A stretch of DNA of 64,000 nucleotides, taken from positions 1,488,001 to 1,552,000 of the forward strand of contig JANHCV010000005.1 of the NCBI GenBank assembly GCA_025594325.1, written 5' to 3'. This DNA is from Blastocladiella emersonii ATCC 22665. Taxonomy: Eukaryota; Fungi; Blastocladiomycota. Below are positions 1 through 64,000 of the stretch, piece by piece. Both the position numbers and the translations under genes were made by a program. The notes beneath the pieces were generated by a model, which was not told the DNA's origin, did not search any database, and saw only the letters and a list, made by a program, of their open reading frames with translations. Position 1 is the first letter of the stretch; each line of letters starts with the position of its first letter.

Positions 1-733
1 GTCGAGGCGCTCGCCCAGATCAGCGAGCCGGGCCTTGTCAAACTCGCCGGGGAGGAGCTCCACTGCACGGCCAGCGAAGTTCGTGGCCGTGTCGTTGATC
101 AGGTTGAGCGTCGAGTCGCCGTATGCGACGTTCACGAAGGCGCCGCGGATCTTGGCGACCTGCGAGTGCGAGCGAACGCGTGCGCGAGCAAACGCGCGGA
201 GCATGGGAGATCAGTCGAGGCGGTCAAGATCCGCGGCGGCTTCATGCACATACCTTATCGAGCTCCGCGTCCGAGTTGGCGAGCTGGAGGCGGACGAGTA
301 GGGTCTTGATCTTGACGCGGTTGGCAAAGGGGTTCGAGCCGAGGAACGCGCCGCGCGCCTTGGCGTTCAGGTCCTGTTCGTGTTCGACAAGCAAGGACGT
401 GTCAGTCGACCAACCACCACGCGGCGGGGTGATGTGGGCACGGGGGCGAGCGGAGGTGATGTGAGCAACGAACCTTATCCAGACGTGGCCATGGTGGGCG
501 GTGGCGGAGACGAGGCGCGTCGGAGACCGGGTGCGCCGAGATCCGGGGCACGTTGACCACTGGACGAGCCGGCATCGTCGTTGCCGCCGTCGTCGTCGGA
601 ACCGCGGCTACCCGTCTCGAAGTCGTCGCGGGATCGGCGCTGCGGGACGACCGCGGCACCCGCGCGGCGTGGGCTGCTGCATGGTCGGGAGGGGCGGTTG
701 CGGCATGTCGGGATCGCCGTACTGCGTCGACAT
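1..733 (-). pseudogene. Spliced hypothetical gene divergent from the Plavaka transposase (3' end outside the window; 5' part frameshifted)
   Basis: Exon-like blocks bounded by GT/AG at about 1-150 (VAKIRGAFVNVAYGDSTLNLINDTATNF), 255-370 (DLNAKARGAFLGSNPFANRVKIKTLLVRL) and 476-733. Codon usage is GC3-rich. The frame from ATG 733 breaks near 610-630. Confidence 0.4.
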
Positions 734-980
734 GGTGGTGGTGGTGGGGATCGCCGTGCGCAGCAGGGCGGGTGCGGGGGGAGCGAGAGCGAGGGCGAGC
801 GGCTGCTGCCGCCGCGCTTTTAACGGGTGGCCGGCGATCATCACCTGACCCCACGAGGCGCAACCAACGCGCAGCGCGTTCGCCTCGGCGCCCGCAGCGG
901 CGCTCGCCCCCCTCTCCCTCTTCGCGGCGACCTCGGCTCTCTGTACCCTGCGCCTCCCGACCATCACCACCCCATGCAAC

Positions 981-3900
981 ATGACCGAGCGAACTAGATG
1001 CTCCTGCTGCGGCAAGGACTTTAGCGGCGGCCGACCCGGTGCTCCGCAGATCCAACCGCGAGTCGCGGTTGCCGCGCTCGTACTCGATGCTCGGCTACCT
1101 CGCCGGCGACGAGGCCATTGACCACCTGGCCCAACTTGCCCCGTCCCCGCCGCCGCCGCCATCACCCCGCGCGCCCATCGTGTACCCCGACGAACCGCTA
1201 AAACGTCGCTCGCGCGCCCCGCCCTCTGGCCAACTCGACGGTCGGCTGCTGTACTCGCTCGACGCCCCCGACGGGCCTCCATGCCCCGAGGAGGGCCCGC
1301 CCGGTTCGGAGGAGGAGGACGAGAACGAGGACGACGACAAGGACGAGCGGATCGCGTTTGGCGGTCTCGGCTGGGACGGCAGCGACGAGGATGACGAGGA
1401 CGTGCCCCCGGACGTCGAGGAACGATTAGGTACGTCGTCGTCTTCGCCCGCAGAGTTCACGGAGTTGACTTGGCGGCGGAAACAACTCACACGACATACG
1501 AACACGAACGTGACTACGCTTATAGACGACTCGCTCCCCGGGCGGCACCCCGCCGACGACGAGATGGACGTGGACATTGACGCGGACCGCATACGTACGT
1601 TTGTCACGGGCCGCGACCACGAAGACCACTTGCTCACTGAGCGCCGCCGCTCTCGCGTGAATGCAGGTGCCGCGTGGGAGCAGGACCCGTCGGGCCTCGT
1701 CGAAGCAGAGCTCAGCCGTCCCCATCCACCTCATCGCGCTCCCGTCGAGCTGCCTCGGCGGATGCTGCTCGAGGTCGTCTACCCCATCACCAACTACGCG
1801 TCCTTCTACTACATGTACTGGTTTTGTGGGGCCAAGGTGCAGTCGAAGAGTGACGTCAAGACCGACCTGCAGTTCCTCAAGCGCGGGCCACACATTGGGC
1901 CGCTCACCGTGGCCGACCTGTGCTTCGATTCGCGCGACACGGCCGACGCGTTCCTCCGCTGCAACCACAACTACCACGAGTATGTCACCGAGAAGATCAC
2001 CTCGGAGGTGTACGTGGTGCGCCGCCGCACCAGCTCGACCCAGTCCGGGCGCCAGCCGCGGCTGTACAAGGAGATCATTTCGCTGTTCCCGCACCACGAC
2101 GTTCTCGAGCTCATCGTGTCGATCCTCAAGAACCCCGCGCTGCAGAACTGCCTAGAGTGGGAGCCCGCCGAACGGGTGCACCCGCTGTTCGGCCCCATCT
2201 ACGGGTCCGCGGCCATGGCGCACGAGATCCGCCAGTACCAGAGCACGCTGCCCGCGGGGCACTACGCCGTCGGCTTCATCATCTCCTCGGACAAGTCGCT
2301 CGTCTCCCTGCGCAAGAGCGCCTGGCCCATGTACATCACGCTCGCCCTCATCCCGCCGCATGTGGCGCACCTGCACGAGCTGGGAACGGCCCGCCTCGTT
2401 GGGTACATGCCGAGCCTCGACCTCGCCACGTACAAGCTCGCCGACGGCCACGGCGCGCGCGAGCTGTGGCACGCGGGCACCCGCCAGCTCTGGACTGACG
2501 AGTTCATCGACGCCATGGTCAAGTACGTATCCCTGACAGCCATGCTCCCCCCGATCTCAGCACTGGTGGTTCACTGACATGCCGTGTCGCGTCACGTCTT
2601 GTCTCGTAGCGGCCTACGCGTCGAGTTTCTTCGCGCCGCTGGGGTCATCATCGAGCGCACCATCCGCCCCATGCTCTTTCTCTCCGTCGGCGATCTAGAA
2701 GAGATGGCGCTCGTCACGCTGACGCGCGGTCACAAGGGTGCCATGCCCTGTCCAAGGTACGGATTCCATCCGCGTGGCCTCTCTCTCGTTCTTGCTCCAG
2801 CGCACTCACACTCCACCGCCGTGCTCCACGGCTGCGCTCTGTGTAGCTGCGACGTGAAACTCGAGGACCTCGACAAAAACCCAGTCGAATCGACGTCCGT
2901 TTCGCGAACGTACCAGCTCGAGATCATCCAGGAGATGTCGCGCCGGTACTACGACCTCGCCCGCCGCGCCAAGGCCGCCCACGTCTCGCCCGCTGAGATG
3001 AAGGCCATCCACGCTGAGCGCGACCAGGTGCTCGACTTTCTCCAGCGATTTGGCCTGTGGCCAGAGGCGGTACGGTCTTTTGCGTCCCGCGGGCGTGTTC
3101 GTCCTCGTGTTCGTGTTCGTGTTCGCGCTGACGCGACCCACCTGTTTGCGCGCACGCGCGCGCGTATAGAATGCGTTCTGGATCGTGGTGCGGCGGGGTT
3201 CCAGCATTTTTGCGCGCACGGCCGTCGACCCGCTCCGCCAGATCGACCTCGGCATCACAAAGGGGTTCATTATACTCGTGATCAAGAACAGCCTCTTTGC
3301 CGACCACGCGCCCGACATTGCTCGTGGTCTCATCGCCGAGCTCGGGAGACGGCTCCGCGCCATGCCGCGGCCTCGCACCATGGACCGCGTCCTCAACGGC
3401 CCGCTCATCTTCCGCCTGAACAAGGAGAAGGCCAAGGACAAGGACAAGGGCCCGTCGTCGTCGCTCACGGCCGTCGAGTTCCGCAACCTCGTGCGGGTAC
3501 GCGCGTCTCCTGCGAGCGCTGTTCCCGCTGGTCATGTCACTCACCCATTGCACTGCGTTGTTGCATCGGATCGTATTAGCTCATCGTGGTCGCGGGCATC
3601 GGGATCCTGGCCGCCGACGTGCTCGAGATGCTCGCGCACTACTCGCAGTTCTGCACCCTCATCCGCGCGCCTGCGCCGTCCGAGTGGCTGCTGCAGCGCG
3701 CCACCCAGGCCCTCTACGACTTCCACTACGCGGCGCTTCGGGTCGCGGCTCGCACCGGCACCAAGCCGCCGGGCACGCTCAAGTACCACCGGCTGGGCGA
3801 GTACGCTCCGTCCATCCGTGCCAACGGGCCGACGTCCGTCATGACGACCGAGGGCACGGAGCGCATGCACAAGTTCTACGCCAAGACGCTGTCCAAGCTG

Positions 3901-5093
3901 TCCAACTTCTCCAGCACGGCGGCGGTGCAGATGATCGCGCGCGCGGCGAGCTGCGCGACGCTCTCGGCCATGGCCCGCGAGCTGCTCGTTTGTGTTGATG
4001 GGCAGGTACGTGTTGGTTTGGTTGCTCGCTCGACTCTCTGCTTGTCCCCATCCGTTTGCTCATCCGCTGCGCATCCGCCGCGCGCCTCACCAGGGATACG
4101 ACACGGACGCGTTCGCGACCAGCTCGCCCGTGGCCCAGCACGCCGAGCTGCTCCAGTACACCACCTTCGACCTGCTGCGCTTTGGGCCCTCGCCCGACAT
4201 CAAGCCCCTGTACGGCTCGCTGAAATGCTACCCTTTCAACGTCGTGTGCAGCGGCGCGTGGCGCTTCCTGCGCATGCTGGTCGCGGGGTACCTTCACGAT
4301 GTGTTTGCTGGCCCGCAGGTCGAGTTCCCTTACTACGAGCCCAGCCAGTGGCTTGAGGCGGACGACAACAAGGTGCGGCTCCGCTCGATCCGCCGAGTAG
4401 CCCGAGTGCTTGACGAGGATCACTCACCACCACCACATGCATGCAATAGTGCTTTGTGGGGGCGACGATCACGATCGAGGAGGTGTCGATTGCCAGCTTC
4501 CGCGCCGCCATGATCACGGGCAAGTGCGCGGTCCGCCGCCCCGGCGAGGAGCTCGACCCGCTGTCCACGTCAGCGGCGTGGGTGCTGGTACGTCGCTGCG
4601 AGCTCTCATCTCCAGCGAGCGAGCAGGCGCAATCTCACTTGCAACTCGGCATCGCGTCGCGATGCGTCCCCTCCCGCCCGCCCCCCCCCCCCCTCCGTCC
4701 CATCTGCGACTGTAGTACGCGACGTCCGAGCGCAAGTACCGCGTCGGGCGGCTCATCACGGTGCTCCGCTTCCACTGCAAGGGCCACGCGTTCGACCTGG
4801 CCGTGGTCGAGCACTTCCGCATGATGCGGGCGCCGCCGGCGGGCATGGCCCAGCCCCGGTATCCCGGCGGCCGCCCCTACTCGGTCAGGCCCGCGCCAAG
4901 CTCGGCCGACCGGTACCACCTGGTCGACGTGGCCGCGTTCCGCAACTTTGTGCACGTCGTGCCCCGCATGCGGCTCGAGTCCGAGGTTCCCGTTCGCCAG
5001 CACTCAGAGTGGCTCATCAACGCGTTCGAGGGCGCCTGCACGGGCGCGCTCCTGACGCATCTCGAGGAGAAGGAGGCGCTCGAGCTCCACTAA
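981..5093 (+). CDS. Plavaka-family (CACTA/EnSpm-related) DDE transposase, multi-exon
   Basis: Motifs read across GT-AG introns: GFIISSDKSLVSLRKSAWPMYITLALIP, SVGDLEEMALV...CPSC, VDPLRQIDLG, KYHRLGEYAPSIRANGPTSVMTTEGTERMHKFYAK and a C-terminal RNFVHVVP. These match the Plavaka pattern (SDxT...PxYxTxxN; DyPE..CPxC; PKxH...GxxxxxxTExxExxH). The exact start is uncertain (981 or 1088). Confidence 0.85.
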
Positions 5094-5280
5094 ACGCACC
5101 GGCGCGCAAACTCAAGCGCGAGCGCGCGGGCGCCCGCTGTGCACAAGCGCCTGCGGCGCGTGGCGGTGGGCGAGTATTGCATCAAGTGGCGGGACAATAT
5201 TTATCAAGATATACATGAGTTTCCATGGGTCACTCCCGAGCCGAGGAGCGGAGGAGGAGAAGAGGCTGCAAGGGCGGGCC

Positions 5281-5460
5281 GGTCGTGCGACTCCAACGGG
5301 ACCCCGCCAGCCATTTCTCGCGCGACCAGTCGTGCGACGCGACCCATCGGTCGTGCGACCAACACGGCAGTCGCACGACCCGTCGCACGACCGGTGCCGC
5401 GAGAAATGGCTGGCGGCGCGGCCGCGGTCGCACGACCGGTCCCGCGAAAAATGGCAAGGG
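5281..5460. repeat. Subterminal palindromic repeat array downstream of the Plavaka transposase
   Basis: Six copies of GTCG-CA/TG-CGAC (reverse at 5281, 5329, 5349; forward at 5370, 5382, 5427). A perfect 19-bp inverted pair lies at 5304-5322 / 5398-5416. Confidence 0.75.
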
Positions 5461-5510
5461 GTCGGTTTGGCGATGTCGTTGATCACGGCCGCCCGTGCTC
5501 ACGTGGCGGC

Positions 5511-5531
5511 AACGTGATATCGCGACGCGTC
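5511..5531 (-). promoter_or_regulatory. Orphan copy of the upstream motif GACGCGTCGCGATATCACGTT
   Basis: Exact 21-bp reverse-complement match to 28910-28930, which lies upstream of an Ank-LRR paralogue. It is followed by CACGTG as in the other copies. Confidence 0.5.
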
Positions 5532-5711
5532 CCAACGGCGGTCGAAGTCCGAAAGAGGAGACGGTGCAGTTACACAAAATGAACGTTCTATATGAACAAG
5601 AAAATAGAACGGGAACGCGCGGGCGAGCAAGCGGACGACGAGCGGGCGAAGGAGAAGAAACAAAATGAACATTACGACAGCAGCAGAAGCACCAGACGAA
5701 ATGAGCAACAG

Positions 5712-7695
5712 CTAGGCCCGAATGGGCGTCGGAGCGGTGGCCCGTGTGGTCGACGTGACAACGGCGGCAGCAGCGACATCCGTCGCAGCGGGGTGGACCG
5801 CGAACTTGGTCGCGAGCGAAGGATTCTCCTTGATGATGGAGGCGATGGGCACGAGGGTTGCGGGCAGGTGGAGCTCGGGGTGCAGCGGCACGAAGTCGCG
5901 CAGGTGGGCCTCGTTCTCGTGCTTGGCAATGAGCGCCTCAAGCGTGCTGTTGAGCGCGCCACCAACCGACGAGGTCGAGAAGCCCGGCGGCGGCGCGAAG
6001 CACAGGTGATGGCCTGGCCCGCAACCGGGATCGGTGATGCGGCGGCACTGGCACGAGCACGGGTCCGAGGGCTGCAGCAGCTGGATACCAGCGACCGCCG
6101 AAGTGCAAACGAGCCCAAACGTCGTGGATCTCGTCACGCCGCACATGAACTTGACGCCCTCGAAGAACACCTGCGTCCAGCCCTTGGATACGTCGTCGCT
6201 ACAGGCCCACGTGCACGACGTCTCCTCGGGGATCGACTTGGCCTGGCATGCACGCTGCATGTCCCACAGCCCGTTGGTCTTGAAGCTTCCTTCGGATTCG
6301 GCCAAGAAACGTTGCTCGCGGCCGCCGTGGCAATGCCAAAGGATGAGCGGCTGACCGTTACGATCGCCGTTGAAGCCTGCGTGATGATGGCCGAGCATGG
6401 AGGAGCCAGCGAGAAAGTAAGGGTGGGACCAGTATGTCAGTGATCTGACGCTCAAACGTTTCGGCGGGAGAGTCGGCAGTTCAAGAAATAATGAAACAGA
6501 ACGTACCGCCAGACGGATCGAGGCACAAGTTGTGGTTGAGCGCGGAGCGCCAGGCCATGCTCTTGTCGGTCGGGTCGACATACCAGTACTGCGCCGGCGT
6601 GCCATTGCTGTGTAGGAAGGAGGCGGGTAGAGCCGACAGGCACTCTTGTTAGCGTCGGATGCGCTCCTTGGACTTCGGAACACGAGCGCAACGCACCACT
6701 TGTACCACTGCACGCGCGCACCAGCGAACGCGTTACCGCCGGCGACGTCAAGGCAGTAGTCCACGCCGCGCAGGTGGCGAAGAACTCTAAAAGAGGGCAA
6801 TGAGCGAGTGGTTGGGTGAGTGGTAGGGTGAGTGAGTGGGTGAGCGGAACGGGGTGCTTGCGATGGCTCTGATGATGATGCCTGAGTTCATGCTGGAGGC
6901 AAAAGGTTCCTTGCGAGGCAAGGTACCGATCAATCCGACCAAGCGTGCGAACAGACGAGCCAGCAAGGAAGGAGAGACAGTCGCCGACGTCAAGGCAAAA
7001 GTGGCGTACCGGTAGTTCCAGGAACCGACCTCGCCGCCACGGTTGAAAAGCTGGGCAATGGCATTCGGGTTCGGGTGGCCGTGGCAGGCCCACATCTGCG
7101 CAGTAGCCGAGACCCCGTCTAGAAATCACACACACGGTACGTTGTCGCGTCGTCAGCGACGCGTCGGGTTGAGCGCAAGACGGACAAGCAGCCGGCACGT
7201 ACTGGCAGACTTGATGTCAAAGTCGACGCAGCGACTGGCGTTGGCGGACCCGTCGGCCGAGGGATGAACCATGCCCACGTTGGCCAGGTTGATGCTATGG
7301 AGAAGTTGGTTGGCGTTGTAGCTGGTTAGCAAATAGTTCATAGGGTCGCGCGACGAAGGTGGTGACAGATCGGGATCAGGATCGGGAGAGCGTGAGCGAG
7401 GCGGAGGAGGGCGCGAAACGCAGCGGCGGGGTGAGGGCGAGCAGGGAAAATGATGGGAGCCGTGATCATACTCGCTCGACCACCAATCGCCCATAGCCCG
7501 GATGGGCGGCTCGGGCACCGCCGTCGCGAGAGCCGGCGCGCGCGTGGCCGGGATGGCCGGCTTGGGCGCGGCCAAGAGAGTCGGCACGGGCTTAGCCAGC
7601 TGGGCCGTTGACTCGGGCTTCGCGAGCAGAGTCGGCAGGGCGGCAAGACCAATGAGGAAGGCGAGGAAGGCGAACACGAAGCGCCGGAAGTGCAT
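5712..7695 (-). CDS. Secreted ricin-B (beta-trefoil) lectin-domain protein with Cys-rich C-terminus, multi-exon
   Basis: Signal peptide MHFRRFVFAFLAFLIGLAALPTLLA. Spliced ricin-type repeats: CVDFD, QMWACHG..AQLF, YCLDVAGGNAFAGARVQWYKWCNGTPAQYW, LCLDPSG, NGQPLILWHCHGGREQRF. TATAAA at 7790-7795. Confidence 0.8.
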
Positions 7696-7789
7696 GGTTG
7701 CTTGTTGTTGCACGGCTGCACGCGTAGTATGGAGGGCGGAGGGCGATGGCAGAGCGAGCGAGCGAGACGGGCGCGGGGACCCTTGAAGC

Positions 7790-7795
7790 TTTATA
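7790..7795 (-). promoter_or_regulatory. TATA box of the lectin gene
   Basis: TATAAA on the minus strand about 95 bp upstream of ATG 7695. Confidence 0.5.
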
Positions 7796-9159
7796 CCGAG
7801 CGCCGCACCCGCCCGCCTGCCCGCACTGCGACTCGGCGACAGACTCGGCGACAACAAGGCAGCAGCCGCTGCGTCTCGCTGGCGGCATGTTCGCCGGCGG
7901 CGGCGACGACCAAGTCGCGTCCTGCAGATGTGCCAAGTTGCAGAAAGCTTGCGCGGCCGAGCGGGCCCATGCGTTGGTGCCAGAGATCAGCAGCCCAAGG
8001 GGCCCACGCACGCTCGTGCAGCAACATTGTCGGGCGGAGCGACCCATGCGTTGTGTCAGTGTGGGCCAGCGACGCTGGTGAGCGGGCAGTCGCGCGCACG
8101 CGCACGTTCAGCGACTCCGTCATCGTTGCGACCCATGCGTTGCGTCAGTGTGGGCCAGCGTCCTGGGCGAGCGGACTCGCGCAGGAAAAGTCGCGCCGCT
8201 CATCCAGCGACTTGGCCATCGTCGTGCAGAGCAGCATGGGCCCACGGCGCCCTGTACCGCGCCGCACCACACCGCTCGCTGCACGCGCGCGCGCGCGAGC
8301 CGGATCCGCGCCGGATCGGACCCGACTCGGAGCTTGCAGCGGAAGCCCTGATCCTAAGGAAGACGTGTGGGTGACCGACGCGTTTGCTGCAGGGTATGAC
8401 CCCGCGGCCCGCAGCACGTAGGCATGGCACATTAGAGCGAAGTGTAGCACGCTGATCGCGGCGCGACTGCGACAACCACTGGCCACGGCGGGCGAGCTAA
8501 GCGCGAGGAGGTCTCCGCGTCGCCCAGAGTGCGAGTGCGCGTGCGCGCGCGCGCGTGGCTCGGCCGAAGCAAGCTTTGATGCAGCACTCGTACGAGGCTT
8601 CGACTGCGCGATCCGACCATAGGGTCGACTTGCGACTGATTGATTTGATGAGGTCATGCGATGCTTTGAGTGCAGCTGACCCGCAGGACACGGCGGCAGC
8701 AGCAAACGGCGGCGGCGGCGGCGGCGGCGGCGGCAAACAAGGGGCGGGCAGCCGGCGCGAACATCCGCACGAGCGCGAATCATCGAACGGGTGGCGCGAG
8801 CGGGTGGCGTGACGCGCCGCGCATCCGGTCCGCGCTGCACGCGCACGTTGCGCAAGCTCGCAAGTCAAGGGCCAATAGGGTGCGAGCGGGTGCGAGGGCG
8901 GAAGCACCCTGCGATGATCGGTGCGCTGTCGTAGCCACCGCCACCGACGCCACCGCCACAGCGGCCGCGCGCGATTCTTCGCAGCGCGTGCGCTCGCCGC
9001 TGCCTCCGCCGGGTGTGGCCACCATTGAGAATGAGGGCGGCAGCCAACGGCACAGCCGCCGAGCGCGCGCGGGCAAGCAAGCAAACAAGCGACTGAGCGG
9101 GCGACGAGACGTGTATACCACTGAACTGACATGATTCGCACGTTCGCCTCGCCGGATCG

Positions 9160-10948
9160 TTACAGGCACCGGAGAAGAGCATGTGCGAGAGGCGTGAGTT
9201 GGAGTGAAGGATAGAGGAGGGAGACATGAGGCATGATGCATGAGGGAAGTGGGAAGTGGGCCGTGAGACAGCGCAAACAATCGACGGGGTTACGCGAAGG
9301 GAGAAGCGAGTCAGGCCAGAGATCAGCCCGTCGCGCCCACGACATGATCGCCATGGCGACGCCGGCGACGAGCAGGGCGATTGTGGTCGCACTGTGGGCT
9401 TGGTTGAGGAGCTTGGACGGAGCGCCGCTGGGCACCTGGGTCACGAGCGCGGGGGCAGGCGACGGCGAGCCAGGGATCGCTGCCGCCGCCGTGGCGGTGG
9501 CCGCGGCCGTCGTCACGTTGGTCGCCGCCGTGGCAGTCGCCGTCTCGGTGGCAGTCGCTGTGGTGCTACTGTCCTTGAGCGCGTGGGCCGCAGCAGCACG
9601 AGCCGCAAGCGATGGGTTGAGGAACGGCGACGCGCCAGCCGCGCGGTACGCATCCTGGCCGAGGCACTCGTCGAGGCCCACGAGCTTGATACCCGGCTGC
9701 GAGCGGAGGTAGTCGATGATCAGATTGGTCGCGCGGACTGACTACGCATGCGAAGGTCGTGCGAGTTGTCAGTGACCGATTAACCGTGGCCATCGTCGGC
9801 AAAAGACGTACATATCCAAGCGTGTCATGCTGGAGATGGATCCACGACGACTCGGGGCGGACGAGCTCGAAGCGGGTGCGGAACTGAGCGAGCACGTTTT
9901 CGGGCGTCGCACGCGCAGTCTTGTCCAGCTGCCAGTCATCGGTATCGGCTACAGGTTTCGATGCGGTGAGGCATAAACCGGCATGGCCGCGACGTCGCAA
10001 GGGGGGAGCATCACACGGACCGTTGATGTTAATGGGCACGTAACCAGCCGACTCGAGGTAGCCCATGGAGCGCGCGTTGAAGTCGGGGAACGGCGGGCGG
10101 ACGAAGCGCGGGTGCACGCCGATCACCGAGTGCACGGCCACGTCGTTGAGCAGGATCTCGGCGCGCAGGTCAGCGAACGGCATGGCACCCTTGGGCACCG
10201 GCCGGTTGTTGTACTGGACGTGGCCGCTATCGCCAAGGCTGCGATGCGAGTACGTGTGCATGCCGATGACGTGGCCAGCTACACGCGCGAAAGAAAATGG
10301 AGAACGGGCGTGGCAGTCAGTCCGTGATCGACGGGTTGATCCGCCGCTGCGACGCAGCGTCACGTCAGACAAGCGTACACGCGCGCGAGTGTACGCACCG
10401 TCGTGTGCCTTCTTGAGCGACGCGGCGCGCGCGGGGGAGCGCATCACCTCGACGCCGAGGACAAAGAACGTGGCGCGCACTTTGGCCGCGCCAAGAATAT
10501 CGATGAGACTGTCGGTGAACTGGTTTGGTTGGTCAACGGCGCGCGATTGCGGTCAGATGTCGCCAGTTTCCACCATCACAGACAGAAAAATCTTGCGAGT
10601 ACATACCTCGGAGGTTCCATCATCGAACGTGAGCGCCATGTGGCCCTTTGTCTTGCACTGGCGGATCGGCGCGGGGACCGAGCAGGACCCGCAGTCGGCC
10701 GCGCACGTCGCACACGTCTCGCCGAGGTGAATCTCGCACACGCCGTTGCCGCACTTGGCAGGCCCGTCGCCGAGCGCGGCCGTCTCGGCAGCGAGGAACG
10801 CGTTCACGGCGGCAGCGGGCGGCTGCGCGCAGTTGGCGAGGTAGCACCACTGGCTCGGCGGCGCGAACGTCACGGCCTGCGCCGTCCGGGGTGTGATCGC
10901 GGCGACGAGGAGGGCAGCGAGAAGAGCGAGATGGATGAGCTTGGCCAT
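9160..10948 (-). CDS. Secreted/anchored chitin deacetylase (NodB/CE4 polysaccharide deacetylase), multi-exon
   Basis: Signal peptide and Cys-rich CGNGVC..ETCATCAADCGSC module. All CE4 motifs are present: TFDDG, HTYSH, RPPF, DTDDW, LQHD, then DECLG. A Thr/Ala-rich stalk and hydrophobic stretch follow. The exact C-terminus is uncertain. Confidence 0.9.
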
Positions 10949-11797
10949 GGTCTAATTTGAGGTTGATCTACAGGGCGCCGAGGTCGCCCGTCTAAGTGTG
11001 CAAGGGCGAACCGAGAGCACGAGTCGCCGCCGGGGAGGCGTTGGTCTTTGCTCGTCGCACAGCCCGTCACAAGTGCGAACTTGACGGGGCGAGTCGCGGT
11101 GGGCGCGCCGGAACCTCTGACAGTCTTGCTGCCTGGCTCCGCGCATGCGCACGCGAGTTCTACGCCACAGGCGCCCGGGCGCGGCGCCGCGCGCATGGGC
11201 CACGTCCAAGTTTCTGGCAAAATGAGAACCGATGCAAGATCACGCCCACCGCCTTGTTCTCCTTGCGCAGGATCAGAGGAACTAAACTGGCAGGATGGAC
11301 CGCGAGCGCGAGACGCGTCGCTTTATCATGTGACGCGACAATGATCATGATCATGATCAACGCTGCCGCCCCGTGCGAGGCCTAGCTTCCGGGCAAATGC
11401 GCCCACGGTCAAGTCTGACGAAGAACTCGCTGCAAGGGGCTTGGGCGAGTGTCGCGGTAGATACGAGAGGTCCTGAGCCGCTACCACAAGGCTATGCCGA
11501 GGCTTCCACGATGCCTGTGGTGTCTCATGTGTTCGGCACGACAGCAAGCGGGACGCGCACCAGATCTTTGTGGTAGAGGGCGTCAACCTCGCCGTAGCGC
11601 TAGTCACACGGTCTTGCTTGGCGAGAAGATTCACGGCGCCATGATGGAGCAGTGTGGGTTCCGCGCGCCCGCACGCAGACTTGAAGTTCGGGTGGTCTAA
11701 CAGCTCGCAGTTGCATGAACGGAATGTAGATGTCCCTCTCGAGAACGCAATATCTAATATAGTAGCTAAAGCGTTATAGTGTCACGATTTCTCACAC

Positions 11798-12773
11798 TCA
11801 CGAGCTCGCCGCGGTCTCGCCGTCCGCCAGCGCATCCACAGCAGCGGCAGCGGCAGCCGCCTCGGCCGCAGCGCGCCGGTTCTGCTTGTTGCGGAGCTTC
11901 TTGAGCCTCCGCTTCTCGGCCGCCGCAGCGGCAGCAGCTCCATCGACTTCCGTTGCTGGTGGCACCGGCGCTGGCGACGCGCTCGCGTTAGACGTTGGTG
12001 TGGCCTCGGGCGCGAGTCCCATGGCGGCGGCGATCGCAGGGTGAACGGGTCCAGCCGGAGGGGGCGGTACCGCAGCGGCGGCGGTGGCGGCGAGAAGAGC
12101 AGGGTGCACGGCGGGCGCATCCGCAGCAGAGGTCGCGGACGCGGACGCGGGCTGCTGCTTGTTCTTTTTCCGGCGCTTGCCGTTGGCGCCGCCGAGGTAG
12201 GCCGAGAGCGCGTCGGTCGATTTCGGGGCGGGTGCGGCGGCAGAGGTGGTCGCGGCGGCGGGAGCCGCGGAATCGACGACGCGCGCGGTCTTGCTCTCAG
12301 CGGGATCGTCGTGGTCCTCCTCGGCCTCGGCCGCCACCGACGACTCGGCAGCACCGGGCCGCTTCCCCTTGGCCTCGAGCACGGCCTTGCGGCGGTCGGC
12401 GGCGGCCATGTCGGCCTCGTAGTCGAACTCGCCCTTGCGCTTGCGGGCGTGGGTGCCGAGGATGCGGTCGCGCAGGCGCTTCTCCTCGGCGGAGATCAGG
12501 GTGCGGGCCTGGGCGGGGGTTGCGCCGAGGCCGAGTCTAGACGGGGGTCAGCATGGACGTGATCCTTGGCTGAGCAAGTGGGTGACCGTACCGCGAGGGC
12601 CGCGGCTGCTTGAGCGAGGACTCGAGCAGGGCCTGGAGCGACGCGGGCGCGGTGGCGGCGACCTCGGGCGGGTCGGCGGGGAACCAGTCCTCGACGTCGG
12701 CGTGGACCGCGGCCAGCGACGCCTCGAGGTCGGCCTGCAGGTCGGACACGGGTGCGGCGGGCCTCTTCATCAT
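11798..12773 (-). CDS. Conserved-looking hypothetical charged protein (RPxRLGLGA motif, DUF3245-like), 2 exons
   Basis: Splicing GTACGG..CTAG joins KQPRPSR to LGLGATPAQARTLISAEEKRLRDRIL. The tail is Lys/Arg-rich (KRRLKKLRNKQNRR). Confidence 0.6.
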
Positions 12774-13003
12774 GGCGCTTGCATGTGGTTTGGTAGCTGA
12801 GCGATCGCCGGCGTGGCCACGTCAAGGACGACGACGGCGGCCGCGGCCGAGCAGAGCGGAGTGCGCGTCTCCGTCACGTGGGCGTTGCCGGGTGGCGTGG
12901 CGCGCGTTTCGTTTCGTTCCCGGCGGGCCTCTTGGCGCGCGCGCGACGTGGCACCCAATCCTCTCTCCCGCCGAACGAACGAAGCACACGTAATACACCG
13001 AAA

Positions 13004-13841
13004 ATGTCGAACACCACCACCACCAACTACGAGCAGCTCCCGCAGTACCCCGCCGACGAGCCCACGGCCATCGCCACCACCGACGGCAAGGCCAAGCTGC
13101 CGCTCGTTACCGACGAGGAGGCCGGCGTCACCGCGGTCGCTGCCCCGCCCGCGTACGCCCCGCCCGCGCACCTGCTCCGCCACTCGTCGCCGCAGAAGGC
13201 CGAGAAGAAGCGCGCGACGTGCCTCGGGTGCATCGGGCTCAAGACGGGCGTGATTTCGCTCATCTCGTTTGCGCTGGTACGCACGCTCTCTCATTGCGTG
13301 CACTGCAAAGCTGATGGGTTGTTTCTAGGTCACGCGCGTCCTCATGGCCGCATTCACCGGCTTCCTGCTGTTCGCCGACCCGCGCACGCACCCGCTGCAC
13401 CCGCACGGGAACCACCACGGCCACGGGCACCACGGCGGTAACCACCACGGCGGTCACGGCAACCACCACGGCTCGGGCCACGGCCTGCACCACCAGCCGG
13501 GCGCCGACGTGTACGCCCCCGCGGACCCGTCCGACATGCGCCACCTGTACATCCTGGAACTCGTCCTGTTCGTGGCGACGACGCTGACGGCGGCGTTCAC
13601 GGCGGCGGGCCTGTACGCGGTCGTCGCGGGGAAGCCGGCGCTGTACCGCGCGTACGTGTGGATGCAGGGGTTCCTGACGACGCTGGCGGTCGTTGGGCGC
13701 GTCGCCGGGTGTGCGATGGCGATGGGCGGCGGGTGCGCGGCCGGCGCGGTCGTCGATGTGCTTGTGCAGATTTACTTCCTCCACGTCTACGTGCGGTACG
13801 CCAAGGTGCAGCGCGCCGAGCGCGCCGAGCTTTCGGAGTAA
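13004..13841 (+). CDS. Four-TM membrane protein (LAPTM-like topology) with His/Gly-rich loop, 2 exons
   Basis: ATG in AAAATG context, PPAY motif and CLGCIGLKTG before TM1. One GTACGC..CTAG intron. Four hydrophobic segments; the loop reads HGNHHGHGHHGGNHHGGHGNHHG. Confidence 0.7.
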
Positions 13842-13944
13842 GGTCGGAAGGGGTGGGCTAGTGTAAAGCGGCGATGAAGCGGCGCGGTGGGGGATTGTAT
13901 GTACGAAGGATGAAATAATAAGGAACACGAAAACTGGCTTGCGA

Positions 13945-16900
13945 TCAAGGATTTGGCGACCTGCTACTAGAACTCGACGCGACGGCCGCCGCAGCCGCCG
14001 CCGCGTCCTCGATGAGCGCGTTGCTTGGCGCGTGGAGCACGCCCTGCGCGTGCGCGACGACGGAGACGTCGGACCGGGACAGCGACGGGTGGACGCCGGA
14101 CATGCGGTGCTGTCGCGGCGCCCCGGACCCGGTCCCCGCAGCGCGCGCGAGCGTCTCGACGCGGCGCAGGAGCTCCTTGGGGTTATGCGCCGAGGAGTCG
14201 AGCACCTCGGGCGTGACGGACGTGCGCAAGATCTCGGCGAGCGCGCGCGGCACCGTCCACATGGTCTCCTGCCACATGAGCAGGTCGAAGATGCACGCGA
14301 CGGCCGCCATGTGGTGCTCCTCGTGGCGCGGCGGCGGCACCAGCAGGTTCGGCGCCATGATCGTCGCCAGGTTGCTGTAGTCCATGCGGCTGCCGCGCTC
14401 CGGGTCGTCGTCCGTCGGCACGCTGCACGCGGCGGCCACGTCGCGCAGGCACAGCAGCAGGACCTCGAGCACGTCGCGGTTCGGTTTCGGCAGTAGGCAG
14501 ATCCCGTAGTGCAGCACCCGCCGGCGCGTGTTCTCGTCCGTGATTTCTACAGTTGGTCGCACACGCAAGTCAGTTACGAACCCGCTCCACCGAACCACCA
14601 CAAAGGAAAACGTACGGGTACTCGACGTAAACAGCTTGTACAGGCGGAACGTCATGAGGGGCTCGGGCAGCTCGCGGAAGAACTTCTTGAGCAGCGCCGC
14701 GTTCTGCACCGGCCCGTCCTCGCGCAGCGCCTCGAGCGCCGCGACCGGGTTCGCGTCGAGCGCCTCGCGCACCGTGTTGAGCCGCTTGATGTTCCCGTTC
14801 TTGCGGAACACGCCCTCGACGTGCAGGTCGCCCGCGCGCAGGATCCCGATGCACGTGTCGATGAACGCCGGCACCTCGATCCGGCCCGGGCCCGCGCCCA
14901 GCGACGACGACACGCCCGAGCGGTGCACCAGCACGTCGAGCGACACGCCGAACGTGCCCGGGATCGGCACCGGGAACGGCGCGGCGCCCGCCGACGCGGG
15001 CGAGCCCGTCACGCCCTGGAACGCGGCCGCGGACGCGGACCCCGACGGTCCCGCGTACCCGAACGCCGACGCGGTCGCGGGCGCGTACCCGGACCCGCTG
15101 GGCGTCACGAGCACGCCGGTGCCCGTCGCCGCGCCGTGGTTGACGACGACGCCCGCGCCCGATGCCGCGACGGCGGCCGACCCACTCCCAAAATGCCCGT
15201 GTCCGTGATGATGATGATGATGCTCGTGCGCGGCCGCGGCAGCCGCCGCCGACTTCTTACTGCTGCGCCCGGCGCCCTTGACAAACGACGAGACGAACTT
15301 GCCCCACATCCCGCCGCCGGACCCACCCGCGGCGGCCGCGGCGGCCGCGGCCTTCTTGCCGTTACTCCCGCCGTCGTCGATCATGGCGACGACCTCGTCC
15401 GCGCGCATGATCCCGGCGCCGACCAGGATCGGCTCGAGGTCGCGCACCGCGAGGTGCCGGACCAGGAACGCCTCGAGGGCGCCGAGCTCCGAGAACCAGA
15501 TCTCGCCGGGCGGCGCCGCCGGGTGCTGCGGCGGGCCGGCCGTTGGCGGCGGCGGCGAGCGCATGCCCGCGGCGCGGGACAGCGAGGCGTGCGGCGGAGG
15601 CTGCGAGATGGGCGACGGCGGGGCGTGGCCGAGCGTGAGGATGGCGGGGGCGCCGACGGGGATCCCGGGGGCCCACCCGGGCAGCGCGGGCGGCGGGCCG
15701 GGCGGCGAGGTCCCCGCGGGATCGTCGGCGACCATCGGGATCGCGAGCGGCGTCGGCTGCGGGGACCCCGTGGACGTGGTCCCGGTCGACGCGTTGCGCG
15801 GGAGCGAGTCGCTGCGCGGCTTGATGAGCGACGACGCGGCCGCCGCCTGCGCGAGGGCGGCGGGATTGAGCGGGGGCTGGGCGGCGGCGGCGGCCTGGGC
15901 GGCCGCTTGCGCTGCAGCTGCGGCGGCTGCGGCGACCGCCGCCGACGTCGCGTCAACGGCGGACCCCGAAAGCACGCGCTTGCGGCGCGGGTCCTGCAGC
16001 GCGTCCGTGAGCCCCTCCTCCTCGACGTGCAGCAGCCCGAGCAGGCGCTTCAGCGCGACGCGCAGCAGGAACGTGTACTGCGACAGCGGCGTCACGTGCT
16101 CGAACGGCGCGGCGAGGGCGGCGACGGCGCGCCGGGACACGGTCGCGGTCCACGAGGCGGGGGCGGCGAACTCGTCGGCGTCGTCCGGGATCGCGGAAGG
16201 CTCGGGCAGCGTGATCCCGGCGGCGGCAATGCACTCGGTGCACATGATGCGGCCGGGGACGGGCGGCGCCGACGACGACGCGGGTGGTGGCGCGGCGACC
16301 TCGGCCGACTCGGTGGCCGCCGCGGCCGCGACGACGGCGGCGGTCTCCTCGCTAGTCGCGGGGACGAACGCGGCGCCCGCGAGGTCGGTCGCGAGCGGCT
16401 TGGCGCAGGTCGTACAGCGGAAGCACGGCACGTGCCAGCGCAGCGGGCCGCGGGCGATGCACGCCTCCTCGATAGTCGCGCGGCAGTGGAAGCACAGGTC
16501 CGACTTGACGTCCGTGTCGAGGACCATGCGCAAGCGGCGGTCCTGGTCGTCGCTGAGCAGGTCCATGAGGGTGTCGAGGAAGTCGGCGACGGCGCCGTTT
16601 GCGGCGTGCACGCGCTCGAGCCGCAGCGCGCCGACGAGCGCCTGGCGGATCAGCACCTTGAGCAGGTGCGCGAGCGACGTCACGAGCGACAGGAGTTCCT
16701 GGGTGATGCCGAGCCGCTGGCGCGCGCCGGTCCCGTCGGCGGTCGCCGCGAGGTTGCCCGCGTGCGACAGCAGCGAGAAGAAGCCGACAATCTTCTTGCA
16801 CAGCAGCTTGGGCTCGCGGTGCGGGATCACGCCGACGCGGTCGCCGGGCGCGGCGCGCGCGAGCCGGTCGTCGACCATGTCGATGCCCTGGAACAGCACC

Positions 16901-17931
16901 TCGACGTGCAGGATAAAGGACGCGGCCTCGTGGATGCCCTCGACGTAGTTGCCGTTGGACACGTGCAGCAGCATGTCCGAGATGCACGCGGCCGCGCTCT
17001 CCTCGAACACGGAGAGCACCGACCAGATGCGCGTCGCCTGCTCCTCCATGGCCTGCTGCTCGAGGCGCAGCTCGGCCGAGGATTTGGTTGGCGGCGCGCG
17101 GCGGCTGCGGTTGTGGCGGACGAGCGGGGCGTCGTCGTCGTCATCGTCATCGACGTCGTCCGCCCCAGAATCGCCGTCGCGCTCGTCGCTGGTGCCGTTG
17201 CCCTCGTCGATGTCGGACGACGACGGCGGCTGGGACGCGGGGAGGGCGGCGGGCGGCGCGGGTGCGGCGAGGGTGACGTTCCACGACTTGTGGATCATGT
17301 AGCACTCGGGGTGCCACTGCTCCTCGACGCCGTTGCGGGCAATCTCGACAAACTGCTTGAGGATGGCGACGCGGCACCCGGTGCAGACGGCGGCGTACTG
17401 GGTCGAGAAGTGGAAGTGGCAGTAGACGGCGCCGTCGTGCTCAAAGTACGACTCGCTGGGCCCGAACACGGTCGGGCACTGCGAGCAGGTGAAGTGCTCG
17501 ACGTGGTATTTGCGGCCGAGCGCGTGGATGTACGACCCGCGCAGGGCGCCGCCGCACTTGGCGCACAGCAGGTCGAGGCGCGCAAAGTAGTCGCGCTCGC
17601 ACAGCGGGTGCGGGGTGCCGTCCGCGTCCGTGATCGGGAAGAACTTGGCGGCCACGATCTGGTCGCAGTCCATGCACTTGAAGCACCCGAGGTGGTACGT
17701 CCCGCCCAGCGCGCGCACGAACTGGCCCGTCATGACCTGCCCGCACGCCGTGCACAGCTTGGGCGGGCGCGCCGGTTTGGGCGTCGCCGTGGCGCTGCCG
17801 CCGGGCGACGTCGACCGCGACACGGTGCCCGCGGGAGGCGCGAGGTCGGGCGCGTCGCTGATCCCGTTACTGGTAGTGTTGTTGGTAGCCATGGTCGTGG
17901 TGGTGGTGGTGGTGGTGTGTTGTCGATGCAT
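13945..17931 (-). CDS. LRG1: LIM-domain Rho GTPase-activating protein (Lrg1/Rga1 type)
   Basis: Tandem LIM zinc fingers (CTACGQ..HLGCFKCMDC; CAKCGG..HVEHFTCSQC; CFHCRA..HVPCFRCTTC). RhoGAP domain with GVFRKNGNIKRL, AALLKKFFRELPEPL and MDYSNLATIMAPNLL. One in-frame intron near 14552-14625. Confidence 0.9.
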   Translation of the reverse strand: MHRQHTTTTTTTTMATNNTTSNGISDAPDLAPPAGTVSRSTSPGGSATATPKPARPPKLCTACGQVMTGQFVRALGGTYHLGCFKCMDCDQIVAAKFFPITDADGTPHPLCERDYFARLDLLCAKCGGALRGSYIHALGRKYHVEHFTCSQCPTVFGPSESYFEHDGAVYCHFHFSTQYAAVCTGCRVAILKQFVEIARNGVEEQWHPECYMIHKSWNVTLAAPAPPAALPASQPPSSSDIDEGNGTSDERDGDSGADDVDDDDDDDAPLVRHNRSRRAPPTKSSAELRLEQQAMEEQATRIWSVLSVFEESAAACISDMLLHVSNGNYVEGIHEAASFILHVEVLFQGIDMVDDRLARAAPGDRVGVIPHREPKLLCKKIVGFFSLLSHAGNLAATADGTGARQRLGITQELLSLVTSLAHLLKVLIRQALVGALRLERVHAANGAVADFLDTLMDLLSDDQDRRLRMVLDTDVKSDLCFHCRATIEEACIARGPLRWHVPCFRCTTCAKPLATDLAGAAFVPATSEETAAVVAAAAATESAEVAAPPPASSSAPPVPGRIMCTECIAAAGITLPEPSAIPDDADEFAAPASWTATVSRRAVAALAAPFEHVTPLSQYTFLLRVALKRLLGLLHVEEEGLTDALQDPRRKRVLSGSAVDATSAAVAAAAAAAAQAAAQAAAAAQPPLNPAALAQAAAASSLIKPRSDSLPRNASTGTTSTGSPQPTPLAIPMVADDPAGTSPPGPPPALPGWAPGIPVGAPAILTLGHAPPSPISQPPPHASLSRAAGMRSPPPPTAGPPQHPAAPPGEIWFSELGALEAFLVRHLAVRDLEPILVGAGIMRADEVVAMIDDGGSNGKKAAAAAAAAGGSGGGMWGKFVSSFVKGAGRSSKKSAAAAAAAHEHHHHHHGHGHFGSGSAAVAASGAGVVVNHGAATGTGVLVTPSGSGYAPATASAFGYAGPSGSASAAAFQGVTGSPASAGAAPFPVPIPGTFGVSLDVLVHRSGVSSSLGAGPGRIEVPAFIDTCIGILRAGDLHVEGVFRKNGNIKRLNTVREALDANPVAALEALREDGPVQNAALLKKFFRELPEPLMTFRLYKLFTSSTRTFSFVVVRWSGFVTDLRVRPTVEITDENTRRRVLHYGICLLPKPNRDVLEVLLLCLRDVAAACSVPTDDDPERGSRMDYSNLATIMAPNLLVPPPRHEEHHMAAVACIFDLLMWQETMWTVPRALAEILRTSVTPEVLDSSAHNPKELLRRVETLARAAGTGSGAPRQHRMSGVHPSLSRSDVSVVAHAQGVLHAPSNALIEDAAAAAAAVASSSSSRSPNP

Positions 17932-18585
17932 GAACGAGTCGGTGGGGGAGAGATGAGGGCGGCGCGAGGCGGCGGGAAAGACCGCGTCGGCGTCGTCGGT
18001 CGGTGTGCCGCGCCGAAGCGATGAGTCGCGCTCAGCGGTGGGCGGGGCGTGCGTTGCAGGGAGTGCGCGCGGGCAGAGCGGGTCGGGGCGGGGCGGCGGT
18101 GGTGGTGGGCAGGACCGCTGCGGCGGGCGGCGGTCGCGGTGGCGTAGTCGATATTTTGCAAAAATCGGTTCCGGCCGGTTTCGCTCGTCGTGTGGCGCCG
18201 CAAAAATCATGCTGGGTCGCATCGCGTGACCGCGCCTGCCCGCTAATGCTAATACTCGCTCGTATGTTTGAATATTACGCGACAAAGAGAAATGTGTGCT
18301 CTGACATGGAAGAATGTATGAGCTTCATCTCGAGATATTCTGACCTTGGGATCACGACAGTCATCACCCGTACCTCGGCCAGCACCCCGATATGACTCTC
18401 CATGCGTGTCCTTTAACTAGTCCTCACTCGGGAGTCAAGTTAAGCGTCGTGCATTGCGGTCGGGGTCGCGAACAGCAGCGGTGGTAGCGCAGGCAGCGAG
18501 CGTCCCTGACTTGGGCGCAGCGGCCGTGTCGTGTTGATCATCCCGCTGCCCGCTCGCCGCAGCAACTGCAACGCCCATCACCACC

Positions 18586-21215
18586 ATGAATCTACTACGG
18601 CGACTGGGCGCAGTGCGCGCGTCGGCTCTCGTGCCACGCCGTGCGCCATCGGCGCTGGTGCTGCGCCGCCGCGGCTTCGCGACGCCCGTCGACGCGACGG
18701 CCGCAGCGACCACCCCTGCCCCCGAGGTCGCCACGTCCGTGCAGTACTGGAACGACCTGTACCCGGTGAAGCTCGGCCGCTTCGACATCAGCTCGCACTT
18801 TGTGACCACGAGCTCGGCCAAACTCACCGACCGCGTCGCGCGCCGCCTGCCGCGTGCCCTGCGCGACGCGGGCGTGCGTGTTGTGAGCGCCGAGGCCCGC
18901 GTCAAGGACGGCGGCGGCTTCGTGACCCTCGAGTACCCGACCGCTGCGTTCGACGAGTCGACGCTGCTGCGCGAGATCAACGCCAAGCTCGCCGACCAGG
19001 GGTTCATGAACAAGCCCAGCGTCTTTCACCGGTTCGGCAGCGCCGCCGCGTACCCGGTCCGCGGGATCGTGTTCAACGAGGATATCGCCTCGCTCACGCC
19101 CTCGACGCGGCTCAAGGTCGAGGCTTCAGGTGACCTCTCGCTGGTACTATTGCTCGCTGCGTTCAGACCCGAATCCCCGCTAACCACGCACCCCGAGAGT
19201 AGGAAACCGTCTACGCGACGTACCGCCCGTACGGCGAGATCAGCGACATCAAGCTGCTCACCCCAAAATCGGCCCAGATCCAGTTCAAGCACCTGCGTTC
19301 CGCCGCGGGCGCGCGCAACTGCACCTACCGCCTCGCCGTCGCCGACAACGGCACCCCGATCGTCGTCAAGAGCTCGTACGAGAAGCTGCTCAAGACCCAC
19401 AAGATCCTCGACTGGATGTCGGCCCACCCACGCATCGTGCTGCCGGCCCTCGTCGCTGTCCTCGTCGCCGTCAGCGTCGCCATCTTCGACCCGATCCACG
19501 TGTACATGATCGAGTCCAAGGTCCTCGGCCGCTTCCTCATCACCGGCTGGCTCCCCGACTGGCTCATCGTCTACCTCCCGCGCGGCGTCATGTCCGTCTT
19601 CGACAAGTCGTGGTCCACGCTGCGCACCGCCGTCGGCAACGTCGCGTTCGGCGCCGCGTCGGCGCCCGTCAAGGCCGTGCCGCTGCACGACGACGACGAG
19701 GATGAGGAGGGCGACGTGAGCAAGACCAACGCAAACGGCGTTGACCTCGAAATGTACCCGCTAGGCGTCGAGCTCGACGACTTCAACGGCGGCGACGCCG
19801 AGGTCCCGCGTCTGCGGTCGTCCATGTTCGAGCGGCCCGACTCGCTCGTCGTGATCGCGGGGCCCGCGGGCGTCGGCAAGTCCGAGTTTGCCAACACGGT
19901 GACCACGTTCCCGGACCACGCGCACCTGAACGGGACCACGGGCACCGCGCCGCGGCTCGTCATCGACTGCGACGCCTTCGTCCACCGCACCCACACGGAC
20001 GCGGACGTGATCCGCATCCTCGCGCGCCAGCTTGGGTACTGGCCCGTGTTCCACTCGCTCAACAAGCTGTGGTCGTACCTCGACATGGCCGTCGCCGCGA
20101 CCACGGGCGCCAAGGCCGGGATTTCCGTGACCGACGAGACCATGGTCAAGCACATGCTCGAGTGCGCCAGCCAGGCGCTCGCCAAGGTCGCCAAGGACCG
20201 CGACCCGGCGTCGCCCTACCCGATCGTCGTCCTCGACAACTTCCTCAAGGACAAGCCCGGCCGCTCTTTCGCCGCGTACTACGACCTGCTCGCGCAGTGG
20301 GCCGGGTTCCTCGTCGAGGCCGGCGTCGCGCACGTCGTCGTCGTCGCGAGCTCCGGCCAGCGCGGCGGAGGCGAGGTCGGCGTCCTCCAGGCCCTCGGCC
20401 GCGCACTCCCCACCAAGACCGTCGAGGTCGTCACGCTCACCGACATGGCCCCCGCCCAGGCCCACCGGTACCTCCGCCTCCGCATCGCCGCCGAGAAGGG
20501 CACGGCTGTCGCGGGGACCAAGATCTCGCGCGACGACTCGGCGCGCATCGTCGCCGCGGTCGGCGGTCGCGCCAGCGACCTCGAGCTCGTCGTGCACAAG
20601 CTCGTGGACGGCCGCCCCGTCGACGCGGCGCTCGACGAGATGGTCCAGAAGGCGCTCCTCGAGCTCCAGAAGCACGGCATGCACGCCGCCGGGTGGACCC
20701 CCGCGCAGTTCTGGTATGTGGTTCGCCAGCTCGAGGCCGCGGGCGCCGTGAGCACGCCCTCCGCTTCCGCGGCGGCTGCGCCGACGCCCGCCGTCTCGTT
20801 CGACAAGGTCCGCTTCTCGACTTTGTTCGCGGGCAACGCCGCGCCGCTGCACGACATGGAGCGCGCCGAGCTCGTGGCGCTGCAGTACGCCAACGGGCGC
20901 GCCGTCAGCGTGCGCGTCAACAAGCCCCTGTACGCGACGGCCATGCACCGGCTGCTCGCCGACGCCAAGTTCGCCGCCGCCATGGACGTGGTCATGTACA
21001 AGGACCTGTGCAAGGTCGAGAACGCGAAAATTCGGACTCTCGAGGACGAGTACGCGCGGCTCGCCGAGGCGACGGGTCGCATGGCCGCCGCGCGTCGTAG
21101 CCCGGACAAGGCGATCGATGAGCGCCTGACGTACCTCGCGGGCCAGATCGCCGCGTCGCAGAAGAAGGTCGGCGACTGGTACGGCAAGCTCGTCGCGGCT
21201 AAGTCGGCGCTGTAA
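18586..21215 (+). CDS. YME2: Mitochondrial escape protein 2 (RRM + RNA12 P-loop domain), 2 exons
   Basis: Mitochondrial presequence. EDI...PSTRLKVE..GDLSL|ETVYATYRPYGEISDI spans intron 19144-19202. Also WMSAHPRIVLP, GPAGVGKSE, PIVVLDNF, VGGRASDLE and KPLY. Confidence 0.92.
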
Positions 21216-22372
21216 GAAGGTTTGTGAGGAGAGTGTTGTTGTTCTATTCCCGCATCACCAAAAGTAGATCAGTTTTTCGTCATTGTGAAGCGGGTCGAAC
21301 TAGCGGTGGTCGAAGCAGGCAGAGGTCGAAGTGAGCAACGCGTCGCGTCGCAGGTCGCGCCGCCCGTTTCAGGAGTCACCTGCACCTAGTCGCCGACTCA
21401 CCTCCCTCTCTCGCCAACGCGACCACGAAAACGAATGAACACACCATGAATCGCGGGCTTCACTTACCGCAAATCGTCGACCGAGTGCTCTACTACGCCG
21501 TGCGCGCGCACCCCAACGACTGGGACTTGAACGGGTTTGCGCAGTACGCGCGCGTCATGCGGCGCGCCGACATCCCTAGCGTCATCCGCGCCATATTTTC
21601 AGTGTTGCGCGCGGCTCGAAATGGTCGAAGCGGGCATGGAGGGCAATGTCGCTGCGCTTGAGCTGCGGCGTGAGCTGGGCCTGCCGTTGGACGAAGACCC
21701 GATGGCCGTGCTCGGAGAGTCGAGCATCAAGTTTCGGTGGCAAGTGCTGGACTGGTGGCGCGATTTAGGGCTTCCACTTCCGCGGATCGATGAGAGCACG
21801 TATGACGAGATGCTCCCGGCGCTTGCGGGCGTCTTTGGGTCCCGCGCGATCGCGGAGATGACCGATTCTGCCACGGCGCAGCGTGACAGGTGTGGCGCGT
21901 CGCGTTCACGCGCGGCGTGGCGCGACTTGCCGATCCAGGATTCCCCGCTCCCCGTTCACTGTTGTCCCCATTTCAGCGTGGAGTGCGGTGCAGCCGGCTT
22001 TCGCTCTCCACGGAACAAGATCATTTATCACGCGATTAATTGCGCCTCGTGTTCATCAACCCGCCCCTGGTCCCTCGTCGTTACAGATTCTGAGCCGGTA
22101 CGTGGTGGGCGACGACGTTGAATGCGTTTGCCGTTGTATGGATTTTAACCCTCAAACTACGTGTAGAGACATCCTGCAGCTGCCGCGATGGAGCCGGGCG
22201 ACGAGAATGTGCTTCAACAGTATCCCGACATTATTGAAGGCGAATGCGACAGCCTGCACATCTACGGCGGCTGTCTGACTGCGTTCGGGATCAAGGTTGC
22301 TCATCGGACGAGCCCGAAGGGCGAGTTTGAATGAGACGCTATCCGAGCTGGAGCTCGGGAACCGCGGTGTAA

Positions 22373-22595
22373 GTGTGCCTATATTCTCTTGAGAAGGATA
22401 GCTCTGACGCAATTTCACATGACCAGGGGAGCGCTGGCCCGCGACCCGCGTGAGCGGAAACGGGTCACGAGACCGTGGAAGGAAAAGGAAAACGAAAATC
22501 GCCGAAGGCGCGCGATTGGTGCGCCGCCGGCGGGGGGCCCCCGCCACCCGGCCCATATATAAGGCCGGACGCGGGCTCCTTCTGCTCCCCACTCT
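22373..22595 (+). repeat. DIRS 3' inverted terminal repeat (223 bp), with inward-facing TATATAA at 22556-22562
   Basis: Reverse complement of 27337-27559 with 4 mismatches. Confidence 0.95.
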
Positions 22596-22678
22596 GCTGT
22601 TCAGGTTCCGCACGCTGCAGGCGCCGCTGGACGCGATGCGCCACTCACGTGACGGTGTGCTGGGTGTGGTTGGGCGGG

Positions 22679-22808
22679 TAGGCACACTTACACCGCGGTT
22701 CCCGAGCTCCAGCTCGGATAGCGTCTCATTCAAACTCGCCCTTCGGGCTCGTCCGATGAGCACTACCCAGTCGCTCATCGCTCGGTCACCGCGGTGACCG
22801 TGTGCCTA
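22679..22808. repeat. DIRS internal complementary region (ICR)
   Basis: 22679-22761 is the exact reverse complement of 22299-22381. 22762-22808 is the reverse complement of 27551-27597 with 2 mismatches. Together they spell the circular junction GGGTAGT|GCTCATC. Confidence 0.95.
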
Positions 22809-23830
22809 GTTAGCATGGTTGCGCGTCGCGTCGGCCACCGGCGCAATGAGTTGAACCAGGCGCCGGTAGTGACGCTTGAACGTGCGCGTCGACGCCCACG
22901 TTCCTTGAGCAACTTGCTCGTCGGTGGCGCCCAATTCTGAGAGCCACGACGCCGCCGCTGCCTTGAGCGAGTACGGGACGAAACCCTCGAGTCCCGCCTG
23001 CTTCATGAAGTCGCGGATCCACGACGAGATCGTGTCCGCCACCACTGGCTTGATGGGTCCGCTTGATGAGACGAACATGCGCGCCGGGTCCTTGCGGCGG
23101 GCCGCCGACCTGGCGATGTACGCCTCCCACTGCACGCCGATGTCGAGCTCCGCGACGCGCGTGTCGCGGTCGATCTCGACCATCACCAGCGTTCGCTGCG
23201 CCTCCTTGGGACCGAGGATGGCGAGCTTCACCTTGGATTGCGTGACGCGGCAGTGCGTGAGCAGGATGCGCGCGAGGCAGCTGAACCGCCGCCGAGTGCC
23301 TCGGATGATGAGGAAAGCGAGCCGCGCGCCGAGCATGCGCAGCGGGACGTCCTCGGCCGAGCCAAGCCGCACCGCGTACGCGTCGAGGATGCGGATGTCG
23401 AACACGGGGATCTCGTTCGTCGGGATCGTCGGGCCCTGCATCGCCTCAAGTCCCTCGAGCACGTTGGAGACGACCACGCTCCTGGACGCGTGTGTCATCG
23501 TGCCCCGATCGGGTAAGTCACCCCACGTGTCCGCCATGGCCGTGCGGTCGTTTGCGACCGTGCCGGCCCTGACCCGGACCTCCTCGAACCGGTGGATCAG
23601 AAACCGGCAAAGGGCGTCAACAGATCGATGAAGGGGATCGGATCGTTGCCCACGGCACCACAGAAGCCACTGCCGCCAGGACGAGTCGTACGCGTCCTTG
23701 GTGGACTTGGCCAGCCGTTCGTTCGCCACGCGCGCAGTCTTTGGAGAAAGACCGCGCGCCGCGTAGAATTGCTGGAGAGCCTCCAAGCGACTAATTTGGT
23801 AGTCGAAGTGGACGGCGCCGTTCCCTCCGG
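22806..23830 (-). CDS. DIRS tyrosine recombinase (C-terminal part of ORF 22806-26048)
   Basis: SAM-like N-domain STKDAYDSSWRQWLLWC, then GTRRRFSCL, PYSLKAAAAS and QGTWASTRTFKRHY. It overlaps the RT ORF in another frame. The true start is unknown. Confidence 0.9.
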
Positions 23831-25975
23831 CGTGAAGACCGTGTGCACCGACTCGGGGAGGCGGATGGGCAGGTCGACCAGGAGCGAGAGCAGGAGCGAG
23901 TACCACGGCTGCGTCGGCCAGAACGGCGCGATCACCGTGGCCGTCGCCCCGTCCGAGCGGATCTTGCGGAGGACGCGCGGGAGCAGCCCCCAGGGCGGGT
24001 AGATCCACGCGTCCTCCCTGCCCCAGTTCATCGAGAACGCGTCCGTCCCCGTCGCGTGCGGGTCGGGCGAGTACGAGACAAAGCGATCCGGGATCTGCGT
24101 GTTCAGCGCAGTCGCGAACAGGTCGATCGACACCGGCCACAGCTGGCGTAGCTGCGCGAAGAGGGCCGGGTGCAGCATCCACCCGTACGGGTCGTGCCCC
24201 GCCTTCGAGTCCAGGTCGGCCTGCTCGTTCTCCGCTCGCGGGAGGTGGCGCGCGTGGAGAGTGAGGCCGCGGTCCGCTGCCCACGCCCACGTCGCTCTCA
24301 CCACGGCGTTCATCATCGGGCATTTCCTGCCGCCGCGGCGGTCCAAGTAGAGCGCTGCGGACAGGTTGTCCAAATTTGCGAGGAGGTGTCCATTCCGTAA
24401 CGCCTCGCCCGCGGCCGGGCGATTCGAGAGCGCCACGAGGCCGAGCTGGACTGCCATCAGCTCCAGGACGCCGATGTGTACAAACTCCGTCGCCGGCACT
24501 CCCCGCACCACCGCCGCCGCCAGCTGGTGGCGCGTCGGTGCCTGCTGCAGGAGCGGGATGATCGGGTCGAGCTGCGCTGCTGTCCAGCGGCCGCCGACTC
24601 GGTGAAGGGTCCCGTCGATGATCGCGTTCAGGGACCAGCCCGAGCCCGACGCATCCGAGCACGTCGTGATCTGCTCGGTCCACTGGAGCGGTGCCGGTTC
24701 GGTCGCGCGGCGGAGGAGAGCGAGAGCGTCCTCGAGGTCCTCGCGAACCGTCCCGGTCACGTTGACTATGCGCGCGTCCCACTCGCCGCGGCGTATCGTC
24801 CCCGTCGCCGCCGTGCGGTAGACGCGCCGTAGCTCCATGGTGCGGAGGTTGAGGTCGCCAATCGCCGGCGCCATCGAGACCACCTTGCCGACCACGCTCG
24901 CCACCGTGCGGAGCGGCGCCTGCAATCGTCGGATCAGGGCGGCCAGGGACTCCTCGAGATCCCGGCGCCTCGCCGGGGACGGCGCGAACGCCTTGCGCGC
25001 GAGGTCCCACTCCCAGCCGATCCAGATCAGCGACTGCGCCGGCAGCTCGAGCTTGGCCCACGAGATGCGCATGCCGTGCAGCTGGAGGAGCCGAACGAGA
25101 GCGACGAGGAGCCGCAGGCACAGGTGCCTCGACTCCGCGCCGATGATGATGTCGTCGATCCAGGCCATCGTCGTCGCGCCGACCGAGCGCAGGATCCCGA
25201 GCAGCGGGCGCATCAACTTTGTGAAGACGCGGGGAAGGAGGCACAGGCCGAACAGGTTCGCCAGCGGCTCGTAGACCTTCCCGTTCACCTCCAACCGCAG
25301 CAGGTGGCGGTGGTCCGGGTGAACGCCCAGGTGCAGGAAGAAGTCCTTGATGTCGACCACGCCGGCCCATTCCATCTCCGGGATGACCGACCGCACCGAC
25401 GTGAGCGTCTCCATCTTGAAGCGCTCCGCCGGGATGAACTGGTTGACGTAGCGATAGTTCGTGATCACGCGCGCTTTCCCCGATCGCTGGATCCGAACAA
25501 ACGTCGGGTGCACCGCGGCCTGGTCGCACGGACCCGCCGGCGCCACGGCACCCTTCTCGACCCATGTCTGCACCTCGCGATCGAGGATCTCCCGCTCCTC
25601 CGCCGAGGCCGCTACTGTCCGCGGCCGCAGGCGAGGAGGCGGCTCCGAGATGAGCGGCAGCTTCAGGCCCTGCGGCATGACCGACGCGACAAGCGCCGAG
25701 TCGTGCAGCGAGAGCCACACCGTCCTGAAGTCGGGGTGGTGGAAGCGGCCGCCGACCGGGGTCGTGGCGTGCGGGTGCGGGAGCGTCCTCTCGAGATAGT
25801 CCTCCCGCTCCTGCCCACTCAGGCCCGACGCCGCTGCCAGCGCCGCTGCGCACGCGTTGGGGTCCGAAATTCCGAGAAGTCGTTTGAGAAGTGGAAGCGT
25901 CAGCGGTCCGCTCCTCACGGCCGCCAACAGCTGTGCTACTTGAGAAAAGGCCTCGTCCCAGCGTGCGAGTAGCAC
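23597..25975 (-). CDS. DIRS pol: reverse transcriptase - RNase H - Dam-like adenine methyltransferase
   Basis: RT: FKMETL, VDIKDFFLH, LFGLCLLPRVFTK, WIDD. RNase H: SDASGSGW, ELMAV, LDNLSA, HLPRAENEQAD. MT: IDLFATALN..DAFSMNW..IYPPW..VIAPFWPTQPW. Confidence 0.93.
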   Translation of the reverse strand: MLLARWDEAFSQVAQLLAAVRSGPLTLPLLKRLLGISDPNACAAALAAASGLSGQEREDYLERTLPHPHATTPVGGRFHHPDFRTVWLSLHDSALVASVMPQGLKLPLISEPPPRLRPRTVAASAEEREILDREVQTWVEKGAVAPAGPCDQAAVHPTFVRIQRSGKARVITNYRYVNQFIPAERFKMETLTSVRSVIPEMEWAGVVDIKDFFLHLGVHPDHRHLLRLEVNGKVYEPLANLFGLCLLPRVFTKLMRPLLGILRSVGATTMAWIDDIIIGAESRHLCLRLLVALVRLLQLHGMRISWAKLELPAQSLIWIGWEWDLARKAFAPSPARRRDLEESLAALIRRLQAPLRTVASVVGKVVSMAPAIGDLNLRTMELRRVYRTAATGTIRRGEWDARIVNVTGTVREDLEDALALLRRATEPAPLQWTEQITTCSDASGSGWSLNAIIDGTLHRVGGRWTAAQLDPIIPLLQQAPTRHQLAAAVVRGVPATEFVHIGVLELMAVQLGLVALSNRPAAGEALRNGHLLANLDNLSAALYLDRRGGRKCPMMNAVVRATWAWAADRGLTLHARHLPRAENEQADLDSKAGHDPYGWMLHPALFAQLRQLWPVSIDLFATALNTQIPDRFVSYSPDPHATGTDAFSMNWGREDAWIYPPWGLLPRVLRKIRSDGATATVIAPFWPTQPWYSLLLSLLVDLPIRLPESVHTVFTPEGTAPSTSTTKLVAWRLSSNSTRRAVFLQRLRAWRTNGWPSPPRTRTTRPGGSGFCGAVGNDPIPFIDLLTPFAGF

Positions 25976-26097
25976 CTGGACGGAGGACAAGGGGAGAGTG
26001 GAGTAGGAATCGCGTCAACACCAGGGACCGATTTATACCCACCAACAATACAGGGGATCAACGGACCGTACGCCCCGCTGGAACAGCGGCCCACGAG

Positions 26098-27192
26098 TCA
26101 ATTGCGCGGCTCGGACGACTTGGCCGAAGCCTCGCCGCCGTTGCCCTTTCCCCGGCTGGAAGCGGACTGCCCGGCGTGGCCCGTGTAGCCCCCGCGCCCG
26201 CTTCCTGACCACCCGCGAGCCCCGCCGCGACCACCGCGCGAGGCCCGCGAGTTCTTGTAGGGGGCGCCCTTGTTGGCGCCGCCCTTTGCGCCGCCGCCCG
26301 AGCCGCTGGCCGGCGCGAACAACGCCATCTGGTTGCCGAGCTGGACGTAGCCGGCCGCCGCCGCCGCGTGGCCAAGCTGGTCGTTGAGCTCCTTGGTATA
26401 GACGCCCATGTTGAACAGCGTGAGCGTGTCGTCCTCGGTGCGGCGCGTCGGGACGGTGCACGCGATCTCGAGCGCGACCTCGCCCTGGACGCCGTTCTCG
26501 CGGACGTACGCGGCATGGCGCTGGACCGTTGCGTGGCGGACGTCGTTGGCCGTCAGCGCGAAGGCCATGCCGACGTACTTGGCGACGTCCTCGAGCAGCT
26601 CAAGGGCCTCGTGGTCCTTGCCGAGCGCGTCCTTGAGCACCTTGGCGAGCTTGTCGACCGAGACCATGGCCGAGAGGGTGGCGCGGAGGTTGAGGCCAGA
26701 GCGGACCGTGTTCTCGTAGTGGATGGCCTCGGCGACCTTGTTGGCCGACTCCTTGAGCGGGCGGATGCCGGCGTTGCGCGTGGGCGGCTTGGCCGTCGCA
26801 GGCAGGTCCAGGAACTTGTACATGGCGTTGGACATGATGGCACAGTCCTTGGGCAGGAGACCAGCGTCGGGCACCTCGCGGCCGCGGAGCACGTTGCGCG
26901 CGTGCCGGGGAAGACCGTCGACGATGGCGCCCTCGACGTGGAAGCCGGGGTCCAAGTCGCCGTGGTCCGAGTCGCTGTCGTCGCTGGCCGGGGCGGCCTG
27001 CGCGGTAGCGCTGCCGAGGAGGGTGGCCGCCATGGCGCGGTCATCATTGGCGCCCGCGTAGTCAGCGTTGTCATTGCCTGCGTTGCCGCCCGAGGGGACC
27101 ATGTTGTAGGCTTGGAAGTCGTCATAAGTGTCGACGTCGTCAAGCCCACCGTTGTGCCCATCTGTAACGGAGCGCGCACGTGACACTGTCAT
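26098..27192 (-). CDS. DIRS gag-like ORF
   Basis: 364-aa GC3-rich ORF between the 5' ITR and pol, with a helical core and a Gly/Arg-rich C-terminal tail. Confidence 0.75.
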   Translation of the reverse strand: MTVSRARSVTDGHNGGLDDVDTYDDFQAYNMVPSGGNAGNDNADYAGANDDRAMAATLLGSATAQAAPASDDSDSDHGDLDPGFHVEGAIVDGLPRHARNVLRGREVPDAGLLPKDCAIMSNAMYKFLDLPATAKPPTRNAGIRPLKESANKVAEAIHYENTVRSGLNLRATLSAMVSVDKLAKVLKDALGKDHEALELLEDVAKYVGMAFALTANDVRHATVQRHAAYVRENGVQGEVALEIACTVPTRRTEDDTLTLFNMGVYTKELNDQLGHAAAAAGYVQLGNQMALFAPASGSGGGAKGGANKGAPYKNSRASRGGRGGARGWSGSGRGGYTGHAGQSASSRGKGNGGEASAKSSEPRN

Positions 27193-27336
27193 CCCGCGCG
27201 CCGCTGTTGCGCCCGCCGCTGGTGCGCTGGCGCTTGTGTGGACGCACGTCGGGGCCGGTGGAAGCCGACAGGTCGTTCTGCGTGTAGGTAGGAGAGTTCA
27301 TGTTGTTGAGCGCGAGCTATGCGAGCGCGAGAGAGA

Positions 27337-27559
27337 AGAGTGGGGAGCAGAAGGAGCCCGCGTCTGGCCTTATATATGGGCCGGGTGGCAGGGGCCCCCC
27401 GCTGGCGGCGCACCAATCGCGCGCCTTTGGCGATTTTCGTTTTCCTTTTCCTTCCACGGTCTCGTGACCCGTTTCCGCTCACGCGGGTCGCGGGCCAGCG
27501 CTCCCCTGGTCATGTGAAATTGCGTCAGAGCTATCCTTCTCAAGAGAATATAGGCACAC
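27337..27559 (-). repeat. DIRS 5' inverted terminal repeat with promoter (TATATAA at 27370-27376)
   Basis: Inverted copy of 22373-22595. The TATA box and ATTGG/CCAAT box face the gag ORF. Confidence 0.93.
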
Positions 27560-28850
27560 AGTCACCGCGGTGACTGAGCGATGAGCGACTGGGTAGTCTC
27601 AATTACGCGCTCTCGACCCCCGACCAGGATGTCAAGACCTTGACCTTTGCCCCGTGCAACATGAATGCTGATTCCGCTTGATCTCTCCTTCTCCCTCCGA
27701 CCGTCGCAACGCTCAAGTTCAATGGCATGCGCCACGACGTTCCGCGCAGCGCGCCAAATGCCGCACCTGGACTGCTGTTCCCTGACTCTGTCATGGCGCT
27801 TCACTTCACACTTTTGCGCGTCAAGGGTAGCGGTGGTGCAGCTTTTGGGAGCCTCTTCCCCGCCAAGCTCGACGCTTTGACCTTCTACGTGTACGAGTTC
27901 GACGCGCTCAAGGACGCTACAACCTTGTTCTCGTGCCTTCCAGCGTCTCTTCAAACGCTTTTCTTCCAGCGCTGCGAGTTTTCGCGCAAAAACCTCGGTA
28001 CTGATCCATACTATGACCGTGGCCTCAGCTCGTTGCCCAATCCAGAGTCAGGCTCCCACCCAAGCCCAACTTCCAAGTCGCCATCCGCTTCCCTCGTCGT
28101 TTTAAAGCCGTCGCGCGCTACACCCGCTGTTGGCGCGTTGCTGCGCTTGATTCCGACGGGGCTCAAACGACTCTCCATGCGAGAGTGAGCGCTGACCGCA
28201 GCGGACGTTATAGCGCTTGCCAAATGCTTTCCAACCAGTCTCACGCTTCTCGATCTCTCCTCCAATTATCCACGTTGCGGCGCAGTGCAGCACCTCGCCC
28301 CACTGCTTCCCGCGAGCCTGGAAACGCTCAACCTCAGGGGATTTGCAATGAATGCCCTTGATCTCGCGAGCCTTGCAGAAAACCTTCCGGGCCGGCTCCG
28401 CAGTCTCAAGCTGGGCAGCTACAAGTGTGCCGATTTGGATCCGAACCCAAGGGAGCAGGCACGTCGCCAGCTGGTTCTCGCCATCGCAAAGCTGCCTCTT
28501 GTCGAAACTCTCTGGGTTCGCGGATTGAGTCTCACTGACGCAGACCTGACTATTCTTCTCGACGGGCTGCTGCTGCAAGGGAACGTGAAAGAACTCGACC
28601 TGTCAGGCAGCTCGCTCACAGTTGCCTCTGTCGCCACGCTTGTGCGATTTGCCGAAGGTCTCTCCCACGTTCTTCAGTTTATCATGGGAGAGTCCGGAAT
28701 CCCCAGAAATTTGCAGCAGCCGCTGTACAAAAGCCCGCGTATCAGGCTCGTCATGTACATGTTGCCAGAGTTGCCTCCGCCCGAGTGGTCCGAGACTCCG
28801 CCTGGCCCGGAACTGTGAATATCGTTGTGATTGTATAATTTGTGCCTTCT

Positions 28851-28892
28851 GTTTCGCCCGTGGAGTTTCGCCCGTGGAGTTTCGCCTGTGGA
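28851..28892 (+). repeat. 3 x 14-bp tandem repeat GTTTCGCCCGTGGA
   Basis: Units at 28851, 28865 and 28879. The third has one CG->TG change. Confidence 0.9.
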
Positions 28893-28900
28893 GTCTCAAC

Positions 28901-28940
28901 GAGCTGTGAGACGCGTCGCGATATCACGTTCGGCACGTGG
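28901..28940 (+). promoter_or_regulatory. Conserved upstream module of Ank-LRR genes (ACGCGT ... CACGTG)
   Basis: 30 bp match 37141-37170 with 3 mismatches. Partial copies lie upstream of P1, P4 and P6, all about 110-140 bp before the ATG. Confidence 0.6.
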
Positions 28941-29051
28941 GGCGCCTGGGCCAGCGTTTCAGGTTGTCCCTTGTTCCTCAAGCTCCTGCTCAAGCTCCTT
29001 GGTCGCGGCCCCAACGCTCCACGCTCAATGCACCTCAAGCAATGAAAACCG

Positions 29052-30702
29052 ATGGATCCCATACTTAACTTGCCGCACATTATTGAGAGAGTGCTTTGCT
29101 ATGCCGTAGCGGCGCACAGCGACCCAAACGACCTGCACAGGCTCGCCGAGTACGCGCGCGTCATGCGGTGCGCTGACATCCCAGGCGTGATCCACGCCAT
29201 CTTGCAAATCTGCCCTTTGCTCTCTATGGACGAGGCAAGCGCGTGCGGTAACGTCGCAGCTCTCAAGCTCTGGCGCCACTCAGGGTTGCCTCTCAATTCA
29301 CCTTTCCGACTGGCCCCCCAGGCCGAGGCTTGTGCCTGGGCGGTGTCATCATGTGAGCGGCGCTGGGGGGAAAACCCGCACCGCATCGCAGGGCGGATCG
29401 GCTCACGTGGTGGCGTTTCAGCCACACAGTGGGGGCGGTCAGAAAGGTCTATTACACTGTCGAGGCGCTTCTTGGAGCGGGCCGACATTTGCACTACCAA
29501 ACGCTCGACTGGTGGCGCGATTCGGGGCTTGCTCTTCCGCCGTTTTGGACCACGCGGGACCACAAACGTGATATTGCGTTTGAAGTCGTTTCGGGCGTAG
29601 TTGGCACTTGGGCGGCTGCCGAAATGGAGAACCATAAGCCTGTTTGTACGCTTCGTTGCCCCCAACTCGGAAAAAAAATAAAGATAACTGACTGCCGCTG
29701 ATGTGCTAGCTCGCGTCCACAGACATGGAACCGGGTGACGCTCGGCTACTCTGGGAATTTTTGCAGGTTGCCAGCGGCGCCTCAAAATACCTCGAGCTTG
29801 ACCATGGTCGCTTGACAGCTACCGGCATCGCGATTTTGAATTACGCGCTCGCTAATCCTGGCTCTCAAGTCGAATCCTTGAACTTTGGCCCATGCAACAT
29901 GACTTCCAAAACGGCCCGGTTAATTGTCATCCCGCCAACAGTAAAGTGGATTTGCATTAGAAGCATGCGCCATGATCTCGCCAATGGTGCTCAACCGCTT
30001 CCTCTGGGCTTGCCGTGGCCCAATTCAGTTGAGACGCTTTTGATCTACAACTCCTGGGTTGGTCCTGGATGCGATGTCGCGTTTGGCAGCCTCTTCCCAA
30101 GGAAACTCGAAGCTTTGTACTTCGACAAATACGATTTTGGGCGTCTCGATGGTTCGACGCAGCTCTTCACGTATTTTCCTGCGACTCTTGACGACCTCCG
30201 TTTCACTCGGTGCTTGTTTGCGAGCAGGCCAAACCGCTCGCCGCCGCTTCAAGTGACTCCAGTCTTCAAGTCGCTTTTGAACTCGCTGCCGCCTGACCTT
30301 CAAACCTTGCATCTCGAGAGATGCGGTTTATCTGCTGCAGACCTTTGAGCGCTTGCCCCACGCCTTGGTGAATCGCTCAAGCACCTTGGACTATTTGGGA
30401 ATCAACTTCCCAGTGGCTTCATGCCCAACCTTGTTCCGCATCTCCCTGTAAATTTGGAGGTCCTTGACCTCATGCACTTTGCGCCTGACGACATCAATCT
30501 TGCAACCCTTGCGCGTTGGCTTCCGCAAAACCTCACTCAACTAAGCTTGTACAATCCCATAGCCAACGAGGCGCTTCAGAGGGAGAACAATCCGGTTCGC
30601 CGTGAATTTGTCTTTTTGGTTGCTCAGCTTCCCGTGAATACGCGTATTCTTAGTAACAAGCCCTGGGACGTTGGTTTGGCTAGCCTGGACTCCCCCAGTT
30701 AG
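29052..30702 (+). pseudogene. Ank-LRR family paralogue P2 (MITE insertion, nonsense codon, 3' truncated)
   Basis: MDPILNLPHIIERVLCYAV start and MEPGD..LNYAL LRR exon. TGA at 30346. Homology to other paralogues stops near 30640. Confidence 0.85.
29299..29449. mobile_element. 151-bp MITE inserted in the P2 ankyrin exon
   Basis: Imperfect terminal inverted repeats CACCTTTCCGACTGGCCCCC / reverse complement GACCTTTCTGACCGCCCCC. Flanks are AATT and TATT. Removal rejoins LPL(N/Y)YTVEALLGAG as in P5. Confidence 0.65.
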
Positions 30703-30741
30703 TCCCCCTGGTTGCGGGGCCGCCCTCCTGCCCCCTCGCCC

Positions 30742-32355
30742 ATGAACCCCACTACCATGAAGCAAAGGAAAAAGACTTATTGCAATCGCACCGGCGACAG
30801 CCCGGCTGCTGTTGAATCCAAAAGCAGCGCCAACCCCAAGGTCGGCCCTGCTATCAAGCCAGTGGCTCACTTGACAACCTCGCCGTCCCTAACGTGTGCA
30901 ACGCTTGCACTCAGCAACACTACTGCCGACCCTTACTACCCTTATGGTCGGTCGTATGCGCGCGACCTCTTTTTTCATCATTGGCCTTTGGGGAAGCGCC
31001 TTGATGCGCTTGTTTTCCAGTGCGGTGATCTGCGTGATGTTGCACACACCTATTGCGAAACTGATTCAGTGTGTCAAGGCCCTGTGCGGCCCTGATGCCT
31101 CTGCCCTTGTTGGGCTTTGCGGTTCGCTTACATTTCGCGTCTTTCACAAACAACAACCACTAATTCAACTCCTCGCGCGTGTAGCCGGACCTCACACGAC
31201 TGGAGCGCTGCTGCCCAAGCTCCTCGCGTTTACCTTTGCTGCGGGCCGCTTGACTTGGACTGGCTGGCGGTGAACAGCTTACTTCAGCCCCTTGGCCCAA
31301 TGCGCGCGAGCTCTGGACTTCCATTCGCGGCAACAGCAGCTTGTCGCGGTGCGCGGCCGAAATCTTTGCTCAAGCGCAGCTCTACAGATTCCCAAACGAC
31401 GTTCCCAAACTGGCTCACAACACATATCTGTATTGCGTCAAGGGTACTTTGCAGCGCGCAGTTGTGGCTGCAGCGGGTGCCGCGAACCCGTTTGTGGCCA
31501 TGGTCCTCGAAATTTTTTTGGGATTGGCTGTGCACGAGTTCCGCAGTTTTGATGTGGAGCCCATTGACAACCTGCTGCTTCGAGTTGTCACGTTTGTCCC
31601 GCGGTACATTGTCAAAGGCTTATTGAATTGACTTGTTGCTTGCGTTCGCTTTGACCACAGCCTTTCACTTGACTCTTCATTGTTGGAGCGGCGCACCTTG
31701 CAGCTGTCTGTGTCGGTGACCAGGGTCTCGGTTGGCTCAGTCACAGACGCCACAGCTGGCCTTACTGCCTTCGCCACTGGCATGCGCTTCCACGCCATCA
31801 CCGATTTCGAACGGAACCTTGACCCGCAACCGCTTTTGCCAGTTGCGAGCGCCATCGAGTTGGACAGCAAACTTTTGATTACCCTTGCGCTTCCCAACAC
31901 TTATCTCCGTGCGCGCGTTGTTCAAATTGAACAGAACGCACCGGCGGGTGTGCCGGTCAAACATGCCTCCAGCCTTGTCGAGTTTATGGTGAACAGCAAG
32001 GAGCAGGCTTTGCGACTCCCGTATCGCGCGACAGTCAAATCATTTGAATGCAAGCGGCAGCAGCGCATCGTCAAAATCGTCGTTTTGCGTGACATTTCGC
32101 CTGTCCTTGCGCGCAGCGTGTCGTTGGACTCTCCTGCCTTGATCTTTGGCCCGCTTGCCCTGGCAATTCACAACTACGCAAACATCTATCCCCGCCATGC
32201 GATCTGTCGCCTTGAACAGCACGCGGCGTTGCTTGCGCTCGCACGCGACGTGGGAGGCATCATTGATACTTTCCGGGACCTCAAGCAGTCTATTCTCAGC
32301 TGTAGCTTTAGCGAAGCTGAGTTTCTGTGGGAGCAATTGAAACCTATCAGGCACA
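30742..32355 (+). pseudogene. Degenerate DUF4470-like gene, 5' part
   Basis: YYPYGRSYARDL...ALVFQCGDLRDVAHT (31021-31041) and later LLARV resemble the DUF4470 pattern (YPxGN..A..L...GCGDxRNxLxT...LARN). Several frameshifts and stops. Confidence 0.4.
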
Positions 32356-32863
32356 TCAACCTTGCTCTTGTGGTCACATGAGTGGCTCAGTGACCGTTTT
32401 CGATTTTCGTCGCGCGACGAGTTCCGTTGTTTTTCGCTTTCACTTCATTCCGACCCCTGCAACGTAAATCTGGACTGTGCTTTGCCAAGTCCCCAACAGT
32501 TCGAGGCTGTTCACTTCGAGGGGAGCGAGGTCCTGTGCAGCGGTTCCCGTGCGCAGGCGCGACGAGACGGACCTCGCTCGAAACTGACTGTTCAGCATCA
32601 CGTGACCTGGCATCAATCCGGTCTGGCTGCATTTTCGTGCCCTCGGAAGCTCTCCCACTCCACGCCCGCTCGCTCGCGCTTGCCGCTGCTCGTCGACGCT
32701 CTTTGAGACCTCCTGTGCTGACCAGCTCTTTACCCGCCACTCCTACCCCATGCAGCGCTTAATACTTCGCGATCCGGCGTCTGCCTGGCCGCCATGCGGC
32801 CACATATAAAGGCGCGCGGGCCGCCGCTGACAGTCCTTGCTCTCCTCCACCACTCGCAACACC

Positions 32864-34393
32864 ATGAACTTCTCTCCCACGTTCTCGCTGCGCTGCTCGT
32901 CGCGCTTCACGGTTCTCTCCAAGCTTCCGTCTCCGCCGTCGAGCCCCTTCCTCTTCTTCAACATCGAGACCCCCGTCCGCTACTCGCCTGGTGTTCCCCT
33001 CATCAACGCCAACGCCTCGACCGATCCGCTCGGCTTGCTGCAGGCCACGGCCGTCGCGTACCGCGGCAGCCTGCTCGTCGGCAACTCGTACAAGGCCGAC
33101 GGCTTCATCAAGATCGACGTGTGCCCGTCCGTGACGGCTCCAACCTTCGACGCCCCCAAGACGCTCGTGTTCTACCCGATCGCTTCCAGCCTCCTCGGTC
33201 AACTCGACCCCGCCATCCGCTACCCCGACCCCGCGATCATCAGCGGCCTGTTCACCTTCGGTTCGGTCGTCCTCATCGATTCGTTCCCTCACCGCGCTCA
33301 CACACATCTCCCACTTCTAGGCGGCGGCAAGACGTTCGCCATGTGCCAACCCACGCTTGAACTGGCCCAGCCCATGACCGTCATGAACGGCACGTCGCAG
33401 TTCCTCGACCCGACGCACCGCGGCCAGCCTGCTCCCCGCGCAACCACGTGGTCCATGAGCTGTGTGATCCCGACCAACCGGTACGTCCTGATCCGCTGTT
33501 CGACTCTTCTGCGAATCTTCTCACTCACGAATCGATGTGCATTGTGCATGGCAGTAAGGGCCTGTGGGTGACGGGCAAGACCATGCTCGTCTCTGGCCCG
33601 CTGTTCTGCGGCTTCGAGGGTGCGGCTAACGACGACCACTTCACCATGTCCTCGTCCGTCGCCTTCTTCATCACCGAGATGCGGTCGGTCGCCACTGCGA
33701 CGGCTCCGCCTCCTTCGCAGGGCCCCAACGGTCCGCCCATGTTCACGGCCGGTCCCTCGTCGCCCGCCAAGATGGTTCCCGGCGCTGCGGCCGCGCCCGC
33801 TGCGCTCGTCCCGCTCATGGCCGCGTGCACCACCCGCTCGCCGACTTCCACCTCGGCGTCCGTCAACGCGCCGTCGGGCGGCACCACGTCGGGCAGCACC
33901 ACGTCCGGCAGCGCCACGACGCCGTCGGGACCCGCGGCGTCGGCCGTCGTCCAGGAGCTCGACATCAACCTGCAGGAGTGGGACGACGTCGGCAGCGAGT
34001 CCGACATGACCGTGGTTCCCGCGTCGTCGTCCGCCGTGACCAAGAACAAGAACATCACCAAGATCGTCGTCGACTCGGAGGCCGATGAGGAGGTCGACGC
34101 CGATGAGGAGGAGAGCGAGTGCGAGTCGGGCCCGTCGTCGTCGTCAAGCCGCGCGCGCAAGATGGCCACCAAGGCCAAGGGCCGCGACAAGAAAGACGGT
34201 CAAGACCCCGCCGGCCTCGCCCACCAAGCGTACCCGCACGTCGGCCGTCAAGGGCAAGTCCGGCGCTGCCGTCCCTGCCGGCCAAGACGACGACGAGGCC
34301 GACGACGACGACTCGGCGACCCCGCCGGCCTCGCCGACCAAGCGCGCGCGTCGCGGTCCCGCCAAGGGCAAGGGCAAGGACCGCTCGGCCTGA
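32864..34393 (+). CDS. Helitron-borne hypothetical protein: beta-rich (putative tandem OB-fold) N-half plus low-complexity acidic/basic tail, 3 exons
   Basis: TATAAA at 32805-32810 and CACCATG start. Introns 33261-33320 and 33481-33554 join in frame. A 1-nt frameshift lies near 34192-34196. NLS-like PTKRARRGPAKGKGK. The OB-fold call is inference only. Confidence 0.6.
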
Positions 34394-34441
34394 TCCTGAT
34401 CCTGTTCCTTCCTTCGTTTCTTTCGAAAATACTTCCGCTGT

Positions 34442-36276
34442 CTGATATATTCCAAACTCTTTTTCTTCCAACTGGTTACTACTCGAATTTGTGAGGTGCT
34501 CGTCGACTGGCGAGCTCAAAGAGTTTACCCCTGAACTCTGAGAACGCGTTTCAAAGACGCGTTGCGTGACGCGTCGCGTCGCGCGCTCGCGTTCGTGTTC
34601 TCACAACTGTGACGCGCGACGCGCAACGCGAAGAGCCCTCGCTTCTCTGTGCTCATGGTCACGCTCGGCGAGGCCGGCACGGGAAAATCTCGGGTCATCA
34701 ACTCGCTTTCCCAGATGTTCGCAGCACACGGTCGCTCAGACATGCTCCTCATCGCGGCTCCGATTGGCGTTGCGGCTTCACCAATCAACGGAGCGACATT
34801 GCACTCGACATTCAAGCTCCCAAATCATCCGCCGCTTGAGTCGATTTCCAGCAGAGTGGCTCACGAGGCCAGGACTCGACTACGGCCTGTCAAGTTTATC
34901 CTCATTGATGAAATCAGCATGGTCGGGGCCTCAGTTCTTTCAATGATTCACACGCGCCTGATCGAGCTTTTCCACGAGAGCCGCGACCTTCCCTTCGCTG
35001 GTCGGCATGTCCTTGCATTTGGCGACTTCATGCAGTTCCCGCCCGTTGGTGCAACGTCACTGTGCACCGCCCAAGAAGTACCACGGGAACCCGAACTTGT
35101 CACCAACGAGTTTCTCGGCCTGCACGTCGATGGCGAACAAGTCCAGAGCGAACCTTCAAAACCTCAAAAGAAAAGGTCTTTGAGCGCGGACGCTCTAAAC
35201 CTGTACGGCCGGCACCTATGGCTCAAATTCCGGGTCGTCTTCATTCTCCAGGAGCAGATGCGCCAGTCAAACGACGCCAAGCTTACAACGGTGCTCCGAG
35301 ACCTCCGAGACAGCAAGGTTACAGACGCGGTCAATGCGTTCATCGCGGAGCGCGACATTGCCAAGGTTATTCCAGGCATGGGCATTGACAACAACGACTG
35401 GCGCGACGCGACTTTCATTACCTTGACAAACGAGCTTTGTGACGCATGGAATGATTGTGCGGCAGCCACACATATGCGCGACTTGGGCATTCGCGACGAC
35501 CAGATTGTGACGGTGCAGGCCAGCGTGGATTTCTCCAACCCAGATTCGCTTCGACCAGCGAAGCGAACTGCGAGCGGGTCCGAGAAGCAACACGAACCGG
35601 CCATTAGCGATGCATTGATGCAATCGTTGTTCGCGCGCATCAAAGAGCTTCCCCCAAAGCAACTTGATCACATGCCACACGCGATTACACTCTTTCCCGG
35701 TGCGCGAGTCATTGTTACAAGGAACGTCGCGACCAGGTACGTTTTATCGCACACAGGTAAATCCGCGCCGCTCACCAGCTAACGATTCATGATAACAGCA
35801 TCGGAATCGTCAACGGGATGATGGGTAAGGTCGTCGGCTTTGCTGTCGATGAAGACGGCCAGATCAAGGCTGTCATTGTACGACCCGACCGCGACCTTCA
35901 GCGAATCCCGAAACTCGACGGAATCGACGAGTTGGGTGACATCCCCATCGAGCGCGAGACAATTAGCAAGATGGTCACCATTGACGGCAAGCGGTGGACC
36001 TTTTGGCGATCGCAGTTCCCCATTGAGCTGAGCTACGCGATCACGGCGCACAAGGCGCAGGGGATGACCCTGAACAAGGTCATTGCCGACTTCGGCGACC
36101 CAAAGCTCCCGCATCGTTTTCCTGCCCGGTACCCGTACATGGTCCTCTCTCGAGCGCGCAGGACCGAGGACATCCTCATCATCCGGTTCAACAGTCGGTT
36201 TCTCGTGCAGAAGGCATTACAGCACGTGGCGAAGGACATGGAGCGACTGTCCCTGCTGAGCAGGATTGAGAATTGA
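34442..36276 (+). pseudogene. PIF1-family helicase of Helitron type
   Basis: GEAGTGKS, AAPIGVAA, IDEISMV, FGDFMQFPPV, LQEQMRQ, GARVIVTRNV|GIVNG, QFPIELSYAITAHKAQGMTL and YMVLSRAR. Two in-frame TGA codons (34532, 34610) lie upstream of Walker A. Confidence 0.9.
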
Positions 36277-36344
36277 TAAACTACTTCACTTTCACCAACT
36301 GAAACAGTCTCAAGAAGCCAAGTAAAGCTACAGCTGAGACCCAA

Positions 36345-36369
36345 GTGTGTGCGCAGCACACACACCTAG
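36345..36369 (+). terminator. Helitron 3' terminus: hairpin plus CTAG
   Basis: GTGTGTGC-GCA-GCACACAC-AC-CTAG followed by T. Confidence 0.8.
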
Positions 36370-37045
36370 TCTCTCTCCCGTCAACTCGAGATCAGGCGGT
36401 TTTCCTTCGCGGCATGATTGCACACCTGTTTGACGCTTATACGAGTGGCGTGCGGGTCGTGGAGTTCGTCGTCGGTGGCCCCGCTGAGGCCGATCCGCGC
36501 AACCAGAGTTTCTATGCGTCCTGATTCTGCATCGCCTCTTTGTCATCCCGCCCGCTGATGCGTCGCGTGCGCACACCCCGGTCCTTGATCTCAGCTTCGT
36601 CGTGAACACGCTTCTCTTTCCTCAGCCGGGCTCGCAGGGTAGAAAGCCCTTCGACGCGCTTGATCAGATCGCGTCCAACTTCCGCGCGGACAGCCCCCAC
36701 GCGAAAGTAATGCGCCTGATAATCACGGAGCCCTTTACTTCTTGCCTCTTGAACTGCCTTGAAGAGGGTACCTACGGGGTGCCCAGGCGTACGGAATTGG
36801 ACGAGCTTGGGATATTCACACTTGCCTCCTATTCGCGCATGTACGACGAACTGCGACGCTGCTACCTCTTCCCAGTGTACGCGGGTCACGGCGCGCAGTA
36901 CAAGGTCCCTATTGTGCCTCCGCCTACCTTTGAGATGCGGAAATCGGCCGATGGCGCACGCGTTCCGGGCGGCTCCGTTTCGAAGGCCCAAGGGCGCGAG
37001 GAGGAAGAGGAGGTCGACGACCGGATTGTGGAGATTGATGATTGA
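36370..37045 (+). pseudogene. Probable 3' part of the gene interrupted by the Helitron
   Basis: Open frame immediately after CTAG (SLPSTRDQAVFLRGMIAHLFDAY...). A later frame ends in an acidic tail (EEEEEVDDRIVEIDD*). Confidence 0.4.
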
Positions 37046-37275
37046 GACCTTATTCAGTTGCATCAGTTGCTAATAGCGTTTTCATTTGTTTTCCGTCTTT
37101 TTCCGTCTTGATTCCGGTCTGCGCGCGTGCACGAAAGCGCGAGCTGCGAGACGCGTCGGGTTATCACGTTATACCCACGTGAGCGGCAGCGGTGATTCGA
37201 CCCGACCTCACGACGCGTCGCGTTCCCACGTCGGCTCTCCTCGCCGAACTTGATGCAAAACCAATGAATGCAAAA

Positions 37276-38986
37276 ATGAAGGGCCTCGACTTGCCGCAAA
37301 TCATTGAATCCGTGCTCTGCTACGCCGTCGAGCTTCACGACGACGAAAACGATCTGGTCGGGCTCATGCAGTACGCGCGTGTCATGCGCCGCGCCGACAT
37401 CCCGCGCGTCACGGGCGCCATCTTACAGCGTTGTCCCTTTCTGTCCATCGACGAGGCGAGCACGTGCGGGGACCTCGAGCTTCTGGAGCTCTGGTGCGAA
37501 TCGGCGTCCACGCTGCGCTACTCGGCCGAAGCGCTGCTCGGGGCCGCTCATAACAACCACTACGGAGTGCTCGACTGGTGGCGCGACTCTGGGCTTCCGC
37601 TTCCGCCTTACGATGGCGAGCTTCACGAAACCGAATTTCGCGTTGTCGCGGGTGTTGTTGGAGCGCGGGCGATCGCCGAGATGGTGGAGCTGCGGACTGT
37701 ACGTGCCTTTTGGCGTCGAGCTAAACTGACGGCTACTAACACATTCGCCATAGCTCCCCGACACTTACGTTGAGCCCGGCGACGAGTATATCAAGCGCAA
37801 CCTGGCGGCCATCACCGCGGGTCAGTTCGACTACCTCTCGATCAAGGGTGGCCGGCTGACGGCCAGCGGGATCGAGGCCCTCAGCGGCGCGCTTTCGCAC
37901 AACTGCCAGGCTCTCAGGGTTTTGCACTTTGATCCGTGCAACCTGTCTATCGATGCCGTCCGTTCAATCACGCTTCCGCCGTCGGCCAACGTCACGACGT
38001 TCGAGTTCGAGGCTCTTCGACACGACCTGCCCTACGGAGGTCCCAATGTCCCTCCCGGCCGCTCGCTCCCCAATTCCGTGACCGCGCTGAATTTCAAAAA
38101 CTCGTGTGCTTTCCAGCATACTGATGCAGCGTTTGGCAGTCTCTTCCCGGCTGGTCTCAAGGTTCTGTTTTTCCTCGACTACGACTTCAGAGAGCTTGAC
38201 GAGTCGACGACATTGTTCACATATCTTCCAGCGGCGCTGTACAACCTCCTTTTCTCCGGGTGCATTTTCTCTGACGAGTTCGAGTCCGAGTCCGAGTTCG
38301 AATCGGACTCTTCGGTGCCTCCCGCCTTTGCCGCACTTACTCGCTCGCTCCCGGCTTCGATCAAATCGCTCACCGTGACCGATTGTGAGCTCGACACTGC
38401 CGCGCTTGGAGAGCTTGCCCGGGCCCTTCCCGCGTCGCTCGAGTTTCTTGATCTGTCGAGCAACGACTTTGCCGGCGGATCGATGGCTGCCTTGATTCCG
38501 CACCTTCCTGCTACTCTGAACAGCCTCAACCTGATGTTCTGCGAGCTCGACGATACCGATCTCTCGAGCCTTGCGCGCGGACTTCCCGACCAACTTCACA
38601 CCCTGAAACTCCACGGCCAAGGCCACGCCTCGCTGACCAGTGCGGATGCGCGCGGCTGCCGCGAGCTCGCCTCGTCGTTCGAGCGGCTTTCGCAGATCAC
38701 GACCCTGTATCTCTGCGCGGTGGGGCTCACCGATGCGGACGTGGCCATCTTGGTGGAACGCTTATCGCCGCGGATCACGGCGCTCGCGCTCGACGGGAAC
38801 CCCATCACGGACGCTTGCATTCCCAACCTTGTGCAGCTCATCAAGTCAATCGATGAGGGTAGCGAGCTGGGCTTGTCGTTCGGGGAGACTCAGATCTCGC
38901 AGGCGAGACCCTTTGGGAATTTCTGGTACCGGGGCTTAATACGGTACGGCTCGTGGCGGTTCATGTGCTCGATTACCCGCGCTTGA
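37276..38986 (+). CDS. Ank-LRR family paralogue P3 (long LRR form, intact, 2 exons)
   Basis: MKGLDLPQIIESVLCYAV, SIDEASTCG and VLDWWRDSGL. Intron 37700-37753 joins in frame to the LRR exon (LPASLEFLDLSSNDF, LPATLNSLNLMFCEL, ITALALDGNPITD). Confidence 0.85.
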
Positions 38987-39274
38987 TTTCAAATACACAC
39001 ATTTGCCGTTGTTCTACACTGACATCGTCCGTTCCATCGACAGCACAGAGAATGTCCCGGATATGGTTGCACTAAACACAAAGGACTACCAAATCCGCCA
39101 ACAAATGAACTGCTTCGGACGCCGCGACGCGCGAAAGGAAGCGCCGCGCGACGACGCGTCGTTCATTTGAGGTGACAGGCACGTGACTGCGCTCCCACCG
39201 TTCCCTTGCCCTTCTTCGCTTCCGCGCTGGATGCCTTCGCGTCTCCCGACTTTCGCAAGACTCATGGCAACAAC

Positions 39275-40465
39275 ATGAACTCGAGTCTCAACTTGCTGCA
39301 CATTTATGAGCGGATTCTCGTCATTGCCGTCCAGTCTCACGACTCGAAGGACTTGCGCGGGCTCGCTGAGTACACGCGGGTCATGCGGCGCGCCGATGCA
39401 CCCGGCCTAACGCGCGCCATCCTTCGGCGTTGCCCCCTCCTCTCCATGGATCACGCGACCGTTCGCGGCTACACAACCGTCCTGGACATGTGGCGCGAGT
39501 CGGGGCTCCCTTTGCGCTACTCGGCAGAAGCGTTCGAGTGGGCAGCCCGCGTATACCAGTACCGATCCTTCGATTGGTGGCGCGATTCGGGGCTCCCGCT
39601 CCCGCCGCACAATAGACAGATGCACGAGGATTACCTTTCAGTTGTCGCGGGCGTGGTCGGGGCTCGCGCGATCTCTGAAATGCTGCACAAGAAACCCGTT
39701 CGTGACTCCGCTTTTGTCAAACAGTGATATGCACCTTTTCTGACCGCACCCGCCGCCTGCATCTAGTTTTTGGCGACCACAACGGAGCCAGGTGACGAGA
39801 TTGTGAACCGACTGTTCACGTCTATCGTTTCTGGCACTGTCACAGGCGAGTGGATGAGCAGTACCACTGACGTGCGGATTCACGGCCGTTTGACGGCTGA
39901 GGGCATCGCGACCCTCAATCGTGCGCTGGCATCCCCACGTCAATCCATCTCCGCACTGTCATTTGGGCCGTGCAACATGACTGCCGCGTCAGCTCGCTCG
40001 CTAGCGCTCCCTTGGAGCGTGAAAACTCTCATTTTCGAAAACATGCGACACGACGCCCCTCGGGGCGCACGACGCGCAGCTCCGGGTTGCGCGTTCCCTC
40101 GCACTGTGACCTCACTCTCGTTCTAACGCTCGTGCGTCGAACGGCCGTGTGATGACGAGCTTGGCAGCCTTTTCCCGCGGACTCTCACCTACTTGCTCTT
40201 CCAATCGTACGACTTTGGCCAGCTTGACGAGTCGACGTCGCTGTTCACACATCTCCCAGCAACCCTGGAGACACTGATCATCATCAAATGCACCTTTTGC
40301 AAGAGCAGCGACTCTTCGCGACCTGCGCCCGCGTTTGTTGCGCTCGTCCGCTCAGTTCCGCAGTCGCTTGCTACGCTTGTCCTAGGCCAGTGCCAGTTGA
40401 CCCGCGCGGATACGCTTGAGCTTCAGCAGCGGCTTCCTCCGTCCATCAAGGTGCTCAACGCGTAG
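39275..40465 (+). pseudogene. Ank-LRR family paralogue P4 (short form, premature TAA at 40124-40126)
   Basis: MNSSLNLLHIYERIL start; intron ends at 39766. The frame continues past the TAA to 40465. Confidence 0.8.
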
Positions 40466-40788
40466 TCTATTCAGGTGCACCGGAAGTAGCCAAACGCGTT
40501 GGTGGCGAGCGGTCGAACGACCGTCCACCCGAAATGGCAAAATGGCTGGGATAGGGTGGCTTCTGCACAGGTTAACCTCGCGTTCACCCATTCGCCCATC
40601 CGCAAACTTATGCGGAGCGTCTGAAGCTGTAAGCCGCGGCACGTGAAGTGAAGCGACCCGACATGCGCTATTCATATCGCGTGGTGGGCACGTGACGGCG
40701 CTCTCACGCTGTCCGTGTGCTTTCTCGCGCTTCGCCCTGGCACCGCGCTCGCTCCACTCTCAAAGGACACGAAACTCATGAAAGCAAC

Positions 40789-41965
40789 ATGAACTCGAGC
40801 CTTAACTTGCTGCACATTTATGAGCGGATCCTAGTCCATGCAGTCCAGCTTCATGACCAGAACGACCTGCGCGGACTCGCCGAGTACGCGCGCGTCATGC
40901 GGCGTGCCGACATCCTGGACGTCATCCGCGCCATTTTGCAACGTTGTCCCCTCCTCTCAATGGACGAGGCGAGCGCGCGTGGAAAAGTTGCAGTCCTCGA
41001 GTTGTGGCGTCGATTGGGGCTGCCCCTTCATTACACAGTTAAAGCGCTGCTCGGGGCCGGTCGCGGCTATCACTACTCCGCGTTGGACTGGTGGCGCGAT
41101 TCGGGGCTTCCGCTCCCGCCGCACCGCGGCAAGTTCCACGAGGACTATTTTTCAGTTGTCGCGGGCGTCGTTGGGGCTCGCGCCGTCACTGAAATGTTAA
41201 ACAAGCAGGCCGTACGTGATTCCTGCTTCGCTCGAAGTGCCCCGTCTGTGCCTAATTTCGACCCCGTTCGCCACGTTCTTCTAGTATTCGCCGTGCCTGA
41301 TGGAGCCGGGCGACGCGACCGTATTTCGCAAGTCCTTCGATATAGCTTCCGGCGACACTGACGCCGTGCGGATTGGCGGTGGCCGGTTGACAGCGGTCGG
41401 CATTGCGGCCCTCAACTATGCCCTCGCATTGCCCCAGCAAACCGTTCGCACTGTGTCCTTTGGGCCGTGCAACATGACCGCGGCGTCTGCCCTCTCTCTC
41501 AAGCTGCCGCCTAGCGTAAATAGCCTCGTTTTTGAGAACATGCGGCACGACACCTTTGGCAGCGCAGAAAGCGCGGCTCCGAGTCGCTCGTTGCCCCGTA
41601 CTATTGTGTCGCTCTCGTTCTACCACTCGCGCGTCGAACGGCCGTGTGACGCCGAGTTTGGCAGCCTCTTCCCGCGCACCCTCACGTACTTGCTTTTCCA
41701 ATCGTACGATTTCAGCGAGCTTGACGAGTCAACGTCGCTATTCGGATACCTCCCAGCAACCCTCGAGACGCTTATCCTGGACAGGTGCTCGTTTGGCGGG
41801 AACGGCAGCGACTCTTCGCGACCTGCGCCCGCGTTTGTTGCGCTCGTCCGCTCAGTTCCGCAGTCGCTTGCTACGCTTGTCCTAGGCCAGTGCCAGTTGA
41901 CCCGCGCGGATACGCTCGAGCTTCAGCAGCGGCTTCCTCCGTGCATCAAGGTGCTCAAGACATAG
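40789..41965 (+). CDS. Ank-LRR family paralogue P5 (short form, intact, 2 exons)
   Basis: GTACGT..CTAG intron ending at 41284 joins NKQA|YSPCLMEPGD in frame. No internal stops. Confidence 0.85.
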
Positions 41966-42306
41966 TCGGACGTGTTGGCGAGCGGGGCTCCCAACATGGC
42001 TGTTCGCGTGCGGATAGCAGTCTTTGTGTTCTTTCCCATGATCCATGAATACATCTTGCTGCCATTACGCATGGTATCCTTTTCTTGATTATCGCGGTAC
42101 AATGTTTTCCCACGAGTAGTGCCAACACTCTGGTCACGCCGCGACACATGTCGCGACTCGTCGCTAGTAGACGCTGATGCGTCGACCTGGTCGTGCGTCA
42201 CGCATACCCCCAGGTTCGCTCGCTCCTTGACCCACCCTCTCGAGTGCGGGGAGCCCGCGCGCGAACCGTCTTGTCCTTGATTGCTCACCACGTCCATTCG
42301 CGTCAG

Positions 42307-42976
42307 GACCGTCCTCGCGGCGCCGCCGCCACCTGCAACATGGCGCAGTTCGGATCCACCTCGGGCAACTTCTCGCCAACAAGCTTGCCCTTGCGATCCC
42401 TCTGCCTGCGCTCGGTACGCTTGTTCTCTCCATCCATTGACCTGCCTCCTCATTGCTCACCTGCTCGCTCCAGTCCAGAACGCCGCAACCGCACCCCGCA
42501 CTTCTCTCACAGCCACGGTCAAGCACAACCTGCTCGCCGATCCCGACCGGTGAGCCCCTTGTCGCGGGCGTACCACGGCTCGTTCCACGTGGCGACTAGG
42601 GTGACCAAGGTACGTCCTTGTAGTGCAGCCACGCGGTCATGGAACTGACGCGCTCGCATGTCCACGTGTACCTGTTGTAGACCTCGCGCGACACGCACAA
42701 ATTTCCCGTACTCAAGGCCCCGGCGGACGCGCGTCAAGGGCAAGGCGCCGCACCTCAAGCACAAGGTTGACCAAGGATGATGGTCGTTGTGATCTTCGTG
42801 GCGACTCGGGCGAGTCTCGCCCTGAGCGTCCGCTCTTCCTCTGGTTCTCTGGTCAATACACTGTTCTTCATAGTGAACCATGGCTTGGCTCCGGACAGCT
42901 TGAAAAGGATCTGAGAGCCCTCATTGCTCAATCTTGGCAGCCCCATTTTCATCCAGATGTGGCCGCTAAACTTTAA
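42307..42976 (+). pseudogene. Fragment of an unrelated spliced gene between P5 and P6
   Basis: Exon-like segments with CAG/GTACGC, CCAG/GTGAGC and GTAG boundaries. No start and no recognisable domain. Confidence 0.3.
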
Positions 42977-43260
42977 AAATCTTTACCTGCCAAGGTTCGC
43001 GAAGATTTGTAGAAAACATTCGAAAAGTAAGGCTGATAACGTCTCAAAAGATTTGAGGTCCCCAAATCTTCTCCCATTTTCGGGCCGCATCTTTTCTGAC
43101 CTTGGCGGGTTCTGGGTGTGTGAGCGCTTTAAAGACGCGTCGCTCATAGCGAGTGGAGCACACGTGACTGCGCCCGTATACTGTTCTTGTGCGTTTTCGC
43201 ACTTCGACCCGATTTCGCGCCTACGCTACTCCCGAAACACGCGAAAGTAATGGCAGCAAC

Positions 43261-44436
43261 ATGGACTCGAGCTTGAACTTGCCGCACATCGTTGAGCGAG
43301 TGCTTTGCTATGCGGTCGCGGCGCACGACGACCCGGACGATCTGCAAGGGCTCGCCGAGTACGCGCGCGTCATGCGACGCGTCGACATCCCGGGCGTGAT
43401 TCGCGCCATTTTGCAACGCTGCCCCCTGCTTTCCATGGACGAGGCGAGCACGCGCGGGAACGTGGCAACTCTCGAGCTGTGGCGCAAATCTGGGCTTCCC
43501 ATGACCTACACGAGCCAGGCCTTGATCGGAGCCGCCCGCGGCAGTCACTATCGTGTCTTGGACTGGTGGCGCGATTCGGGGCTTTTGCTGCCGCCGCATG
43601 ACCCACTCCGCGACGGACCACACTACTACTTTGCAACTGTCGCCGGCATCATTGGAGCTCGCGCCGTTGTCGAAATGCGCAGAACCGTCCGTGATTCTTG
43701 ATTCGCTCGTGGTGTCCTGTCTGTGTGTCTTACTCCGTTCGCCACGCTCGTCTAGTACTCGGCGGCCTCGATGGAGCCGGGCGACGCGACCGTACTCCGT
43801 AATTCCAGCGAAATAGCTTCCGGCAACACCGAAAATGTGATCATTGACGGTGGTCTTTTGACAGCGGCCGGCATCGAGGCCCTCAACCGTGCCCTCGCGT
43901 CGCCCCAGCAAACCGTTCGCACCCTGTCCTTTCGACCGTGCAACATGACTGCCGCGTCAGCCCGCTCGCTTAGACTTCCGCGCAGCGTGTTTGGTCTCGT
44001 CTTTGATAACATGCGGCACGATGCCCCTCGCGGCGCGCCGCAGGCAGCTCTGGGCTGCCCGCTCCCTCCTACCGTTACCTCGCTTTGCTTCCGCAACTCG
44101 CGCGTCGAACGGCCGTGCGCTGCTGACTTTGGCAGCCTCTTCCCGCGCAGCCTCGCGCACTTGTCGTTCCAATCGTACGATTTTGGCCAGCTTGACGAGT
44201 CGACATCGCTGTTCAAATTTCTCCCGAAAGCGCTCAAGACTCTTCTCTTCGTCGAGTGCACGTTCGGCGAGAGTCGCGACCACTCGCGACCCGCCCCCGC
44301 GTTCGCTGTGTTCGTCCGCTCGCTCCCAAGATTGCTCGCGAAACTCACCTTTGACAAGTGCCCGCTATCCCGCGCCGAGATCTTTGTGCTCGAGCACCGG
44401 CTTCCTCCGCCCATCCAGGTGCGCCGCAAGACGTAG
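43261..44436 (+). CDS. Ank-LRR family paralogue P6 (short form, intact, 2 exons)
   Basis: MDSSLNLPHIVERVLCYAV, SMDEASTRGNV and VLDWWRDSGL. Intron ending at 43755 joins RRT|YSAASMEPGD in frame. Confidence 0.85.
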
Positions 44437-44772
44437 TCGAACGCGTTGGCGGTGAGCGAACAGACAACTGTTTGCCCGGATCAGAGCGCTAGTGTTTGTT
44501 TTCGCGATTGACGAATACATATCTTGATGCCGATACGTATGGTCCCTCCGTCTTCCTTGTCACGACGTCCGCAGGTGACAGCACCAGATCCGCTTCGCTC
44601 GTCGCGTCGCGCGTCACGAAACGTCTTCTCTGACGCGTCGCGTTATCACGTGTGGAGGTTGAGACATTTTGTTTCAGCGCAGCTGACCCTCACGGACCAT
44701 CCAGCACGCGAGCAACTCGGAGAAGATAGTGTACAATTAGGGCACCCAGTCACAGGCGCCACCCTCCTAACC

Positions 44773-46302
44773 TCACTGCTTGGCCTCGTCTGCCATAGCG
44801 AGCTCGATACACTCGCGGAACCGCTTCATCCCCTCGCGCATCTGCTCGTCCGAGGCCGTCGAGTACGTCGCGCGGACGAGGTTGCACTCGGTGACGCCGG
44901 GGACAGCGTTCGGGAGGAACTCGAGGCCGGGGAGGAGGAGCACCTTGCGGTCCATGGCGTACTTGGAGATGAGGGCGCCGGCGTCGCGGATCCCGGGGAG
45001 GCGCATCCAGAGGAACATGCCGGCCTGCGGGACGTCGAGCTCGACGAGCCCGTCGCGCAGGAGCCCCGTGTCGTCCATGGCCTTGAGCATGGCGTCGCGG
45101 CGGCCGTGGTAGAAGGCGGCGACCTTGGCGGCGTGGGCGAGGAACCCGCGCGGGTCGTTGTTCCAGCGGTGGTGGGCGAGGGCGAGGAAGACGGCCTGCG
45201 AGAGGCCCGTGGGCTGGAGCGACGTGGCCTGGATGTCGAGGGCGATGCGGTCGACGAGCGGCTGCGGGCCGGTCACGAGGCCGAGGCGAAGGCCCGCCGA
45301 GACCACCTTGGAGAAGGACTCGAACCGCAGCACGCGGCCGTCCGTGTCCATGGACAGGTACGAGGGCACGAGCTGGCGGCGGAAGGCGTCGCCGAGATCG
45401 GCCTCAGCCGCCGCGTCAGTGAGCGGCGCCGTCAGCGCCGTCGGGCTAGCGGCGTCGGGGTGCACGTCCTTGACGAACTGCAGGTAGTAGTAGGGGTCGT
45501 CCTCGAGCAGGATCAGGTCGTGGCGCTGCAGGAGCGCGTAGATGGCCTTGCGGCGCTCGAGCGTGGCCATGGACCCGCTCGGGTTACCGCCCGACGGCAC
45601 CGTGTACAGCGCCTTGGGCAGCGGCGTGTCCTTGGGCCAGCCCGCGAGAATCTTCTCGAGCTCGGTGGGCACCAGGCCGTGCGCGTCGGTCGGCACCTCG
45701 ACGAGCTTGACGCCGTTGGCCTTGGCGAGCGGGCGCAGGATCGCGAGGGTGCCGACGTAGCACGGCGACTCGACGAGGATCGCCTCGCCGGGCGCGACGA
45801 GCGCGGCAATCGCCTTGGCCATGAGGTCCTGCGACCCGTTGGCGACGCACAGGGTGCGTGGGTGCGCGTGCGACTTGGGCGTGGGTCCGTGGACAGCCGT
45901 CTGCAGCTCGCCCAGGAACCGCTGCAGGTCCGGGTGGCCCGGCGTCGGCCCGTACTGCAGCGCGGCGCGCGTGGCGTCCTCGCCGAGGTTGATGACGGCG
46001 CCGTCCTTGAGCGTCAGCTGCACGTTGGCGACGGGGAAGGTGGCCGGGTTCGGCAGGCCGCCCGCCAGCGAGATCATGCCGGGCGCCGCCATCAGCGGCT
46101 GCAGCGCGCGGATCGCCGACGGCTTGCGCGCGAGGGACAGCGCCGTGAACCGCGGCGTGTAGTCGGTGATGGGCTTGGCGGTCTGCATGGTAGTGGTCGT
46201 CGTGGAGTACATGGCGGCCACAGCGGCAGCGGCGGGAGAGCGCGCAACGAGGCGGCCGGCGGCGGCACGGCGCGCGGCCAGCGAAGCGAGGTGCGGGAGC
46301 AT
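44773..46302 (-). CDS. PLP-dependent class I aminotransferase (2-aminoadipate/kynurenine/aromatic type), likely mitochondrial
   Basis: MISLAGGLPNP, ALQYGPTPG, SGGNPSG, EDDPYYYL and PLP lysine motif ESFSKVVSAGLRLG. Arg/Ala-rich presequence. Confidence 0.92.
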   Translation of the reverse strand: MLPHLASLAARRAAAGRLVARSPAAAAVAAMYSTTTTTMQTAKPITDYTPRFTALSLARKPSAIRALQPLMAAPGMISLAGGLPNPATFPVANVQLTLKDGAVINLGEDATRAALQYGPTPGHPDLQRFLGELQTAVHGPTPKSHAHPRTLCVANGSQDLMAKAIAALVAPGEAILVESPCYVGTLAILRPLAKANGVKLVEVPTDAHGLVPTELEKILAGWPKDTPLPKALYTVPSGGNPSGSMATLERRKAIYALLQRHDLILLEDDPYYYLQFVKDVHPDAASPTALTAPLTDAAAEADLGDAFRRQLVPSYLSMDTDGRVLRFESFSKVVSAGLRLGLVTGPQPLVDRIALDIQATSLQPTGLSQAVFLALAHHRWNNDPRGFLAHAAKVAAFYHGRRDAMLKAMDDTGLLRDGLVELDVPQAGMFLWMRLPGIRDAGALISKYAMDRKVLLLPGLEFLPNAVPGVTECNLVRATYSTASDEQMREGMKRFRECIELAMADEAKQ

Positions 46303-46690
46303 TGTGCAAGTCTACGCGCGGCGCGGTCATCCGTGAGAAATCAGGCCGTGGCGCAGCGTGGGAGTCGGCCGTCAGGTCAGGCTGGGAACCCATCGCATCG
46401 CGTCTCTATCAACTGGGCGATCTGCGGGCACCCGCCTGCCCGTTCGGGCGCACGCACACCTGGAAAGGGGAGAGCAATCGGCGGCAGTTGCAGGCGGTGG
46501 CCAGCTCTGACGGGGCACCCGGGGAGATGGATGGCGGAGAGCGGGCCCGTGATGCGATGGAGCGAGCCGGCGATGAAAAGACAACAGCGCAAGCCCCAGC
46601 GCCACTCGCGTGACGGTCACCCCATTTCCCGTCGCGTCTCGCACCTCGTCGACATCAACAGTACGAGTCGTTCATTATCATCATCGCCCA

Positions 46691-48411
46691 TCACTCGTGG
46701 CCGCCCAGGGCAAAGTAATCGCGCGCGAACGCGTACACGTCGTCGGGCTTCTTGACGAGCAGCGACCGCACGAAGTCGGCCAGCATCTCGCACAGCTCGG
46801 GCCGCCGCGCGAGCATCGCCTGCAGCTGGTCCTCCTCCTGGTTCTACACCCACCCGCACCATTCGCGTCAGTTACTACCATCGCCCGCCCACGCCCACCT
46901 CACCTCGAACGTACCTTGATCTCGTGGAACATACTCTGCAGCTCGATCTCGCCGCCGAAATCCGGCTGGTCGGCCGGGTGCGGCGCGTGCGTCTTCCCCC
47001 GTGCCGTCGCCGACGCGGTGCGGCCTGCGCCCACGACGGGCTCGGCCGTGAGCCCCGCGATCCCGGCGAACCGTGCGACCGCGACCAGGTCCGCCGCCGC
47101 GCTCGCGAGACCAAAGTACAGCTGCGTGCCATCGGCGAGGAGGCTGAGCGGCGAATCAGCAGCGGATTCGCGGACGACCTTGATCCCGACCAGCCGCCGC
47201 GCGCGACCGCCAATGACGTGCGTCGCGACCGGGTCCGACGTCAGCGTCACGGGCACCGCGCGCTGCGCCTCGTACGTGTGCGCCGGGAAGAATTCGGGGA
47301 CCGACAGCGCGTTCGACTCGAGGTGCATTGCGACCAGGAGCAGGAAGACGAGCTCGGAGCCTACGCGGGATGGTCAGAGCCGTGTGGAAGGGTTGGATGT
47401 GAAGGCGTACCGGAGAAGAGGAGGCCGGGACACGCGAGCTGGTCGACCACGACGGTGCTGGTGCTCTCGACTAGGTCCTCGCCGTCCTCGCCCGCACCGA
47501 TCGTCGACACCGTTTCCTCGATAATGTACTGCGGCTGCTGGCGGCGGCGGGGCACGGGAGCGGCAGCGGCAGAGTGTGGGGCGGACGGAGTCGTGGAGTT
47601 GCTCAACGACTCGAGGTCAGCGGTGGGCGCGTCATCGGGCTGCTGCTGCTCGGCCGACTCCTCGATCGACGCAACGTCGGGTGCGGGCTCGCTTGCGCCA
47701 GTCTCCGAGTCGGCGTCATGGGCCGCAGGCTCGGCGCTCTCGTCGACGAGCGCGGAATCGAGCTGCTCGCCCTGCTCGCCCAAACCCGCCGTCCGCCCCG
47801 CCGACCCGACACGCGACCCCGCCGCCGACGACGCCGCCGTCGACGCCGATTTCGGGCGACTGGACGCGGGCCGCGACCCCACCGCCGATGCCGGCCGGTG
47901 CCGCGCAGCCGTCGATCCAGCGCTCCCTGGCGCAGGCTGGTCGACAGCCCACACTTTGCGCGTGGTACGTGTCTTTCCCACGGTCGTGATGCGCGTCTCG
48001 AGGAGCGTGTCGAGGTGGCACGACACGTGGGCGACGACCTGGACCGAGCGGCGCGGGGCCGCGGGCTCGAGCCCGGACTGGCTGCGCTGGCGCAGCGAGA
48101 GCGTGGCCATGACGAGGTAGCACGGCAGCTCGGCGACGGCGGCTTCGCCGATCTCGAGCGTGAACTTGCCTGCCGTGGTTGAGGGGGCGGCACGCGGGTC
48201 GTGGACTTCGGTCGTCCAGTACGTCTGCAGGACCGAGGGCACGAGCGTCGTGTCTGCGCACTAGGGTTAGAATGTAGCCAAGTGGGCGTAGCGGGAGGAG
48301 AGCCGTACCGAGCTCGTGCAGCAGCTCGGCCGTCACGTCCGACAGCTCGCACCGGACATTGTCGGCCTTGGGAAACCCGCCGAGCGGCGGCGTTGGCGGT
48401 GTCGCGTCCAT
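46691..48411 (-). CDS. CATIP: CATIP-like ciliogenesis protein with C-terminal RIIa-type docking domain, 4 exons
   Basis: The last exon LARRPELCEMLADFVRSLLVKKPDDVYAFARDYF is an RIIa/DD-type motif as in CATIP. The preceding exons are beta-rich and joined by GTACGG/GTACGC/GTACGT introns. Confidence 0.65.
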
Positions 48412-48653
48412 GTGTTTACGTTGCACAGAGTGTGTTCTGTTAGTCGGGGAAATCTCCAGAGTGGTGAGGAGAGCAGCCGAGTCTCGACCAGGCGAGGGAC
48501 GACGCGTCGCGCGCCGCGTCGCTCAATCAGCGTGACCGCGTTTCGCCTTGCGACCTCGGCACGCTCACGACCCGTCACTCAACCAAGCAAGAGCTCAAGT
48601 AGTAGTAGCTATATACAGTCTCTCTCACGATTCACAACAGTCCAATCAATCAC

Positions 48654-51600
48654 TTACACCTCCTCGCTCTCATCCATCTCGGCCGTCTTGATCACCGTCG
48701 GCTTGCCCTGGGCGAGCGGGTCGTACGGCATGGGCGCGTAGACGCCGTGGAACCCGAACGGGACGACCCGCCCGGTGTTCATCGACGCGCGGCCGATCTC
48801 CTTGAACGTGCGGGCGTCGAGGACCAGAAGGAACGTCTGGCGCGCGTTCCCGTCGAGCACGACGCTGAGCACGACCGCGTCATCTTCGGCGCCCGTCCCA
48901 CCGGCCTCGCGCGGCCGCGGCACGACGACGGGCTCGCTCGGGTAGCACCCGGGGACGCGCCACTCGACGGCGGCGCGCGTGCGCACGTTGATCTTGACGA
49001 GGGCCTCGAACGGCATGCGGGCGGACGCCACGACGCAGAAGGCGAACTGGTAGTCGGCGCGCCGGAAGTAGTCCGGGTGGATCACGGGGAGCTCGGGGCC
49101 GGGCCCGCTGCGGATGTCGTAGGTCGCGCGCGGGTACCCGGACCCGCCGGGCCCGGGCGTCGCGGACGCGGCCACCGCAGGGTCGCCGCTCGGCCACATC
49201 CACCCGGCCATGGCCTGCCACCACCGGTACGTCGACGCGCCGAGCGCGGACCGGCTCGCCACGGTGCGCACGCCGCGCAGCGTGTACCGGCGAAGGTGGC
49301 TCGCCTCGAAGTCGGTCGTGCCCGACCGGAACTTGTCGAGGTACATCTCCTGGATGTTGCTCGGCGACCGGTACGCGCACAGGTCGATGACGATGTCAAT
49401 GTCCTCGTCGACGGGCTCGGCGCCGCCGTCAGCTGCCGCCGCATCCGCTGCATCCGCGGTCGCCGACGTGCGCTTGTACACGACGTCGTACGCGTTGATG
49501 GTGTGAAAGACAAAGAACGGGTCGGCCTGGTACGTGGCGACGTGGCGCTTGGACGCGCGGTCGATGACGTACATGTAGACGGGGACGTGCTCGTGCCACT
49601 CGAGGGCGCTGGCGACCGTGTGGGTGAAGACGATCGGGATCCCGCCCATGGACCAGTAGTACGGGCAGCAGATGAGAATGATGTACCGCTGCGTGACGGC
49701 GAAGCTGTGCATGTACGACGCGCGGCGCGTGCGCAGCGTGCACACGACCTCGCCGCCCTTCGGGTGCGCCGCGTTCACCGTGAAGACGTGCGTGCTGATC
49801 ACCGGTCCCGGGTCCTGCAGGAAGTTGATGTACTCGCCCGTCGTCGTGTCGTAGTGCTCGTGCGCCGACGTCATGATCCCGACGAACTTGGGGTTCATCT
49901 TCGTGTACGCCGTGTACCCGCGCGGCTGTAGCGTCTCGGCGTCCAGCTCCTGCAGGATGTTGGCGTCCGTCTTGGCCAGCAGGATCTGCCGCCACTCGCC
50001 GTTGCCCGTGTCGTCCGTGCCCGGGCGCGGGTACCGCACGGGGAACCCGGGCGTCACCGACACGTTGACGTTGAACTCGGTCGGGATCGCCAGCGAGATG
50101 GTGAAGAACTTTTTGAACATGCTCTTGCACGGGTCCTGCGACTGGGCTACACACACACGTTCGCGCGCGCGAAAGTGTCAGCTCGAGTCCATCACCGCGA
50201 TCTCACCCGAAGAAAACGTACCAAACGACAGCGGCAGCGCGCCCGTAGTCTTCATGACCGACTCCTGGGTCTCGGACGTGAACCGGTTACGGTAAAAGAC
50301 CTGGCCACCGCGCACCTCGAACCGGTGCAGGAGGCTGAACCCGTCGAACCAGTGGTCGATAGCGACGACGCGACCGTCGCCCTCGCTCGACGGCAGCTCG
50401 GTCTCGACCTCGAACTTGCCCGGCCCGCACCGGTAGAAGACGCCCGACACCCAGTCGGGGATGTTGCCCTCGACCTGCAGCGCGAGCGGGGTGAGCACCT
50501 CGGCGCACTCGCTGAACCCGAGCAGGCAGCCCTCGGGGAACTCGGCCGCGGACTCGAACGACGCGATGCTGCCGAGCTCGGACGACTCGGAGCACGACCC
50601 GTTCTTGAGCAGCGCGGCCCCGCCCGACGACGACGTCCCCGAAACCCCCGGCTCGGGCGACTTGCTCGACCGCCGCCCGACGCCGCCGCCGCTGACCGAA
50701 ATCGACTTGCGCGGGCTCTGGAAGATGCTCATGCGGTGCGACGACCTGCGGCGCGCGGACTCGGCGGGCGACGCGGGGACCGACGGCGGCACCACGGCGT
50801 CGTTGGTGCTGAGCCCCTCGAGCGTGATGGCCCCGTTGCGCACCGTGACGGACGCGCGGCGGCTCGGCACCACGCCCGCGGTACTGCGCGCGAGCGGGCC
50901 CGCCATCCCGACCGTCGGGATCCCCGGGTGCGCGAACGACGACCGCCGCCGCTGCGGCGCGCTCGGCGGCGGCGTCGGGGTGACCGACTGCGGCGACGTC
51001 CCCGCCGCGCTGCCGGACCCGCGCCGCGACGATGCCGATGAGGAACCGAGCGCGGCGGCCGCGAGCAGGCGCGACAGGAGGCCGGGCGACGGCGCGCCCG
51101 TGGCGGCGTCGGTCTCAGCAGCGGACGGCGGCGGGCGCGGCGTGTTGGCCTGGGTCGACGGCGACCGCGACCGCACGGGCGTCGTGGTGGTTGTCGCGGC
51201 CGTGGGCATCGGTGGCGGCATCTCGACCGGCTCGCCGTCCTCCTCGGCGACGCGGTCGAGCGAGCCCGACAGCTGGTCCGACGCCTGCGCGGACCCCGCG
51301 GCCGCGGGCGTCGCGGCCCCGCTGACGTCCTTGATGAGCGACTGGCGGCGGAGCGCGGTCAGGAGCGAGAAGACGGACGACCGCTTGTGCTCTGCCGACG
51401 GCTTGCGGGCACCGCCCACGCCCGCGCCGGCGGACGGCGGTGGGACACTGAGCGACTCGCCGCTCGGCTGCGCGAGCGAGACGCCCGACTTGTCGGTGGC
51501 GGCGGGGGTCGAGGCGGCGGTGGGCGACTCGAGCTTCCAGGTGCCCTTGACGGCGCGCACGGGCGACGGGTCCGTCAGCGTGTCGCCGAGCATGGCGGCC

Positions 51601-51962
51601 GTGTCGCGCGCGAGCTCGGCCGCGGACCGGTCGGCGCCGTCCGTGTTGGCGACGCGGATCACATTCTTGGTCGTGTCGTTGCTGGTGGTAGTGCGGGCGA
51701 AGGCGAGCTGCTTGAGCGCGGCGTGCCCGTTGGCGGAGCCCGCGTTGCCCGAGTCCTGGAGCTGCGGGGTCGGGCTGTCGTCGAGGACCGCGGCGGCGCC
51801 GTCGAGCTCGAAGATGTGGTCCGCGTCCTCGGTCTCCTCGGGGATCGGGATCGACGCCGGGTCGACGGGCGCCGAGACCGAGTGGAAGATGGCCGGATCG
51901 ATGCCGAGCGAGTACGACTCGCGGCGGAACGGGTTCCGCGTCCCGGGCGTGAAGCTGGTCAT
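48654..51962 (-). CDS. Carotenoid cleavage oxygenase (RPE65/BCO family) with long low-complexity N-terminal extension, 2 exons
   Basis: VEGNIPDWVSGVFYRCGPG, HWFDG, TDAN, iron ligands SAH / YMHSF / FHTINAY / PFGFHG, ELPVI and YPSEP. One intron at about 50153-50222. Confidence 0.93.
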
Positions 51963-52730
51963 CGGTGGCAGGTTGTTCTTCTTTGTCGTTGTTGGCGGGA
52001 GCGAAATGAAATGAATGTGGATCGGATCACAAGCGAGGGGATAGGGGCGAGCAGCCCGCGCGGATCGAGGCGGCGTGCGTGCGTGTGTGGAGGAAGAGCA
52101 AACGGCCCACGCGGCGCGCCCCGCGCACCTTATGAGGTCGCGCGCGCCGCGGGGGCGCGGGTCCCATGGTCAAGGCGCGAGGGGGGCGAAGGTGCGCTCC
52201 GCGCTCTCCCAGAGTCTCCGCGACGCGGACGCGGGGCGAGGAGCCGATGTCAGGAGAAGGTCGCCGCGGAGGCGCGCCGCGTGAAAACGGGCACGACGTG
52301 TCATGGTTGCATGGGATGACGTTGCATGGAGTGTGCTGGCTGTCAGAGCGAGGAGTGGGGAGAAACGAGGGGGAGGCGCGGGCGCTGGGCGAAGGAAGGG
52401 AACGCCGATTGGTCTCGCGACGACGCCGTTTCAGCCACACTGGCGCGCCGACGCGTCGACCTCGCCCTCCGTTCGTCCGCTGGTCGCGCGGGGCCACGGC
52501 TGTACTGTGGCCCAGGGAGACGGTAGACGGTCACAACACGAGGACTGAACCCTGCTGCTCGAAGCGTCGTACCGCTGGGCCCCGTTTGATGCGAAAGTCG
52601 CCCCAGCGCGTTGCGGTGGTGATGTTGGTGGTTCTTCGCAGTCCGCAGTCCGCCTCCCACCCACGAGGCCATCCTGTTCATATCAACCACTTATTATATT
52701 TGCGCAAGGTCGGAGATTCGGCCGGTACAA

Positions 52731-54512
52731 CTAGAGCGTAAAAATGGAAAGCAGCGGAGACGCGGCTGCGCGGATCTCCGCCATCATGTCCTGCGAGATC
52801 GGGATCCCGGCCAGCTCGAGCGCGCGAAGGCGCGGAGGCATGTGGGCAATCAGCGCACGAAGGCCGTCGTCGGTGATCGGGTTCTTTCTCAGTTCAAGCT
52901 TGGAGAGTGAGTCGGGGAGCGCCGGCGCGAGTAGTGCCATGGCTGCCGCGTTGAGCATGCTGTTATCGAGGCCAAGGGAATCGAGTAACGGCGGCATATG
53001 CCGAGCAAGCAGGCGTGCCCCTGCAGGCCCCACCTTGGCGTCGCTGAGTTCGAGAAGCGTGAGCGAGCGTGGGAGCCGGGGGAACAAGCGCGCAACGGCC
53101 GTGTGCGACAAGGAGCAGGAGTGAAGGATGAGCTCCTTGAGGCCAGGAGGAAGGTTGTCGGCTAGCGCGAATGCAGCTTGGTCCTCGACTTGGTTGAAGC
53201 CGAAGCGAAGACGCTGCAGTGGATGCGGGAGCACAGAAAAGAGTAGCGCTGCGTCTGCACACGGCATCCCGCTCGCGGTTGCTTCGAGCACGGTCAATGC
53301 TGGCGGGAGCGATGCGGCAAGCGATTGCGCACCGCATGAGCCGAGTCGTGTCCTCGTGAGCAGCAGTTCCTTCATCAAGGATGGAAATGTCCAGGGCGGA
53401 GACGGGTCATCCAGGTTGTTGTCGTCAAGATAAAGCTGCTTGAGAGTGGCTGGGAGAAGCGGTCCCACTGCGGCGAGGCCGGTGATCTTGTTATCAATCA
53501 GGGTTATGGTGGTGATTCCACATGGGACGGGAAGGGCGCGAACGAGAGCGAGCAGCGCGGCGTCATCGAGCGAGCAAACAGGAACGTTGAGAGACTCGAG
53601 GGAAGCAGGGAGACTAGGGATTAGCCAGTCAATGAGCTCGGGAGAAAGCGGGTTGCGCCGGATGACTAGCGTGCGGAGCTGTGAAGGCCACGACACTGGG
53701 CTGGCGGGGCGAGACCGCTGGCCGAGTGTCAGCCAGAGCCCGTCCAGTTCAAGCTTCGTCACGGTCGCAGGTAACCGCAGCGCGAGCAGCCGAGGGAGGT
53801 CGATAGTGCAGTCCTTGAACGCGATTTCGGACACGCGACTCTGCGCTTCAGCCGCCATAAAAGCATTGAGCGCGAGAATCCCACTGTGCGATATGGCAGC
53901 GTCGGTGAATGAGATCCGTGGAGTAGATGTCGACTCGGTTCCCTGGACCAAAGCGTGGATGGCCGCGTCCACGCACTGCGGCTCGCTAAAGCCCTAAAAC
54001 GAGCCCACGCATGAACACAGGTTAGTGTCGACTACCGGTCAGGTAGAATCAAGGCAAAAACGTACCACGAAGATCTCCTCGTCGTCGTCATCCTCGTCGT
54101 CACCGTCGCCATCCTCGTAGCAGTTTTCGCCAAGACCGAGCGCGACGCGAGCGTCAGTTGACCAATGAACCTCCTCGGTGACGCGGAGCGCGCCCGAGTC
54201 GCGCCAAAACTCGAGCGCGGTCAAGAAGCGTCCGCGGATTGCAAGATCGAGAGCCTTGGTTGAGCACCCGAGCGGGAGGCCGAACGACGCCCACTTCTGC
54301 AAGACCGCGGTTCGACCATGAGCTGTCGCCGTGTCGAGTGAAAGCGCCGGGGAGCAAAGAAGAATGGCCCGCTGGACGCGAGGAATGAGATGCTGACGCG
54401 CGACGCGCGAGTACTGAAGCAGGCCAGCGACATCGTTCGGGTCGTCGTGGAGCCACACGGCTTCGACGAGGATGGCCTCGATCACTTTAGGGGCATAAAT
54501 GAAGCTGAACAT
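52731..54512 (-). CDS. Ank-LRR family paralogue P7 (divergent, long LRR form, intact, 2 exons)
   Basis: MFSFIYAPKVIEAILVEAV, SLDTATAHG and LEFWRDSG, then an acidic linker. About ten 27-28-aa LRRs (LPxxLxxLxLxxNxxxxxxxxxLxxxLP). Confidence 0.85.
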
Positions 54513-54726
54513 CGTATTGCATCAAGTTTACATGGCTGACATCGAGCGACAGGCGAAGGAGCAGAGCAGCGACGAAGGGCCGCGGCGGCCGCGGCGACGG
54601 CGGGCAGCGTAGGTGAGTGGCGCAGCGCCATCGCGTGACCTCACTTGATGCGTTGCGGGGCGAGCGGGGTGCACGAGACGCTGGCGGGACGCCCGCGGCG
54701 GCAAGCTGGCGCAGCGAGAACGTGGA

Positions 54727-55695
54727 ATGGAACGCGAAAAGAAGCCGCGAAAGAGTGTGTTTCAGAGCTCGCAAACGATCGCGTGTTCAGTTCCCAGTGA
54801 AAACGACTGTAAGAGGGGCATAGTCGACGACCGTAAGCCGCGCGATCCGGCCGCCGCCGGTGCTGCCCCTGTCGCGCCGCTGCCGCTGGACTTCGTCTCC
54901 GCAAGCGGGTCGCGTGCATCGGTGAACCGGTGCTTCAACGGCGCGGATTTCAAGATGGCCATCACGTCATTCGCCGCCCTCCTCGGCGCGCCGACGCAGG
55001 AGGATGTTAGCAAGCTCGAGTCGCTTTTCCTCAACGAGTCGGTCTTCTCGAATCACGGCAGCAGCCGCGCGGGCCACGGCGGGGCCGTCCAAGTCGTCCG
55101 CATGGACGTGGTCCCTCGCGCGGGCTCGGAGGACACTAAGCGCACTGGCGCTGGGCTCCGGCTCCTTGTCGAAAGCTTCGCGTTTGCTGAGTGCGGCGGC
55201 AGTATCAACCGCTTGCGTGCCACTGATCCGCTGCCACCATCCCCGTCTCCGGCGCCACGGCGCCAGATCCTGATCGTGCACTTCAAGGTCTGTGAGGGCA
55301 ACTTGGCAGCGTAAGAGACGCTCCTCGCGTACGACGCGGTCGTCCACCAGGCTCTCGAGACGTGGGACCTCGCGCGCGAGCACGCGGCTCCCGTGGCGGT
55401 CGAGGCGGCCCGTAACAAGGCGCTCCAGTTTGCGTTTGCCAAGGTTCAGCGCGCGCACGGCAAGCTGAACCAGGGCTTCACGCGCCAGGGCAAGCCCATC
55501 ATAGCCGACCACGGCCAAGATCTACCTGTGGCGGCCTGCGCCGGGCACCATGGAGAAGATCATGAAGATGCAGCAGGAAGCCATGGCGCTCACCACGTAG
55601 CACGCTGCGGCGCGGATCGCTGCTGCGACTGCCTATGCCAAGGTCACCCGGATCCGCGAGTCCATCAAAGCGGGCGCAAAGCGCGGCCGCCATGA
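54727..55695 (+). pseudogene. Unknown degenerate gene between P7 and P8
   Basis: The frame continues through TAA (55312), a frameshift near 55500 and a TAG near 55595, with GC3-rich helical codons. It abuts the truncated end of P8. Confidence 0.45.
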
Positions 55696-56921
55696 TCGTG
55701 CAGTTTATGAGATCGAGCGTGACAAGGGTGAGCGGAAGAGATCTAAACCAAGTCAGATCCTATACGGTCTCAAAGGCAATGTTTCCAATCTTGAGCTCGA
55801 CGAGAGAGCGCGGGAATGAACTGGCAGGAGGGCTCGTGAACGGAACTCGAGTCTCAACGCTCACGCGCAAAATTTGAAGCGACTTTGACAGCGAGGACAT
55901 CACTTCGTAGAGCGCGTTGGTTTGGCAGTCCACCTTGAGCGACAGCTCTACCAGGAAGCGCGGGATAAGCCGTGCAAATGCGGCCGCACCCGCTTCCACA
56001 AGTGCGCCCATGTCCACGACCAGCGACCCCAGCGTGGAGGGTAGGCGTGAGAAGAGACTTGACACGACTGCACCTGAAAGCTTGCCGCATTCGAGTGCGA
56101 GCAGCGAAAGCAAGCGTGGCCAGGAAACCGCACCGCTGACCGTGCGAACCGACCCGAGCCAAGGTCTGCAGAGCGTCACCGTCGTGACCGACTCTGGCAG
56201 CTTGAGGGCGATCAAACGAGGAAGATCAAGTGTGCAGTGGGAGAACCTGACCGACTCGAGCTGCTGCGCAGAACTCGCCATGGCTTCGTTGAGTGCATCA
56301 ATGTCAGCAGATGAAATTGACTCGTAGGCCAAGTTGAGATTTGACTTGCTCCCATCAGCGATTCCGGGACAGACCGAGCAGTTGCTCGCGTCAAAAGGAG
56401 GCAGGTCGTCAAAGTACTCTTACAATACCAACCGGGCGGAGTGAGATTGACGCGGAAACAACTGGTCCAAGAGGAAATGACAACCGTACCCGGCCAACCT
56501 TCCGTACACGGTTCCTCGCAGCCACCCCAAGTGCAACGCCAGCTCCCGGGTGGGGCCCAATTGCCAGGAAAGCGAGCTTGCTCCCCGGCACACTCCCAAA
56601 GTCGCGCCACCACTCGAGCGTCGTGAGCTCCTCGCGCGCTATTGCGGCTTTGAGGGACCCGAGAGTGCATGTCAGCGGGCGACCAAGTTCGGCCCACTTC
56701 TCAAGGACCGAGACTCGGCCGTGTGACGTCGCCGAGTCGAGAGAAAGCGTTGGCGAACGAAGCAATATGGTCCGCTGGACGCGCGGGATGAGGTGCCGGC
56801 GCATCACACGCGAGTACTGCAGCAGCCCGGCGATGTTGTTCGGGTCGTTGTGGAGCCGCACGGCTTCGACGAGAATCGCCGCGACGAGCTCGGGCATGTG
56901 GAGGAATAACTGCAAGGTCAT
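55690..56921 (-). pseudogene. Ank-LRR family paralogue P8 (nonsense codon at 55760, 3' truncated)
   Basis: MTLQLFLHMPELVAAILVEAV, SLDSATSHG and LEWWRDFG. The LRR exon is collinear with P7 and continues past TAG (DLTWFRSLPLTLVTLDLINC) before breaking at about 55690. Confidence 0.8.
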
Positions 56922-57068
56922 GGTTGCATGGAGTTGACGTGGTCGCCGTCGAAGGCTGCGAGTGATACATGAGCACGGGGAGAGCAGAGACCAACGCCAT
57001 CCAGCAGCTGACATGCGAGACCGCGACGTTCGATCATCTCCGACCACGACGACGACGACGCACCTGCA

Positions 57069-58532
57069 ATGCAACCCATGGAAGGCGGACCGAGTGCACC
57101 GCGGCCCGCGCCGTCGACGCAGCTCGGCCAGCTGCAGCGCCGCGGGCACCTCGCCGTCGGGGCGTACCGCGTCGCCGTGGACGCGCTGTTCGCCGACATC
57201 CGGCGGCTACACACCGCGTACCTCGCCCTGCCACCGCGGGACTTTGGCTACGCCGAGTTCGCTCGCGTGTGGTCCGCGGGCGACTTTTCGCTCCTACACA
57301 TGGCGACGCCCGTCCCGTTCGGCCGCGCGGCGTGGTTCCGCGCTTTGACGGCGGTGGTGCTGGACTACACGGTCCCACCGCTCGGGTTCGCAACCGCCCC
57401 GCCCGCGCCGGGGACGCCTGCGCCCGTGCTGACGGCGGCACGGCGCGCGCAGCTCGTGAACGGGCAGTTCGCCGTGTACGCGCTGTTCACGCTGTGGGCG
57501 ACGCAGCCCGCGCACCTCGGCGCGCCCGTCGCGGTGCCGGTGACGATGGCGCACCTGCACGCCATGACGTCGTGCGCGCGCGCGCTCGCGGATCATTCGC
57601 GCGAGACTGCGGCGCGTGTCGCTGCACAGGCGCAGATCGGGATCTACGCGCCCGCGACGGGGGCGGCTGATGCACCGACCCCGCCGCCCCCACCGCCGCC
57701 TCCGCCCGCAGGCGTCAGTCCGATCGGGACGGGTGCCGTCGACGCGGCGTGGGTCCTGAACCAGTGTCTCGAGCGCGGCGTGTTCGAGTTTGTCCCGTGG
57801 CTCGGCGGCACCCCACCCGCTTCCCCCTCCACACCCAACGCGTGGCAGCTGACGATGCCCGCCGACGCGATGCACACGCGCGCGGTGCGCGGCGAGCAGG
57901 GCGACGGGTGGACGCGGCTGCTGGTCCCCGTCGCTGCCGCCGCCGCGCCGGCAGACAAGTGGAAGCCGCGGCGAGCCCCGTCCGGGATCCAGCCGGGCGC
58001 CGCGCGCACCGAGCTGCAGGCGCTACGGCTCACGCCGGCCGTTGGCGCGGGGTACCTCGAGCAGGCCGAGGCGCGCGCGTTCGCGTACGCGGGGCTGCGC
58101 GATCCGGCGGCGACTGTCACCCAAGAAGAAGTGGAGGTGGACCCGCTCGAGCTGCCCGCCGACCTGCAGCCCGACCCGTGGTCCCACGCGCGCGAGCCCA
58201 ACGACGACGGTGACGAAGAAGACCCCACAGTCCCGCGAGACCCGTGGCGCGCGGCACAGGCGATCGAGGCGGCGGTGCACGAGTACCACGTCAGCCGGGC
58301 GGCGCGGCTCGAGCACGCCGAGGGGGTCCTGGCGACGCTGACGCCGGCGACTGCGCGGGCCGTCGCGGCGGCGGGCGCGGGCGCGGGCGCGGGCGGGATC
58401 GCGGCGGCACCCGTGCCCGAGGACTGGCGCGCGCCGGCGATCGGGTCGATTATGCGGGCGCGGCCGGTGACGGGCCCGCGGTCGGGGAAGCCGGGGCGGC
58501 CGGTTGCGCATTCGGTGCGTGGGAACGAGTGA
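57069..58532 (+). CDS. SNAPC1: snRNA-activating protein complex subunit 1 (SNAP43 domain)
   Basis: DIRRLHTAY..RDFGYAEFARVWSAGDFSLLH and AVYALFTLWATQP resemble the SNAP43 pattern (D..LL..F..F..F...W...F; YLLY.LY.TQ). Single exon, GC3-rich. Confidence 0.7.
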   Translation: MQPMEGGPSAPRPAPSTQLGQLQRRGHLAVGAYRVAVDALFADIRRLHTAYLALPPRDFGYAEFARVWSAGDFSLLHMATPVPFGRAAWFRALTAVVLDYTVPPLGFATAPPAPGTPAPVLTAARRAQLVNGQFAVYALFTLWATQPAHLGAPVAVPVTMAHLHAMTSCARALADHSRETAARVAAQAQIGIYAPATGAADAPTPPPPPPPPPAGVSPIGTGAVDAAWVLNQCLERGVFEFVPWLGGTPPASPSTPNAWQLTMPADAMHTRAVRGEQGDGWTRLLVPVAAAAAPADKWKPRRAPSGIQPGAARTELQALRLTPAVGAGYLEQAEARAFAYAGLRDPAATVTQEEVEVDPLELPADLQPDPWSHAREPNDDGDEEDPTVPRDPWRAAQAIEAAVHEYHVSRAARLEHAEGVLATLTPATARAVAAAGAGAGAGGIAAAPVPEDWRAPAIGSIMRARPVTGPRSGKPGRPVAHSVRGNE

Positions 58533-58588
58533 GATACAATACATGTCCACGCTTGTATTTATTACTATGTGTGTGAAGCTACCTACGA

Positions 58589-60831
58589 CTAGATGCGCAG
58601 CGTGTGCAGGCCGACGCTGTAGTCGTGCGCGAGCGTGGCGAGCCGGTGGGCGGCGTTGGGCGCGAACGCGAGCGTCTCGACCTTGCAGTTAGCCCGGACG
58701 CCGGCGTGGACCTGGGTCGGGTGGAGCCACGGCTCCGTGGTCGGGTTGTACCGCGCGCGGACGTAGCGGAGGTCCCACACCATGACGCCGCCGGCGGGCG
58801 CGGGGTTCCCCGGCGCGGGCTTCATGTCGTTGGTGCCCGACACGAAATACCGTCCCTGGTACGGGTCGACGGCGGCGACGTGGTACTGCGAGAGGTTCGT
58901 CGTGGACGCGAACCCCCAGACGGCCTGGACGGTGCGGGTGAGGTCGGCGTCGGGCGCGGCGCGCAGGGTGCGGGTGTCGATGACGCCGAACTGCGAGTCG
59001 TTGGCGGCGAGCGAGATGTAGACGAGGTGCGGGTCGGCGGGCGACGTGATGACCTGGTTCATGCGCCGGCCCTTGGTGTGCGTCGACCACACGGTCACGT
59101 TCTTCTCGAGGTCCGTCCACGCGAGCCGCCCGTCGAACCCGCCCGTGAACAGCGCGTTGCCGACGAGCGCCATGCTGTTGATGCGCGCCGTGTGCACCGA
59201 CGGCACGTCGAACTGCCGGTAGTGCTCGGGCGCACGCAGCACGCTCGGGTACGCGCTGCCGCCACCGTCCTCGAGCTGCCACAGGTGGATCTTCCACTCG
59301 TTGCTGCGGCCCGCCGTCAGGAACACGCGCGGGTCGAGCGGGTCAGCGACGATCGCCGACAGCTCCTTGGTGTACGGGATGAGATCGAACGCGTGGTCGG
59401 TCGTCGTGACGCCACTTCCCCCACCCACGACATCGACCGTGAGCATACTCAGCAGCGCCGCGTCCTTGCTACTCCCGTCGCCCGGCTTGTGCGCGACGAC
59501 GAGGTGCGAGTCGCCGACGAACGCCATGGCCTCGGACCGCAGCGTCGTGTCGCCCTGGAACCCGGCGTGGTGCAGCACGCGCCGGTTGCGCGTGTCAATG
59601 AACCGCGCCCCGCCGTCCATGTGCGCCGTGACGACGAGGTCCGACGCCGCGGCCGACGGGTGCCACACGATCCCGCGCGGCTTGCGCGGCGCCACCTTGT
59701 CCATGACCACCGACGACTCGAAGTCGAGCAGCGACGCCGTCGTCACGGGGCTCGGCGACCGGGTATCCACGCGGGCGGGCGGCGCGGGACGGGCCGGGCG
59801 TGCGAGCGCGGGTGCGACCGCGGCGACTGCTGGCTCCGGGACGCGTGCAGGCTCTGCGACTCGCGCGGGCGGAGCCGCCTGCGTCGCCGCCGCGGCGCGC
59901 ATCTGGTTGAGCGCGGTCCGAATCGGCTGCTCTTCGTCCTCCTCGTCACCACCACCCGCGATCGCGTCCGCGACCGCCGCAACCGCCTCGCGGCGCTCCG
60001 CATCCAGCGCGGCCTTCTGCGCCATGAGCGCGGCGATCTGCTCGTCGAGCTCGGCCGCGCGCGCGTCGAGGGACTGGAGCCGCGCGACGGCTTCCTCGAC
60101 GGAGCCGAGCGCGGCGAGGGCGCGGCGCGGGACTGCGTCGTCAATGACGGCGATGGCGGGCGGTGCGGCGGCGGCGGTGGGTCGGGGTGGCGAAAGCGGG
60201 GTCGCGGCGGGCGCGGGCGCGGGGGTGGGCGCTGGGTAGTCGACCTCCTTGAGCCCGAACGGCGGGCGGGTAGCTGCGCGCGGCTCGGGGGCGGGCGCGG
60301 CGGGCGCGGGCGCAGGGGCGGCGGGTGCGGGCGCCGCGGCGCCTGGCGCAAAAGTCGGCGAAACCGGCGCCGCCGTCCCCTGAGACCGCGGGATGGTCGG
60401 AGGCCGAACGCGCGGCGCGGGAGCAGGCGGGGCCGGCGCCGGCGCGGGGTCGCTGTTACGCGCCCGCTTCGCGCCGGTCGCTGCGGGCTCGGCGTCGCTC
60501 GGCCGTTTCTCGGGGCGGCGGCGCGGGTCAGCCGGCAGCGGCTTCATGGGCAGCGGCGGGGGCAGGTCGCCGGACCGTTTGCCGTCGGGCGTCGCGGCGG
60601 TACTCGAGTCGGATTCCGAGTCCGACGACGACGAGGACGAGGAGGAGGAAGATGACGAGGAGCAAGTCGACGAGGTAGGCACGACCGCGACGACGCGCGT
60701 CCGCGGCGGTTTGGGCAAGGGTGGGAGCGGCGGCGACGGCGTCGGGTCGCGGGCGGCGGGCTCGGGCTTCTTGGCCGGCTGCTTGCCGTGGTCGCGGGCG
60801 GGCTGCTGCTCGCGCGCCGAGTCCTTTTTCG

Positions 60832-60862
<31 letters not shown>

Positions 60863-61906
60863 GTTGGTCTGCGGTTGCGGCTGCTGCGGCGGCGGGTTCG
60901 CGGACCGGTTGCTGCTGTTGCTGTCGCGCGGCGGGTTGGCGTTACTCGACGACCCGCGGCCGTTCGCGGTGTTGTTGCTCCCGTTACCGCGGCCTCCATT
61001 GTTGCCGTTACCACGTCCACCAGCCGAATCAGGCCGCGCGACACCCGGCGGCGTCGCCGGCCGACTCGGCCCCCGCTGCGCCGGCGGCTGCGGCGCGCGG
61101 TAATGCGGATCGTGCCCGGCGCCGTGGTGGTGGTGGTACTCGTCGTCGTCCTCCTCGTCACCGTCGAGGTTGAAGAAGGGCTTCCGCGCCGGCTGCGGCG
61201 CCGGCTGCTGCTGCTGTTTCGGCTGCTGCTGCTGCCTAGACCCACTGCGCGCGCCGCGCCCACCATCGTTAGCGGCGGAGTTCGGGCGGCGAGTGTCGCG
61301 CGAGTATCCCCACATGTACTCGTTGGGTTTCGGCGGGCCACCCGTGCCGCCGGTGCTGCGGAACCGGGCGTCGGCCGGGTCGACGGCGAGCGGGCGCGGC
61401 GCGGCGAGGCCGCCGTGGTAGTGGTAGTGGTTGTCTCGCGACTGCGGCTGCACGTGCGCGGGCGGATCGTCGCGGTGGTGGTGGTGGTGGTGAGGGCGGT
61501 CGCGGGACTGGTCGCGGTGGTGGTTGCGGCGGTCGTCGTTGTTGTAGTAGCGGTCGTCGTAGCCGTAGCCGTCGTCGGCGTGGTACCCGTCGTCGTGGCC
61601 GTAGCCGTAGCCGTATCCGTCGTCGTAGCCCTCGCCGCCGTAGCCGTATCCGTCGTCGGCGTGGTGCTGTCCCTGGCCCTTGCCCTTGCGGGTGTGGCTG
61701 TTGCCGCGGCGGCTGCTGCTGCTGTTCCCACCACCACCACTGCTGCCGCCGCCTCGACGGCTACTACTGCCGTTGTTGTTGTTGTTGTTCTGCTGGCCAC
61801 GGTTCCCGCTACCGCTGCCGGGCCGTCCGCCGCGCCCGTTCCCTCCGCCCCCATTCCCGCCCCCGCCGCCGCGGTGCTGGTGGTTCTGGCGGTCATGCGG
61901 ATTCAT
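58589..61906 (-). CDS. WD40-repeat protein with long disordered N-terminus and coiled coil
   Basis: 1105-aa ORF. C-terminal WD blades (LVVTAHMDG, FLTAGRSNEWKIHLWQ, LFTGGFDGRL, VMVWDLRY) are preceded by a heptad-rich segment (LQSLDARAAELDEQIAAL). Confidence 0.88.
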
Positions 61907-62166
61907 TGCAGAGAGTGTGTATCGAGTGCGGGCAGTCGCCGGCTGCTCGCGGGTGCGGTTCGGGGACGATGCGGGCGGCCAGCTGTGATCGGCGGAAGGG
62001 GCAGCGAAAGTTTGTCTCCGGCTCCACGTGAGGTGAGCGAGACAGCAAACGGCTGACTCCCTCGCGCGCGGCGCGACGCGACGCGACGCGACGAAGAAAG
62101 GGGAAGGAGAGAGGGCGACGGTCTAGTTATTTGATTGAGCGGACGAGGACAGGTGCAGGATAGGGA

Positions 62167-64000
62167 TCATGGGTGGTGGTGGAAGCCGTTGGTTGATGCT
62201 GTTGGCGCGCCGGCTGGTCCGTGGACCGCATCAAGCAGATCTACACGGCGACTTCGGTCAGCACACGCCCACCGCGCTCGCTCAATCCCAGTCCCACCGA
62301 ACCGAACGTACCGCGTGACTGGTAGAAGAGAATGTACGCGGACGACGACGCGGACGGCGGCCCCGCGGCCTCGGGGTCTCCGAAATACTTGGCGATGTGG
62401 GCCTCGGTGACGAGCTCGACCGTGTCGTCGTCGAACAGGAGCCACTTGTCGGCGGACCGGATCAGCGCCACGTAGTGGCCGTGGTTCGGGGTCCCGCCAA
62501 TGTGCACGACGATCGCGAACAGGTCGTACTGGCGGTCGGTGCCCTCCACGTCCTACAGCCCGAAGTGAGCGAGGGCGAGGGCGGGGAAGGTTCTCCCAAA
62601 AAAAAAAAGCGTACCGAGTTGAAGAGGCGCAGCTCGGTCGGGAACACGACGCGGTGCATGAGCTTGACGTGCTTCTGCTGCTGCTCCATGAACTTGAACC
62701 GCTTGAGGTGCAGCGCCATGACGAGCGGGAGCTTCTTGATCTTCATCCTACGGCCATGCTTCGCGTTAGTGTCATTCTCCAATCGAGCCAAGCGCACACG
62801 TACGATCGCTCGGCCTCCTGCAGCCCCGAGCACGTGTCGCAGTAGAACTTGTCCTTGTGGCACATCATCTCGCTCTGCGAAAAGTTCCACAGGCACGACG
62901 CGATCGACGAGTTGGCCTCGACGTCAATCGACAGGTCGAGGAAGCACTCGCGCGTCTGCGTGGTCGCCTCGCACGTCAGGCACCGCGTCTCGGTCGCGAG
63001 CTCGCCCTCGAACAGCTCGTGGATCCACGTTTTCTGGGTTGCGCCGGTGGCAGCGCTGCTGGTGGACCCCGTGTGATGGCTGCTGGCGTCGCTCGTGGTG
63101 CCGTTGGCGGCGGGCGCGGTCGCCTTTTTCTCGGCGACGAGGATCTCGGCGAGCGCGTTGAGCAGGTAGTTGAGGAACTCGTGCGCGTCCTGCTGCTGCG
63201 TGGACCGGAAGACGACTACACACAAACACGCGCGCGCGCATCTCGTGTCAGCAGGACCCACGGTGAAAGAGAAGACCCGCAACCGTACTGTTCTCCTTCT
63301 TGACCTTGTTCACAAACCCCTTGGGCCCAATCACGCCCGTCCGCTTCTTCTGGGCTGCGACGCCGCGGAACAGCTCCTTGAGGTGGCCGAGCAGCGTGTC
63401 GTCGAGCGCCGTGGTGATGTTGACGGTGCCCGAGCTGAGCATGCTGCGCGGCAGGCTCGGCGTGGACTTTTCTTTCGTCTGCGCCGCCGCGGGGGTGGCG
63501 GTGCTCGAGCCGAGTTTCGCGCTCGCGGTGCGCTTGCGCAGGAGGTTCGGGCTGCTCAGCGGCGACCCGTTGCGCGACGGCGGGCCGCTCGTTGCCGCGT
63601 CTTCCTCCGCTAGGGCGGGGGTGGAGGCAGCAGCGGGCGCGTGCCGCACATGGTGGCTGTCGACGTCAGCAAACGCGGCGGCGGGCAGGTCGGCGAGCGT
63701 CTTGAGCGCCGGGTGGTGCAGCACCGCGTCCCGGAAGGGGCGGCAGAAGTAGAGCGCCTGGATGACCGAGTTGCAGTAGCTACGCGACACGATGGCGGCG
63801 GCGGGTCAGGGTACCTGCACTCTGCGCCATCATCAATCGCGGGTGCCGTACCATGTGTTTCCAAACTAGGCGATGCGACGTGGCGCGTCAGTCCATGCGA
63901 TCGCGGCCATCTAGCGACCACCGCGGAAGCGTACGTTCTCGAGGCCAAAGTACCGCTCGGTGCCCTCGATCTCGCCGGGCGACGTCGGCGGGCCCGCGGC
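62167..64000 (-). CDS. creB: Ubiquitin-specific protease of the USP12/USP46 (CreB/Ubp9/13) type, 5' end outside the window
   Basis: YFGLEN|FGNT C|YCNSVIQAL Cys box, [28 protein letters not shown], His box [22 protein letters not shown] and SAYILFY. Confidence 0.92.

Follow-up and report, generated by a model that had tools for sequence, protein, structure and literature searches.

An apparently lineage-specific family of three-helix head, ankyrin and LRR proteins in a tandem array of Blastocladiella emersonii

Our analysis of a 64,000-nucleotide stretch of the Blastocladiella emersonii ATCC 22665 genome (the window) confirms a real, undescribed and apparently lineage-specific family of repeat proteins, present there as an array of eight tandem paralogues spanning ~35 kb. 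The copies have a common layout, in which a three-helix N-terminus of ~55 amino acids is followed by 2-3 ankyrin repeats, a linker and a solenoid of leucine-rich repeats (LRRs). We consider it somewhat probable that the proteins serve as two-part adaptors, with a constant docking head and a variable LRR end that binds ligand.

A tblastn search of the window with the N-terminal ORF of P5 returned exactly eight copies (E 1e-143 to 1e-22), starting on the forward strand at 21446 (P1), 29052 (P2), 37264 (P3), 39275 (P4), 40789 (P5) and 43261 (P6), and on the reverse strand at 54512 (P7) and 56921 (P8). The LRR tails are mutually homologous and the motifs RVMRR, MDEAS and LDWWRDSGL were located in the paralogues, so that the single layout and the motifs reported in a preliminary description of this DNA both stand. 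The same is true of the intron-bearing variable linker, as one phase-0 intron of 55-73 nt (GTNCGT ... CTGAC/CTAAC ... YAG) follows the N-terminal half in P3-P7, with the reading frame kept once it is removed. Motif counts and protein lengths also bear out the division into short solenoids (P4-P6; 5 motif repeats, proteins of 367-368 aa) and long ones (P1, P3 with 554 aa and P7 with 569 aa; 7-11 or more motif repeats). Additional family members are found on at least four other B. emersonii contigs.

Four copies are intact. P3 (37264..38986, forward strand) encodes 554 aa in two exons (37264-37698 and 37754-38986, intron 37699-37753), the first holding the three-helix head and the ankyrin repeats and the second the linker and 7 LRRs of 26 residues that match the motif. 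An identical splice is found in the NCBI model H9P43_005166, which is truncated to 238 aa. P5 (40789..41965, forward strand; exon 1 40789-41211, intron 41212-41284, exon 2 41285-41965) and P6 (43261..44436, forward strand; exon 1 43261-43686, intron 43687-43755, exon 2 43756-44436) are short forms of 367 and 368 aa, and neither they nor P4 have an NCBI gene model. P7 (52731..54512, reverse strand; exon 1 54512-54066, intron 54065-53994, exon 2 53993-52731) is a long form of 569 aa belonging to a second subfamily; its exon 2 has 11 motif-matching LRRs, and gaps in the repeat spacing suggest a total of about 13.

P1 is a pseudogene. Its 5' part (21446..22298, forward strand) consists of the N-terminal module, frameshifted near 21598, ankyrin units to ~21899 and the beginning of the linker exon (~22188-22298), which runs up to a DIRS1-like retroelement of 5.3 kb (22298..27597, reverse strand) lodged inside the linker/LRR exon. 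The element has 246-nt inverted terminal repeats (22353-22598 and 27334-27579, 96%), internal complementary segments and a reverse-strand reverse transcriptase ORF at 23597-25990 (Pfam RVT_1, E 6e-9), in agreement with the earlier claim that a DIRS element had broken one copy. The reverse-strand ORF 22806-26048 (1080 aa), which overlaps the reverse transcriptase ORF, had no Pfam match and was rejected as coding; it is probably a high-GC artefact. The 3' part of P1 (27598..28818, forward strand) encodes a long LRR solenoid that is interrupted in frame by stops at 27679 and 28186 and has its terminal stop at 28816. P2 (29052..30702, forward strand) is likewise a pseudogene, with an intron at ~29642-29709, an LRR exon from ~29710 that has the conserved MEPGD motif at 29725, a nonsense codon at 30346 and a terminal stop at 30700. 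Its N-module is split by a 155-bp insertion (29298-29452) with 23-nt imperfect terminal inverted repeats; these repeats suit the MITE that had been proposed, but neither the window nor loci L001-L003 yielded a second copy. P4 (39275..40462, forward strand; exon 1 39275-39697, intron 39698-39766, exon 2 from 39767) is a short-form pseudogene whose sole defect is a TAA nonsense codon at 40124-40126. P8 (55760..56921, reverse strand) is short, with an N-module from 56921, non-consensus candidate introns and a stop at 55760 inside the LRR, beyond which LRR-like sequence goes on for ~35 aa; it has no counterpart of the C-terminal half of P7. P8 is therefore ambiguous, either a broken copy or a ~360-aa protein, and the proposed split into four intact and four broken copies holds for P3, P5, P6 and P7 on one side and for P1, P2 and P4 on the other, but not securely for P8.

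Tandem copies, dead copies and a transposon-rich array together make a birth-and-death pattern, as had been suggested. The family probably grows through tandem duplication, at times with gene conversion, and loses copies through transposon insertion and point mutation. One tract of ~100 bp in P5 (41827-41927) has 99% identity to P4 and is attributed to gene conversion. The array sits in a transposon-rich island of lower GC, where the coding GC of the copies is 0.56-0.64 (P2-P8 0.56-0.62) against 0.63-0.74 in most flanking 2-kb windows.

From these features it could be argued that the family is largely decaying and without current function, its members having been carried along when segments of a repeat-rich island were duplicated and now drifting toward pseudogenes: 3-4 of the 8 copies are broken, P4-P6 are absent from public annotation and the coding GC is lower than that of most of the surroundings. 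We regard this as improbable since four copies, with a dS of 0.6-1.3 between them, nevertheless retain open frames of 367-569 codons and an intron in the correct phase, the head and the scaffold positions have a dN/dS of 0.2-0.35, LRR scaffold residues are almost invariant, and an ACGCGT...CACGTG pair has been retained upstream of four copies.

The tail is an LRR solenoid, as previously described. Pfam LRR_6 matched P3 (2.5e-7) and P7 (2.9e-12), LRR_4 matched as well, and each protein has 5-11 LPxxLxxLxL motif repeats, mostly 26 residues apart; weak matches to Pfam FNIP repeats (E 0.013-0.06) were treated as LRR cross-matches. A sequence search with the LRRs returned RI (8.7e-10), NLRP LRRs and, weakly, LegL1 ('Gala protein', 5.4e-5). 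In an AF2 model of the 238-aa P3 protein H9P43_005166 (pLDDT 82.8), residues 144-238, comprising the first three repeats only, align with NLRP2, NLRP14, NLRP3 and a designed LRR (Z 8.6-9.2, rmsd 2.2-2.5 Å).

Overall pairwise dN/dS between paralogues is 0.2-0.5, which indicates constraint. dN amounts to 0.15-0.36 in the head, 0.33-0.82 in the linker and 0.15-0.57 in the LRRs, the head having changed less than the linker and, for the majority of pairs, less than the tail as well. Predicted concave-face x positions were 16% identical versus 50% for other non-scaffold positions (p 9e-8 by a Fisher test in which pair counts are not independent), and this variability is no proof of ligand diversity since in every LRR protein the x positions are those under least constraint. 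The second subfamily repeats the pattern (13% versus 35%), and between older paralogues the concave-face omega is ~0.7-2.3 on 24-25 codons. No excess of concave-face change was seen in two pairs of recent origin, P4-P5 and the pair formed by P0003 and the gene next to it. The earlier description of the family as fast-evolving consequently holds only in part, and the case for diversifying pressure is weak: the predicted concave face is hypervariable in old pairs, but not in recent ones, and the overall ratios are low.

Such variability, in a tandem birth-and-death array within a transposon-rich, lower-GC island and in LRRs nearest those of NLRP and RI, is what one might expect of a NOD-less innate-immunity repertoire, that is, intracellular sensors of viruses, parasites or bacteria engaged in an arms race. 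The proteins, however, would have no signalling or oligomerisation domain. Pfam scans gave no NACHT or NB-ARC match in the ORFs of five copies or in the full-length paralogue P0003, in keeping with the preliminary description, and no TIR, HET or death fold in window copies and family members; at only 367-569 aa, the proteins are wholly accounted for by head, ankyrin repeats, linker and LRRs. Moreover, the paralogues are old (dS 0.6 to above 1.3), whole-domain dN/dS stays at 0.2-0.5, and the newest duplicates have no concave-face excess. An immune role of this kind appears very improbable to us.

Two lines of evidence support that the degenerate units between head and linker are ankyrin repeats, as had been proposed. 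First, a profile of the window family matches 2060 cluster representatives, with E values as low as 1e-67 for proteins with ankyrin arrays. Of the 150 matches listed, nearly all fall on profile positions 58-110, which match 4-12 stretches in tandem, and the proteins tested carry Pfam Ank_4 (E down to 2e-26). Pfam ankyrin families gave no direct match in the window copies scanned; Ank_4 was found in 7 of 18 aligned family members. Secondly, the 238-aa model has helix pairs at 58-75, 84-105 and 118-136, and its residues 52-140 superpose on the ankyrin domains of 3ANK, Notch, glutaminase and p18INK4c (Z 5.9-6.4), with some alignments covering residues 1-147. Foldseek returned nothing from the PDB at E<=0.001 for this model or for the head model.

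The N-module also stands at the head of ankyrin-only proteins in Allomyces javanicus and Blastocladiella britannica, and in more divergent forms in B. emersonii. These belong with the uncharacterised true homologues of the window family, proteins with an LPxEI head and WW-type ankyrin repeats in zoosporic fungi (Cladochytrium replicatum, Nowakowskiella sp., Rhizophlyctis rosea, Zopfochytrium polystomum, A. javanicus, B. britannica and B. emersonii), all annotated as hypothetical and matched by the window profile, via the ankyrin repeats, at E 1e-30 to 1e-67. Like the window family they have a three-helix head of ~50 aa immediately before the first ankyrin repeat, in identical register. They differ in having 4-12 ankyrin repeats instead of 2-3 and then an LRR solenoid, and in the window head the E of LPxEI is gone and the P is often missing too. 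Nothing was learned from word-indexed searches for homologues, that with the P3 tail yielding only three B. emersonii proteins and saying nothing of taxonomic range, that with the P0015 head region only itself, and a half-length alignment only its own members.

The proposed F-box at the N-terminus was not borne out. A diverged Skp1-binding F-box would make the family substrate receptors of SCF ubiquitin ligases, FBXL-like with an ankyrin spacer, and F-box families do pair a constant head with a variable tail of repeats. By eye, the L-x-L-P-x-I-I-E-x-I-L at the extreme N-terminus and two further helices resemble H1-H3 of the F-box. Among chytrid relatives with an LPxEI head and ankyrin arrays, F-box or F-box-like was the top Pfam match in 4 of 10, the best (E 5.8e-5) reaching 23.2 bits against a cut-off of 24.3, with the matches spanning only the first half of the Pfam model. 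hhalign aligns the heads of the window family and of the chytrid proteins in register (E 4.9e-4, probability 32%). A PDB profile search with the chytrid heads gave two matches, the second of which was to the F-box of FBXO42, again in register and at a non-significant E of 0.16.

On the other hand, no Pfam F-box (PF00646 / PF12937) was matched at E<=1 in the ORFs of P3, P5, P6 and P8, or at E<=10 among 18 family members, six of them window copies. PDB profile searches with the N-module and with a merged profile of 18 relatives' heads returned no F-box protein; the sole match to the N-module profile, an ABC-transporter Walker-B (E 0.0012), was discarded as motif mimicry (LLSMDEAS resembling ILVLDEATS). 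Modelled alone (pLDDT 91.3), the head is a plain three-helix bundle that resembles only generic bundles (best Z 5.3). Neither the 50 VIA-align matches listed nor the 16 Foldseek matches include an F-box protein, though in so small a domain a missing match is no proof that the fold is another one. No alignment of F-box-LRR structures to the 238-aa model takes in the head. The LP dipeptide is replaced by LL in P4 and even in the intact P5, by AP in P7, by MP in P8 and by TA, VG or LH in other paralogues, only L14, A17 and V36 being invariant or near-invariant, and the LRR sequences are nearest to RI/NLRP, not to Skp2/FBXL. In our judgment a diverged F-box is unlikely. A wider proposal, to which we give very little credence, would join this head and the ankyrin-only zoosporic relatives into a very large class of degenerate-F-box substrate receptors; in Blastocladiella a swap of the ankyrin tail for LRRs would then have created a NOD-less repertoire handing variable ligands, possibly non-self ones such as those of giant viruses, to the ubiquitin system.

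An effector repertoire had also been suggested. Expanded, repeat-rich, lineage-specific families are typical of effectors, and Legionella AnkB and LegL1 (the latter the weak sequence match noted above) and Ralstonia GALA are similar in architecture. Yet a crude hydropathy scan revealed no signal peptide or membrane span (maximum 19-residue Kyte-Doolittle mean 1.08-1.74), the helical N-termini are hydrophilic, and B. emersonii is a free-living saprotroph. Secretion or injection in the service of a parasitic lifestyle is thus extremely unlikely.

We favor the two-part adaptor, in which the array would encode soluble intracellular binding proteins specific to Blastocladiomycota. Exon 1 would be the constant half, a three-helix cap stacked on 2-3 WW-type ankyrin repeats, common to the paralogues, to ankyrin-only Blastocladiella and Allomyces relatives and, in more divergent form, to chytrids; this half, we infer, has a structural or docking role and touches a common partner. 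Exon 2 would be the variable half, a linker and an RI/NLR-like solenoid of 26-residue repeats differing in repeat number and most of all at those x positions that the concave beta-strand face exposes to solvent, and it may give each paralogue its own ligand. Less easily reconciled with an adaptor are the missing NCBI gene calls at P4-P6 and the shortened P3 model, the 3-4 dead copies among eight, and the concave face of recent pairs, which shows no excess change.

Zoosporic fungi are poorly annotated, as illustrated by intact P5 and P6 without a gene model and by P3 truncated in the public annotation. An apparently lineage-specific architecture of three-helix head, ankyrin repeats and LRRs is now defined, and is tied to a large family of chytrid and Blastocladiomycota proteins with LPxEI head and ankyrin repeats, whose annotation goes no further than hypothetical or a generic ankyrin-repeat label, although among the 2060 cluster representatives matched the head was seen in only a subset of those inspected. 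If the head is a docking box, for Skp1 or another partner, the family would be a big adaptor repertoire comparable to the F-box expansions of plants and nematodes; otherwise the family is an ordinary one of repeat proteins. The pattern on the concave face offers a concrete set of residues for testing.

Among known systems, FBXL receptors (Skp2, Grr1, FBXL3, TIR1/COI1) are alike in being soluble, with a small helical head, an LRR solenoid of ~26-residue repeats and a constant head with variable tail, and the LRRs of COI1 can be superposed on residues 147-238 of the 238-aa model (Z 6.8). The window family differs in the ankyrin repeats between head and LRRs, in a head without an F-box match in the tests run, and in LRRs closer by sequence to RI/NLRP. 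The LRRs of RI/NLR type (RI, NLRP2/3/5/9/14, NOD2, CARMIL, tropomodulin) match the tail best, both by sequence and by fold, but the window family has no NACHT or other NOD module, a period of 26 instead of 28/29 residues, and an ankyrin head. Legionella AnkB, pandoravirus and mimivirus F-box/ankyrin proteins and poxvirus ANK-PRANC proteins likewise combine a small helical box with a short ankyrin stack. Giant-virus ankyrin proteins were the top BFVD fold matches of the 238-aa model, all BFVD matches having E above 0.001, and one metagenomic giant-virus ankyrin protein lies in a cluster matched by the window profile at 7e-58. These bacterial and viral box and ankyrin proteins carry recognisable F-box/PRANC domains and, unlike the window family, have no LRR tail. 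Finally, Ralstonia GALA, Legionella LegL1 and the F-box/BTB-LRR expansions reported for Parachlamydiaceae (PMC4209131) are also expanded families joining a docking box to RI-like LRRs; they are bacterial, secreted and equipped with a bona fide F-box or BTB, whereas the window family is fungal and intracellular, with ankyrin repeats and a putative box.

The best-supported view of the eight paralogues (P1 to P8) is that they belong to a lineage-specific family of soluble binding proteins built in two parts. The first part would be the conserved half, a head of ~55 residues with the ankyrin (ANK) units behind it, which is common to ankyrin-only relatives; the other would be the LRR half, in which repeat number and concave face differ between paralogues. 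Such an adaptor layout would provide the head with a presumed partner and the tail with presumed ligands. A tblastn search with one N-terminal ORF recovered a ~130-aa module in exactly eight places in the window, as the preliminary description had counted, with six on the forward strand (starting at 21446, 29052, 37264, 39275, 40789 and 43261 for P1 to P6) and two on the reverse strand (54512 for P7, 56921 for P8). The tails of the copies are homologous to each other as well.

DNA alignment revealed a short intron directly 3' of the N-terminal half, with a GTNCGT donor, a CTGAC or CTAAC branch site and a YAG acceptor. Once 55-73 nt are excised, a single open frame is regained in P3, P4, P5, P6 and P7; the intron is in phase 0, and for P3 the junction agrees with that of the NCBI model. 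An intron at the ANK/LRR boundary is common, but not universal, since two paralogues on another contig (L003:12331-14019, 562 codons, and L003:10001-11400, 466 codons) are continuous ORFs without it. On that contig NCBI's 313-aa model H9P43_007577 does not coincide with the continuous ORF. In the GCA_025594325.1 annotation P4, P5 and P6 are without gene models and P3 is cut to 238 aa (H9P43_005166 of B. emersonii ATCC 22665, 100% identical to our P3 tail query), leaving two intact genes, P5 and P6, without any public gene model. The match to H9P43_005166, on contig JANHCV010000005.1, bears out the zoosporic fungus of the preliminary description. The GC content of the window is high (0.55-0.74 in 2-kb windows); it is 0.55-0.62 at 28001-44000, the part holding P2 to P6, against 0.63-0.74 in most flanking 2-kb windows, and coding sequence in the eight copies has a GC of 0.56-0.64. 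Ahead of four forward-strand copies, P2, P3, P4 and P6, ACGCGT is followed ~20 nt on by CACGTG, between -141 and -88 relative to the start codon (e.g. 37151-37181, 39154-39185 and 43135-43166); P1 and P5 have the pair in part, P7 and P8 not at all. Either a promoter element common to the copies or sequence inherited with the duplication could account for it.

Those N-terminal halves that were scanned with Pfam gave no match at E<=1. However, when a profile built from six window N-modules (head plus ANK units) was searched exhaustively with HMMER against 1.84 billion cluster representatives, 2060 matches were returned at E<=1e-3; nearly all of the best 150 align to profile positions 58-110, each protein doing so over 4-12 tandem stretches. 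Because the relatives with such stretches, where tested, carry Pfam Ank_4 (E down to 2e-26), the 'SMDEAS..G.V..LE.W' and 'VLDWWRDSGL' units are genuine divergent 'WW'-type ankyrin repeats. The fold agrees. The 238 N-terminal residues annotated for P3, modelled with AlphaFold2 (18-row family alignment, mean pLDDT 82.8), have N-terminal helices at 6-19, 27-36 and 39-52, helix pairs at 58-75, 84-105 and 118-136, and then beta-strand/helix repeats. Compared with 48,161 PDB chains by VIA-align, model residues 52-140 superpose on the ANK domains of 3ANK, Notch, glutaminase and p18INK4c with Z about 6, and the ankyrin-like units of the preliminary description are thereby upheld. Several ANK alignments cover model residues 1-147, which suggests that the predicted head helices prolong the ANK stack and act as its cap.

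The head had been labelled F-box-like, and direct tests did not support this label. F-box families were absent at E<=10 from 18 family members (Pfam), and a profile of the whole N-module found no F-box protein among 177,635 PDB sequences. The 56-residue head modelled alone (pLDDT 91.3) matched generic three-helix bundles only (best Z 5.3); the 50 VIA-align matches listed and the 16 from Foldseek included no F-box protein. The hallmark LP is LL in intact P5 and AP in intact P7. That the head is nevertheless an F-box, and the family one of SCF receptors, is a live rival that we regard as unlikely; what speaks for it is a sub-threshold hint from relatives. Many ankyrin-array relatives begin 'LPxEI(I/V)(D/E)xIL..L', and in 4 of 10 such heads the top Pfam match is F-box-like or F-box, all below curated cut-offs (at best E 5.8e-5, 23.2 vs 24.3 bits) and covering helix H1 only. 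A profile of the 'LPxEI' heads has just two PDB matches, the second being the F-box of FBXO42 in register (E 0.16), and hhalign places the window heads in register with the 'LPxEI' heads (E 4.9e-4, probability only 32%); a broader profile of heads found no match. Intermediate-looking heads occur in B. emersonii proteins such as H9P43_004864 and H9P43_006598 ('LPREIIEPILV...'). In our reading the head may descend from an F-box-like helix, its membership being putative; it can be read equally well as an N-terminal ANK-stack cap peculiar to the family.

The preliminary description also held the family to be fast-evolving and under diversifying pressure, and here the results are mixed. Pairwise Nei-Gojobori dS among P3 to P6 ranges from 0.6 to above 1.3 and is saturated against P7. 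For the head, ANK and LRR parts dN/dS lies at 0.19-0.53, with larger values for the linker. These are therefore old paralogues evolving under constraint, and the family as a whole is not fast-evolving. Variability is concentrated on the predicted LRR concave face, defined as the x offsets of LxxLxLxx, in accordance with the strands of the model. Among P3, P5 and P6, residues agree in 12/75 comparisons at concave-face offsets vs 119/236 at other non-scaffold offsets (Fisher p 9e-8), and a second subfamily (P7, H9P43_008497 and neighbours) displays the same contrast, with 13% vs 35% identity (p 0.03 and 0.001 for single pairs), pair counts in the Fisher tests being non-independent. Leaving aside P4-P5, the four remaining pairs have an omega of about 0.7-2.3 on the 24-25 concave-face codons, as opposed to 0.23-0.31 elsewhere. 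These results should be read with the caveat that x positions are the least constrained sites in any LRR. The pattern fits paralogues with different putative binding surfaces, and falls short of demonstrating an ongoing arms race. The concave-face excess is seen in older pairs, but not in the most recent ones (P4-P5, and H9P43_008497 with its tandem neighbour).

The division into four intact and four broken copies proved essentially right. The intact ones are P3 (554 aa), P5 (367 aa), P6 (368 aa) and P7 (569 aa). In P1 the frame is shifted near 21598 and interrupted by stops at 27679 and 28186, and a 5.3-kb insertion occupies 22298-27597. This insertion contains inverted terminal repeats of 246 nt (22353-22598 / 27334-27579, 96% identity), internal complementary segments (22298-22381 / 22679-22762 and 22762-22808 / 27551-27597) and a reverse-transcriptase ORF on the reverse strand (23597-25990, RVT_1 6e-9); an overlapping 1080-aa ORF (22806-26048) had no match in a Pfam scan. 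Judged by its sequence, the insertion has DIRS1-type anatomy and is a DIRS1-like retroelement. P2 carries a stop at 30346 and a 155-bp insertion (29298-29452) inside the first ANK unit; the 23-nt imperfect terminal inverted repeats of this insertion agree with its earlier designation as a MITE, but a second copy was found neither in the window nor in the three other loci compared (L001-L003), and the label is unproven. P4 is broken by a single TAA at 40124, where P5 has TAC. P8 is short and of ambiguous status: a stop at 55760 falls within an LRR, with ~35 more LRR-like residues beyond it, and there is no consensus donor, while several non-consensus splices would yield a ~360-aa candidate product. 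A tract of ~100 bp is 99% identical between P5 (41827-41927) and P4 (about 40320-40420), against 44-87% in the other segments compared across the gene, which indicates short-tract gene conversion at the 3' end of the two genes. That the family is decaying, with P1, P2 and P4 broken and four copies intact, is less likely than the SCF-receptor reading. Between P2 and P3, at 34649-36276, lie a PIF1-like helicase fragment (PF05970 1.7e-19, ORF 34649-35782) and, at 35818-36276, a fragment of a helicase C-terminus; together they may be a Helitron-type remnant. An RPE65-type carotenoid cleavage oxygenase (48654-51962, reverse strand, PF03055 2e-71) adjoins the array, and could be a retinal source for the rhodopsin-guanylyl cyclase of phototactic B. 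emersonii.

The profile matches examined came from B. emersonii, B. britannica and Allomyces javanicus, from the chytrids Zopfochytrium, Cladochytrium, Nowakowskiella and Rhizophlyctis, and from a giant-virus metagenome. Among the 150 best, the full ~55-aa head of the window copies was confined to Blastocladiomycota and one metagenome contig. It stands before ankyrin arrays in A. javanicus and B. britannica, and before ankyrin arrays or the ANK2-LRR architecture of the window family in B. emersonii. Further ANK2-LRR members of B. emersonii lie on at least four other contigs, those beyond the window including H9P43_006082, H9P43_008497 with its tandem neighbour and H9P43_007577 with its neighbour, as well as H9P43_005223 on the window's own contig; H9P43_006433 consists of head and ANK units in just 139 aa. 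One of the best-matching ankyrin-array relatives (P0006 / P0153, E 7e-58) shares its cluster with a viral (giant-virus) metagenome protein whose annotation reads 'Ankyrin repeat protein', a hint that WW-type ANK genes may have passed between giant viruses and zoosporic fungi. The B. emersonii genome paper (PMC9730499) does not describe the family and mentions neither ankyrin, LRR nor F-box; a survey of how protein families have expanded in early-diverging fungi (PMC8778642) does not describe it either, and gives ankyrin expansions for anaerobic chytrids only.

A hydrophobic segment or signal-like N-terminus was looked for in the family proteins and not found; that these are secreted effectors is less probable than that they are SCF receptors. 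The same holds for a NOD-less immune repertoire, a reading to be set beside both the variable concave face and its lack of excess in recent pairs; Pfam scans of five window copies and a paralogue contained no NACHT/NB-ARC match, as previously claimed. The LRR solenoid itself was confirmed by Pfam, by fold and by sequence. LRR families (LRR_6, LRR_4, LRR_1) were the only Pfam matches, in the long tails of P3 and P7; the repeat 'LPxxLxxLxLxxCxL...' has a period of 26 residues, and a motif scan counted 5 copies in P5, 5 in P6, 7 in P3 and 11 in P7. Model residues 144-238 superpose by VIA-align on NLRP2, NLRP14, NLRP3 and designed RI-like LRRs (Z 8.6-9.2, rmsd 2.2-2.5 A). By sequence the LRRs nearest to the window tails are not those of Skp2/FBXL, but those of ribonuclease inhibitor (8.7e-10), NLRP5/3/1 and Legionella LegL1.
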